Source of the DNA: Eutreptiella sp. 'Long Island Sound 2002'
Lineage: Eukaryota; Protista; Euglenida
Direction: 5' to 3'
Assembly: GCA_964036045.1 (NCBI GenBank)
Contig: OZ038378.1
Coordinates: 165,230,001 to 165,294,000 of the forward strand
DNA: 64,000 nt
The translations under genes were made by a program, and so were the position numbers. Positions 1-64,000 of this stretch are shown piece after piece; within the stretch, counting starts at the first letter, position 1; every line of letters starts with the position of its first letter. The notes under the pieces are model-generated. The model ran no database searches. It was not told the origin of the DNA and was given only the letters and a program-made list of their open reading frames with translations.

Positions 1-1477
1 CATGTGCTGAAGAACTGCTACTTCTCGGGATTCATGTTTGATACGGTACGCAAGGCCTTTGGCCTGGTACAGCGGGAGGGGGGGGCACTGGAACCGAGTC
101 GCCTCCTGCTGGACGAGCCTCTGTTGTCCCTCCAAAGCACGCAAGGCCTGGTGCTATGGGCAGGCTTGCGAGCACAGTGGCGGTTGCGCTTTGAGGTTAA
201 ATATCAGCGGCAACAGGTGTCCCTGCATGACTTTGTGGCGCTGTGGGTGGCGGGGCTGGAGAGTTGGCGCAGTGAGCGTAACATGTCATGCAGTAGATCG
301 GATCTGCAGCAACTCATCGCACAGTTGCAGGCGTGGGGGGAGTCCCGGACGATGTTTTGGAAGGCGCCTCAGGCACCCACAACAGCCCACGCGCCATCCA
401 CGCAGCATGATCCGCTTCAAAAGAAGGAGGCAAAGTGGGGGGGGTACAAGGCGACACTGCTGAAGGAGCTGGGGGACATGCAGGCACAAGGGTGGGAGGT
501 GGTGTATACCGATGGGTCAGCAAAGCGGGTAAGGGGATGGATGCAGGCAGGGTATGGGGTGTGGTTTGGGGAGGGCTCATCCCGCAACTGTCATGCCTGT
601 GTCCCGGCACACGAGCGCCAGAGCATCAGTCGGGGGGAGTTGAGAGGAGTCCTGCGAGCGCTCCAGGACCGGCGACCAGGGGAACGCATGGTAGTGGTGT
701 TGGACTCCGAGTCCGTGTATAAAGGGGTAGTGGAGTGGTCGCCCAAGTGGCGCCGACATGCCTGGCGCTGCGCAACAGGGGAGGTGGGGCATCGGGACCT
801 GTGGGAGGCAATCCTGTGGCTGCGGGAGTCCGCGGGTGGGGGCGTACAACTGCGATGGGTACCCTCACATTTGGCGGTGCCGGGGAACGAGGCGGCAGAT
901 GTGCTCGCGGAGAGGGGGAGAGAACTACACCCAAACAATCTGTTGCCGCTATCCAAGCGACGCAGGGTCGCGGAGTGGGACGAGCTGGGGTTGGAACAAA
1001 TGGTAGAAACCGAGCCACTATCCGATCCGGACACAGGGGAGGATTCGGGGGCGGGGACGTCGGAAGACGAAGAGGTGTTGTCCGTGTCATCAGCAGAGCT
1101 GTCCGGGGGCGGATTCTCCACTGATGTCAGTGATCGGGCACGGGAGAGGACGCAGGAGTTTGGCAACATGGGGGTGTGGGACACAGATTACAGTACGGAT
1201 GTTAGTGACAGCCGGAAGCGTAAGGGCAGGAGGGTAATCAAGACTTCCTGATACGTGGCCTAAAGGCACGTGCCTGACCATAAACTAACCGGAGGTGGCG
1301 CCAGAGGCGCCTTTCTGGAACGATGGGACAATGTGTGGTGGCGCCTGACGGCGCCTTGCTGGACACCACGAACAATGTGTGTCGCGGCTCCGCCGCGTGA
1401 TACTTGCTGATTCAGGGCATTGGTCTGTCGGTGGGGACCTATTGCTGAACTTTCCACTGTTCTATGGCCAAGCAACA
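1..1477 (+). mobile_element. Non-LTR retrotransposon (L1/Tx1-like with RNase H), copy 1, 3' part; runs off the window start
   Basis: 1-1477 is highly similar to 3437-4916. ORF 4..1251 has the zinc-finger tail (HVLKNC) and RNase H motifs VVYTDGSAK, GELRGVLRAL, VVLDSE and WVPSHLAVPGNEAAD. It ends in CTATGGCCAAGCAACA. Confidence 0.85.
4..1251 (+). CDS. C-terminal part of LINE ORF2: RNase H domain plus acidic tail
   Basis: RNase H D-E-D-D pattern: YTDGS, ELRGVL, LDSE, GNEAAD. Confidence 0.85.
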   Translation: MLKNCYFSGFMFDTVRKAFGLVQREGGALEPSRLLLDEPLLSLQSTQGLVLWAGLRAQWRLRFEVKYQRQQVSLHDFVALWVAGLESWRSERNMSCSRSDLQQLIAQLQAWGESRTMFWKAPQAPTTAHAPSTQHDPLQKKEAKWGGYKATLLKELGDMQAQGWEVVYTDGSAKRVRGWMQAGYGVWFGEGSSRNCHACVPAHERQSISRGELRGVLRALQDRRPGERMVVVLDSESVYKGVVEWSPKWRRHAWRCATGEVGHRDLWEAILWLRESAGGGVQLRWVPSHLAVPGNEAADVLAERGRELHPNNLLPLSKRRRVAEWDELGLEQMVETEPLSDPDTGEDSGAGTSEDEEVLSVSSAELSGGGFSTDVSDRARERTQEFGNMGVWDTDYSTDVSDSRKRKGRRVIKTS

Positions 1478-4400
1478 CCTGAAACCGTTGGGAGAAGAGG
1501 TAGTGCTGGCGGCGTTAGAGCGGCTAAAGGGAGGATCATCCCCGGGGCGGAAGGGATCCCGGCGGAAGTATATCAGCAGTTCCCCGACATTTTTGTGCCG
1601 AAAATGTTAGCAGCAATTCGCGTCTTTTTGCGGGAGGGGGGAGCGCCGGAGCCAGTCCCTGTTAAAGTGCCTGCCCAAGTTTTCCGGGGCGGAGAAGACC
1701 AAGGACATGCGGCCGCTGGCCTTGAAAAACGTACTAAGGAAGTGGGTAACAACCACCATTATGGTTCAACTCGCGGATGTTTTTCCGCAGATCATCCTGA
1801 GGGAACAGAAAGGTTTCGTACGGGGACGACACATGATTGATCATTTGCTTTTTGCCCGCTCTGAATGGGAGAGAAACCCAGACCAAATTATGGTGGCCAT
1901 CGATTTTCAGAAGGCCTACGATTCAGTTACGTTTCCAATGTTGACAGTGTCGCTGTTGTATGTGGGCCTGCCAGTGGCGTATGTGCGTGTGCTGATGTCA
2001 GTGATGTCGGGACCGATTATGTTTTGTGTAGGGAGGGGGTTCGTGCCGGGTGAAGTGCTGAGGCCGCAGTCGGGAATTCGTCAAGGGGACCCCCTGTCCC
2101 CACTGCTCTTTGACGTGGTCACAATTTTTCTTATCTATGATTTTAAGCGATTCCGGGTGACCGTACGAATCCTGATGTATGCAGACGACATTCTGCTTTG
2201 TATCCCGGGTCGGTCGGAGTCACACGTGTCGGACCTGCGCGCTTTGATTTACTGTCTGCAGGTCTTTGGATATTTTTTCGGGATTACGGGTAAATTTTGA
2301 CAAAACGTATGCGGTAGTCAAAATCTCAGATCCAGACGTGCCACAGCCCAAGGCAGTGGGGGGCATAACAGTGAAGCCGTACGTGAAGTATCTGGGAGCT
2401 TTGGTGGGTAACCTCACAGTGGCAGCCTGCTATGCGCCGGTGCTCGCCAAAATGTTGTCGCGCGCGCGCACTGTGGCGTCACTGTCGCTTGGCATGGCAG
2501 AGCAGGCATACCTTTTCGCCTCCTGGGTGGCACCAGTGGTATACCTAACGGCACGAGCCTATGCCCCGACGGAGCACGTAATCTCCCAACTAAATATGAT
2601 ACACCGGGTGGCTCTCGATCTGACCACCTGGCACCTGACCATGCCCATACTGGCCCTGCCGGTGACGGAGGGGGGGTTTGGAGGCGGGGCTGGGAGTGTA
2701 CGCGCAGTGGGTACACAGCCAGGCATTCGTTCAGGTGGTGGTGCACCCGGCGTCCATCGAGGAGGTGCATGCGGCCCCCTTTCGCAGGTGGGTGAGTTGG
2801 AAAGGACTGGTGCTGGACCCCCTCTTCCTCCCTTACTTGCAGCTGGCACCAATCCCACTGTCCAAGCCGACTTTTTTTTGCAGGGGAGCCTCAAGTGTTA
2901 CTCAGTGGTGCGGAGAGGGGGGGGGGGGGGTGACGGCGCCACCCCCTTTGCATGACCTGCCTAACCTGCCGATATGGCATTCGGTCTTTTTTCGGAATTC
3001 CCACTGGTTGACCTATGTGTCTCCCACGTTGCTACGAGACGGGGTGCTGCGGTGGGTGGACCTGGTAGAGCGTAGGACTATACCACAGCAGTTACAGAAC
3101 AAGCTGGCACCAACGTGGCGGTCCGTGTATGCAGAGTCGGCACGCACAGTAGTATCCATGTATCGGGCGGCCTTTGAGCCGCCGCAGTCCCCGCCATTGG
3201 AATTGTGGGGGGTGCAGTGGACCAAACAGCGCATGCTGCTCTTTTTGCAACAGCGCACGCGCCCCAAGGCGCGACAGCCACCAGAAGTGTGGCGCGTATA
3301 CAACAAACTCCATCTCCCAAAATGGGGCTTGGACTTCATTAAGCGAGTATTCTGGCGCAAGCTGCCAGTAGGACTGCGACAAGAACGCCTGGGGGGAAAT
3401 CTGTGCCCGCTGGACGGGAGGGTGGAAGACCACCGGCATGTGCTGAAGAACTGTTACTTTTCAGGGTTCATGTTTGACACAGTGCGAAAGGCCTTTGGCT
3501 TGGTACAGCGGGAGGGGGGGGCCTTGGAACCGATTTGCCTCCTGCTGGACGAACCCCTGCTGTCCCTCCAAAGCACGCAAGGCCTGGTGCTGTGGGCAGG
3601 CTTGCGGGCTCAGTAGCCGTTGCGCTGCGAGGTGAAATATCAGCGGCAGCAGGCGTCACTGCATGATTTTGTGGCGCTATGGGTGGCGGGGCTGGAGGGT
3701 TCGCGCAGTGAACGCAACATGTCCTGCAGTAGATCGAACCTGCAGCACCTCATTGCACAGCTGCAGGCATGGGGGGAGTCCCGGGTGATGTTTTGGAAGG
3801 CGCCCAAGGCGCCCACGACAGCGCACACACCAGCATCTCAGCTCGATCCACTTCAAAAGAAGGAGGCAAAGTGGGGGGCGTACAAGGCGAAGCTGCTGCA
3901 GGATCTGGGGAACTTGCAGGCACAAGGGTGGGAGGTGGTGTATACCGACGGGTCAGCAAAGCGGGTAAGGGGATGGATGCAGGCACGGTATGGGGTGTGG
4001 TTCGGGGAGGGTTCCCTCCGCACCTGCCATGCCTGTGTCCCGGCGCACGAGCGCCAGAGCATCGGTCGCGGGGAGTTAAGAGGAGTCTTGCGAGCGCTAC
4101 AGGAACGGCGCCCAGGGGAACGCATGGTCGTGGTGTTGGATTCCGAATACGTGTATAAAGGGATTGTAGAATGGTCGCCCAAGTGGCGCCGACATGCCTG
4201 GCGCTGTTCTACAGGGGAGGTGGGACATCGGGATCTGTGGGAGGACATCCTGTGGCTGAGGGAGTCCGCGGGTGGGGACATCCAACTGCGGTGGGTACCC
4301 TCGCATTTGGCAGTGCCGGGTAACGAGGCGGCAGATGCGCTCGCAGAGCGGGGGAGGGAACTGCATCCCAACAACCTGTTGCCCCTATCCAAGCGACGCA

Positions 4401-4519
4401 GGGTCACGGAATGGGACGAATTGGTACTGGAGCCTATGGTAGAAACAGAACCACTGTCCGATCCGGACACAGGGAATGATTCGGGGGCGGGGACGTCGGA
4501 TGAAGAGGACGTGACTTAA
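1478..4519 (+). pseudogene. Disrupted LINE ORF2 (RT, zinc finger, RNase H)
   Basis: Split across ORFs 1379..1840, 1707..2300, 2266..2955, 2678..3616 and 3620..4519 by frameshifts. There is a TAG at 3614-3616 where copy 1 has TGG. Confidence 0.85.
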
Positions 4520-4900
4520 GTGTCCTCAGCAGAGCTGTCCGGGGACGGATTCTCCACGGATGTCAGTGATCGGGCGCGGGAGAGGGCGCAAGAGCTCTGC
4601 AACATGGGGGTATGGGACACGGATTACAGTACGGATGTCAGTGACAGCCGGAAGCGGAAGGGCAGGAGGGTAATCAAGAGGTCCTGATGCGCGGCCTAAA
4701 GGCACGTGCTGGGCCAGAAACCTAATCGGAGGTGGCGCCAGAGGCGCCTTTCTGGAACGATGGGACAATGTGTGGCGGCGCCTAACGGCGCCATGCTGGA
4801 CAGCACGAACAATGTGTGTCGCGGCTCCGCCGCGTGATACTGGCTGAATGAGAGGGCGTAGGTCTGTCGGTGGGGACCTATTGCTGAACTTTCCACTTTT

Positions 4901-4936
4901 CTATGGCCAAGCAACATCTATGTCCAAGCAACACTA
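4901..4936 (+). repeat. LINE 3' tail made of 16-17 bp tandem units
   Basis: CTATGGCCAAGCAACAT, then CTATGTCCAAGCAACA, then CTA; a single unit ends copy 1 at 1462-1477. Confidence 0.7.
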
Positions 4937-6139
4937 GGTGTTGGTTCCGTCAATTTTTGCACCGTTGATTTTGGCGGTGCGTTTTACAATTCGTTCTACT
5001 GTGTGCCATGTGTGCTTCCTGATACCTTGGTTTTGAGAAGCACGAAGTTGCATTGAGACCCACTGGTCAAGGATGATGTCGTCAAATGAATTCTGCAAGG
5101 ATTTAAGGGTTGTTTTTTCTTCCTGCATCACTTCTGCCACTTTCTTGTAGAACTCCGGCAAGAGGATCCCGTCCAGTTTCTTCAGCGCGTTCTTCGTGAG
5201 TTTCTCCGCTTTGTTGTGGAACTTCTGCAGACCTTTCACAGCTTCTAGACCAGCATAGTAGGCAAACGTCATAAAATCTTTCCACAATTTGTACGTTTTG
5301 TCCTGAAAGTGACAACGTTATGCGCGAGGCCTTGCGCAACGAACAGCATCGAAACAACGATTAATGAACATACGAGTTGACCAGGCTGCTTCAGTTCAGC
5401 GGTTGGAACCAGGGCACTCATCTGCACAGCATCCACAATGGCGATCTTGAGATTGCTGTACGTGTCAGCCAGGCCTCGCCGCCGCTGATCTTCAACACAT
5501 CGAATGAGGTTATCTGCTGCCTCATACAGCGGTATTGGCTCAACGTCTTGTGCGCGTCTCTGTGCTTGTCCCGCCAGCTTTGCACGGAAGGCCCACGGTG
5601 TCGTAGGCTTCAGAATATCAGCGATGCATGTAGTATGCCACTGCTGCAGATCCAGACATGCTGTGCGTTGCTTCTCCCGAATCTTCGCAATCGCTTCGAC
5701 GCTGTGCTGTCCAGATACACACCAATAATCGCCATCTGCAAATATGCGACACGTCTATGCGCGAGGGCTCGCGCAACGAGAAGAGCGAACACTCGGTTGG
5801 CAACATACTATTATCTTCCCAGAGAACGACGTGTAATGGGCCTGTTGGCGGTGCTGCTTCGAGTGACTCAATACGCTTCTGCAGTAACTTCGTATCTTTC
5901 CGTCTGATCTGTCCCTTTGTCTTCTCCTGGTCGATTCTCACGTTGTCCAGCTCAACCTCCACCTGCCTCCCATCCGGCTTCAGGTGGTCCTCGATGTCAG
6001 TACCCAAGGTTAGGCCAGGATCTGGTGTTTCCTTCTTCTTCCGCCCCTTCTTTGGTGTTCCAGCCTGCGATCCCGAGGTCCCAGGGTCATAGTCGGTATC
6101 TTCTCGTTCCTCGGCTGTTTTTTTGGCGGGGCTTGCCAT
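4934..6139 (-). CDS. ParB/Sulfiredoxin-like (ParB N-terminal fold) protein, 3 exons (6139-5809, 5735-5374, 5302-4934), 353 aa; C-terminus possibly cut by the LINE
   Basis: Removing two GT-AG introns (phase 1 and phase 0) gives one open frame. Its segment GQIRRKDTKLLQKRIESLEAAPPTGPLHVVLWEDNNGDYWCVSGQHSVEA parallels ParB box I (QPR..D...L..SI..G.lqPi.V) and box II (Y.ii.GerR.rA). Confidence 0.7.
5303..5373 (-). other. 71-nt GT-AG intron containing the 20-bp palindrome
   Basis: GTATGTTCAT...TTGCGCAAGGCCTCGCGCAT...ACTTTCAG; removal joins exon 2 in frame to ORF 4934..5287. Confidence 0.75.
5736..5808 (-). other. 73-nt GT-AG intron containing the 20-bp palindrome
   Basis: GTATGTTGCC...TTGCGCGAGCCCTCGCGCAT...ATTTGCAG; removal restores the frame. 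Confidence 0.75.
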
Positions 6140-6374
6140 TCTGCGATGAGGAGAAAGCCTGTATTGCAGGAAACGAAACATTGAAAAGGGTTAAAATCGT
6201 CGTCAATAATGCATATGTGAGGCGTTATTGGCGAATACGAGTACAGTATGGTTGAGAATGCAAAACTGAAGAGGCACGTCACTGTCTTTGACTGTCAACC
6301 TTGCGCGAGGCCTCGCGCAAGAGAGGGGGTGTACTAACCTGTTGTTTCATGCTGTTTGCGCCAGGCCTCGCGCA

Positions 6375-8360
6375 TCACTGCATGGTCTCCAATCTTCTTC
6401 GAACGTTTCGCAGCGTGTCTGCCTCTCTCTGTTCCTCCAACACACTGCGTTGGGGGATCAGCTCCGACAGTTTTCGCTTAAAACCAGCCTTAAGCGGCCC
6501 CTGCTGCGTTAGCACCAACAACACAGACACAAGGACTTGTTTGTAGTGGTTAGAACCCTTTGGGATTAGAAGAGACGGTGGAAAGTTAGGTACACCCCTG
6601 CGCGGCCAATGCGCCTGGATTGTACAAGTAGGCTCAGCACATCACCTAACCCAAGGCACGTATACACGCTCTGCGTTCAAGTAAGCAGTTAACCGCTGAC
6701 GCACGGAATTGACAAAGGAATTGGGGATTTAGCACACTTTCACCCTGTGACCTTCTTTGCGGATAGTGATGAGATGATACAGATCGTCAACATCTTCGAT
6801 GGTCACTGCACCTCTGTTTTGGCCCTTCTTTGTCACAAGGCTGGAACGCAGACTTTCACAAAACTCCTCGGCAAAAGCCTGTCCAGGCATGGCTGTGTGC
6901 CATGCAGTGTGGCACAATAGCGCAGTTGCAACAGTGCGTTCATATTTCAAAAGTGTGTCCCCCATGTTCAAACGGTCTAACAGACACATAATGATCTGCA
7001 ATCCCTCAGAAGCAAAAACACCCGTGTTGGCCGTCTCCCCGGCCCAATTGCACTGTCTAACGAGGTGTCCGAGGTATAGTAAGATAGGACAGCATTGTGT
7101 TAACAGAACCTGCATGGCCTTACACACAGCGTAACGGAGGCGGCCTCGCCGATTTACAGGACGTGCGAGCCCAAGGGAATGACATTTTCTGTTGAGGCGG
7201 CGTATGTGGGGGCCCATAGCCAACAGCAGTGCGCCAACAGTTATCTCCATTGTGATCAGCTTGGGAAAACAGGGGACTGTGTCACCGCTGCGCAACAAAC
7301 CTTTACGGAAGAAAGTCACGATCGGCCAAAATGAGCGAAATGTTTGTGTAACGCAAAACTTGTACGCGTGCCAGAAACCATACAATACAGGGTGTGACCG
7401 CAAGAAAAGCCGGACATTCCAACCCGTTGTTTTTTCACCGTACATCATCTTAAAAAGGTGGTAATGGATGTTTTCATCACAGAAAACAGGCACAACTGGT
7501 CGAGTGTGCTGCGCCAAGTCCCTAGTGAATTGCAATAGGTTGAGCAGCGAGATGTTGCCGCTCACCTTTTCTTTGCTTAGACAAAGGGGTCGCCAATGTG
7601 GTCTCTTGGCAGGTACAGGGCGAATAATGTCAAGCGGCGCCCTAATGTTTCGAACAACAGGCCGCGTGCTTGCGAATCCTAGATCACGCAGAGTACGCGC
7701 AAATGTTCCCTCGGTGTTCCCCAGCATGCGTGCAACAACAGGAATACGCCGTTCAAGCTCTTCCAGGCTAGGATGACCGTGCCAGTAGCGCGGTGCATCC
7801 CTCAGTAGCAACACAGCCAACGCTGTTGCGTTCAGGCTTTTGTCTTTCTTGTCAGGATTCGTTGTAAGCTGTTTGTTGTACCAGTTGTCCATCCATAACA
7901 CAACCCACTGCTGGTGTATTTTGTTCCATGTAGTTTGTAACCTGACTGCGACCTTCTCCTTCAGCGAAGGTGCGCTGTATCGCGCCGGACCTGACCTTGC
8001 TAAAATGCAACGTTGCGCCCTACTTCCATCTATCGCAACAACTGACTTTGGTTTTCCCTGGTATGGAACTGTGCGGTGGCGCATCAGCAAATAAAGGCGC
8101 CAGGCCTCCTCTATCAGAACACCAACCCATCTCTTGCCTTCTGCCGCAATCGCCTTTTCAACGCTGCAACGCGTCCGTTCATTTTTGCGCAGACGCAGAA
8201 AAAACACAAACAACAATCGCGCGCCCTCGTCCCCCTGTTTTAGCCCTTCCCACAATTCTTCTGCCGTGTGGTACGGCGGTTCCTCTGAGCAGACATCGCG
8301 GAAAAGGCCAGATGCTGCGGCCACTGTCTTCTCAAGGTCCACCTCTTTTCGCAGGGGCAT
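6375..8360 (-). pseudogene. Putative DDE-type (RNase H-fold) transposase, about 660 codons, two in-frame premature stops
   Basis: ORF 6729..8360 has VVLWMDNWY (D), VPVFCDENI (D), LYGFWHAYK (H) and FAEEFCESLRS (E). The same frame continues past TAA at 6729-6731 and a TGA near 6643 to a TGA at 6375-6377 (...KRKLSELIPQRSVLEEQREADTLRNVRRRLETMQ). Confidence 0.55.
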
Positions 8361-9080
8361 TGTTGCTGTGAAAAAAAATTGCGTAACTGTATCTACGTAA
8401 AAATCGCTGTTTGAAAAAGTTTCTTGATTTGAAACATCAACCTGTCACACAGTTTTCGCGTGACCAATCCTTCTGTGATTCGCTTGTCGCATGCACCATT
8501 TTTGGTTAACTGTAACTGTCTTGTGATCCCACATTTGACTAGTTAATCCTGATTGCGGTAGCCAGTTGCGGCGCGCTACCCTCGCTGTTGGGCAGTGAAG
8601 CCACCGGTGACCACAGTATGAAAACTGGAGATGCCGGCGGGACCTGTGTGGGCGCCCATGCAGCAGTGCCGCATCAAGGGAATGCACATGCTGTGTAGTT
8701 GGTGGATCTGTTCCATTTTTGGTTTCTATGAGCGCTTATCAGATCCATTGCGCGAGGCCTCGCGCAATGATCACCGAAACTTTAATGTTTCTCATGTGCC
8801 GTTCCATGCGCGAGGCCTCGCGCTTGAAACTACAGTTTCTTCCGGAACATTTCTACTTTTCAAGTTTCCTGGGTACGCAATTGTTGAACTTTATTCGTTA
8901 ATAGATCCATCTCTATCACTGCATCCTGATAATGGTACAAAGTTACGTATATAGATACGACAGGTTTCTATTTCTCGACACCCTGCCTAATGCGTTGTAC
9001 TGTAGTACATTAATCCAACACAAATGAACATCTTTGCGCGAGGCCTCGCGCAAAGAATAGTCGCAAAACAATACTTTTCC

Positions 9081-9113
9081 CCGTGTCGCCCATGGGACAC
9101 GGCATTCTTGTAG
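9081..9113 (+). other. GC-rich hairpin followed by TGTAG; possible element terminus
   Basis: Stem CCGTGTC/GACACGG, then CATTCTTGTAG; it lies at the edge of the palindrome-bearing cassette. Confidence 0.3.
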
Positions 9114-9727
9114 AAATATTTATTTCGCCATACTTGTTTGCGACGGTTTAGAAATAGCCATCAAAACAACTATTTTTTTCTGCCTTTTGAAACCTGTCAT
9201 TTTCCTACCTTTTCCGTCATTTTTGACCATGCAACTTGAGCCGCCTAAGCTTGAGAGGCTTTGGTATTGTTCCTGTGGGCGCACTTTGCACCAAATGCGG
9301 GCACCACCACACAAGGGTCACCAATCGCGGTTGTGCGCCTGGTGAGGGCAATGTGGTGTTGGATATGTTCTGGTATGCGAAGATGGTTCTGAAAAGGGGG
9401 GGTAATGCCCCAACAATGGAGGCAGCATGAACGGGATAACTAGCAGGGTGCCTGCCAGTCATACAAAGGGGACACAGGGCCACATGTAGACACTGACCTA
9501 CAGGAGAAAGAAGAGACCCGTGGCAGAAAGGATTTGGAACGAGAGGAGAGAGAACGATGCAGGACGGCCAGGAGGGTGGTATGACCTCACAAGGCGTGAT
9601 ATATTGTTTGGAGGGGGTATGAATGCAACCGCCATCTTTGTGGCACATTGGCGGTGGTGTAAGCGTATGCACCTCCGGTCCCAACTTTCGTCATGCCAAA
9701 TGTATACTTAGCATTTTAACGAGGGAT

Positions 9728-10030
9728 TCAATCCACTTGATGTAGTGTCATGGTCCATAACGTGACACTCCATGTCAATTTTGCTGCAAAACCAGTGTAA
9801 TTAAAACTGACAGCCAATTTGAATTCATCATTGAAGCTATCAAAAATTGCCTCCGATAGTTCTTCACGTGTAGCACCAGCTTCTGCTGCATCAATTGTCA
9901 TACTGTAGAGACCCTTGGAATTTGCGATATTCTCAAACTTCCACCCATTTTGCGGTGAAGCAAGCCATTGCATTGCCCACAGACTTAGCATTATACTCGT
10001 AATTTGTTTTTTTAAAAGATTCGGGGACAC
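9728..10030 (-). CDS. Hypothetical protein (orphan)
   Basis: 100-aa ORF of protein-like composition; no motif recognised. Confidence 0.3.
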   Translation of the reverse strand: MSPNLLKKQITSIMLSLWAMQWLASPQNGWKFENIANSKGLYSMTIDAAEAGATREELSEAIFDSFNDEFKLAVSFNYTGFAAKLTWSVTLWTMTLHQVD

Positions 10031-10783
10031 CCCAGAGGAAACTTGAGCCGTTGTTTCCCGTTAGTCCGCCGCGTCAACCCTACGCGGCCACGTGTGCCAT
10101 TGCCCTCCCAACCATGACCCACGCTGCAAGAGGTTCAAGGAAGAGGACGCTGCTCTCACCCGGGGATCAGCTTATCATCTTCAATTTTCGGGTGCCTGGT
10201 ACATCTTCAGACATTTACGAAAAGGCCCAGTCCCAAATGAGCGAACGGTCACCTGTGGCCCGTACGCGACTATGAGTGCTCCACTGGATTGGTTGTCTGT
10301 GCGGAGCTGGGGGTACCAACAGAAGAAGATTTTTGGCCTTCAAATGTGCAAATTGTAACAAAAAAAACATTTTATCTAAACAGGGCCTGGGTGCATGGCG
10401 CACCCTATCATGAAAACTTCAGTTCATGCATGGTCTTTATATGGAAATGAATTTCATCAATCATATTCGCATAGATCTGAATCCGCACCATCTCCTTGAC
10501 AGTAGTACATTAAAGCACAGGCCATCAATTGACATACAACGAAAAGCCAAACTAAGAGACCGAGTTCCATGTTTCCTCGTGTGGCAACTGGAAAGTGTAG
10601 CGGGTTATATTCCAAATTCAGTGCGCTCCCTGAACCACAAGAAACTGTTGTGTAGGGCCTGAGCCTCACGTCATTTCATCAAATCTTGCAAAAGGCCCTG
10701 TTGTTGTTTGTTGGTGTGTCATCCGCACATCATGATAGGGACTTTGGGGGTTCACGGTCACGTTGCCGGTGCAAGGTGTGGGC

Positions 10784-11641
10784 CTATGTGTAGTTCTTGA
10801 AATTCTCGTGTGTCTGTCCGGAGAGGTTGGATTGAATGTCCCACATGCGGTTCAGCATGCCCTTGAATTCGTTGTTCCATTTTTTGTTGTCGTTGAGGGA
10901 TTTGTAGTCGCCACACGTGAAGTCTTTGGTGTAGTTGTAGATGATGTTGTGCAGCAACTGTTCGTCATCGCAGTTGTCGGGTATCTTGATCTCTGGCATG
11001 TTCATGTACTCTCTTGGGACCTTCGTCTTCTTTTTCTTGGCAGCTGGTTCTTGCTTGTTGTCGCTGTCATCCATCTCCTTCCGTTTGTTGCTGTCACCAT
11101 CACCGTCCCCTGCTGCCACTTCGGGTGTCAACCCAGCACCGATTGGTGCCGTGTCACGATCACCATCATCGGTCTTGGCGGAGGGGGGGCTGTTATTGTC
11201 GCCATCAGCGATGGGCTTGGCGACCGGATCGGCGACCGGTGCCCCATCGTCACTGGCACTAATATTGTCGCCCAGTCCGGCTGGTGCCGGTGGTTGTTGT
11301 TTCTCGGGTTTGACAGACGACGGCTCTTCTGTGACGACGGGGGGTACTCCGTTCGATCTACATCTGTGTGTCATCATAACCCGCTGTGTGACCGTGGGTG
11401 TCCACAGCATGTCCTCACAGGAAGAGGAATCGTAACAGGAATCCTTCACTGGCTGTGAAACACGTTCCGTGTCTCCTCCTGGTACCGGTGCCGGTGTCAC
11501 GGCGGTGGCGTCGATGGCACCACCACCCTGTCGACGGTTACACAACGCGCCGATGATATCCCTCAACTTGGATAGTGTCGACGCTGGTTTGTGACTGTCC
11601 TTCGACTCGATGTACGTGACCAGGTGGTTGATTATGGACAT
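10784..11641 (-). CDS. Hypothetical protein with acidic disordered middle, NLS-like KKKKTK and helical C-terminal domain
   Basis: Intronless ORF; likely start is the ATG at 11641 (MSIINHLV). Confidence 0.55.
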   Translation of the reverse strand: MSIINHLVTYIESKDSHKPASTLSKLRDIIGALCNRRQGGGAIDATAVTPAPVPGGDTERVSQPVKDSCYDSSSCEDMLWTPTVTQRVMMTHRCRSNGVPPVVTEEPSSVKPEKQQPPAPAGLGDNISASDDGAPVADPVAKPIADGDNNSPPSAKTDDGDRDTAPIGAGLTPEVAAGDGDGDSNKRKEMDDSDNKQEPAAKKKKTKVPREYMNMPEIKIPDNCDDEQLLHNIIYNYTKDFTCGDYKSLNDNKKWNNEFKGMLNRMWDIQSNLSGQTHENFKNYT

Positions 11642-12214
11642 CGTGTCACCCTCTTGCAGCCTCGAGAGACGGTACACACAACATATGTAAGATACAGAAA
11701 ATACAAATGCGGACAGGACAACAATGATGCTGAAAGGCGAATTTTCAGATGGTGTGATTCGTCGAAACGAAGATTGCAAACATACTCGATCTTGGCTGTG
11801 ACCGGAATTGTGCTTGTGGTAGCCTTTGGTTATTTGTTGTATTCGGGAGTAGTAGCACGCACGCCTTGAGGCGATGAAGCTATGGGTACAGCTGAATTCC
11901 TGTGCAGACGTCGCGCGCGCGATGCACTGGGTAGCATCCTACCCATACGTGATCCCAAAATAGATGATGTTCCCGAAAAAGAGAGTACAAATAGAGTACA
12001 TGCAAATGCCGACACGCAAATCACACATATAATCGTCGCAAATCTAAAGGAAGGATTATTTTCGTTGATTGATTTTTTGTTGATCTTGCCTTTCTGCATT
12101 TATCCGATTTTTGCGATTCCGTCCACAATCGCACACTGGCGGCGCAGTGTGAGTTTGAGTTGATTTTGGCAGGCCGAACGTTGTGCCGTGTATCTTGTGG
12201 TTTCATCACAGAAA

Positions 12215-13714
12215 ATGCCCGATGGGGTTTATTCGGCTGTATGGGAAAACCACATCACCGCTGAACATTTCAGATACGCCTCCCGGTCTGCGCCCGTCGA
12301 TGGCGTATTGCTAATTGACATGCACCTGGACACCGGTGTAGATGATTGTCTGCCAGTGTCATGGCTATTGCCATGGATTGTGGAGGCGCGGATTACACAC
12401 TTGTGGCATCTGGTGCCCATGCAGTCGGCACATATGCTCGGCCTGACACATCAGGACCGGGAACGGACCATTTCTCTAATCCTAGATCACGAAGATGAAG
12501 ACGTTATTGGGTGTCGTCTGGCACCGGATACCCCAGCGTTGCTTGTTGGGATTCTCGCTTTGTCTTTACCAAATCTGACTCTTGAATCGGGGGCATCCTC
12601 ACCATGTTATTCGACGCATGTTGTCACGTGGCACCAGCAGGCATTCACTGGCCACCAGCAACTCGAATTACCCAATTGGTTCTCGCAGTCTGGGGATTGG
12701 AAGCTACAGATTTGCGTGGACGTAGACGCATTTGGGCCCACCGTCAAACCTACTGTGCAGAATATACCGGTTGAAATCTGTTCCGATGTACAGAGACTTT
12801 TTAACCCCGGCCCCGTGGGCTCCCATCGGCTGTTGTATCACATCGTCAACTGCCTGCCACGAATAGTGGCTTCTGATGGCCGCAAACGGTCGTCGGAATT
12901 GTTTGTATGCGAGTGCCATCGCGCAGCTGCGATGTCAGATGAGTTCGTGCACTCGATGTACGGCGCTATCGGGCGTTTGTGTCACTCGCGTCTACACATG
13001 GAAGAAGTTGCATACGCATGTGTGCAGGGAACCATTGGGTATTTTGATTCTGATCTGTTGGCACGCGCTGTTGGACTGCTACGGTGGCTGCTGTGTACCC
13101 GTCGGGTACAGCACATTAATTTCTCTATGAGTCCCCAGTGGATGATGCACTGGGAAGGTATACACGGGATGGTGAGGGGCTTGTGTGGGACGCTGTTACT
13201 CCCACCGTCCCCGTCGTTGTCAGACAATATGCTCGTTATCGTCGCTGAATGCATGAGTCATGTGCGACGTGCGGTGGAACAGGCCGTGCTTGTTTATCCT
13301 GATTGGCACGTCATGCTTGTGGTATATCACAACCCCCCTGACCAGCTGCCTTATTTGGCGAGTATGGATGAGATCATGTCCAGCTATCGACCCTCTGTGA
13401 ATGTCAGTTTCCATGACAGTGTGTCGCCAGTGGATGATGCATTTGCTGTGATGGGTTTGCATGATACCGTGGTTGTCTGTAATGCCCTCGCAGAAGTCAC
13501 ATTGGACGACTATATTTCTGTGATCCGTTTCATCGATTCCGGTTGTGTGTGGGGATTGTCCCTGAACAACAGACCCGGTGGTTTCATGGCGAGTAGGCGC
13601 CTCGCCGTCGGTGTGACATTTGCGGATGTGTGTTTTGAAAGTTCACCGTTTCTCTTTGCACAGGACTTTGAGGCTGCACAGGACGTCGAGGGGTTCCTTT
13701 TGCCAATAACCTGA
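12215..13714 (+). CDS. UPF0489 (C5orf22)-like protein, arginase/deacetylase fold, with C-terminal extension
   Basis: VWENH, LLIDMHLD, SWLLPWIVEARITHLWHLVP and ICVDVDAF match the UPF0489 pattern VEDH, HFDSHPD, NWIMPAVYAGHFSHVIW and LDIDLDFF. The ATG is preceded by CATCACAG. Confidence 0.6.
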   Translation: MPDGVYSAVWENHITAEHFRYASRSAPVDGVLLIDMHLDTGVDDCLPVSWLLPWIVEARITHLWHLVPMQSAHMLGLTHQDRERTISLILDHEDEDVIGCRLAPDTPALLVGILALSLPNLTLESGASSPCYSTHVVTWHQQAFTGHQQLELPNWFSQSGDWKLQICVDVDAFGPTVKPTVQNIPVEICSDVQRLFNPGPVGSHRLLYHIVNCLPRIVASDGRKRSSELFVCECHRAAAMSDEFVHSMYGAIGRLCHSRLHMEEVAYACVQGTIGYFDSDLLARAVGLLRWLLCTRRVQHINFSMSPQWMMHWEGIHGMVRGLCGTLLLPPSPSLSDNMLVIVAECMSHVRRAVEQAVLVYPDWHVMLVVYHNPPDQLPYLASMDEIMSSYRPSVNVSFHDSVSPVDDAFAVMGLHDTVVVCNALAEVTLDDYISVIRFIDSGCVWGLSLNNRPGGFMASRRLAVGVTFADVCFESSPFLFAQDFEAAQDVEGFLLPIT

Positions 13715-14446
13715 TAAGGGACCAAGCCGCCAAGGATGATCGTTTCTCTAGCTGAGAGGCACCAGAATTTAATTGTCTGGCCTTAGTATTAAGAATGAAA
13801 TCCGCCTCCCCGTCGGTGTTCCAACCCAGTACCCGTGTTTTGCCGCCCCGGTTCGTGACAACACCTCCCTCCCAATCTTAACCAAATCGGGGAACATCCG
13901 GTGGTTTACCAGTCCAGTCGGTCACGTGATGGCTGGTGATATTTTGCCAGACACGTGCGTGTATACTTTGATGTGCACCACGATGCCCGGTTCACCCACT
14001 CCGTGTACCACGTTTTTACTTGATGGTGGCGTTCCACTTTGGTTGTTTGCTGACAGATGAGAGGACCAACGGACAGATGAGATGGCTGTGTCTTCTATGT
14101 TGTGTATACTCGAACCTCTTGTTGTTGCTGTTTTTTTCACACAAAGAGAAAATTGCAACAGGGACGGACATGGACACACATTGAAATCGAACTCATCCCA
14201 GTTATTAGGTCAACGTGTCGCCTAACGTAACAACAAAACTAAAAAAAAGGAAGCAATGAGTAGTAGTAGTAGCAGTAGCACCCTTCTTTGCGGCGACTGT
14301 ATGTCCCTGCTTGCTGACATACCCGACAAATCCGTATAATTAATCCTATGCGATCCACCTTTTAGCACTACAATGAACACATGGGATTGTGCAATAGTAT
14401 AACGATATATCAATCTCTACCCAGAACAACAAGGACCAATAGTCAG

Positions 14447-14796
14447 TCAGTCGGTGGACACATTGGTAAATTTAGTGACACGGTCGTCGTCCACACCGTC
14501 GTCACGCTGGCGCTTGCACGTCGCGCGAATGATGTCACCGAACCCGGAAGGGGAAACCACATCGAACCGCATTAGCTTGGCCTTAAGTTCAAGAATGTCG
14601 GCGTTCATCAACGTATGCGGGCGTTCCAACTCCGACACAGTACACTCCAGCTCTCGGTTTCTGACCTCGAGTGCATCCCGCGTTTTGACGACCTGCTCGT
14701 TGTAGTCACCACCACGGTTGCGGGTACACATGGAACGGTACCATACCTGCTATGATATCGTTGATGGCCTCGACCGCCTCCGCCGTTTTCTGCCAT
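14447..14796 (-). pseudogene. Frameshifted coiled-coil protein fragment
   Basis: Heptad-like RDALEVRNRELECTVSELE...ILELKAKL; the upstream part lies in a different frame. Confidence 0.3.
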
Positions 14797-15174
14797 TGAT
14801 TTGAGTGTGTTATTTGCTGTCTAAAATCAAGGGGAACACTGCGCTATGGGAAAATTGCAACACGCGAGACGAATTTGCAAACCGGGCAAAGAACGACAAA
14901 AATAAATTCAAGAATACAAATCGAAAATCCAAAATTAACAATGCGACGACGTTTATCTGTCAATCTATCTTTGTGAATCGTGCGTAATTCTTCTCCTCTG
15001 TGTGTGTTATTTTCGGACTGTATGTGTATACGTCACGTATGTGCCGCCGGCTTGCGTCGCGGTCCCGGTGGCGCGCGCGCGCGGCGGTGGTCCGTCCGCG
15101 TGGCGTCGCGTGCGCTTGTCTTTTTTTTGTTCCGTTTTGTTGTGGTTTTCGGTCGAATCCACCCCAAATCTCAG

Positions 15175-15184
15175 TATATAAAAA
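15175..15184 (+). promoter_or_regulatory. TATA-like box
   Basis: TATATAAAAA about 40 nt upstream of an ATG (MSPTSPEH) and downstream of a GC-rich tract. Confidence 0.3.
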
Positions 15185-15984
15185 GAGACACCCACATGCA
15201 CACACACATGCGATCGTGACAATGTCACCCACGAGCCCCGAGCACGAAACGGCTGGTCCGTCACAGAACCCACTTGGGATCGATTGGTTGGCCACCAGAG
15301 GAGTGCCGTGTCATAGTTGCCTGCCTCAAAGGGTAGGTCGGGTGATGTTTGTGGTCCGTGATTGGCGCCCAATCACCATTGAGACCCATTACACATTTTT
15401 GGCCGTGGTGGTTTCATCATCAAAAGCAACACCCTATCTCGCTGCTTCATTCATTTTGCTTTTCCCTCTTTTTGGGGTGGGTGTTGTTACCCGTTCATTT
15501 TTTTGGCGGTGTGGTCTTTGTGTTCTTGTTGTGTACAAAACAGTGCGTGTTTTTTGCTTTTGGCCTGATAAAGAAAAAACAGATGGGTGATCTATTCTGT
15601 CACCTTGAGCTGAATGACTGGCAAACACGAAGCACGACGTACAAAACACAATAAAATCAATTCGGTCTGATGTGGTGACTTGTGTAGACCACCTGGCACC
15701 GTGTATACACGAGATGTCCACTATAATGGATCCATGGATCGGGTTCCGTAGCAATGATCTGACACGCGTGTGATAAATAATGTGTGATGATGGGTTGGGT
15801 GAGAAGACGAGGGAGGATGAGGTGGCCCGTCTGGTTGGTTATTCTCTCTCTCTCTGCTGCTGCTGCCTGCTGCCATGGTTTTTGCCTTATCGCTTACACA
15901 CACCAACCCACTCATAATGCGTGGTGGCCACCACCACCCACCACAACAACGTATGATGGCGGCGGTCGCATATATGCGCTACAA

Positions 15985-16494
15985 ATGAGGATCAAATCCA
16001 ACATCCCTACCCCGTTGATTTGCTCCTCTTTCCTTCTCTTCCTGTTGTTGGTACGAGCTTTGATGCCATACCCAGATCAGATTTTGTGGGTTAGGATACG
16101 GTGTGACAAGGGACAGAAGAAGAGCTGCGCATCTGTAATGTTCGACAAGCATATCAAGGGTTCCGTATGGTTTGATGTTATCAAAGAACCAGTCCCAGTA
16201 TTCGCGTGGGGGGACACACGGGGGGACTGGTATGAGGGTCAAATACAAGTTCGGCCATTCGGTGGTTCTGTTCTTTTCAGAAGATGGTTTAATGAACGAT
16301 TGAATAGCCCATCCCTTGCAAGATTGCCAGGTGATGTATGGGATCACACTGCGGGATTTCTGGGCCTCCCTAACCCTAACCCGGAGACTCATTCCCGGAG
16401 ACGGAGACGGCCATCCAGCGATGGGTGGACGCGACAAATAAAACGGAAGATACTCAGTCATTACAACCATGACTTAGATTCTGAAGAGAACTGA
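15985..16494 (+). CDS. Orphan paralogue A with C-terminal F-box-like motif
   Basis: About 125-aa domain nearly identical to the C-terminal half of 16632..17360; ends SLARLPGDVWDHTAGFL. Confidence 0.55.
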   Translation: MRIKSNIPTPLICSSFLLFLLLVRALMPYPDQILWVRIRCDKGQKKSCASVMFDKHIKGSVWFDVIKEPVPVFAWGDTRGDWYEGQIQVRPFGGSVLFRRWFNERLNSPSLARLPGDVWDHTAGFLGLPNPNPETHSRRRRRPSSDGWTRQIKRKILSHYNHDLDSEEN

Positions 16495-16631
16495 TTCCGT
16501 CCAATAGTAGAGCATTCCGTGAAGAATATTACCAGGAGCACGTATGACGGTGACTGGTGACGACATTTGCTCCTCTTGATTGTTTTTTTTATTATTTATT
16601 CTTGGCCTTCTTAAAAAAACCAAAGTAAGCC

Positions 16632-17360
16632 ATGGAAAACAGACCAACAGAACGACCTGAGCAGACAATACCAGAAATTGCATCGGTGATTTTAGGCAAC
16701 CCAGGTGTTCAGCAAGTGGAGATCATTGACGCATCAATTGGTGTATGCATCGTCGACGCATTTGTGAACAAAGCGCACGGGCACGGGCTGACAATGAGTG
16801 TACCACATGACGATGAAGATTACAGAGAATGGGAGTATCTTCAGATGGAAGAATGCGAACGTACATTTCTACATTGTCGGTTCGACGGGCATATGTCGAA
16901 AGATGTTTTGATACCCACCATCCAGTCTGCCATTAAGCAAACACGACGGAACGCGGATAAAAGGGACCGGCACTCTTTGATGCCATACCCAGATCAGATT
17001 TTGCGCATAAGGATACTATGTGACGAGGGACAGAAAAACTGCGCATTAAATGCATGGAATGAGCATATCAAGGGTTCCGTATGGTTTGATGTTATTGAAC
17101 AACCAGTCCCAGTGAAAAAATCATTCAAACGAGAAGGGTGGTACGAGGGTCACATACGAGTTCGGTCATTCGGTGGTAGTATTCTTTTCAAAAAATGGTT
17201 TAATGAACGACCGGATAGCCCATCACTTGCAAGATTGCCAGGTGATGTATGGCATCACACTGCAGGATTTCTGGGCCTCAATCAAACCAAAAATCATTCC
17301 CGGAGACGGTCAGACCCCCCTGGGTGGACGCGACAAATAAACCGCCCCAAGTATACTTAG
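16632..17360 (+). CDS. Orphan paralogue B with C-terminal F-box-like motif
   Basis: 242-aa ORF; shares LMPYPDQIL...GSVWFDVI...WYEG...FGGS...SLARLPGDVWHHTAGFL with paralogue A. Confidence 0.65.
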   Translation: MENRPTERPEQTIPEIASVILGNPGVQQVEIIDASIGVCIVDAFVNKAHGHGLTMSVPHDDEDYREWEYLQMEECERTFLHCRFDGHMSKDVLIPTIQSAIKQTRRNADKRDRHSLMPYPDQILRIRILCDEGQKNCALNAWNEHIKGSVWFDVIEQPVPVKKSFKREGWYEGHIRVRSFGGSILFKKWFNERPDSPSLARLPGDVWHHTAGFLGLNQTKNHSRRRSDPPGWTRQINRPKYT

Positions 17361-17398
17361 AGTTATCCTGCCTGTGGTGGTGGTACGGCAGGGATGTA

Positions 17399-18097
17399 CT
17401 AGAAGGGGGGGAGGGGGGGTCCCGGAGGGGGGGGGGGGAGGGGGGTCTGGCTGGTCTGGCTATGTGTGCCTGTGGCTGCTAATGCAACTGCTCCTAACCA
17501 TAACCCTTTAATTACTCTAACTACATTGGACGACTTCACCTTTTCTGCCACTATATGTTCAGCTTTCTCATAAAGGTATCCATTATACAAGACAAGTCTG
17601 CTCTTATATTCCATACTTTGTTCAGGTATTATCGTTATTTCGGCTAGTCGCACTGTGCAATGCGAAATCGCATTTTCTAAACTGTGCTCCGGAATCAGGT
17701 AACAGACATTATGATCATGTAATGAGGCCATACCTCTTGGTGCCTGCACCTCTTTTGCTTTATTGCCAACAATAACAACTGCAACTGGGTCACACGCATC
17801 GCTGCTTTGCTTGTCATTTAAGAGCCAGAGCAGACTTGTCAAAAACTCCTGTTTGTCAATACGGTTCTCGAGGCAGCACTCGTGTAAAATAACCCTGTGA
17901 TACTGGCCACACAGTTGTGCCAGATTTTTTTTCAAACCATCAAGGTTATTCACATATTCGAACAACTGATGCTCCACGATCTGAAGATGCACCCCATCTT
18001 CGACAAAGGTCCGCTGGATATGCTCATAATTTTCACCCAATTCTGCATCCTTGCATGAATCGTCATCTGTTGGTGGAACAACCAAAATTCTGAGCAT
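17399..18097 (-). CDS. Ras-like small-GTPase-fold protein lacking the P-loop (pseudo-GTPase), hydrophobic C-terminus
   Basis: MLRILVV (beta-1-like), HRVILH, PVAVVIVGNK (G4-like) and CYLIPEHSLENAI (G5 region); no GxxxxGKS/T. Confidence 0.45.
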   Translation of the reverse strand: MLRILVVPPTDDDSCKDAELGENYEHIQRTFVEDGVHLQIVEHQLFEYVNNLDGLKKNLAQLCGQYHRVILHECCLENRIDKQEFLTSLLWLLNDKQSSDACDPVAVVIVGNKAKEVQAPRGMASLHDHNVCYLIPEHSLENAISHCTVRLAEITIIPEQSMEYKSRLVLYNGYLYEKAEHIVAEKVKSSNVVRVIKGLWLGAVALAATGTHSQTSQTPLPPPPPGPPLPPF

Positions 18098-18456
18098 TTT
18101 TTTATAATTTATGAGTGCTAATTGACATGCACAAAAAACAAAAAGGACCATCCCACTCATACCAAAATGTGTCTGTGGGAGGGTGTCCACAGATGTACAC
18201 CGCACGGATATGCACGTATGCACGTGGAGGAATGGCAACGATCTACTGTTAGTCTTCTGGTTGAAGGTATTGACAAAGCGGTGCGGTTAACCGCAGAGAC
18301 AGGAGATCCATTGGACTGCGCCAGTGGAACCTATATTAGGATATCCTTTTGCTGGCATAGAAACAACTTGATACGTGCAATTGAAGATTACAGATGAGTA
18401 GATACAATGAACGGCTTGTTTTTTTGTTGTTTTGTCTATATACACAATACAAAGAC

Positions 18457-19017
18457 ATGGCACTCTCCCGCCAGAGGAATCATGCAATACTGAGGAACCA
18501 ACTCATAGCACGTTCAAAGCTAAATAGACGAAAACTCGGATGGATTGCCAAATTCTGGGATAGGTACGTATGGGATCAACAAGCCGAACAAGCGTTTGAA
18601 CAAGCAAGATGCGGCAAACAGGAACACATCCTGGACAAACTGTTAGACCCAAGAAAGTGTTGGCTGATGATGACCCACATTGAGAAACTGAAGACAGGAG
18701 AAATAAAGGGCCTACTGGTGCTTGAAGGACAGGAGTATAGAGGCATAGAACTTCTTACCACAGAACATGAGGATTTTGACTTATTCTATCCGAACCACAA
18801 AACCGGGGAAGCTATGCTTGGTGATCGCTCATCTCCAATTGTGAACAAAACACTGTATCGTTCATATCGGAAATATGAAAAGATAATCAACAAATACATG
18901 GGAATGGGCGACACGGCAAGATTGACACCCATGATAGATAATGATAATCCCCATGGGTGCGTACAAAATTACAAAAGGGAGTTTAGTAAGGCGAGGAAAA
19001 AAGAGCTCGAAAAATGA
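18457..19017 (+). CDS. Hypothetical basic protein (orphan)
   Basis: Intronless ORF (18394..19017 in the track) with A-rich context at ATG 18457. Confidence 0.5.
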   Translation: MALSRQRNHAILRNQLIARSKLNRRKLGWIAKFWDRYVWDQQAEQAFEQARCGKQEHILDKLLDPRKCWLMMTHIEKLKTGEIKGLLVLEGQEYRGIELLTTEHEDFDLFYPNHKTGEAMLGDRSSPIVNKTLYRSYRKYEKIINKYMGMGDTARLTPMIDNDNPHGCVQNYKREFSKARKKELEK

Positions 19018-19070
19018 ATTTGCCCATCATGACGTCATCGGACGCAGTGTGGTGTATGTCTTGTAACTGA

Positions 19071-19607
19071 ATGGCTGCCATTCAGTTACAGCAGCGGTTT
19101 TCAAGGAGAAAGCAAGCAGCAAAAACAAACAGCGCCGCAAAAACACAGCAGAGCACGACAGCACAGCACCACAGACCACAGCACAAGGCACCGAAACACG
19201 CCACCAGAGGAGGACCGCGGACAACCGGCCCGAGCACCGCTGTATGCACTCTAAAGTGTATTTTGTACGCTAGCAGGATCCTTATTTATCCCCACCCCCT
19301 GCCCCAACCCTACAATACGAAAGATATCCAGTCCCTTGAACAATTTAAAGAACGAAATGCGAAATCTTTACGCGAGGAGATAGAACAACTGTGTACGCCT
19401 GTGCTCGAGGGGGTCTTGGTAGGGGTAAAAGTCAAATCTACCATACTTGGCAGGCATTCACGGTACGGATTCGACGAGAGTGGCTATAAGATAAAGATTA
19501 CGATAACCGACAAAGCTGAAGCTGCTCTTGTGTACCCCTCTTTGTGGACATTGCTGAAATCGCTCTGGAAAACGCCCCAAGCATACGCAAATGGTCCACA
19601 ACAGTAA
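19071..19607 (+). CDS. Hypothetical protein (orphan)
   Basis: 178-aa ORF; the second half is globular-looking and the first half derives from a CAGCA-rich repeat. Confidence 0.3.
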   Translation: MAAIQLQQRFSRRKQAAKTNSAAKTQQSTTAQHHRPQHKAPKHATRGGPRTTGPSTAVCTLKCILYASRILIYPHPLPQPYNTKDIQSLEQFKERNAKSLREEIEQLCTPVLEGVLVGVKVKSTILGRHSRYGFDESGYKIKITITDKAEAALVYPSLWTLLKSLWKTPQAYANGPQQ

Positions 19608-20299
19608 CCCCCATTTCGTTGCGCAAGCACCAGGCAAGTCAGGAAAACGACAGTCACGCCGTAAAGGCAGAATCAGAGTATCATAAGGAACGCACAGGAA
19701 CGAACCTCCTACACATCGAAAGCAAATATGCAGTATCACCATGTCATGCTACAAGCCCAAGGGGGCGAAGACGGTGAGAGTCAACGGGAGCCAGTGGCAC
19801 ATATCCCAGTCACACCGGCAATGTGTCAGACGCAGTCAATCAAAAGAGTTTGACTGGGAAGGGAAGTTACTACACAAACAGCATAAGAGAAAGCAGCGGA
19901 GTAAAAACAAGGCGCCCTCACTTCCTACTTGGAACAAAAGGGAACAAGAGTGGCTGTACGCACCTCATACACACCTCTTTGTCCATACCTGCAACTTGTA
20001 CATACACCCATGCATCTGAAATTACGTACGTAAGCACGTATTTGTGCCATATACAATTCAACCCGACAACGACCCCCGCCAGTAGTATAACGAACTGTAG
20101 CAAATTGCCTCTGTGCAAAATTTTCCGCTGAGTGTCAGAGCGACTCTCAGGTCTAGATCTGAGCCTGAGTCTGAGTCTGTGTGTGTCCCTGAGACGAACC
20201 GGGACCGCGACTGCGTGGCAGTGGCTGTGGACGTGGAGGCAACGGGCCAGGGGCTGCGTCCAGAACGGTGTCTTGGGCAGGACAAGACAGCGGTCCGGC

Positions 20300-21168
20300 C
20301 TAAGGTCCCGCAACGTCTTCTTGACCTTGAGTGGACTTCAACTGCAGCCTCCGAGTGCGAGTCTTCGGCTGCCCTTGCGCTGGCTCCTGCCCCTGCCCCT
20401 GCCCCTGCCCTTGCCCCTGCCCCTGCCCCTGCCCCTGCCCTTGCCCTTGCCCCTGCCCTTGCACCTGCCACTGCCCCTTCTCCTGCTCTTGCTCCTGCCC
20501 CTGCCCTTGTCCGTGCCCTTCCCCGTGCCCCTGCCCCTGATTTGGCTCCTCGGTGCATGTCGCTGGTGGATGCAGCCGCTCGTTGGTGTTGCTGTTGAGG
20601 CTGGGTCCCGGGGCAGTGCTGAACTTCAAGTTGGCACCGGGGTTCGGGCTGCCGGCCAAGCCTGGGTCAGCGTCAGCGTCGGGGCTGATGCTGAGGTCGG
20701 CGTCAACATTGCGGCGGGTGTTGGGGTCGGGGCCTGGCTGAGGGTCAGGGCCGGGGCCAGGGCTCAAGCTGCGTCTGATGTCCGAACTGAGGTTGATTGC
20801 TGCGTGGGAGGCCTGGCGGGGACTCGGAATGGGGCTGGAGCCAGGGCTGTGCGTAGGGCTGTGGCTGGGGTTGGCGTTGGGGATCCAGCCCCAGCCCAGT
20901 GGGGAGGGCTTGGCGTCGAGGGATGCATCAAGGTCACACGGGCTGTGAGCGCCGAGCCTGCTGTCAGGTCCGCTGCCCGCTGGCTCAGGTAACAAGGAGG
21001 AATGCTGTGCCGCGAGACGAGCGGCGCTTCGGATGCGGCCGACGGAGTCGATGGTCTCCGAGGGCAGGGTCGGGGAGCAAATGATGGTCGAGCACTGCGA
21101 CCCGCCTGAAATGCGCAACATGAAGAAGACCGAGGGCGCCATGTCACGGGCGGCAGGGCGCTCCCTAA
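20300..21168 (-). CDS. Terminal exon: low-complexity S/P-rich and (GQ)n tail
   Basis: A phase-1 join TCC G|TT AGG links ORF 21535..22683 to ORF 20300..21181; the (GCCCCT)n repeat on the + strand encodes GQGQ. Confidence 0.6.
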
Positions 21169-24100
21169 CTATTTTGCTCATGAGAATGGCACATCGAACT
21201 GGTGTAACTCCCGTTAGGCGGGCCCGAATGAGTGAGTGAGTGAGTGAGTGAGTGAGTGAGTGAGTGAGTGAGTGAGTGAGGGAGGGAGGGAGTGAGTGAG
21301 TGAGTGAGTGAGTGAGCGAGTGTGAGTGAGTGAGTGAGTGGGTGAATGAGTGAGTGAGTGAGTGAGTGAGTGAGTGAGTGAGTGAGTGAGTGAGTGAGTG
21401 AGTGAGTGAGTGAGTGAGTGAGTGAGTGAGTGAGTGAGTGAGTGAGTGAGTGTGAGTGAGTGTGAGTGAGTGAGTGAGGGAGGGAGGGAGGGAGGGAGGG
21501 AGGGAGTGGGCGAGCCAGTGGATGTGATTTCAGATCAGGTGTAAAGGATTGGCATACCGGACGAGGACGGCGTGTGCGCTTTGCTCTCTGGGGGCGAGGC
21601 CAGCATGTCCTGTGCGCTCGGTTCGATCAGATCTGCACTGCTTGTGACCAACTGCGGAAGCCCAATTTTGCGCTGTGTGACAGTGGAATTGGGACCACTG
21701 GGACCACTGGAGCAGTTGTCAGGGCCGGTGTAGACCGGCGTCATGGGAACCCGCGTGTGGGGCAGGCCAGGGAGACCCGGGTAAGTGACGGCCCCCAACG
21801 TCCCACGCGCGCACGGGGCCTGCTGCGGATCCCCTGAGGCCTCCCGCATCTCGATGCAATCGTGCGTCACGTCGTGGAACGAGGCGATTTGATTCCTTTT
21901 GTACAGCGTTTCACTGACCTCGAAGCCGGTGTTCGGCCGGAACAGCACCTCCTGCTCCTCCGGGAATCGGGAGAACTGGCTGACAGCCTTCGCCCGGGTG
22001 CTGTGCACAAAGAAGAGGGTCCCCTCTTCTTTCTTCTTCTTCTCCACGAATTCCTTGGCCACGCCCTCCTGTGTAGAGGCGCTGGAGAACGCCGGCCAGC
22101 ACACCGCGTTGCCCTGGCGATACTTGTCTTCGTCGAAGTGCAGGCCGACGCCTCGATAGACCGTGCCCTGGTGGTTCGGGAGCTTGTCAAGCACACAATC
22201 CAGCTGCCAGATCAGTGGCCGCCAGAAGGCGATGTGGGGGTCTCCGAGGTCGGTTGCCTTCCGCATGGCGCTGGGTAAAAGTGGGGCATACAGCAAGCAA
22301 ACAGGGCACACACAGGGCATACATGGGGCATACATAGGGCACACAATCCCAGGAACAAATACCATACGCGTAAAATAGCACAATGGACCAGCACAATGGC
22401 TCGGGGAAAAGGGTTTGCGCGCGCGGGGGAGCGGGGGGAACAGATAACGGAATCGCTCGAGAGCCAGAATGTTCTGTAGGGTTGTGTGTGTGGAGGGTTC
22501 GTTCAAGCCCCTGTTCCAGATACCCCCCTCAGCCCGGTGGGGCTCCAAAATTGGGCGCGGGAGGGGGTCGCGGTCGGGGGGTGATCCATAAATGTGGGAG
22601 GAAAGCTGGTTGATAATTCTGGTGTAACGCATCGGTGGTGGTGGTGGTAGTGGTGGGGGGTACGCCAACATATACAACTTCACAATGATCTCCGCAACGC
22701 GCTGATCATTTTGTGGCAGAAATCACGGGGAAATACTCTCAGAAAAATTGCCGGAGGACTTGCGCATCTGATTTTGTATCCAGTGGGGGGGCGTAACGTC
22801 CGCAAAGGCCCTTTGGCGAAGACCTTCCCATACATTGGATCACGCCATCCAAGCAACACATGATGGACATGCTCCCCATGATTAACAAAGGGCGGAGACA
22901 CGCAAAACCGCCATTTGAACCACCTTTCAGGATCTGGTGCTTGGGCAGGCCGATTTCCAACCCATTCCTGATCCGCAGCCCTTTGATATAGGCTCGTTCA
23001 CAAACAAATAAGTGTGGTGTGGCGCACCGAAACATCATTACCAACGTTCTAGGTCTCCAGCCGGGGGGTTCACTAAGATTCTTGAAGGTGGCTATTATGA
23101 TGAGTGTAGGGTTAAACGATGGGGTGAGGGTTTGGCCACTACTACCATGCATGATGTCATTTGTCAACTAGACTCTGGTGGCACACCACAAAATCTAGGG
23201 GGCTGTTGCAAAACAGGCTTCAAGTGCCAAGCCATCAAGAATCGTTTTACACAAACCTTGCCAAAACTGCCAGAAAAAGTCAAAATCAAAATCAGCAGCA
23301 CCACGCATCGGGACAGCAGACACAGAATCAGAATCAGAACAGCAGACACAGTTCCGAGAGTAAAGAGCAAGAAGCCAACATCAGGAAGTTGCAAGGGCTC
23401 CTCTTAGGGCGGCTGTGGGCTTGCATGCGCACCAAGAGACCCTGAGGAGGGGCTCAGAAGGCATACACAGGGCACCCACAGGGCATAGAAAGGGCACACA
23501 CAGGGGGCGTTTGTGCATGACGCTCACAGCGCACGCACAGCACGCACAGCGCGCACAGCATGTGCACAGCGCGCATTTTATGGGGAGGGATTGGGGAATT
23601 TCAGGGCAATTAGCAATATTCTTGCCTATACAGACCATACTACACCCCCACAACCCCAGGTTTCACCCCGCCCCCACCCCCCAAGCCACCCAAGGCCCCG
23701 AATTGCAACTAGTGGCTCTCCGTTTTCTTGTTTACCTCGCCGTAGTTAACGACCAAACACAGTGCTGTGGACCCTGGTTTGGCGACAAGAAAACAGGGGC
23801 TGCAATGCCGGGGGTATTCCTTATCTTTATATTCTTCAACGAGCCTAACATCTATACATTCTTGGATCTGGTGCTCGATTTCTTCAACCTGATCCTGAGG
23901 AGCGGGATACCTTGACACCACCTCACAACAAAGTGAAAAGTACATGCACATGGCATGTGTGGGGACACCCTCCCACAGGGCACACATGGCTGGGTGGCCG
24001 CGATCATGCCTTCCCCCGTCACATGCGGGAGCGACTTTGTCAGGCACATTCCCCAGGGCAATGGGACGGGTGGTTGCTCCCTTGGTCCTTCTTCCTGCAA

Positions 24101-27100
24101 TGTCAAAGGCGGCATCCCGAGCACCAAAAGATACTTTCCTATCTACCTACCTTGGGTATGGTCCTGCACATGGTTGTGCACAGCGTACGCACAGCACGCA
24201 ATACGCCCCCACAGGGCATACGCACAGGGCATAGACAGGGCATAGACAGGGCATGAACAGGGCATTTACGCTGGGCACACCTGTTGATCTCTTTGTAGAT
24301 CTGATGCGACGACGGCTTGTCTAATTCGTATGTGTACACAAATACCGGCAGAACGTGCAGCGGCGTGATGTGGGGCATGTCTAAGATGAGCCGCTGCCGG
24401 CCCAGCTCGTACACCTTCATCACCGCTTCCACGCACATGTCCTTCACGGCTTTCTCCGCAAACTGAGGCCTCGTGGTCTCTGGCAGCGCCAAGTAAGACT
24501 GCCTGGTTGTGTCTGGCAGCGCGAGGCAAAACTGCAGCGTGCTGATGTTGCAGCGGTACTCCGCGTCGTAGAACGCAAAAGGCGTCTCCGTCGGCACCTC
24601 CAAACCGTCGGAGTAGCGCGTCGTGTCCACGGGCCGCGCGATCGGCCCACCATCACGACCCACCGCCTCCCGACAGGCCGGCCCTAAAGCAGTCTCAGTG
24701 AACTGCTCAAGTTCGCTCGCGAAATGCTGCCCGCAGCTGTTCCTTATTGAATTTCTGGATTTTGGGTTCTTGCAGGGCGGCTTCCAGAGGGTGGGATCAA
24801 CCAGAGCCTCTGTGACCAGCAGTGTGAGGTGCTCCGCGCTGCAGGTCACCGCAGCCGTGCTCCCGAACCCCAGGATCACGTACACGCTGCTGTCGGGGTC
24901 GATGGTGGAGGGATCGCACGTGACCGCCCACTGCCCTCCGCCCTTTCGGTGCTGCAGCAGCGGCCCGAGGCGGCAGCGGACGTTCAGCCGGAGGTCGCCG
25001 GCCTCGTGCTTCAGGCTGTGCAAATGGACCGCCGCGGCGAATCCCGGGGCCTTCAACCGGACGACCCTTCGCCCCGCAGACCGGGCGGTGCAAATCTCCT
25101 TCTGGAAATCCGGCGGATACGCATGCCACAGCCCCGGCGCGATCTCGTACTCCCACGTCGCTTCTTGCGCGTACCGCTCTTTGTAGGCGGCGACGAGGTA
25201 CTCCACGGTGGCGGTGTCTGAGGACGGCAGCGCAGACTCCAACACCGAAACCGCGTGGGGGATGCGACGCAGGTCCACGTCCCCTGGGGACAGGGCTTCG
25301 CTCTGCAACTGACCAGTTACATCCGCAGGGCCGTCGGCATGCCCGGACGCTGTGCCGCTCCGCGCCTTGTGCGCATGCAGCGCACTCTCCACGCGGCTGC
25401 GGCGTTGGGGCCAGCAACAACATGACGAGGGCTGATAGAGAGGCCCCGCTGCTGCGGTCTCTTGGGCGGGCCCCTGGTGCAGGCAGTGCTTGTCCAGAAG
25501 GAGACGGTAGCCCTTCGTGGATGTGGTGCTGCCCAAGTGGCTGGAGACACACCAAACACTCTGTTCCGGTGCATGCCCCTGCCCCGGCGTCTGCTCCTGC
25601 CCCTGCCCATGCCCCTGCCCCTGCACCTCCCTCTGCCCCTCACCCGGCTCCTGTGCATGAAAGTAGATGTAAAGCCCCGTGCGCAGCCCCACGTACACGG
25701 GCTTCTGGTGATACGTCAGCACCGGTTGGCGGACGTAGACATCGTTGTAGCTCTCGTCCGGCATGTTCCGGATCCACAAGCTGCCGGCAGAGATGTCGTC
25801 CTCGCACTGCAGATCGAGGCACGTGCAATTTGTTGGGAACTGCGACAGCAGGATCTTGAGCGCCGAGCGGTTGCCCACAGCGGCCGCGCAGTGCCGCGCG
25901 CTCGCAAACCCGGGCAGGTTAGGGTTAGGGTTAGGCAGCGTCGCAGACTGCAGCCGGGGGCGCCTCTGGAGGATGGCGACCATGCTGGCCATGCGGTGCT
26001 GCGCGATGGCGGCCGCCAGCACATGCGCCACTTCGCAGTCCGTGACCTCCTCCGCCTCGCACCACTTCGCACACTTCTCCTCCTCCTGCCACATGTCGGC
26101 GCACCGCTTAGCCCAACACTCACTGTGGTAGGGCCGGTGCCCCGGGCCCCCCAGCCACAGCGTCGCGCCCACCGCCCGCGGGCAGTCCACGCAGCGCATG
26201 CAGCGCACGTGTCCCTTGCGGTGCCACACCCGGTTCCCGCCTTCCGCGTTGGGGTCGAGGGGGAGGTACGCGCCGCCGAAGCGCCAGGCAGACGTGCCCT
26301 TTCCGCAAACGGGGCAGTCGTAGGGCCGGTCCTCGCGCAGCGCCCAGAGGCCGAGACCCACAACGCCGCAGAGGCCGACCAGCCCCAGGGCGGCGCCGCA
26401 CTGCATCGACGGAGGCCATGCCATTCTCGGGTGCCGCAGGGTGTTCAGCAACACAAACCTACAAGAGCGACACAGGAGGCGTGCAAGAGGCATGCCAGAC
26501 CAGACATGAGCCTTACCTCCGGCAAACCGATGGCCGCCGGATGCGAGGGCAGCTCTGCGCCAGAGGCCGCCGGATGCGGTTGTTGTTCCCATGGTGTTAC
26601 CCCACAGCTATAGTCGAAGCAATATGCGGCTTAGACCGCCCGGCCTTGTGACCCGGGCTGGCGTGTTCCTGCCATACACTTGAACGTTGAAGAAGGAGGC
26701 ATGCGACTTGGACTTGGGGCTGGATTTGTTTGTGGTGGAGGAGCGTCACCTTTTTGGGCATGCCGGCGTGTGCCTCCCCTTGCCAAGGGGGTGGCACTAG
26801 GGTGGCACTAGGGTGGAGGTGGGTGGTCGCAAATTTCCGACCCCGCTGCCCTCCCAGAAACGTCTATTTATGCTTCTGGGAGAGTGGTGTTTCCTCTGCT
26901 GGACAGGACGTTTTTGAATGGGGGAAAAAAAAAGCTGGAGTGTCCAGTTGGCAGCCAAATCTGCACATTATGGCCACTGCAGTTCCACCAGGAGGACGGT
27001 GGATGGTTGGTGGCGGTTAGCGGCAGTTGGCAGTTGGGGGTTTGCGGTTGGTGGCGGTTGGTGTCGGTTGGTGGCGGTTGGCGGTTGGTTCGTGGTGGTT

Positions 27101-30100
27101 GGTGGCAGTTGGTTGTTGGCGGTTGGCGGCGGTTGGAAGCAGTTGGCGGTTGGCGGTTGGCGGTGGTTGGCGGTTGGCGGCCGGTGAGCCCTTGGGACCA
27201 CGTTTTTTAACTAAAAAAAAAAATCTTGTCCACTAAAAAATGCCCTGCTGCTGGAGGTCGCCGGATGCGACCCAAATCTCTGCCGGAGGCTGCCGGATGC
27301 ACCTCTTGTTGCCTGCCGGGGATTGCCGGATGCAGTCAAAATTGTTGCCGGAGGTAAGACTCATGTCTGTGCCAGACACAGCATGCAGGAGGCGTGCTGC
27401 AGGCATACAGGAGCAGGCACGCAGACCACATGCAAGAGGTAACAAACAGTTGGCACGTGGGGGAGCAGAATGCATGTGGGAGGTAAGGAGGTAAGGAGGT
27501 GAAGGAAGGAGGCGGAAGTCTTCATCAAGCATGCATGGGGCATGCAACAGACAGAGAGAAGGCATAAAGCAGCCATGCTCGAGGCGTCCTGGCGGCGTAC
27601 ACGAGACATACAACAGGCATACAGGGGGCATATGGGAGCAGTTACAGGAGGCATAAAAGGTCCACAGAGGAGGAATACAGAAGGCATACAGGAGGCATAC
27701 CAGAGGCGTACAGGGGGCGTACAGGGGGCATGCAACAGGCTTGCAAGAGCCATGCAGGAGGTTGACATGGGGATAGAGGAGAGGCCAGCAGGAGGCATAT
27801 GGCAGGCATACCAGAAGCAGCCGGCCACAAGCCACCAGAGCGCAAGGCTGAACGCGACCTGCAGCTCCACACGGACCCTCCAGAGGCCGTATAGCCAAGC
27901 GCGCCTTGCTCTCCGCTCCTGCCACAGCGTGTCTGGAAGGGGCCACACGGTCCGGCACTTGGCACGCCACCCGCAAAGCCACGCTACGACAGCGCTGAGC
28001 ACGCACGTGACTCCCGCGAGGGCAATGACCACCGCGGGCGAAGGCGCATGCACCATCACGAAATCGATGGACGTCTCTGCATCGGCCGCCGGGCGCCGGG
28101 CGGGCGGGCCCGTCGGGAGCGGCTCGTACAGCACGCGGACATGGGCCGGGGAGTGGCAGTGCAGCGGGAGGAGGTGCTCCGTGCCGGCGTCCGGCGGCGT
28201 GAAGCGGAACGACGGCGGGGGCCGGCCTTCGACTCGGCACGCGGTCTCGATGACCAGCGTGACGTTCCCCCGCAGCGCATGGATCAGCACCAGCATGCTG
28301 GGCCGGACGAGGGCCGCGGGGTGCGGCACAGAGCCGAGGCTCATGGCGTGCAGGCAGCGGTCAGGGCCGGCCCGCAGGGCCTGCGGGGCCGGGACCTGCG
28401 GGACCCGGACCTGCGGGACCGGGCCATCGGCGCCGCGGGGGTGGCCGCACAGCGGCAGCTCGGCGGTGAGCGTGGGGCTTGGGGTGGGTGTGGGCAGTGG
28501 TGTGGTCGTGGCAGTGGCGGTCGGCGATGGGGTGAGGGTGATCCCTACGGAGGGCAGGGGGAATGTGGTGGGGAGGGGGTGTCTGAGCCACCCCCACGGG
28601 GAGGGCCCCAGGGGCTGACACCGGTGTTCTGTGCGTCCTGCCATCCTCATGGAATTGGAGGGGGCACACGCGGCCTCTGGGACTGTACCCCCCAACCCCT
28701 TGTCCAAGCTACGCCCAGGCCCCAACAAACTCAAGTCCCTCCTGCACGGCGGCTTAGACAAGGCGTAGCGTACAACCCACACCTCTTAAATGGAACATCT
28801 TTGCGGGTCATGATGTTTGACCCTTGTGACAATATGGCTTTGGAACGGGTGGACACAAGGCAAACCACGAACTCTCATTGACGGTCCATCCGCCATTTGG
28901 GAAGATTCCACAAAACAAGGTGGCCTCTGATGGTGACACTAAAATTGCTACCGAAATAATTTCGGTGCCAAAGACCTAAGGCCCCCCCGGAGTAGTGTGA
29001 CTTGGACACGATGTAGACACTTGCAATGTCATGCAAATCAAACAGCGTAGGCCAAGTAGGTCAAACACCGCTTTTGTTGGAGTGAGCACAGCCGTCCTTT
29101 TGTTTCGGGCATTTTTAGGTGAAGTGTTACGGAACAGTGTTGTTTTCGCTTAAGCACGGGCGCCGGCGGTTACTGGCCAACCGGCGAGTTGCGTTCTGTA
29201 AGGCGAGTTGAGTAAGCACCAACTGCCGTCATGTGGCCGCTAAATGCTGGTAATTAAATCCTGGCTGCTGTCAGGTCACCAGCAACTGGTGGGGGTGACA
29301 GGCTGACTGCCTCTGTTGACTGGCACAGCGTTGTCAGTGGACTGTTGTGTCCTGTGCGTCATTTGTTGGCGAAATTTAACGGGGCAGTGCCCCCACACCC
29401 CCATCCCCCTTTAAGGACAATCAATGGCCACATGTTGTGCCATAACGCGAGTGAGTGGTGCACCCCCTCCCCCTGGCACACACACGGTATTCCCGTGGTC
29501 GCGCACCCTTTGGAGCATTCATGGTGGAGGGAGGGCGGCAGGCAGATGGTGGAGTTCAGCGACGACATGGCTCTTGTGTGGGATATGTCCATCACTAGTG
29601 AATGAATGGGCACCTCAAATATGCCAAAAGCGAAAGAACTGGAAGAGGAAGTGTACGCACCGCGCATGCACCGCGTCAGGTATTTGAACAACTTCCCCAG
29701 GAAATGGTCTACCTTTGAAGCCCTTGTAAATACCGTCCCTTGGTGAAAGTTGCCGGGGGAAGAGGTATGGCAGGGTGTGAGGGCCCCCTTGGGCAAGCTC
29801 ACATGCAACCAGTGCAGCAACAGGCTGAAAGATGACAAATGATTGCACACCAATCCCAATTTTGCATGTGGCTACACTGCCCAGCGCAGTGGAGCGTATT
29901 CATGGGGTGGGGTGACCCCTGCTCTATATCGGGGGTATGTGTGCGCATTATGTGTATACCATGCCAGGGATGGTCAAACCCAAGTCTGTGAAAAGACAAG
30001 TAATGTTCGGAAAAGGGCCATGTAACCAGAGGGTGGTTCTTGAGCACGGCGATTCCTGGGCACGGGGGGGGGGGGGGGGCTGTACAATGCCTAAGGACCA

Positions 30101-33100
30101 GAATAGCTCTGCAGGTTGTGTTGTATTGTACAGCACCATCCCTCCTCCGCTGCCCTGCCCTCTGCGTCAGGATAGAGCGGATCTGAGGTGTTCGCAGCCT
30201 GTCAGGGGAGGGCAGAGCTGAGTGTTCTCAGCCTCGGCTTTACCCCTGGCACCAGTTGAGCAGATATTTTGAGCCCTGAGCCACACCGCGTCACGGGCCC
30301 CTCAAGCCCCCTCACCACAATCCCAAAGGGTGCGATACCACGGGAATACCGTGTGCTTGTGCACGGGGAGGGGGTGGGGTACACATGCACGCCCTCTGTG
30401 GCACGGCCCCACGTGCATCTGAGATCCCCCAACCAACCGCACGCACACTGGGCACACGGACCTGCGACAAATGCCGTCATATCACCGCCCGCAGCGACTG
30501 AAGTGACCGCGTTCCCGTTGGGAGTGTGCAGAGGCCGAGGACTGGCGCTGGCACTGTGGGTCAGTCCTAACTGTCCGGCGTCGTTCGCCCCCATGACATA
30601 CAACCTCCGGTCTGCAACACACGAGAGACGTGGGGATCGAAAGGCTGAGGCATAAGAGCATAGCCTGTCCGATGGTCCGACCTTTTCCACAGCACCTTGA
30701 ACCAGGGCACACCCCCCCTCAGCCCCCCTACACCGCGGCGTCCTCGATGGACATGCGTCATATCGTGAGGCTGGGGCCCGACATTGAAACTCCTGGTCTT
30801 TTTCTTGGTCCCTTTGGACCTTCCGGCCTTCGTCGTGCTTCCTCATGAACGGTCTCTCTGTCTCTTCTCCTGCTTTCGGTTTCGGAGTGGGGCTCAGCCT
30901 CTCCTCGCCCCCCCTCCCCTTCCCCCCCGTGGGCAAAGGCAAGGGCTCCTGCGTGTGCGTAACGCAGCTTGGAAAGAGGGCAGAGGGCTACCCCCTGGGG
31001 GACTCTGGGCCGGACTCCGGACGTGACTCCGGGCGGTATGCCACAGAACGTCTGCGCCAGCCGTGGGGGGGGCTATGGAGGGCTATGGGTGCGTGGGGGC
31101 GTGTGTCCGTGTGCCAAGGCGTCCTGTGTCCGATGCCATGAAGGGAGCGGAAGGACACCACTGTACTCCAACTCCTTTCAACAACCGTAGTGTAGGAAGT
31201 CCACAAGCTCTTAAAGCTCTTCTGAGACACCTTCTTGCTCACAAGTGCTTTGTGCCTTCACCTTCCTTCCGCCTGTGGCCTTTTCGGGGCGAACCCTGAC
31301 TATTGTCCCTAGCCGCTCTATTGCACCATTCTTCACCCTTTGGTGCATCATGTGGACAAGCCCCCCCCCTCCCCGCGTCCCTGGGCACACTCCTGCAGTC
31401 CGAAGAGCCGAGGATACGCATTAATCCGGTTCCCTCACGTACGCCTGCAGCACCTGCCACGAAAATGGCGTGTCGTTCCCCAAAGGCCAAGGCGGTGATG
31501 GGCTGGTGATACACGGCGGGCGTTGGCAGGGGCTGTGGGGAAGTAGTATTGTGCCCCCGATGCCCCAGGCCCAACTGTCCATCAGCGTTGCGGCCCATGA
31601 CATACACCGATCCACCTGCGGAGAAATGACAGGAAATGCCTCACACTCGCTGGGGCACATTCCTGTGTCCCCAGGCAGGGGTTTGCTTGAAGAGGAGGGG
31701 CGCTTTCAGTGCTGGGAAACACCCGTTATGGTTGCACCCAGACCTACCCGGCCCCGTTTTCCCCCCGCCCCCCCCCCCGTTTTTCCCCGCTTTCCCTCCG
31801 TTTTCCCCTGTTCCCCCCCAGTTTTTCCTCATTTCCCCCCCTTTTTTCCCTGTGTTTCCCCGTTTCCCCCCACGTTTGCCCGTTTTCCCCCATTTCCCCC
31901 CCATTTCCCCCCGTTTTCCCCGTTTTTCCAAGGCCTATGTTGTACCGGGGGGTACACCGGATCTGGGTACTTCTCGGCCCTGCGCTGTGGGGGCAATTCC
32001 AGAGCAGCTACAGAGCGGTTACAGGGGACTCTGAAAGCGGTTGGGGGGCGGTCACTGGCGGTTGGAAGTGCGGGTGGGGCTGGGGTACGGGAATGCCTTT
32101 GGGGCAGAAAGGGGGCCGGAGTCTTTGGGGAGGGGGGTGCCCCCCCCCCCCCCCAAATCAAGCGATTCCCCCCCATCACCCGAGCTCCGTAGCCCCTGCC
32201 GGCACATGGTGTCCTGCGTCTCGCGCACGGTCAGCTCCGGCTGGCAGTCTGCGGGGGGGAGGCTGCACTGCGTGCGTACGGCACGGCCCGTACCACTGGG
32301 ACCTGCCCCCCCCCGAGATGTACGAAATGTGGCTAAACCTGCGAAGTTCTGGTTTATGAATCGCGATTTCCGTTGAAAGTTATATTTCAGTTTCCCGGGC
32401 CTATCGGGTGACTCCATCTTTTGGTGCGTGTGTACTCCACGTGCTGCCGCACAAGGGCAGGCGGGAAAGAGAGGAGGGCTTGGCAAAGGCAAGGGAGCGG
32501 TGTGCAGTCCGGAGGGCGGCCGTGCAGACCGGACCCACGGGGCACAGGGGCAGAGTGTGCGGGTGCTGCAGCGCCCTGTGCGGCGCCCTGCGGGGCGCCC
32601 TCCGTGAGGCACCCTGTGAGGCGCCTGGTGAGGCGCCCTGTGCGGCGCCAGTGAGGCACTATGTGAGGCGCCCAGCGATGCGCCCAGCGAAGCGCCCTGC
32701 GAGGCGCCCAGCAAGGCACCCTGTTCCAAAGCGGGTGCCAAAAGTGGCGGGATGGGGGTTGGTTGTCCGCAGCATGTTTCGATAGACCGTCTGTGTCATC
32801 AGGGGTATGCTAACATACAGGTAGATCATCATCAAAACCCACAGCACTCGACGTGAGGCGCCCAGTGAGGCACACTGCGAGGCGCCCCGTGAAGCGCCCA
32901 GCGAGGTGGCCAGTGAGGCCCCCAGTGAGGCACCCTGCATGAAATACACATTTCCACCGAATACGACCCTCTCCTGTGTACTGAACCGCACCCAAGTGCA
33001 CCCACAGGGCCCCATCGGGGGGGGGGGGGGGCATATTCACGTTCAAAACAAAGGCGTAAGTGATGTGGCAGACGTTGAGACAGGGGCAAATTATTCCTTT

Positions 33101-34082
33101 CCGCTAAGGTCAAGGCAACGTACCCACATTTCCGGAGGGTGGGGGGTGGGGGGGGGGGGGGCACCACCCCAGTACCCAGCACCATTGGCCCCTGGGATCC
33201 CTTGATGGGAAGCAGCATAATGCCATAAGCTCACCGCACAGTAGGGTGCCAGTAGCGTGCCCGCGCCTGTTACAACACATAACAGGGAGGGGGGGGGGTC
33301 AACTTTTCATGGATGTATCTAAATTCAGCATAAAACTCTGGGCATTTTCCTTTTACTTCTTTCTTTTGTTTCTTTCTTTTTTTCGGGTCCAATTCTGATT
33401 TTCGGGCATTTGACCAATATTTGCCAAAATTTTGCTTCTGGCGCCTTTGCACCTGTGTGAAAATCTGAAATTCGGCGGGGGTGGGAACGGCCTGGGGGGC
33501 ATGGAGTGTGTGGGGGAGGGCGCGATCAAGGCTGAGGGAGTACGCCGGTTGGTGCCTCCGGTGTAATGCACTTGTTCGAGTTTTGTGGAGGAAGCCCTTT
33601 GACTGTGGACGGCTGGTGGTATGGGGGGGGCAGGTTGGCACGAGGCCGTGTGGTTGGTTTGGTTGTCATTGGCGGCGCCTATTGGCCTCTCGCCATTGTG
33701 CAGTCCGACCCTCTGTGGGTCCGAACGTCGTTTGGTTGTGTCAACGGAGCCCCTGGATGACTTCTCCTGCTTGACAACTCCGGGGTCGGCCGACCCAGAG
33801 ACGGGCTGTTGTCCGTGCCGTTGACCAGGTGCATCCAGATGCACACTCCGAGTCCATGCCAGGTTTGCCGACTCCAGCATTGACTTGTGCGCGCTGGGGT
33901 GTGCATCTGCAGGATTTTCCTGATAGGGGCTTCTAACAACCACGATGATTCTTTCCCTTTCGTCCTTTCCTTTGCCTCCTTTGGCGCCCTGCACCATTTG
34001 CGGCGAGCGCGGTCTGTCTTGTCCCCTTGCCTCCCCTTGTGTTACCTTTTCCCCCTGTCCTGGTTCCTCTGGGGCTCTCCAT

Positions 34083-34115
<33 letters not shown>

Positions 34116-37100
34116 GAGCTGCCGGCTCTCGGCGCGGACCCCGTGCCAGCTGATAGCCGGGAAAGGGTGTCCACTCCCCGTGTCTCCACCACACGTTGAT
34201 CGATCTGTGCTTGGGCCGGGCTAAACTTGCCGGGTCCGGGCATAGACCCTGGTAGTTTCTCCCCCCGACCCCCAAAATCAACACGACCAGCTTACCACGG
34301 ACACCTTTGTGATAGACCCGGCGCGGGACTGGAACCCATGGCCAAGCGACCACTTCAAGGCCCTGCTTGCTGGTGTGTTCCACGTCCCTTCTAGTGGAAC
34401 TCCGCTATGGAGTACATTTGAAACTTGGGCGTGGACTAGGGTTCACTGTGGTGCGGGCGCAACGCGTAGACAATTAGTCCGGGGCTGATCACTTCGTACC
34501 CCCATGATGGAGCTAACCCGATGAGAGGTGTCGTCGTTTCCACCGTGTTCCTATGAGCCACTTATAGACGAGCGCCAGGATCTGTGCAACCCATGCGGCG
34601 TTCTGTTTGCGGTTCTCAAAGTCGACAAGTTCGGATGCTCAAGACATGGTACACGCGGAGGTGTAGGCCAAAGCGAGACACACAAAGCAAAGAGAGCAAT
34701 TTGAACTCGCCATCACAGCTGTGCTGCCCGAAGGCGTACCCATAGATCAGTGTACGTTAGCTGAGGTTGATGTCTGACTAGGCGCAGGGCCTGAACAAAC
34801 AAAGTTCTCAAGCGTACGTGCTCCGTTCTCGGCTTCCCATCGGGGAGGATGTACAGAGTAATAGTGCGTTCCGGTGCTCCATATGATAGTTCCCACAAAC
34901 GTCGCCTCACGGGCCATGGATCGGGCGGGGGCATGTTGGGGAAATTGTCCCACAGTAGCTCGGTGACACCACGTAGACTCTCTGGGCGCACCGGATCAAA
35001 TGTCCACCAATATTGTAGAGGCAGGTGCCTGCGCAAATCCCTCCCGTCCAGGACACCCGCGATGCAAACTGGCACACGATAAACGAAAGGTATGACGTTG
35101 ATCATGATCATGAGCAGAGCTGGGTGTGGCCACCCAGGGGCATGCAACTGGTGAGAGGTCCAAGATGCGGCTGACCGCAGGGTGGTTGGCAAAGGACTCC
35201 AATGAAAGGTGTAAACTGCAGTGGCAGGGTGGCAAGCCGAAAAATGTGGCACCACGGGCAGCGTGAGCGAATGGTGATCGCGGTGCAGGGCCGCCAATTC
35301 GTTGAGCAAAAAAGTCACAACGTGCCTCAAGGCATTGCGGGTCATGCCTCTGGACAAAATCAAAGAGACGTCCTGGGGACTGATCTCCCCAGTGAAACCG
35401 ATCTGGACATAGGGGTATGGCGACGTTGCGTGGAAAGGGTCGGATCCATAACGGATGCCAAAAAGTTCAGTGCCATGCAGGATGCGAACATCATGTTTTG
35501 TAACCGCTAGAACCCTCCAACGTGGGCAAAACTCCTGGAACTTCAAAAGCAGACGGGAATGAAAGAAAACACGCAGAAGAGGCAGAACAATGCAAGAGTC
35601 CACGTAGTGACGCATGGTCATAGTGGCACCACAGAACGGGCAAACGGAGGCAGAAGGGGTTCCAAGATTGTGTCGGATGGCAACCACAATGAGATGCACT
35701 GCCCAGGTGAGGTAGCCACGCATGACAATTTCCTCGTAGAACCGAAAACACGAGTCTGTTTGGACCGGTTGTCGCCCAGCTGCCCGCTGGACATTCGCTC
35801 GGAGACCACGCCGTAGTAAACAAACCGGGTCATGCACCTGGTGTGACGGTTCCTCTGCCACGTTCTCAAAACATACTAGAGGTTCTTGTATGGGTGAGAT
35901 CCAACCCATACGAGGGGTTTGGGATAAAGCGGTATCCTTCGCCACCGTATCGACGCTCTCCAGGACGGTGTCCAGAAAGGTACCATGCAGATGTGAATAG
36001 AGATGTCGTGGAACTTCCCACTGGGCAGACAAATCACGGCACACCGCGAGGAGGGCCGCCACAAAAGGGCAGGATCCGTCATTGCGACTCTCCAGGGCCG
36101 TAATATAGGACTTGGAGTCCGAGAACGTCCAAGTGTTGTGCTTATACAGGGCGACGGTCGGGCGACGGGCACGAAGAACAGCCCAGGCAACGTATAATTC
36201 AGCTTGATAGCTGTTGTTGCAGAAGATGGGGATGCGTATCGGGTATACGGTGTAGGCACCAGTGTCCAGATTGAGGACCGCCACTGCCCCTCCTGAGTGA
36301 TGATGTCCCGGGAACCAGGACGCATCATGAATATAGGCCGTGGGATGGCCCTGAGATGCAGGCAGGTCTAGGACCTCGGGAGACAACGCTTGCAAATCCG
36401 TGGAGAAAGGCGGTTGACCATTTGGAACAGGTACAAACCTGCAGGGCCAGCCTGCCCGCTGTGCCGCTAAAGAGGAAGAATAGCCCGCCTCCATCCAGGA
36501 GTGGACATCATCCGCCTGCCACTCATGCTGGCATTGGTGCATAGGATGCGGCACCAAGGGAGCGTGTACGGGCGAAACCGGTACATGAACTGCTAGGCAC
36601 AAACGGTGACATAAAATGAGGAAGCGGCTATGGTCATCAGCATGCACCAAACACTCCTGGGCGTGATACGGACTGGACAGACACGACATGCGCGGGTTGA
36701 ACCGTAGCTTCGCTTGCAACAGACCATGGCGGGTAGAGGACCGAACAGAGGGGTTGTCATGATTCAATTGGCGGATGTAAACCTCCATGAAGGAACTGTA
36801 CATGATGTAGGGGGAGTTTTCCAAACCCACCCACCCCGTATCCAGAGGCTGTAAAAAGGCTTCTGGAGGGAGGGCGTCCGCCTCCAGTCGCCAAATAGAG
36901 CGCAAACGGGATGCCAAGGGCAGATCGCCCAAACGCATCGCACGATACAGAGGGGGGCGGATCTGGGAGCACCAGCGCTGAGTGCCTCCAGCTACACTAT
37001 TGTACATGCTAACCGGATAGTGCGACGGCAGGGACATTTGGGTGACCGCTGCTGTAGCGCGTCGTCCCGCCTTCATATACTTGGCCAGATCCTGACGGTG

Positions 37101-40100
37101 GTACTGCTGCGGTAGGGCATGCGGCCCAAAAGACGGATATAATCCGTGGCCGTCGGACGCCGTAAAGGGGACCCTAGCATATAGAGGGGCTCCTCCAGAA
37201 AGATGACACGATTCAGGCGAAGTTCGGTGCCTACTGCTAACGTTTTCAGGTTGTCAGAAAATAAGTTGGTGGCTGCACCTGCAGCCGGTAGCTGAGCTAG
37301 AAGATTCTGGGCATCAGCATGGGTGGATGCCAACCACGACGTGTCATCGATCCAACCCAGGCGGCGCAAGGACCCTGCAGGCGCTGTAACACACCCAGCA
37401 ACTAATAGAACAAAGGCTGCGCGTAACTCACCCAAGAGGCAGTAAAGAAGAGCGGACAAGGGGTCTCCCTGCCCCATACCAGTTTCATAGCGCGCAAACG
37501 CCTCTTCCACACCTTGATAACCGCCCATATGCAATAGCATGGCACGGGTTGCGTACACAAGCAAGCTTGCGGCCGAAGGGTCAACACCCACAGCCAATAA
37601 AGCGGCTTGCACAGTGTCATGAGCCAAGGAGCCGAAAGCATGAATGACATCATCCAGGATGAGCCAGGCCGAAAGGCCCTGAGCCCAACGCGAGAGAAGC
37701 CAATCATGCACCACACGAAGGACATCCACTACGGATGTCCGCTCCCACATGGCAAATTGTTCCCTGGAGATCCGGAGCTGTGCACACAAAAACTTTTGAA
37801 GGTGCCCCGCAAGGTGCATAGAAAGCACTTTCCACAGAACGGATAAATTGCTTAAGGGGCGGCCATTGCCCACGATACCATTGGGTTGCTTTTTGGGCAA
37901 GAGAGTAAAATCGCCATGGTGCATTCCGGGAACGCGAGCACCTTGTAACAACAAGTTGTAAAAAGACACGGGGACGACCAGATTGGCATCCGACAAACGA
38001 CGGAGCAAAACATACTCCACTAGATCCCTAAATGGCGTAGTGTGGGGGGTCTGATCTAGAATGAGGCGTATGGCGGGTACCGTGAGGAGGGGAAAACGAA
38101 AGCTGTCAGATAAATGTGCCCACCCCATCATGTTGCGGATGTACGGCACGGATAAACTGCTCAAAGGGGCTAGGTGTCTTTGACACAATTGGTCCAATGT
38201 GACATGAGCACGGAGACGAGGGCACACTGATAAGTGAACTGCATATTTGGGTTCTACGGAGGGGCTGAAGGAGCCCTTGAAGATGCGGCGATAAGCCTTT
38301 GTAGAGGGGTGATCGTGTCGAGTGGTACGGACCAAGCCCAACTGCGACGCTAAATTGGTGATGTACCACGCGGTATGGACCGCTCGACGCAACGTGAGAA
38401 CCTGGTGCAAGTGCTCCAGCTTAGTCCACCAGGTGGGATGCCCGCGCAGGTAGGTGGACAGATGCTCTTGTTGCAACCGGACTAGGACCGGAATTCGGTC
38501 ATACGCTACGGGCTCACCATAGGCGTCCCGCGCAGCTTCAACCAGAGCATCACGGAGGCGAACAAAAATGGTCTCAGCCACAGATACCTCCAATCGTTCA
38601 GTACGACCAGCAAAGGATGCATTGAACGCTGACGTGTACTTCTCAGGGTCCGGCGGAAACAAACGGAACCGTTTACGATGCTCAAGAATCGCTACCGGCG
38701 CTGGCGCCGAGACATGCGTCAAATGCAAGGTGATGGGGCTGTGGTCTGACGGGAAGAAGGCATCTGAATGAACCTCACAGCGAGCACCAGGCAAACCAAC
38801 GGGTACCAGGAAATGGTCCAAAACATTGAAATAGCCTTGGGCCCCCACCCAAGTCGGGAGTTCCACTCGAGGGCGCACGTGAAACAAAGACGTTTCCTCC
38901 AAAAAATTGGAGAACATTCATTTCATATCCGAAAAAGACTGGGGGAAGTGCTCCGCCCATCCGGGGTTTTGATTTATATCCCCAAAGGCTAAAAACAGAT
39001 ACTGATGTGAGGCCAAGATGTGACCCAAGACCCACTCCAAGATTGGCTCATAGCTTTCCACTGGGCCAGATGCTGGTAGGTACAAGCCCACCGCAAAAAT
39101 TGAGCATCCCGCTAGGCTGAACCATACCGCTACTCCGTGTCCATCGGATCGTATGTCTACTCTGTGAAAGACGTAGGAGTCATCCCGGCGTATCAGAATA
39201 GCCACTCCTAAGCACTTTCTGGACACTGTGCTGAAGAATGCTGCATATAGAGGGTGTATTGAGAACCCTTCCGGGAGGGAGCCGACCTCCTGTAGTGATA
39301 CTACGTCCGGGTAAGAAAAGGATTGTAAAAGGGATGACAGAGCCCGTACCTTGGGCCTCAAGGTTTGCTGGACGTTCAAAGAAAGAAAATGCATGCCATC
39401 GGGGGGAGGGGCATCTGATGTTGTTTGAACATCTTGTAGAACCGCTGATTTCCAAACTGCCATGCGTCGGTCCAACGCCTCGAGATGATACAGAGCTCGA
39501 GAACTGGTCGCTTCCGGTACCGATCCGGGAGGCAGCCTACGCAAATGGCGACGCATAAGCGTCGAATTCAGACAAAGGAACAAAACTGAGACACTGTTCA
39601 GGGCCGAGGAATGTAAGCGCAGAGCAAAACGGGTAATGAGTGCTTTGGAGAGCTTGCAAACAGATCCCTCCGGAAAGGGTGGAAACATGTCAGAACACGC
39701 ACTGGAGGTAGCCTCCAGCTGATGTTCACCTCGCAGCTGTAGCAGCACGCCACGGTGAGATGTATTGAGGGGGGATCGTGGTACGTCAAAAGGCCCTTTG
39801 ACAGCGAAAATTGTCATGAGGCACGGAGGCAGAAAGGGGAGGGACAGAAGAGCGTCCGGGATGTCCGTCATCCCCTGGAAAAAGCCCGACGCCGTGAAGT
39901 GACAACCCCAGGCACGGGATGTCGAATGGTTCAAGGATGTTTGAACAACATCCCGTATAGCCGAAAAGGAGATTCGAACTACATCATGCTCACAATCCTG
40001 TGGAGCCAACACATAAGGAGCCGGCGGCTTCGTGGTCGCAGACTGCGCATCAGGGACGCGTATCCGTTATCGGAGATGCCGGCACTGGGGGGGGGGGTAG

Positions 40101-43100
40101 GATGGGGGAGGTGGGTATGAGGGGTACGTTACTGCTGGTACTGAGGACGGCGAGGGTGGTGGAGGAGCAGGAGAGGGTGTGGCATACATCGCAGACGTTG
40201 GTTGAGCGCCAGGGGCTGTATAGGGCGAGGGGCTGGGATGGTACGTCGGCGGCGCCGGCGGATAGGTGTATGAGGGATACCCAGCATAGGCATACATATA
40301 AGGTGTGGGGGTCGGGGCTGCATATTGCTGCGCAGTGTGGGGGGGTGCGGGGGGGGGCGGTTGAGGGGCTGGCTTCTGTGCGAGCCCTCTTGTTGGGCGG
40401 TGCGGAGCCCCATGGCCTCCACGGCTGAGTGTCCGCTTGGCGGAAAGTGAAAGTGAAATGCGTATCCTCATAGGTGGACTGCGACTGCAAAACAGTAGAC
40501 GCGGCATGAGTAATTCCTACGACGGAATAACCGCCGTTGAGACCATCCGTGACCTGACGGATGTACTGGTCCTCCACACGAGCAACTTGATCGTTGCCAA
40601 AAATGGTGCGCAGGACGCCCCCTAGCTTCGGGGCAGAACAAGGCCGAGTGACCTTAGGCTTAGCCGTCCACCGAATATACACGGCGAGGGGGTAGCTGTC
40701 TGCATCCGCCCCGCCACCCCGTGAGGGGGTTCGTGCCGAGGACGCTTGAGAACCAGCTGCCTGATTCTGAGCATGGGCTGTCTCTACTGAGGATGGCACA
40801 GGAACCAGGGCTGAGGAAGTTCCTGCAGCCGCTGGTTGCATGGTTTTCTGGACCAAAAAGGCTTGGACTGCCGCGGCCCAAGTGGGATGATGCGAAGAAT
40901 TTCTGGAAAGGTATTCCCACTGTGCATAAAGAGACTCGCGCGGGAACTCAGGTCCCAGGCTGTCTGTAACACGTCAAATTCATATAAAGATGAAAGGCTC
41001 GGGCAGACTCTGATTCCTGGCCTGCGGGAATGGCATTGAGCCACTGCAGAAATTTGGGGAGAGGATCCGTTGAGGCGGGAGAGGGGGGATCTGAAGATGC
41101 CGGTGTGGCTGCCGCAGACGGCGCAGAGGCCACCGGGGCCAGAGCGGGCTGCGGAGCCGCGTCCACAGCTGCAGGGAGAGCAGGGGTAGAATCCGAGGGG
41201 GCCAGGGCATCAAAACGCACTACACGTTCTGCCCGGAAGGCCCGTTGCAAGTCTTTCCGGTCACTGGGGGCAATACCCAGCATAGTGGCGATGGACACCA
41301 CTAGCGGGACAGAGGGGAGGAAAAGCTCATGATCATGCGCCAAAAGGGCAAAGCGGTCCCGTGGTATCAAAGCTGTCAACACAGTGTGTACACGGGAGGC
41401 ACTGATATCAGTGCGACGTAAAACATCACGGAGTAGACTCATAATGAGGCCCATGTCTGGCATTTGGGGCCGCGGTGCTCGTTTCTGGAGTTGCGCATTT
41501 TCCGCGCGCAAAGACTGGAGATCATTCTCGAAAATGGTCACCTTGTGGCGGAGATCACGTAGGGCCATGTCATGGGAGTTGCTCTGTGCCTGCACAGCTG
41601 CCTTATGATGTGCCGCTTGTGCCGCAATCTCGGACTGGTGCTCTTCTCGTAGTCTTACTAAGGCTCGGTCGTGCTGTGCCAGAAGTTCACTGACATCATA
41701 ATCCGGCGGATGGCCAGATGAGGCACCAAAGCAAAGTCGCTGAGGTGGTAAGGCATCTTCCGGGGATCTCATGAGGGAGGGTCCGACTGCGGCGCCAACA
41801 GCGCCTTCTTGGGTGCAGGTGAGGTCTACCGGAGTAGCAGAAAAATCAAGGTATGCAGGCATAGATGACACCGGGGACCCTTGGTCAACATTGATGGCAT
41901 CAATCGTGGGTAGCGCGGGTTGAGCCGCTGGAACTGCAGGGGATAGCAGACTATAGGTACCAGACACAAGCTGAAATGGAGTCCCAGGGGTGTAGTGCCG
42001 GAGCCACTTGCTGAGGCTGATCATAGGGGCATGGCCACATTCAAGGACGGCCAGAATTGGCGCTGTAGCCCAGGATAAAAGGGCACCACCTACGAGGTCT
42101 CAGAGTTCCGACACAGATCCAACAGGACGAGCGAGGCCTCATAGGCCGCGGCAGCGGTGTTGATGGACACGACATCCAGCACTGGGGCACGCTTGGGGAA
42201 CGGCGCACCGAGCACAAAGCTGCCAAAGCTGCCAGCCCAGGACAGCAAGGCGCAATGCAGCTCATCCAGAGGCGCTGGTTTAGATATGGTGATCGTGGCC
42301 TCAATCGGCTTGGGTAGCTCCCACATAATGGACAGGGCGTCAGGGGCCGGTAGACGAGACCAGAAATCACGAACCTCCCCAAAGGGGAGATAATCCGCCA
42401 CCGGCTTGATGAGCTTGGTTTTCAGCGTTGCGTTCGGCACTCCACGTACTTGATTGGGTTCTTTGACTCCAAGCATCCGAGTGATAGAGCCGTGAAGCTT
42501 GGCCGGGTCCAAGGGGCGATAATTGGGGGACCAATGTTCAATAAGGCGACGCGCCAAATCATCCGGGGGCAGTGGCAGGAAGCCTAGGAGCTTGGGGCCC
42601 GCGGCCACGGCGAGCGGCATGTGCGGAACGATAACCCGATCAGAGGACGTGATGATGGTGGACTGACAAGTGAGCAGCAGACCTTGGGGGTGTAGAACCG
42701 CACCGACGTTGGACACCGAGGAGACACGGCCCTTGTAAAGCGCCCAACGGAGCGCATCATTGACCCCGGAGGGGGGATTGTTCCACAGCTCTGGTAGGGA
42801 CTCACGAGCGGACTGTAGGATCCCAGGGTTCGTTTGGTTTTCCCACCGAGTCAGAAGATCATCGGCATACGGATCCGACGGCCGGCGCAAGGACAGATCA
42901 GTAAGAAGAGGGGAGACATGAGCCGACATGGCGGGATCAGGAGTCTGGACGCGCGAGTGTGGATAAAAGATTAGAGGTGGACCCCGAAGCAGGAATTAAG
43001 GTTTGCGTATAGGAACATTGTTTGGCACAAAAGCTTTTGCGCGCAAGTTGCAGTGCAAAAAGGAGCGGTGGCCTGGTCTGCAGCCCAGAGGGATTCGAAC

Positions 43101-46100
43101 CCGTAACCGTGATAACCCTATAGCGCATCGGTTTCCGCTAGACCACGGTCCCACCTTAACGGTTATGTGTGATTCTGCACCGACCAGGGTGAACGTTGCA
43201 CTAAGCCGGGCTTGAAATAGGGTTGACAGAAGTGTGAGTGCAACGCTATGACGACTAGACCGGAGCCGGGATCCCTAGGGAGCCACCTATAGCGCAAGTG
43301 GACAGCAGGCAGTAATCAGTGATAGAGCTTTGTTCCCCTGTTACTACTCATGGAGCGCAAAGCTGGTCTACGATAAAACCAGTGTCGTGGCGTTGTCGAG
43401 AAGGCACTGTGCCATGATACTCATGAAAAAGGGGGCTCGCGAGCAAAACGTGGAACAAATGCAAGGTGCAGACAGTGTACCAAAGCGGCCCCCCACCGGA
43501 TAGGTGTTGAATGGGATACCGCCCCACTGCCCACGAGTATGAGAAACACAGAGAGCATCACAAGATCACTATGAGGGAGCAAACGGGAACGGGTCCTGGC
43601 CAGGGTTGAGCGTTTGGCAGTTCAGATCAGGCACAAATCGACATACCCCTTCGGGTTCCGACTACCACGGCACAGGAAAGCAGGACGCCAGGTAAAATTT
43701 CATGGTACTGACGGCCACCATTCGTGCAGAAGGCTCAGGCATAGCAACTCCCCCTCCTCCTTGGGAGGGAGCACATCGCGCGGGGCGATTTGAGTCGCCA
43801 TACCTGGCACCTACAGTGGGTTCCACCCTCCCCCCGCGGGGAGGAGCACATCGCGTATGGCGAGTGAGGACAAGAGGCGGGACGGAGCACAAACAGTGGG
43901 CAAATCAAAGACAGGGCCGACATCTCCGAAGGTACACGCGGGTCAACAGGGGCCAGGGTGTCACGTTTGCTACTGACTCAGGTCACACAGCGTGGAGTAG
44001 ATTGGGCGCGAGGTCAAAAGATGGCAGTATCAGAGAGACCAAGGATGCACGGTAGGGGTGGCACAATCTGGCTTCAGCGTCTAAGTCTGAGAAGATACAA
44101 CGTTACTCTGCTTCGAGGTACACACGGATGTTAATGGTCGAAAGGAGGTGGGCGATACGCTTGCACTCTCACACGCGCCAATGGCTACTCACAGGGACAG
44201 AACGGAGGAGGTGCAAGCTCAGTAGGTTCCAGGATAGCAGAGGTAAAGAGTCAGAATCCGTCACACACACGTAGGGCACCAATCAGACTCCCGCAAGGAT
44301 TCCTGCGCCCGCACCAGCACCAGGATCAGCATCGGGTCCGCGGCGATCACTGTCATCGTTTCCCCGGCTCGGGAGCCGGCATGCTGACTCATAATCCATG
44401 GGGGGAAAGAGCCCCCGTGCAATCTCGTTGATCATGTTCGCAGATCCCAAAATGCGGAAGCGGGCAGGGCCGTTGTGGGACGTCAGTTCAACCGTCACAT
44501 AGCCATATTTACTGTTATCCCGGTGCAGTCGCCACCACCGAGGGTGGTAATGTTGACTGGGCGGTTTCACAGTGTGGGGGATCCATCGCACATCAGGCAG
44601 CACGGGACGTAGGGCGGTGATGACGGCGCCACGAAATCTCTGGAATGCAGACTCAGTGTGTTGCTGGGAGACAGGCGGGACCAGGCGCAACTCTATGGTT
44701 TCTCGGGAGTGAACGTGCAAAATGTACGCAGGGCACAAGGGCGCTTTTTCCCCGGCAATCCGTGAGGCATATCGAGCAGCACTGCGTCTCCGTTGATTCT
44801 TATACCCCTCATCGGACCTCTTGCGCTTGTCTTTGCCCATCGCTGGAACCAGACAGCAGGGCAAGGGCAACCAGGACAGTCAGCGATCAGCAGCACAAAT
44901 TATCGTGTCAAGTCTAAGATGAGAGGGGGGCAGTCACCCAAGGTGCAGGTGTAGAAGCGGAAATCTAGCAGGGACAGGATCGCACACAGGGGCCACAGAG
45001 GAGGAGCAGAAAGCGGGTTGTCACTCTAATAGGGGCAGCACTGCTGCGGTATCTACTATTCATACAAAAAGCTTGGGCACCCTCTCCCGAAACGAGAGAA
45101 CGCATCGCGCAGGGCGAGCTAGGTGAGGTCTAACGTTGAGACGACAGTGCACATGAGCGAGGGTCAATAAGGGTACAGGGGCACAGCACTAGCGGCACAG
45201 CGCAGCGGACGAAAACTAAGTGGTAAACCTTCAGGTGTTTGTGTTCGGCCCCCAGGCACTTTCTGCCGTTACCGGGTTCCTGGGCACTTTGTGCAGCTCC
45301 CATGCTGTCGTGAGGCGGTCCGCAGCTACTGTTATTAAACCGGTTTGTTCGAGCCAAAGCAGTTCGTGACTATTGGTGTGACCATCATGGCGGGGCAGAA
45401 AGAGATTGAGCATAATTTGCAGTTAGGCAGAATCGAGTGAGCAAAGCACAGCAGGAGCGCGGGACAAAGTGACGAATGCTCATCTGTTCCAGATTCCAAA
45501 GGATTGTGCCATCATGGAGTTGGGGGTTATCCCATTCGTGCTACCTTCAAAGTGTATCAAGTACGTACAAACTGTAGATTGTTTTGTCCAGGATATTAAA
45601 AGGTGGACAGCCCAAGGGCTTGCAGGTTCCCGGCGGGTACGGCCCCCCCGCCACCGAGTTCTGTAGCATGTGGAGATGACCCCCGTGCCCGCGACCCGTT
45701 CGCCCTAGTGCCCAGCATCCCGGCGTGGCGGGTGGCCTGCTACAGTCTGGTTGAGGATGTATTGAAACACACATGGGTCACGCAGCATAGCTGCACCCTC
45801 TTTCCGGCTTGTTCACAGCGGGGATAGCCCACCATGCCCCCACACCACGTCAAGGTGTCCGGCCCCCGGGTTGTAGGGGGGTGGGGGTGGGGGGACAGGG
45901 GGATACGAAGCCGGGGCCCAGCTGGTAGAGGCACAGCGTATGCTCTGCTGCCCCTCCGGCCACCACTCCTCAGGTCGACTGCTGCCGGTGCCACACCTGC
46001 GAAGATGGCAGTCTGGGCGCCGCCCGTGACAACGGCCGTGATCGGTTGCCCGTTGGGCGCTTCGAGGGGCTGCGGAGTGCCCCTATGCCACGTGTCCCCG

Positions 46101-49100
46101 AGGCCCAGTTGCCCGTAGGTGTTCCGGCCCATCACGTACAGCCGCCCGCCTGCAAACCGTAGAGACGAGCCCTGGCCCTGGCCCTGGCCCCAGTCCCCAG
46201 CCTCGGACTCAGTCCCTATACCACGGCGGTGGGTGTTGTGTGCCATGCGGCCGTGTGTTGTTCGTTATCTTGTGAAAGTCAGCCCTGGGCGGGAAGGAGG
46301 AGGGGGGGGGGGTACCCTCCCCTCCACAATCCAGGACGTTTTTTAATGGAAAAAAAAAAAGCTGGAGTGTCCGGTGGTCAGCCAAACGACGGTCAGAGGG
46401 TAACCGACGGCGGTCGGAGGGTAACCGATGGCGGTCGGAGGGTAACCGACGGCGGTTGGAGGGTAACCGATGGCGGTTGGAGGGTAACCGATGGCGGTTG
46501 GAGGGTAACCGACGGCGGTTGGAGGGTAACCGACGGCGGTTGGAGGGTAACCGATGGCGGTTGGAGGGTAACCGATGGCGGTTGGAGGGTAACCGACGGC
46601 GGTTGGAGGGTAACCGACGGCGGTTGGAGGGTAACCGACGGCGGTTGGAGCACGTTTCTGAACTAAAAAAAAAGTCTTGTCCACTAAAAAATGACCTGCC
46701 ACAATCCCTCTTCCCCCTCTCCTCTCCTCCAACGCCTCCCTGTCCGCGGCCTTTCTCTGCATGTTCAGTCTCTGGACGGGGGTGAAGGGGTGGAGGGCAC
46801 ACCCCGGCACCGGGTTCGGCGGCACCTTCGGCCGGCCGAATCGCTGGCTCATTCCCACACAAGGGGCAGGTCGAAGGTGCCGCCGAGCCCCATTCCCTGG
46901 GCAGGCGGTCTCTGTGGACGCGGTCTGCCAGTCCAAGCCCCGGTCCCGGCCGCAGTCCCTGCCCCCCCCCCGCAGCCTCTGTCCCAGCCCCAGCCCCAAG
47001 CCCCGTCCCAGAGCCAGTCCCTGCCCCAGGGGTCTATCAGCGCTAACACGCCTCATGGCCTCACTTCAACAACAATCGCGACGGGGTACACAACACCCAC
47101 GGCCGCACGGCACACAACAGAACAGCGCCATGAACTCGTCCGCTACGCTTCCGCAGACAATCAGGGCTGGTCCCCTGACGGCGGTGAAGTGGTCCACTGG
47201 CGGATGGCGTTGATTGGTAATTGCTCCAAAGGGGGGGTTCGTATGAGCCCCTTTTTCAAGCCCCACCCCCAGGGGGGGGGGGGGGCTCTTTTGTCAGGCT
47301 ATTACGAGGGCAGACGCTAGGCATGGGACCGACATGGGGACCAAAAACCAAAACAAATGAAAATGACTTTTTTGGAATCAGCGCGTCGAGAGGGGTCAGA
47401 AAAGTGGTCATTTGCCCCTTTTTGATGAAGAAAAAATTGCAAACTATTTTTGCCCAAAAACGGCCAAAATCAAGGCCGCTGACAGAAGAGCCCCTTTTCC
47501 AAGCCTCCCCCCCCCCCCGCCGGGGGTCATGGGGGCTCATACGACCCCTCCCCCCCTTTGGGGCAATCTTCCACCCGCCCAGCGGTCGGCGGTTAACCGA
47601 CGACGGTTGGCCGTCAACCGCCGGCGGTTGGCCAATGGCCGCGGGGCTGGGGGGGCTGCCCTTGAGGGGCTGTCTTGAGTAAAAAGCACAACACAGCGGG
47701 TGTTTAAGGACAGCCCTGTGCCAGCCCCGTTGGGGGCCGGACAGATCTCCGCTCCACAGACTCGGTGCATCGATGATCCATCACAGGCTGCACCATCGGC
47801 CATGAGCATCGACGTTTTCACAGCAAAACAAAAGCGGCCAATACGACATCACACCGCAGGGCAACACCGACACTGAGGGGGGGGGGGGGGGGTGAGACCT
47901 AATTAAAAAACAGACAAATGCAAACCAGAGGTAATGCACTCCACAGAAAGGCATAAGTGCATCTTTATTCTCTATGCCAAACCTGGTTGAACCTCAAGAC
48001 ACACACTGTGTCTGAAACAGAAAACAGAACATCATGTCTGACCAATTTAGTCAGACAATCACACTCAGTAGCTGTCAGCCAGACATCAGCAATCAGTGTC
48101 GGATAAAGAAACCATGCATTACCGGCATGGCCGAAGGGCTGAGGGGGGGGGGGAGGCTTGGGTCCGGGGGATTCAGGTCTTCAGGCTGCCTCCGGAGGAC
48201 AGCCTGAATCCCCATCCGAGGCCCAAAGCAGCTAGTCCACGGCAGCCGGCAGTCCAGGGCGGCAGGGGACACCGGCCGGAGCAAAACAGAGAGCGGCCCC
48301 CACAAGAACTTTTGATCTGACGGACGCGCCAGACGAACGCCCCCCAATCACGTCAGGGGGGGGGGGGGTGCTGCTTTTTGGGGAACGGTGGTGCATGTCC
48401 GTGTTCTCGCTGTGCTCCACTCAACGATTGCTGGTGCAACATCCCTGAACTCCGGCCGCCGCTCATCATCCTGCCCCCCGCATCCCGCGGTCCAAATAGT
48501 CTGGATCGGATGGAGCCGGAGGATCTGGTCGAGGGGCCGTCGAGGGCCCAGGCAGTGCATTTCATATGGCGTGGCCGGCCGATGTGCAGTGTGATCGGGG
48601 ACGCCATCGAGCACCCCCCCGGCGGCCTGGGAGCCTTAAGATCGGCCCCCAAATCCAAACCCAAATCCCCTCCCCCTCCCTCCCCCTCCCGCCCTGCGCC
48701 TCCCCCCCCAGACACGCTCCCTCGCCCCCCTCCCCCCCACGCCGAGGGTCCACTCCTCCAAGCGTCCAAGATCCGCCGTAATGCAACAGCTTCAGCTCTC
48801 AAACCGCTCGGCTTCGTCACTCATGCAGTTGAAACATGGAATCCCCCGCACACCTGCGCAGAAGGCACTGTGCTCCGCGCCCGTCATCACATGGGTCACG
48901 GCGTCCCCCCGCGGAGATTCCACAGGATGCGGTGTGTTTGGGCGGGCCGGGCTGGTGCCGAGTTGGCCGTAGTGGTTCAGGCCCATGGCATAAAGCTGAC
49001 CTCCTGCAAAGGAAAGGCAATACGCAGACAAGGCACAGGGAGGGCGTCGCATACAAAGGCATGTGCCCTCTGCGCACACAGAGAGCAAATGGGAAGCACA

Positions 49101-49428
49101 ACAGAGCCATGAAAGAAATGACTCCCAAAAATGATGTACTGAAGGCACCGCGTGGGGCACAGAGGGAGGACAGATGTCCGGCGCGCGGACATCATGAGTA
49201 GTCTGCAGTGCACAGCAGTTGGCCCATTGACCATTGCCGATCACAAATCCCCTGCACCCCCTCAGCACAGGTACGGGGCGGAGGGGGGCAGGGCGGGTGA
49301 CGCGCTGAAAATTTTGCCCGGCGCGCGCCCGGCGCGGCGACGCACCCCCGGTGGTGACCATCTCTTGCTTTGTACTCTTCTTGCACTGACACGCACACGT
49401 GCAGTCGTAAGGGCTGCTTCGGTGACAT

Positions 49429-49480
<52 letters not shown>

Positions 49481-50896
49481 GTGTGTTTGGGGGGCTCCGG
49501 GTTCAGGACAACCAAGAGAACAAGACCTTTCATTCTTCTTGTCCGCTGCAGAACGCAGGGTGCCACTGCTGGTGGTGGTGGGCCACTGCTGAATATCTTG
49601 TGTTGTGTTTTGTTGCCTCTCGCTTTTGTGTGACCGCCTTTGGATCCCTCGGAAGGGACCATATATATATATATATATATTACTACACCCCTCTCCCCTT
49701 AAATTTAGCTAACAAGCAACAAGCAAGCAACAACAACACGTCTCCGTGCCGTTTTGGCCATTGCTCCGTCCCAACGCTTCGGATCTTGTCCCTATGTAGC
49801 CATCTTGGAGCCTAGGTGGTGGCCTTGCCAAATCCAAGTTTTGAGCCAAAAACTCACCGCTGGCGGCCCGGGGCGGTGGCGCCAAGTCGGGAGGTGCCCT
49901 CCCAAATCTGCGCAATTTTGGGCCAAAAACAGCCATTTTTCGCCCAAAACAGCCCTAGTAAGGGTTCAAAACAGCCAAACGAAGGCAAACGGCTGCTACA
50001 CTTCACGTGCGGCTTGACTTTCTCGTGACCAAGGGACCTTTGGTGCCCTCTAACTCCACGATATGTCCGAGAAACGGCCCAAAAAGGCGCCAAAAAGCCC
50101 CAAAAACTGCGCAATGTGCACCAGCACCCCGAAACCAAGCACGGGCTGTATCTTGGGCTGCGTGGCTCAAAAACGAATTCCGAGGGCACCTAGTCCACCC
50201 GCAACCCCCCACTTTTTATGGTTTCCAAGCCTCAGAATCGCCCAACGAGACACGTAGACCCCTGCACCAGTGGTCACTTGGTGCAGCCGGAGGGCCGGCC
50301 AGCACACATACATTGGGGGCCAACGGTGGGTCCACCAGGGTCCCCGGGGCGAAAAAAATGCTTTTTTCCAAAGTTGTTCCTAGACCACTTGGGATGCTCA
50401 AACAAGTGTTTTTAGGCCGTTTTGAGCCCGTGGTGGCGCGTTTTGGGCCATGGAAAATCCCAAAATGCCTTGAAAATGGACCGTTTTGGGACCAAAAAGG
50501 CGTCAAAAATGGGTCAAAAACGCGTCTTTCCAAAAATGATCCTGGACCATTTATGATGCTCAAACAAGTGGTTTTAGCCCATTTTGAGCCCGTGGCGACG
50601 GGTTTTGGCTCATGGAAAATCCCAAAATGCCGTGAAAATGGGCCATTTTGGGACCAAAAATGGGTCAAAAATGGGTCAAAAACGCGTTTTTCCAAAAGTG
50701 ATCCCGGACCATTTGGGATGCTCAAACAAGTGTTTTTAGCCCATTTTGAGCCGGTTTTGACCGAGATTAGCCCCTTCCACCACATGTATGCACCAAGTTG
50801 TGCCCTTCGCACATACCTTAGAGCCGTATGGTGGAGCCACCTAGAGTTGGGAGAGGGGTGTAGATTGGAGGATATATATATATATATATATATGTG

Positions 50897-50950
<54 letters not shown>

Positions 50951-53900
50951 AAGTGGGGAACGCCCCCCCCCCCCCACCCGGCCCCACCCGCCGGGCTTTG
51001 GTTGGGGTCAAGGACCCACTTATGCCATATATTACTACACCCCTCTCCCCTTAAATCTAGCTAACAAGCAACAAGCAACAACAAGCAAGCAACAGGCAAG
51101 CACTTCTCCTTTCCGTTTTGGCCATTGCTCCGCCTCATCGCTCCGCGCTCTACTCTACTCTAGCCATCCTAGAGCCTAGGTGGTGGCCTTGCCAAATCCA
51201 AGTTTTGAGCCAGAAACTCACCGGTGGCGCCCCAGGGCGGGGGCGCCAAGTTTGGAGGTGCCCTCCCAAAAGTGCGCAGTTTTGGGCCAAAAACAGCCTT
51301 TTTTGGCCCGAAACGGCCCCCAAACCCAGTCAAAACGGCCAAACGAAGCGAAACGGTGGCTACTCTCCACGTGCGGCTTGACTTCACCGTGTCAAAGAGC
51401 CCTCTAGTGCCCTTCAACTCCACGATATGTCCGAGAAACGGCCCAAAAAGGCGCCAAAAAGCCCCAAAACTGCGCAATGTGCACCGACACCCCGAAACCA
51501 AGCACGGGCTGTATCTTGGGCTACGTGGCTCAAAATCCGATTCCGAGGGCACCTAGCCCACCCGCAACCCCCCACTTTTTGTGGTTTCCACCCCTCGTAA
51601 TCGCCCAAACAGACGCCTAGACCCCCGTACCAGTGGTCACTTCGTGTAGCCGGAGGGCAGCACAGCCCGCGCAGGCGGGGGCCAACGGTGGGTCCACCAG
51701 GGTCCCCGGGGCGAAAAAAATGATTTTTTTCAAAGTTGTTCCTAGACCACTTGGGATGCTCAAACAAGTGTTTGTTGGCCGTTTTGAGCCCGTGGGGCCG
51801 CGTTTTGGGCCATGGAAAGTCCCAAAATGCCTTGAAAATGGGCCGTTTCAAGACCAAAAATGGGTCGAAAATGGGTCAAAAACGCGTTATTCCAAAAGGG
51901 ATCCCGGACCATTTGGGATGCTCAAACAAGTGTTTTTAGCCCATTTTGAGCTCGTTTTGACCGTGTTTAGCCCCTTCCACCACATGTATGCACCATTTTA
52001 TGCCCTTCGCACGTACGTTAGAGCCGTATGGTGGAGCCACCTAGAGTTGGGGAGAGGGGTGTAGATTGGAGGATATATATATATATATATATATATGAAC
52101 CATATATGAACCAGTAGACTATTGCATGTCCGATACCAATTTTGTTGTGTCGGTGTCCCTTTTGGTGCAGCAAAGTTGGCAGCTGCGCTTGTAACTCCCA
52201 AAGTTGCCCCCCCCAAAAAAAACGAGGCACCCACCGGAGCACAACAACAGGTGTATTACATGCCTGCCAGCCCCTCACACACCTGCTATGAACATGCTGT
52301 GGTAATCTCCCAAGGCCACGGCCGTAATGGGCTTCCCATTCGGCGCCGACAGCCGTTGCGGTGTGGTGCAGCGGTAAGGCCTGCCGTCGTCAGATCCAAG
52401 TCCGAGTTGCCCATGCAGATTGGATCCCATCACAAACCAGTCAACGCCTGCGTCCAGTGGGCAGGCAGACAATGCCACTGAACCGATCCTGGCCCAAGCC
52501 CACCTCCGCTATTGAGTCCGACTGTTCCATTGACTCCGTGCAGCTGTCTCACAACCCCACGTACCATGCCCACCCCGAACCAACACTGCAGCTGTGCGCT
52601 ACTTTTAGACCATATACACTTCTAAAAAAAAACCTCCACACCGTCACCCCTGAAATAGGGAAGAGATGTTTTGAGAGTGTGTGTAGGGGGGTCGATAGAG
52701 CCCCCCGCCCGGAGTCCCTCCCCAAAAGGGGCTCAATTGATGGGGCCCCAAACATCCAACCAGGACCAACCCCCCGGGCCCGGGAGGTGGCCAGGACCCA
52801 AAATTCAGGAAAAATGAAAATGCCATGTTTGGAATCAGCATGTCGACGGGGCTCAGAAAAATCATCATGTGCCTTGTACTTAGCGAAAAAAGAAATATTG
52901 ACCATGCCCCCCAGCCCCCCCGAATTTTTTTTTTGCGGGACTCCATAATGACTGATCAATGGCCCTGTCAATTGAGCCCTTTTCCCAGACCCGCCCCCCA
53001 ATTTTCGGAGGCTCTATGGACCCCCACACGTAAATTGATACCCCGAATGTGCTCACACACACGCCTCCAAGAGGAGAGTTCCCTGCGGATAGCTGAAGGC
53101 CAGAAGGCACTTCATCACGCCGCATGCACAAAGCCGAGAGAAGGGGTTTCAGAGGCCATCCTGACACGCCACCGCGTCCACGCACGCCCCCCCCCCCCAC
53201 CCGAACACGCAACGTACAACAAAAGCAGGCCCATTCCGTAATAAAACACAGTAGGCAGTTGCGGCACTCGTCGCTCATGCACACCGGCTTGGAATGCGCT
53301 GTGGTGCGCCCCCAGCACAGCGGTAGTGATGCGTTGATTGTTGGGGGACGGCAGGAGCTGCGGGGACACTTTGGCGGAGGTGTAGCCGAGGCCAAGCTGG
53401 CCTTCTGAATTGGCGCCGAACACGTAGAGATACGCACCTGGAGGGGCACAGTGGAGGGGGCGAGGGGGGGGGGGGGGGGGCATCACGTTCTCACCAGATG
53501 GGCCTGAGGGTAGAAAGGACTACTGGAGAACAGGAACTGGAATCAGAAAAATGAAACTGACCTGAAGGAAGCACAGACGCTGTGGGGCCTAACGCCCCGT
53601 CTGTGAAAGGGGGGGACTAGGCCTGCCCTGACCAGCGCCCCATCACAGGTGTCAACACGGAGGCCCAAATGGCCTGGACCCTCCGCCTGGCAGACTGGCA
53701 GGGGGTGTTCGGCCATGTCTCAGCTGCTGTTGTCTATACCAAAACGCCCGCAGATACACTTGAGGGGGCCACCGCGGAGGATGACCGTCATTGGCTTTCA
53801 GCTGCGGATGCGGGGACTTGGAGGCCGGAACCGTTGTAAGAGCAAACGGTGTTTGAAGCCACAAGGTCCGGCACGCCTATCGCCTCCACGAGGGTGGCGG

Positions 53901-56900
53901 GTGCTGCCGTTGGTGACAGGGCAGTGCCCTCACGGCCTTGACCCTACGGAAATGATCTGCACCACAACTCCAGAACTGTAATATGGTGCCGGCCAGTGTA
54001 TGAACCGACAACGTCAAGCAATGCAGCACCCTCTGGGGGAAACAAACGCACCGCGCGCTCGTTTTTTGTTCGTGTTTCACGCACCTTTGGCAGATTTTCA
54101 GGGTGGCAGGGACGCGGTGGCCTAAGGGGTCAGCATACAACAACGCAAATTTTCGATCCCGCTGCCCTCCCAGAAGCTCTACTTATGCTTGTGGGAGAGT
54201 GGTGTTTACAGCCCGCAGTGACTAAATGAAACAATGGTGCCTTCATAAAACAACGCGCACCAAACCGTGCGCACCGCGCGCGCACCACGCATAGCACCGC
54301 GCGCACCGCGCGTTCGTTTCCCTCTCTGCCTGTGCAATCAGCGCTACGCTCGGTGGTGGGTGATGGCCCACACGCCCAGCCCCTGAGAGGCCTCACACTG
54401 TACCTGAGACGGATCGAGGATGGGACCGGTCATTGAAACGACAAGGTTGGGCACAGGAACACCATCCGCTGGGCTACAAGAGGATGGGAGGGCCGGCCCG
54501 ACCAGGGCAACAACAAACACAAACAAACAACAAACAACAAACAAAGGATCCACATCAATACCCTGCGTGGGCACAAGCGCGGCGGTGCGTGAGGACTGAG
54601 GATGCCCCGGAGGCTGCCCCAAAGGATGCTGCTGAGGTTGCTGCCTCTAAAGATACCGCCGAGGAGGCCGCTCATGGCCCCTGGCAACCCCCCTGTTCGG
54701 GTGGGGGAATAAAAATTTTGCCGGGGGAGGGGGGTCGTTCATGCCCCTTTTCTACACCCTGGCATGGGTCCCGTGACAGGAGCCCCAATTAGGCCACGAA
54801 GGGCGCGGTGGCCCGTTTTGGCCCTCCGAAAAGCCCAAAATGCCTTGGAAATGGGCCATTTTGTGACCAAAAACAGGTCAAAAATGGGTCAAAAATGCGT
54901 TTTCCCAAAAATGATGTTGGACCATTTGGGGCGCACAAACAAGTGAAATGAGCCCCATTTGAGTCCGCTTTGCGCCATTTTGGCCCGGGGGGTCTGGGTA
55001 CAATATATACCCCTCAAAATGATCCCCATGGCACGTCGATCATTGGGTATATACCATGGGGTAAGTGTTTTTGAAAAGAGTGTATGTATGGCTTGCGCAT
55101 CTTCCTTGTATCCGGTGGGAAGATGTACGTCGGCCAACGCCTTTTGGCGAGTACCTTCCAATACATTCGATCTCAGCATCCAAACGACATGCGACAGACG
55201 TGCTCTCAATATCTAACAAAGAGTGGAAACACACGAAACCGTGACTTACTCTTTGAGGGCTTAGTGTTTGGGCTACTTCATGGCCCCATCTCCAAGCCAT
55301 CACCGTCCTCAGACTGCATTTCATCTAGGCTGACGCCCCCCGGGCGTAAAGGGGCGTGTGCTGAGGCAATGCTCGACAGAACGTCGAAGGTTTTTGTAGG
55401 GCAGGGGGTGGGGGGGAAGGAGCTGCACTTTATGGGGGTGGGGGGGGTGACGCGAAAAAGTGGGCGGACTTGATTGAGTTTGTGGAGGAAATCCTCCGTC
55501 GCTGTGGATGGCCAATGTTGTGCGACAGCAGCATATGTACATCGGGTCTCAGTCCTCTTCTGTGCCCACAGGACTCGCGGCCAGACATGTTGGAGTGCCG
55601 CTGTTGCCGTATGTCAGCTCGTGTCTCCTGACGCGGGCCTGTGGGTAAACGTATGAGCTTATCACACCACCCTTATGTTAATGGGGAGGAGGAGCGGGCG
55701 TTCAAAGGGTGGGGGGATCCCTCCCGCTCCCCCTACCGGTTTTGAGTTTTGGCGCCGAAGGTGCGGAAGAACGATTTTGGCGGGGGTCGGCCCAAGCAAA
55801 ACTTTCCCAATCCCTTAAGAGTGGGCGAGGGGGGTCAAGGGGGGGTCGAGGCGGGAGGGGGGCACACACCCACCCACCCACCCACCCACGGGTGCTGCGT
55901 TGTCAAGTGGAGCTCTGTGGGCAAGGCCCAGTGGGCAACTGCACACCTGCTGGCGCATAAAAGCCAGTTCCAGGGAGTGTGCGTATTCGGGGGGGGGCAG
56001 CGGGCGCAGCAAACGGACAGCCTGAGTACCGGTGAATGGGGGTGGGCTGCTCAAGCAACAGGTGTTTGGAGCCGGGGGACACGGTGAGCCCCACGATACG
56101 GTGCGCACTGCCTGAGCACTGGACAGTACCCTCACAGTGAGCGCTCACACACCTGCCAGAACTGCACCGTGGGCATGTCCCAAGACCACCGCCGTGACAG
56201 GCTGGGCGATGTGCACCATCAGCGGCTGCGGCGATGTGCGGTTGGGGCCATAGCCCATGAGGTAACAGTGCCCATGGTCTCCTGTGGATGTGGAGTAGGG
56301 CCTCCCAACCTCCAGTAAAGTGCCCACCCAAAGGGACACTAGCACTATTTTGCGGCACGGCTACGCCTTACAAATGGAACTGCTGGAGCAGTGCCGCAAG
56401 CACCACCTGCAGTTGCGCCAGCAAGCACCACCTCAGCCCCCCCCCTCCCTCCCCGTGCACCCCCTCCGATCGAGAAACAGCCAAACTCCCAAGCCCTGAG
56501 GGACGCCCAAAATTGAAAACTTCGAAAGTGGCGGAACTCGCAACCGAGATCTACCCCAATATACACACCTAGGGCTGTCCTTAATATTCAAACAGAAAAC
56601 TGCCAGACTCTGGTACGCCCGGACCTCCACAGAACACCGGTCGACCAGTAACTGCTGTCGGTTGCTGGCCAACCCTCATCGGTTGACCATCAACGGCCGT
56701 CGGTTGCCCGCCAACTACCATCGGTTAAGCACCAACCACCGTCGGTTACGCACAGTCCTGCCACTCAAAACCTCAGGCTGGCCTTCGTCCCTCAGGCCCA
56801 GAGACTTCGGAGAGACTCTGGCCCGAGTCAAGAGCCAAGAGACAGTCTCCCCCGATTCGGTGGCACCAATCAACCCCCCAATCCCCCTGCATGGCACCGT

Positions 56901-59900
56901 CTCCGCGGACGGCCTCCCGGACGAACTTCCGGCATGTTTTCGCACGCTCTTAGCCTCGGTCCCTTGCTTTGTCGTGCCCATCCCCCTGGTACCCCCCTTG
57001 CCCTGCCCTCCTGCCCGCTGTACGGAAGCCCAAAACGGGTTCTCGGACTTTCAACTGCAGGGAGGGGGGAGGGGGAGGTTGGAGCCCCGTGGCGGCCCGC
57101 GCCCTAAAATCCCCCACCGAGACCGCCCCGGACGTCAGTCTGTCCCCAGAAAGCAGAAAAAATGGAAAATGGTGTTTTCGGAATCAGTCCGGGGGTGGGG
57201 GCAGTTGCGGAAAAGGAGGACGCGGCTGGGCCGCAGGTTCGGCCCAAGGCAAAGGAAGAAGGGGGGGGGGGAGGGGGGGGGGGTCCCATGCATCCCTGCC
57301 CAGCCCTCCCCATCAGCGGGCTGGGATGGGAACCCTCCCCCACCCGGCCCCCCGTCCTGGCCCGAGGCAAAGCAGATCCACACCTGAGTGGCTGAACTCG
57401 AGGGACTGGGAACCATCTGCACAAAAAGCACATCAACGCAGGGGCACAGGTCTCTGCACAGCGCCTTCACGACTGCTCAACCGCATGCACACGCGAAACG
57501 AGGGCCATGGGGCATCGCTGGGTCTTAGGCAAGCCCCCCCGTCCTTCATGCCTGGTCAACAATATGCAGGTCACCACTCTGAGTGACCCTCTAAACTTCA
57601 ACCCAAGGGCCACTTCGATCGCCTTCTACTTTCCGCCCCCTATCCCCCGCCTGCAATTAGGATTCGCCTGCATGGCACACACAAAGCACACACGGTGAGT
57701 AGCAGCCCCTTCCTTCACGTACCTGTGTCTTCAGGGCTTGGGGATGCATCGGGGACGGTGCTGTTCAAATCTGCATAACAGTACGTACGTGAGTGCAATG
57801 GACCCCCTGTCCCTTGGCCTGGCCACATCACCGCAGCCCCCGTCGCTCATCAACAAAGAAGGAGGAGCAGACATGGCATCAGTACCGGTCGACACACAGA
57901 AGGCGCATACCCCAGAGTCGAGGCTCGGCAATGGCTGCATCCGACGTGTAATTGGCCCCTGTTACTGCCACGAACCGGACCCGCGTGGCCGTCCACCCAA
58001 AGACTACGTTGTGCTCCAGCCACGGCGCGTCCTCGGAGCCCTGCTGCGGCCCCTTCCTCAGCCACAGGCCGTGCCACGCCCCCCCTGGTACGGCCTGTGC
58101 CTCCAGCGCCAGGGACCCCATGCCCGGGCCGTGCATGTGATACTGGAAAGCGATCCCCCGGTACTGTCCCTGTTGCGTGTGATGGTGGATGCGTGTGTGT
58201 GATGGTTGGATGGGTGTGTGTGGTGGTTGGATGGGTGTGTGTGGTGGTTGGATGGGTGTGTGTGGTGGTTGGATGGACCAGGACTGTGGCGACGGGCCCC
58301 ACCCCTCGACGCAGCCGTGCCCCGTCTGCAACCTCCCGGGCGACATGGTCATGGGCTCCACATGTGGGCACCTACGCTGTGCAGACTGCGCCCACAAGGG
58401 GATGACTCGGCCCCTCCTCCGCGTCTGTGTTCCATGTCGACCACTGGGATGGTTCAGGTTGCCTGGTCCAAACCTGCCTGCATGTGGTGCAAGTTGCCCT
58501 GCAAGGTGCTGTGGAACTGGGCACCCTCGGACTCGACCCCGACTGTGCCCAGGCTTTGGTGGGAGGCTGGCTCCTCGCCCACCTAGCTTCCTGCCCGGGC
58601 GCTGGCCAGGCTAGCTGCCCCCCCCGCTAGCCCCCCCACAACCACAACCACCCCGTATGGTGACGTGTGAGCTGTCACGTGTGTTGTTGTTTGAGAGGAC
58701 GTCAGCACAACACGCAGCACATGCAGTTCACAAGAGAGGAAGAAAAGCTTGCCAAGAGCCGCGAACGGCCCTAGGCGCCTTTCGCAAAAAGGTCAGTTGA
58801 AACGGAGTGCATAGTGACCTGATTGCGGGGGAGAGAGGGCAACATCACTTTGTCATCACATGCAACAAAAAGGGCAGGAGGGGAACATGAAAGGGAAGGG
58901 GACAGCAAACGTGGCACAGGCCGGGAACGCCGGCAACAAACAAACCGGACTGCCAAGACCGCCGCATGATATGTCATTGCAGGGGGCTCTTCAACCATAA
59001 AAAACAGGCACCCCCCCCCCTCCCCCCCACTGTGCCTCCCTCCAGACCGGGGCAGGGGCAAAGCCCAGGCGTGACTGCCAGGACGGGTGTGTGGTGCTGA
59101 GCAGACCAAACCTGCACTGCTGTGGGACCCCCACCGTCCACCGGGTAAAGTAGCCCCTCACACCGACCCTCACACAGCAGTGGTGGCACTCAGATAAAAG
59201 CAGGGGCCCAGGTAGCGAGAGGAGGGCCCCGCCTCCGCAACACCCTGTGGTGGCCCCCCCACCCGCCTCCTGTGGAACGGGACTAGTGCACCTCCCCAAG
59301 TGCGAAGGCTCCACTTATGACAGGGGGGATTCCGGTACCTTGGGAGGTGGACGTAGGGTGGCTGCCACCCACCGCACCCCACCGCTCTCCGCCAGCCCAC
59401 CTGGACTTCGCAAAGTCCCTCTTCTTTCCTTTCTCCCCCATGACTGCAGGTCTGGTCTCCATACTGCGAACCCACTAATTGGTCCAACCCCCCCCCCCAC
59501 TCCTGCCCTATCCTTTGTCCTGTTGTCATGCAGCCCTATCATATCCTGACTGGTGCCTGTACCCGTGCCCTCCTCCCGGCTCAACTCAGGCCGCCCACTT
59601 CTGCGTCGCTTCGATGCCCCGCCCCCGGTAAAACGGGGGCCCCTCCGCCCTTGGAAATGGTAGTACCAGGACTTGCCTTTCGGACGGGAGTCCCTGACAG
59701 GGGTAGTGGCGGTTGCGGGTGGTTTCCCATTGGCACTCGTGGCACTCCTGTGGTGCCAGATGTGTGTGTGTGGTGCCAGATGTGTGTGTGTGGTGGTGCA
59801 TGGGTGTGTGTGGTGGTTGGATGGGTGTGTGTGGTGGTGGATTTGTGTGTGCGGTGGCAGATGGGTGTGTGTGGTGGTTGGATGGGTGTGTGTGGTGGTG

Positions 59901-61990
59901 GATTTGTGTGTGTGGTGGCAGATGGGTGTGTGTGGTGGTGAATGGGATAATGACGCAATAAATTCTGTCCCAACCCTTAAAAATGCGTGTGTTAATTATG
60001 CCCATTTCTTGTAAAATTCTGTTGACCGAAACACTAGAGACGCCAAAAGGCTGCGGGGCCCAGGGCACTCCCGCCCCCTCACACGCGCTCCTACGTGCTG
60101 GTGAACATGCACACTTTTCACATGCTACGAATTGTTTGGTGCATTTGGTTGTGGTCGTGTTGTTGGCCTTGACCCACAACGCTTCGAACCACGGCCACAA
60201 GAACTTGTCATTTCAGTCTGATACTTCACCATTCCCACCTACGTAAACGCCTTGGTCCACCAAAAGCCGCCAATCACTTGCAGTGGCGACCCGTTTGTCA
60301 CCGCTTGAAAACCGCCAACCCACATCGTGTGCCGGATGGTTGTACATAATCTCCAACGTTGACAGTAAATTCAAATCCAATAAATGGTGTTGTGGAAGCA
60401 TTTGGATATGGCATTTGTTGTGTAGGTTGTGGATTTGCATTCCTACATTTGTTCACTGACGGAGAACAACGGAAACACCGGATTTGCCGAAGGTACGTAG
60501 CAGTGTAAAAAGGGTGACAGAACCCCTCCCCCCCCATCCCAACCCTCACCCCCCCCCCCGCCCCCCCGGTACTGCACAAGGCATAAAGCACAAAGCACGG
60601 GCACAGGGCACAGGGCGCAAGGCACAGTACATAAAGCACCTTCGGTGAGTACAGGCACGCGACTTTACTGGGGTGGTTGGGGGTGCTGGCCTCAACGTAG
60701 GCGTAGGGGGCGCTGCTGGGCCCCTGTGCGGGCCCGGTGCCGCGAGAGGGGGTCGTCCCTGTGGCCTCGGTCCACAAAAAGTCGCCATCGGTGGTCCACC
60801 AGTGGGTGCAGAAGAAGCGTGACGCACACGCGGTGGGGCTGGCTGCAGCACAAAAGAGGGCAGTGAACGGGGGTCGCGACTGCAATGCCCTGCTCTCAGT
60901 CTCTAACCCGCCCCCGCTCCCTCCCCCTGTCCCTCCCCGTGTCCCTCCCCCTGTCCTCTCCCACTGCAGAGTGTCCGAGCAGCCAGTGCACACGCCCCCT
61001 GGCCGGACCCCTCCCCTCTCCTCAAAAAAAGAGTTTAATAGACAAGGGCCCCAAAATCCAAGGTCTGGGATGAAGCCCACGACCTCCGGAGGCCCCGAAA
61101 CTCACAAACAGCAAAGACGGTATTTTTGGAATCAGCGGCGAGGGGCCACCAGCGTGCGGCGGGGGAGGCGATTTTCGTTCGAGGTCCCACACCATGTGCC
61201 ACTCAGTACTACCCGTTGCCATACCTTGGTATGGCCCACCCATAACTTGGTAGGAAGCAGCTGCATTCAGTGCATGGGTCATAAGGACCCAGCCCCATCC
61301 GATCATGTCGGATGCAACGGACTAGTGGCGAGTCTGGTCCAAGAAATCATCATGTGCGTGAGTGTGTCTGCGCGTGTGAGTGTGCGGGTGCAACACCGGG
61401 GTAAGCACAATGAGGGGCGCGGCGGATGCCCACACTGAGCCAGTGGATACCCAGAGCCAAACCCAAAGCCTCTGCCTCACCCCACTGCCTCTGCCTCTGC
61501 CGCTGCCTCTGCCTCTCCCTCTGCCTCTCCCTCTGCCTCTCCCTTTGCCTTTGCCTCTACCTCTGCATGTCAGTCTGTCCCTCTCTCTGCCTCTGCCTCT
61601 GTCTCTGCCTCTGCCTCTGCCTCTGCCTCTGCCTCTGCCTCTGCCTCTGCCTCTGCCTCTGCCTCTGCCTCTGCCTCTGCCTCTGCCTCTGCCTCTGCCT
61701 CTGCCTCTGCCTCTGCCTCTGCCTCACCCTCTGCCTCTGCCTCTGCCCCTGTCTCTTGCCTCTCCCTCTGCCTCTCCCTCACGTGCTGCGCCGGGGAGAG
61801 GTCCAACCTTCGTTGAAAGCCACGATGGTACCCGCCCGCGATGTGACGCGGAAGCAACTGTCGCTGGGCTCAAGGCAGTCCTGCACCGGTTCGGTCAGGT
61901 TTCGGCCAACGGACCACCCTCTCTCATATTCGTAGAACAGGACCCGCTCGAAAGTGGAGGCCACGGAGAGCTCCAGCGTCACTGCGGAGT
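20300..61990 (-). CDS. Multi-exon receptor-like mono-ADP-ribosyltransferase: MAM, 7 RCC1, stalk, 3 TM, LIM-like, ankyrin-like, WWE, ART (5' end beyond this span)
   Basis: Exons 61990-61808, 60842-60640, 58169-57911, 56281-56153, 53437-53285, 52447-52283, 49003-48854, 46149-45997, (32248-32180 optional), 31615-31454, 30611-30462, 28628-27812, 26458-24281, 22270-21558 and 21168-20300. All junctions are GT-AG and all phases are compatible, giving about 2,100 aa. Confidence 0.75.
21229..21507 (+). repeat. (GAGT)n / (GAGG)n microsatellite in an intron
   Basis: Directly visible. Confidence 0.95.
21558..22270 (-). CDS. Exon encoding the ART catalytic core (R-S-E class)
   Basis: [13 protein letters not shown] and [17 protein letters not shown]; acceptor TTTACCCAG; donor GTATGC. 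Confidence 0.9.
23712..23910 (-). pseudogene. Ty3/Gypsy reverse-transcriptase N-terminal fragment in an intron
   Basis: [19 protein letters not shown]...[27 protein letters not shown]. Confidence 0.65.
24281..26458 (-). CDS. Large exon: TM3, LIM-like Zn finger, ankyrin-like repeat, WWE domain, ART N-terminal helices
   Basis: [16 protein letters not shown]; [19 protein letters not shown]; [19 protein letters not shown]; [21 protein letters not shown]...NVRCR. VFVYTYE...IYKEIN joins SAMRK across intron 24280-22271. Confidence 0.8.
26904..27247. mobile_element. hAT-type MITE family A, copy 1 (344 bp)
   Basis: Imperfect TIRs CAGGACGTTTTTGAATGG and CCACTAAAAAATGCCCTG; exact 8-bp TSD CTGCTGGA (26896-26903 and 27248-27255); internal GGCGGTT repeats. 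Confidence 0.9.
27812..28628 (-). CDS. Exon: Pro/Thr-rich stalk, globular juxtamembrane segment, TM1 and TM2
   Basis: [21 protein letters not shown]; [23 protein letters not shown]; [16 protein letters not shown] joined in phase 2 to FVLLNTL. The exact acceptor is uncertain. Confidence 0.65.
30462..30611 (-). CDS. RCC1 repeat exon 7
   Basis: [14 protein letters not shown]...[14 protein letters not shown]; phase 1-1, 150 nt. Confidence 0.85.
31454..31615 (-). CDS. RCC1 repeat exon 6
   Basis: [15 protein letters not shown]...[14 protein letters not shown]; phase 1-1, 162 nt. Confidence 0.85.
32180..32248 (-). CDS. Possible 69-nt linker exon
   Basis: CCCCCCGCAG acceptor, open frame [23 protein letters not shown], phase 1-1; weak donor. 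Confidence 0.35.
32560..32940 (+). repeat. Degenerate GAGGCGCCC tandem arrays
   Basis: Two blocks of about 12-nt units (32560-32720 and 32850-32940). Confidence 0.7.
34713..40012 (-). pseudogene. LINE ORF2: APE endonuclease, RT, RNase H, C-terminal Zn knuckle; one in-frame stop and one frameshift
   Basis: APE: FLSLNVQ, VSLQEV, GDIN, LDHFL, SDHSPI. RT: [30 protein letters not shown]. RNase H: IHDAS, SYQAELY, FSDS. Zn: CPFCG..RHYVDSC. TGA at 38918-38920 is directly followed by an in-frame ATG; a 1-nt frameshift lies near 37120. Confidence 0.85.
40050..42929 (-). CDS. Putative ORF1 region of the retroelement (three consecutive ORFs; coiled coil plus RRM-like segment)
   Basis: Coiled coil [27 protein letters not shown] in 40948..42024; alpha/beta segment in 40050..40856; position upstream of ORF2. 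Confidence 0.45.
43079..43152 (-). ncRNA. tRNA-derived 74-nt sequence with A and B boxes; not a functional tRNA
   Basis: GGGACCG-TGGTCTAGCGG...GGTTCGAATCC...GGGCTGCA; the acceptor stem does not pair. Confidence 0.55.
44283..44870 (-). CDS. Orphan 195-aa ORF at the 5' side of the retroelement
   Basis: Basic NLS-like N-terminus ([11 protein letters not shown]) and a globular core. Confidence 0.4.
   Translation of the reverse strand: MPLPCCLVPAMGKDKRKRSDEGYKNQRRRSAARYASRIAGEKAPLCPAYILHVHSRETIELRLVPPVSQQHTESAFQRFRGAVITALRPVLPDVRWIPHTVKPPSQHYHPRWWRLHRDNSKYGYVTVELTSHNGPARFRILGSANMINEIARGLFPPMDYESACRLPSRGNDDSDRRGPDADPGAGAGAGILAGV
45997..46149 (-). CDS. RCC1 repeat exon 5
   Basis: [15 protein letters not shown]...[14 protein letters not shown]; phase 1-1, 153 nt. 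Confidence 0.85.
46332..46698. mobile_element. hAT-type MITE family A, copy 2 (367 bp)
   Basis: TIRs CAGGACGTTTTTTAATGG and CCACTAAAAAATGACCTG; exact 8-bp TSD CCACAATC (46324-46331 and 46699-46706); about 12 internal copies of the 21-mer GGAGGGTAACCGAYGGCGGTT. Confidence 0.9.
47220..47567. mobile_element. MITE family B with nested inverted repeats
   Basis: Outer [33 protein letters not shown] / GGGGCTCATACGACCCCTCCCCCCCTTTGGGGCAA; inner IR GGGGCTCTTTTGTCAG / CTGACAGAAGAGCCCC; shared core AAATGAAAATG..TTTGGAATCAGC. Confidence 0.7.
48854..49003 (-). CDS. RCC1 repeat exon 4
   Basis: [13 protein letters not shown]...[13 protein letters not shown]; phase 1-1, 150 nt. Confidence 0.85.
49683..50863. 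mobile_element. About 1.2-kb non-autonomous TIR element family C, copy 1, within (TA)n
   Basis: TIR CTACACCCCTCTCCC / GGGAGAGGGGTGTAG; internal sub-repeat GGGATGCTCAAACAAGTG; similar over its length to 51035-52064. Confidence 0.75.
50946..51026. mobile_element. 81-bp mini TIR element within (TA)n
   Basis: Perfect IR GGCATAAGTGGG / CCCACTTATGCC flanked by TATA. Confidence 0.65.
51035..52064. mobile_element. TIR element family C, copy 2
   Basis: Same termini and interior as copy 1; followed by ATTGGAGGA(TA)n. Confidence 0.75.
52283..52447 (-). CDS. RCC1 repeat exon 3
   Basis: [15 protein letters not shown]...[14 protein letters not shown]; phase 1-1, 165 nt. Confidence 0.85.
52681..53029. 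mobile_element. MITE family B-related element
   Basis: IRs GGGGTCGATAGAGCC / GGCTCTATGGACCCC and AAAAGGGGCTCAATTGA / TCAATTGAGCCCTTTT; same internal core as the 47.3-kb element. Confidence 0.65.
53285..53437 (-). CDS. RCC1 repeat exon 2
   Basis: [15 protein letters not shown]...[13 protein letters not shown]; phase 1-1, 153 nt. Confidence 0.85.
56153..56281 (-). CDS. RCC1 repeat exon 1 (shortened)
   Basis: CYLMGYG...SPQPL...[14 protein letters not shown]; phase 1-1, 129 nt. Confidence 0.75.
57911..58169 (-). CDS. MAM domain, C-terminal exon
   Basis: [17 protein letters not shown]...LWLRKGPQ...W...VRFVAVTG...DAAI; phase 0-1. Confidence 0.85.
58318..58440 (+). pseudogene. Isolated C3HC4 RING-finger coding segment, antisense within an intron
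   Basis: CPVC-x11-CGH-x2-C-x2-C-x12-CVPC fits the RING-HC spacing; no full gene seen. Confidence 0.4.
59760..59940 (+). repeat. About 21-bp GT-rich minisatellite (also at 58190-58275)
   Basis: GTGGTGGTTGGATGGGTGTGT units. Confidence 0.85.
60640..60842 (-). CDS. MAM domain, N-terminal exon
   Basis: [28 protein letters not shown]...YAYVEAS...ACLYSP; phase 1-0, joins [14 protein letters not shown]. Confidence 0.85.
61480..61790 (+). repeat. (CTCTGC)n microsatellite
   Basis: Directly visible. Confidence 0.95.
61808..61990 (-). CDS. Upstream extracellular exon of the receptor-like ART gene
   Basis: TGCTGCAG acceptor, open frame [12 protein letters not shown]...TIVAFNE, GT donor; phase 1-1, 183 nt. 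Confidence 0.6.
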
Positions 61991-62288
61991 CTGCAGCACA
62001 GGACATGTGCGTGTAAAAAGGCCCAGAGGCGTTGGGAAGTGGGAGGCGAGGGAAAACTGGTACCCTAGCCCAGGACCGTGCCGGTGCGCTACATTAGGAA
62101 AGGTTATGGCACAGTGTTCAAAGTAGTGGACATCTGTCAGCCGACAGCTATTGGCGGACCGCCAACAGCATTTGGCCAGTAGCCGACAGCGGTTGGCAGT
62201 TGACCGGTTGACTGGAGCGGGTAGCTCAGTGATTAGGAACCTTGGTTTCAGGAACATTCAGGTCCGAATCCAGCAACCTGCAAATGAC

Positions 62289-62333
62289 CCTCCACTACTG
62301 AAGTGTATGCATTTATCCCTCCTGGTAGTGTGC
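62289..62333 (-). CDS. Possible 45-nt upstream exon
   Basis: CCTTGTAG acceptor, open frame HYQEGINAYTSVVE, GT donor, phase 1-1. Confidence 0.3.
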
Positions 62334-62496
62334 TACAAGGACGGCAGGCACAAGGATCCCACATCGGCGTCCGTCACCCCGCTCATAAGTGCCAACCGCC
62401 GTCGGTCGACCGCCAACCGCCCCGGTGCTGGGGTTGCGCGGCCCCTCCGGGTTCGAACACGACGCTTCTCAGGGCCTCCTCTGCGTGTCACTCAGA

Positions 62497-62569
62497 GGGG
62501 TAGGCTGGGAATCGAACCCGTGGCGAGACACCCACGATTTTATGCCTCTGCCCACTGAACTACGGGAGT
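62497..62569 (-). ncRNA. tRNA-derived (SINE-head-like) sequence
   Basis: A box TAGTTCAGTGG and B box GGTTCGATTCC at tRNA spacing; stems degenerate. Confidence 0.5.
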
Positions 62570-63280
62570 ACCCCCCGGCAGTTTGCGGCTAACGGACGAG
62601 GATTGGCTGGTAATCGCTGGCGGTTCGAGGTAACTGCCGGTCAGGGGTCAACTGTTGTTTAAGAGGGGGGGTGGGGCAGGATGAAATTTTTCCAGTTCAA
62701 GGCACAACAGAGTACGACAGAGGGTATGATCACAGGGGGGTCAGAAATGACCAGAGCCCCAGGTGTCGGTATCTGGGGGGGAGGGGGGGGGCTTGGTCAA
62801 CGTAAGGTGCCCATGTTGGCAGTCCGGGGGGGAGGGGGGCTGGCTGCCTTAAATTGCCCACCATAAGCTGAGCCTAAGGCCTTGGGTCGGTAATTAACGG
62901 AAACTCATTAAGCGCTTGCTGACAGGGACCGTGAGCAATCAGAGCCTCAGTGCCTGTGTTCCAGGGAGCTACCCACCGCAGGCTCGCACCGTCCATCCAT
63001 CCAGAGCCCTGGGAGGGAGACGGGGGGGGGGGGGGTTCACCCTTTTCCTCATTTTCCAATTCACCGTTGGATTCTGAGCATTTTGACTTCACACCAAAGT
63101 GCGGCGGGGGGGCAAACATTGTGCCCACTGCCATGCGAACAAAATGTTTTCTCAGTGGCTTTGGCGCAGCAATTTTAGCCCATTCCCGCACAACTGTGCC
63201 CAATGAAACACCGGCATGTTGGAACCATTTCCGCGTTTCTCCACAGCCCCCAGTACGGGGGTAGGTGGGTTTTCAATATG

Positions 63281-63745
63281 GGGGTTCAGTAGAGCCCCCT
63301 GGCCGGACCTCCCCACCACCAACACCACCACCAAAATGCTCAAGTGACAGGTCCCCAAAATCCAACCGGAACCAACCCCGCCTCCGGCCCCGGAGGTGAC
63401 CCAGACCCAAATTTCGGAAGAAAATGAAAACGGCAGTTTTGGAATCAGCACATCGAGGGGGTTCAGAAAAGTCATCGTTTGCTACATATTTAGTGCAAAA
63501 AAAAAAACATTTCTAACGCCAAAAAAAAAATATTTATTCTATCTCTCATCACCTTACATGCTTGAACCAATGACCAACATTTGGCCAGCTTAGCCTTCTT
63601 CGTCCTTCGTAACTAAAATAATATGCAGTACAGGAATATTAACCTGTTATCCATCGACTACGCGGTTCATCATGACTGACCAATGGCCTTGACAATTGAG
63701 CCCTTTTTCCAGAGCCCCCCACAGTTTTCGGGGGCTTCAGTGTGC
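63281..63745. mobile_element. MITE family B-related element (degenerate)
   Basis: Core AAATGAAAAC..TTTTGGAATCAGCACATCGAGGGGGTTCAGAAAAG and ACAATTGAGCCCTTTTT shared with the 52.7-kb and 47.3-kb elements. Confidence 0.55.
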
Positions 63746-64000
63746 TGCATGGTCCGGTCGTGGCTGTCAACTGCAATCAAATGATCATCAAACGCCGTCA
63801 GCAGGCCATTCATCGGCCTCGCTTGGCCGCGATCCCCGTGGGGTCTTTCACAAGTGGTCTTCATTGATCATTTACCCTTTTATTAAGGAATGTCCTCCGA
63901 AAATGACCAGTTCGTACCTGAAAGGAATGGCTCCCAAAACGACGTGGAAGTCTTGTGCAGTGGTAATGATGGGGGCCTGGGACGCGCGGTGAGCAGAGGG

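Follow-up and report, generated by a model that had tools for sequence, protein, structure and literature searches.

A euglenid locus predicted to encode a three-pass receptor with a cytosolic R-S-E ADP-ribosyltransferase domain

The 64-kb stretch of euglenid DNA analysed here (the window) carries on its minus strand 14 exons spanning positions 61,990 to 21,538. All 14 have an AG acceptor (12 CAG and 2 TAG) and all donors are GT. The exon phases are compatible across the whole chain, whose 5,399 nt, with one base contributed by an upstream exon, make up 1,800 codons. No exon contains an internal stop, the splice sites, phases and catalytic residues are intact, and GC3 in the exons lies between 0.64 and 0.86. 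This unbroken chain agrees with the initial annotation, which had proposed at least 14 exons in compatible phases. The complete gene is predicted to comprise at least 16 exons, 14 of them inside the window, and to encode a protein of about 2,000 residues.

The limits first proposed for the gene, 20,300 and 62,333, had to be revised. At the 3′ end, a TGA stop codon lies at 21,537-21,535 and the alignment of the paralogue P0002 runs to about 21,568, so that the sequence from 21,535 to 20,300 is non-coding for the receptor. Further coding exons in this interval are ruled out by the stop codon, by the end of the paralogue alignment and by a low-complexity repeat. At the 5′ end, neither a start codon nor a signal peptide exon was found in the last part of the window (62-64 kb). 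Beyond the window end, a PAN-like exon (about 4.4 kb) and a signal-peptide exon (about 9.3 kb) have matching phase, and the gene probably begins about 9 kb past the window. Phase and similarity to a single paralogue are the only basis for placing these candidate 5′ exons, and some 140 residues that should separate the PAN-like exon from the first exon of the window were not found.

The latter exon (61808..61990, about 61 ectodomain codons of unassigned type), which is first in the window and not first of the gene, has a CAG acceptor and a GT donor, with phase 1 at both ends. It weakly matches residues 228-274 of the paralogue P0096 (E 0.045), and Pfam gave no match to it or to the PAN-like exon. 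The next two exons encode the N-terminal half (60640..60842) and the C-terminal half (57911..58169) of a MAM domain. In tblastn, the first is matched by the MAM of the relative P0007 (E 3e-4) and by P0096 (E 2e-11, 56% identity) and the second by P0007 (1e-11); the second also matches positions 76-147 of the Pfam MAM profile (E 0.008). Singly, the window pieces stay below the cut-off of Pfam PF00629 (16.5 bits for a cut-off of 26.4), and a PDB sequence search with the two pieces alone returned only chance antibody matches. They share 52% and 40% identity with the MAM of P0096, which itself reaches 35.6 bits. Furthermore, a profile of the family MAM alignment including the window pieces (A5), in which the N-terminal half is aligned, matches solved MAM domains with E-values from 1.5e-14 to 1e-5 (MDGA1, 1.5e-14; neuropilin-1, 4.8e-10; enteropeptidase too). 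The MAM domain recognized initially is thus retained. It is followed by a possible 48-nt linker micro-exon (57723..57770), with phase 1 at both ends and strong sites (TTATGCAG/ and CAG/GTACGTGA). This is the exon placed with the least certainty; its inclusion or skipping leaves the downstream reading frame the same.

Seven exons then encode a seven-bladed RCC1 propeller, one blade each. Blades 2 (53285..53437, E 2.7e-11), 3 (52283..52447, E 1.1e-11), 4 (48854..49003, E 7.8e-10), 5 (45997..46149, E 1.2e-12), 6 (31454..31615, E 1.3e-9) and 7 (30462..30611, E 1.9e-8) all exceed the Pfam RCC1 threshold from a single exon each (E 1e-8 to 1e-12). The degenerate blade 1 (56153..56281), which has splice sites, was found with a profile made from these six clear repeats (E 8e-8, positions 16-52), and the corresponding blade of P0096 shows the same degeneration. 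The seven repeats of the initial annotation are therefore all accounted for, six by Pfam and one by the repeat profile. Blades 5 and 6 lie on either side of a 14.4-kb intron, which contains a LINE-like retrotransposon of about 8 kb (43.0-34.7 kb) on the same strand as the gene; Pfam gave no match to the extra ORFs of this element.

The following exon (27812..28544) encodes in order a Pro/Thr-rich linker, a beta-sandwich, TM1, an Arg-rich cytosolic loop and most of TM2. The juxtamembrane sandwich (28,383-28,042) has eight strands, is modelled by AlphaFold with a pLDDT of 80 and is jelly-roll-like according to Foldseek. In 14 relatives, conservation of the region extends as far as a G..W motif at the exon end. 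Three hydrophobic helices were identified: TM1 (28,032-27,967), TM2 (27,858-27,812 and 26,458-26,443), split over the exon junction, and TM3 (26,394-26,338). The split TM2 matches an uninterrupted run in relatives encoded by a single ORF. An alternative donor (CAG/GTC, about 27,860, phase 0) was ruled out because the sole acceptor at the start of the next exon is in phase 2; it is also contradicted by the relatives, which read on through TM2 to the conserved G..W.

The relatives with complete N-termini carry signal peptides, the cluster of three TM helices is conserved, and Lys and Arg number 5-10 in loop 1 versus 0-1 in loop 2. Ten of 11 relatives show this positive-inside pattern, and so does the window protein. 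With an N-terminal signal peptide and three TM helices, the C-terminus comes to lie across the membrane from the ectodomain. From the signal peptides of the relatives and the Lys/Arg-rich first loop, it is therefore strongly inferred that MAM and RCC1 lie outside and the ADP-ribosyltransferase (ART) domain in the cytosol, in agreement with the opposite sides and three TM segments already put forward. The domain types also fit this topology, with MAM, EGF, TSP1, SRCR and PAN outside and zinc finger, ankyrin and WWE inside. An extracellular RCC1 propeller is unusual, since most such propellers are found inside cells; this one is predicted to be extracellular because it sits between the signal peptide with the extracellular modules and TM1.

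The large exon (24281..26458; AlphaFold pLDDT 80, pTM 0.80) encodes successively the end of TM2, TM3, a LIM-like zinc finger, ankyrin repeats, a beta domain, a WWE domain and the N-terminal part of the ART domain. The zinc finger (26,316-26,113), with weak LIM matches, has the conserved pattern C-x2-C-x31-H-x2-C-x2-C-x2-C-x18-H-x2-C. A LIM domain is defined here by C-x2-C-x16-23-H-x2-C-x2-C-x2-C-x16-21-C-x2-C/H/D, two zinc sites and the LIM fold. Pfam LIM did not match the window finger, and the family profile found no LIM in the PDB, where it retrieved ribosomal eS26 and C2H2 fingers with marginal E-values. In the same way, Foldseek matched the finger only weakly to LMO2 and CRP (E 0.3-0.5, probability 0.6-0.87). 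For the LIM domain first announced, the data thus support a LIM-like finger.

The ankyrin repeats begin at 26,124 (structure match Z 7-8), the beta domain lies at 25,797-25,501 and the WWE domain (25,164-24,919) is inserted within the ankyrin repeats. For WWE, the window sequence alone gives 16.1 bits (Pfam cut-off 21.1) and relatives exceed the cut-off; the family profile matches DTX1 (1e-7) and TRIP12 (5e-7). The WWE model superposes on those of HUWE1, TRIP12 and DTX1 with Z of about 11 (best 11.4, HUWE1) and rmsd of 1.7-1.9 Å. Fold and profile thus corroborate the WWE assignment.

The ART domain starts at the end of the large exon (24,540-24,283). The last exon (21538..22270) encodes its catalytic part and a C-terminal tail, and reaches alone 47.0 bits against Pfam ART PF01129 (cut-off 22.3; relatives, 45-58 bits). 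The best solved match in the PDB is the toxin Vis (2.9e-9), with which the catalytic R (YRG, 22,158-22,150), the S-x-S (FSSAS, 22,089-22,075) and the E-x-E (EEQEV, 21,960-21,946) align in register (YRG, FTSTS and EAEV in Vis). Among 24 family members, R, S-x-S and the second Glu are present in all and the first Glu in 23. The fold is complete, since the junction between the last two exons is collinear with P0007 without indel, and the Pfam ART match of P0007 covers profile positions 65-203, across the equivalent of the junction. The intact R-S-ExE domain of the initial annotation is thereby confirmed. Judging from these motifs, the domain would be an active ADP-ribosyltransferase, and arginine specificity is predicted by analogy from E-x-E.

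It should be emphasized that the same architecture exists elsewhere without any splicing model. P0007 (2,032 aa) is a single ORF with signal peptide, MAM, seven RCC1 repeats, three TM helices, WWE and ART; P0002 (1,683 aa, one ORF, same assembly) and the full-length Euglena gracilis transcripts 79 and 47 share this plan. P0007 is collinear with the MAM, RCC1, TM, cytosolic and ART exons of the window, whose junctions fall at indel-free positions. That these single-ORF proteins and transcripts have the same domain order supports the one-gene reading and the earlier proposal of a single polypeptide from MAM to ART.

Searching a word index for homologues of the large exon returned only the window's own ORF; an exhaustive HMMER search gave 123 relatives, 41 of them below 1e-30. 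Those with a named source come only from euglenids (Euglena gracilis, E. longa, Peranema and the source genome). Across the family, the block from jelly-roll to ART is constant and the extracellular modules vary (MAM, EGF, TSP1, SRCR, PAN, GON, FG-GAP); an RCC1-like domain model gives 144-281 bits in relatives. Euglena and its relatives thus carry a large family that apparently has been undescribed so far. The full-text literature and preprint searched contained no description of this architecture, which an ART-evolution review might still mention. Members of the family are already present, unannotated, in public transcriptomes.

Concerning expression, contigs of an estuary metatranscriptome match the window copy exactly at 25,676-25,865 (large exon) and 21,834-22,162 (last exon), in a library that might include DNA. 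In the RNA data searched, no read or contig joins two exons of the window copy. Intron sequence was present at 0.89-0.96 of the sampled words in the organism's own runs X2-X4, which indicates that these runs are DNA; runs X5-X7 gave no match. No splice joint was found among reads placed on 21,500-27,499, and joints reported at 26.5-27.3 kb correspond to repeats with less than 95% identity and not to splicing.

The lack of splice-spanning RNA in these data would be in line with a window copy that does not work as one gene, being either a paralogue in decay, silenced by the retrotransposon, which could disturb expression from within the intron, or a locus giving two separate mRNAs. Euglenids add spliced leaders at acceptor sites, so that independent 3′ transcripts are conceivable. 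However, none of the 14 exons is interrupted, the sites, phases and catalytic residues are intact, exon GC3 stays high, TM2 is split exactly along the course of the single-ORF relatives and exact RNA-library contigs lie on two exons, so that this explanation appears quite unlikely. An outward-facing ART domain, like that of animal ARTC enzymes, has a precedent in that, to our knowledge, all characterised eukaryotic PF01129 enzymes are extracellular. It is nevertheless very improbable here given the signal peptide with three TM helices, the 5-10 Lys/Arg of loop 1 and the cytosolic types of domain (zinc finger, ankyrin, WWE) that accompany the enzyme.

Two other explanations keep the topology and differ in what the protein would do. 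The enzyme could be always active and merely anchored, with an ectodomain used for adhesion or for localisation (at the pellicle or the flagellar pocket, for instance) and no gating of ART. The relatives P0005, P0016 and P0024, in which the ectodomain is short and both TM cluster and cytosolic block are retained, are compatible with this. Yet the junction of jelly-roll, three TM helices and LIM-like finger is tightly conserved despite very different ectodomains, which suggests coupling across the membrane and makes an ungated enzyme unlikely. The receptor could also be a defence switch, by which sensing of a pathogen, a predator or damage would lead to massive NAD+ consumption or toxic ADP-ribosylation of the own cell, as with TIR/SARM1-type or bacterial abortive-infection NAD+ enzymes. 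The large family with highly variable ectodomains, whose modules (SRCR, MAM, PAN, TSP1, EGF) are typical of animal immune and adhesion receptors, and the toxin Vis as nearest solved ART speak for it. However, this evidence fits ordinary signalling equally and the scaffold of WWE, ankyrin and LIM-like finger resembles a regulated signalling platform, so that a dedicated defence role seems rather improbable.

The preferred reading, in which we have reasonable confidence, is that the locus is one minus-strand receptor gene with an ART output, that is a cytosolic enzyme switched by its ectodomain. The exterior would consist of signal peptide, PAN-like module, MAM, seven-bladed RCC1, Pro/Thr-rich stalk and jelly-roll; three helices would cross the membrane; and the cytosolic part would hold the LIM-like finger, the ankyrin stack with its WWE insert and the ARTC/toxin-type R-S-ExE ART domain. 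Binding of a ligand to the variable ectodomain would alter how the three membrane helices pack or oligomerise, and this change would switch the ART domain. The latter would spend cytosolic NAD+ to leave mono-ADP-ribosylated arginines on targets or on itself, and the adjacent WWE could bind an ADP-ribose-type ligand, allowing feedback or recruitment. Like the initial annotation, we infer ligand-gated ADP-ribosylation by the window receptor. A broader proposal is more tentative: euglenids would possess a class of receptor ADP-ribosyltransferases with swappable animal-like ectodomains, in which cytosolic arginine ADP-ribosylation, with WWE as reader, signals or kills.

Such proteins may represent a new kind of receptor-enzyme. 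The layout, a sensor and a catalytic domain in one polypeptide, is supported for the window copy by prediction and homology, and from transcripts for the E. gracilis relatives only. If the proposal is true, a fourth kind of receptor-enzyme would exist beside kinases, phosphatases and cyclases, and ADP-ribosylation would join the few direct outputs of receptors, through a conserved family of cytosolic receptor-borne ARTs with intact catalytic residues and a WWE domain. The ARTC-type enzymes known from eukaryotes work as ecto-enzymes, and few writers of arginine ADP-ribosylation inside cells have been defined; the receptor would then be a genetically defined one in a eukaryote. Furthermore, MAM, SRCR, TSP1, EGF and PAN modules, together with an extracellular RCC1 propeller, appear to serve surface recognition in one protist lineage distant from animals. 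Euglena gracilis, which grows in culture and has full-length family members in its transcripts 79 and 47, would offer a tractable test system.

Among known systems, the ecto-ADP-ribosyltransferases of the ARTC group (ART1-5, PF01129) and the toxins Vis, iota and C2 belong to the same catalytic family, with its motif of R, S-x-S and E-x-E. However, known eukaryotic ARTCs are GPI-anchored or secreted and act outside, whereas the window ART is predicted to be the cytosolic tail of a three-pass protein. The bacterial toxins, arginine-specific R-S-E enzymes, are soluble and delivered into other cells, whereas the window domain follows LIM-like finger, ankyrin and WWE. Proteins with WWE (PARP7/11/12/13/14, RNF146, HUWE1, TRIP12, Deltex) likewise place it beside ADP-ribosylation machinery, but pair it with the PARP-type (H-Y-E) clade or with E3 ligases instead of an R-S-E ART, a pairing that is not among the described architectures found. 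RCC1, HERC, RPGR and alsin share the seven-bladed propeller but are nuclear or cytosolic, whereas that of the window is predicted outside the cell. Lastly, receptor kinases, receptor guanylyl cyclases and the receptor-type adenylyl cyclases of trypanosomatids share the same logic of variable sensor, membrane span and conserved cytosolic catalysis, and Euglenozoa have a lineage-specific receptor-cyclase family. These receptor-enzymes have one membrane helix, whereas the window protein would have three and, as its output, putatively the ADP-ribosylation of proteins.

The strong evidence for a single gene on the minus strand, drawn from sequence comparison, comes from its relatives. With the large exon (24,281-26,458) as query, exhaustive HMMER searching led to 123 relatives, of which 41 have E-values below 1e-30; many are long proteins in which the large-exon block lies close to the C-terminus. 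The relative P0007 (2,032 aa), encoded by a single uninterrupted ORF (3001-9099 of its locus L001, on a 14x contig), carries in order a signal-like N-terminus, MAM, seven RCC1 repeats, three TM helices, the cytosolic block and ART. Likewise, P0002 (1,683 aa; single ORF, 3001-8052 of locus L003) consists of a signal peptide, RCC1, three TM helices and ART; its contig (37x) and that of the window (35x) belong to one assembly. The Euglena gracilis transcripts 79 and 47 encode EGF/TSP1, RCC1, WWE and ART. The proposal of the initial annotation that MAM/RCC1 and ART belong to one protein is thus supported by these single-ORF relatives and transcripts. P0007, compared with the window by tblastn, matches in order both MAM exons, those for RCC1, the TM exon, and finally the large (1e-85) and ART (2e-35) exons.

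Direct RNA support for the window copy is thin. The three sequencing runs that hold the locus contain the introns too and are therefore genomic DNA. Exact-match contigs of an estuary metatranscriptome cover 21,834-22,162 and 25,676-25,865, both within predicted exons; in this dataset, unique intron sequence is uncovered and no contig spans any exon junction of the window copy. Exact reads from the estuary point to an organism of brackish or marine water. Of 30 relatives looked up, 23 are on ENA assembly contigs and the other seven are EukProt entries of euglenids: E. gracilis contributes four, E. longa two and Peranema trichophorum one. The three ENA relatives that were traced all belong to ERZ25074135, the assembly of the window itself. 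These sources make a euglenid the most likely owner of the genome.

The window DNA is eukaryotic and GC-rich, and the coding signal of the gene lies entirely on the minus strand. When long open frames were first searched with Pfam, ART came up at 22.7-21.5 kb. Stop-to-stop translation of the minus strand revealed an 822-codon open block at 26.6-24.1 kb, several open blocks with one RCC1 repeat each and, near 60.7 kb and 58 kb, motifs resembling MAM. Exon borders, read base by base with their exact limits then verified by script, define 14 exons from 61,990 to 21,538. All introns start with GT and end with AG (12 CAG, 2 TAG), and phases chain unbroken, as the at least 14 compatible exons initially annotated had implied. 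Both ends of most exons are in phase 1, which is what a propeller that arose by exon duplication should show. The exons add up to 5,399 nt, and one further base from an upstream exon completes 1,800 codons; their GC3 is 0.64-0.86, versus 0.52-0.65 in retrotransposon frames. Two junctions allow a comparison at the level of single residues. The split within ART involves no indel relative to P0007. The split within TM2 ends at a family-conserved G..W, which settles the donor choice 3' of the TM exon (27,812-28,544). The reading frame terminates at a TGA (21,537-21,535) and not at 20,300, the limit first proposed; the sequence between the two is repeat-rich and required by no relative. Directly past the stop codon lies a long microsatellite (21,530-21,200, minus strand) that translates as THSL repeats.

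At the other end, no ATG that leads into a signal peptide was found in the last part of the window (62-64 kb). In the contig stretch upstream (L004, whose position x is window 73,476 minus x), a signal-peptide exon at 205-257 has an ATG, a typical signal peptide and the end CAG|GTATGT in phase 1, and an exon at about 4,938-5,201, phase 1 at both ends, matches residues 1-87 of the relative P0096 (1e-16). The domain order of P0096 (PAN-like, an unassigned stretch, a piece like E1, the first exon inside the window, MAM, seven RCC1 repeats, three TM helices and a LIM-like finger) makes it the closest model for the gene. Between the PAN-like exon and E1, a stretch of about 140 residues was not found. 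Given the positions of the signal-peptide exon and the TGA, the gene probably spans about 52 kb (window-equivalent 73,271 to 21,535). A called 425-residue "gene" at L004 2,085-3,563, about 7 kb past the window end, has Pro/Thr/Ser repeats and an in-frame GC3 of 0.25; this stretch is likelier to be a microsatellite, despite its likeness to Pro/Thr stalks of the family.

In P0002 and P0007 a single ORF holds the whole receptor-ART, and the window copy is interrupted by at least 15 introns, so that the family mixes intron-rich and intron-free members. The intron-free ones may be retrocopies; alternatively, the 14x contig may derive from another organism or haplotype.

Various repeats surround the exons. 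RCC1 blades 5 and 6 are separated by an intron of 14.4 kb, within which lies an approximately 8-kb LINE-like retrotransposon (34,716-42,995, minus strand, same orientation as the gene). The first Pfam search located its reverse transcriptase (E 8e-7) and endonuclease (endonuclease/exonuclease/phosphatase, E 0.002) at 40-37 kb; Pfam gave no match for two further ORFs upstream or for an 846-codon ORF downstream. Pyrimidine-rich imperfect repeats TGCC(C/T)TGT(A/G)TGCC are found on the minus strand at 27,800-27,380, 24,275-24,200, 22,340-22,275 and 60,635-60,570, immediately 3' of several donors and immediately 5' of the ART-exon acceptor. They translate as a Cys/Met/Pro-rich hydrophobic peptide in frames that stay open and could therefore mislead exon or TM calls; they may be involved in intron-end pairing or be introner remnants. 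A short element, probably MITE-like, has two minus-strand copies (63,155-63,512 and 52,552-53,013) in introns or upstream sequence, whose translations share ...DDFSEP.R.ADSK..(V/I)FIF... and a Gly-rich tail. Another long microsatellite, in the intron past E1 (61,780-61,330, minus strand), translates as AE, RQ or GR repeats. In the intron between the large and ART exons, an open block without Pfam match (23,712-24,146, minus strand) ends in a motif, ...FLVAKPGS... (11 further protein letters not shown), that resembles the beginning of a retroelement polymerase.

Six RCC1 repeats individually exceed the Pfam cut-off, and a profile built from them adds one degenerate repeat at 56.2 kb, the seventh, and has no other match in the window, in agreement with the seven annotated. 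The two MAM pieces, weak individually in Pfam, share 52% and 40% identity with the P0096 MAM (35.6 bits), and a joint profile with relatives finds solved MAM domains at 1.5e-14, which confirms this domain. A conserved eight-strand jelly-roll-like sandwich without specific assignment precedes TM1. The three hydrophobic helices between ectodomain and zinc finger recur in 12/12 of the long relatives that were inspected (P0024 of E. longa, which is truncated, has two only), and signal peptides open the relatives with complete N-termini (P0002, P0004, P0011 and P0026). A cleaved signal peptide and three TM segments would put MAM/RCC1 outside and the LIM-like, ankyrin, WWE and ART domains inside. 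In 10 of the 11 relatives compared, the loop after TM1 contains 5-10 Lys/Arg, and in the window protein nine; the loop after TM2 has 0-2, a pattern that also favours the opposite sides predicted initially. The domain types agree with this topology; ectodomain modules of paralogues are SRCR, FG-GAP, MAM, PAN, EGF, TSP1 and GON. The zinc finger keeps LIM-like ligand spacing across the family, but no LIM match was found by sequence and structural matches are weak, so that the annotated LIM domain is best called LIM-like.

The result is an architecture, from which we infer a function. The most economical reading is a receptor-enzyme: the variable ectodomain would sense something, the conserved jelly-roll/three-TM/zinc-finger unit would couple the signal across the membrane, the cytosolic ART would modify arginines with cytosolic NAD+, and WWE would serve as reader of a ligand of the ADP-ribose type. 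Alternatively, the protein may act in defence or NAD+ depletion, or may be an ungated membrane-anchored enzyme.

A literature search, incomplete by one key review, found no description of proteins of this kind. The intracellular domains of the putative receptor-enzyme can be compared with known proteins. In the AlphaFold model of the large exon (pLDDT 80, pTM 0.80; 40-row family alignment), which resembles ankyrin-repeat proteins (Z 7-8) with the stack split by a beta domain and the WWE domain, residues 432-513 match the WWE of HUWE1, TRIP12 and DTX1 (Z about 11); the family WWE profile matches DTX1 and TRIP12 at about 1e-7, and the annotated WWE domain is thus upheld. ART (47 bits, cut-off 22.3) conserves its Arg and S-x-S in 24/24 family members and the two Glu of E-x-E in 23/24 and 24/24, which argues for an active enzyme under selection. 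Among solved structures its closest relative is Vis, an arginine-specific toxin whose R, S-x-S and E-x-E line up with those found here, as fits the intact R-S-ExE ART initially annotated.
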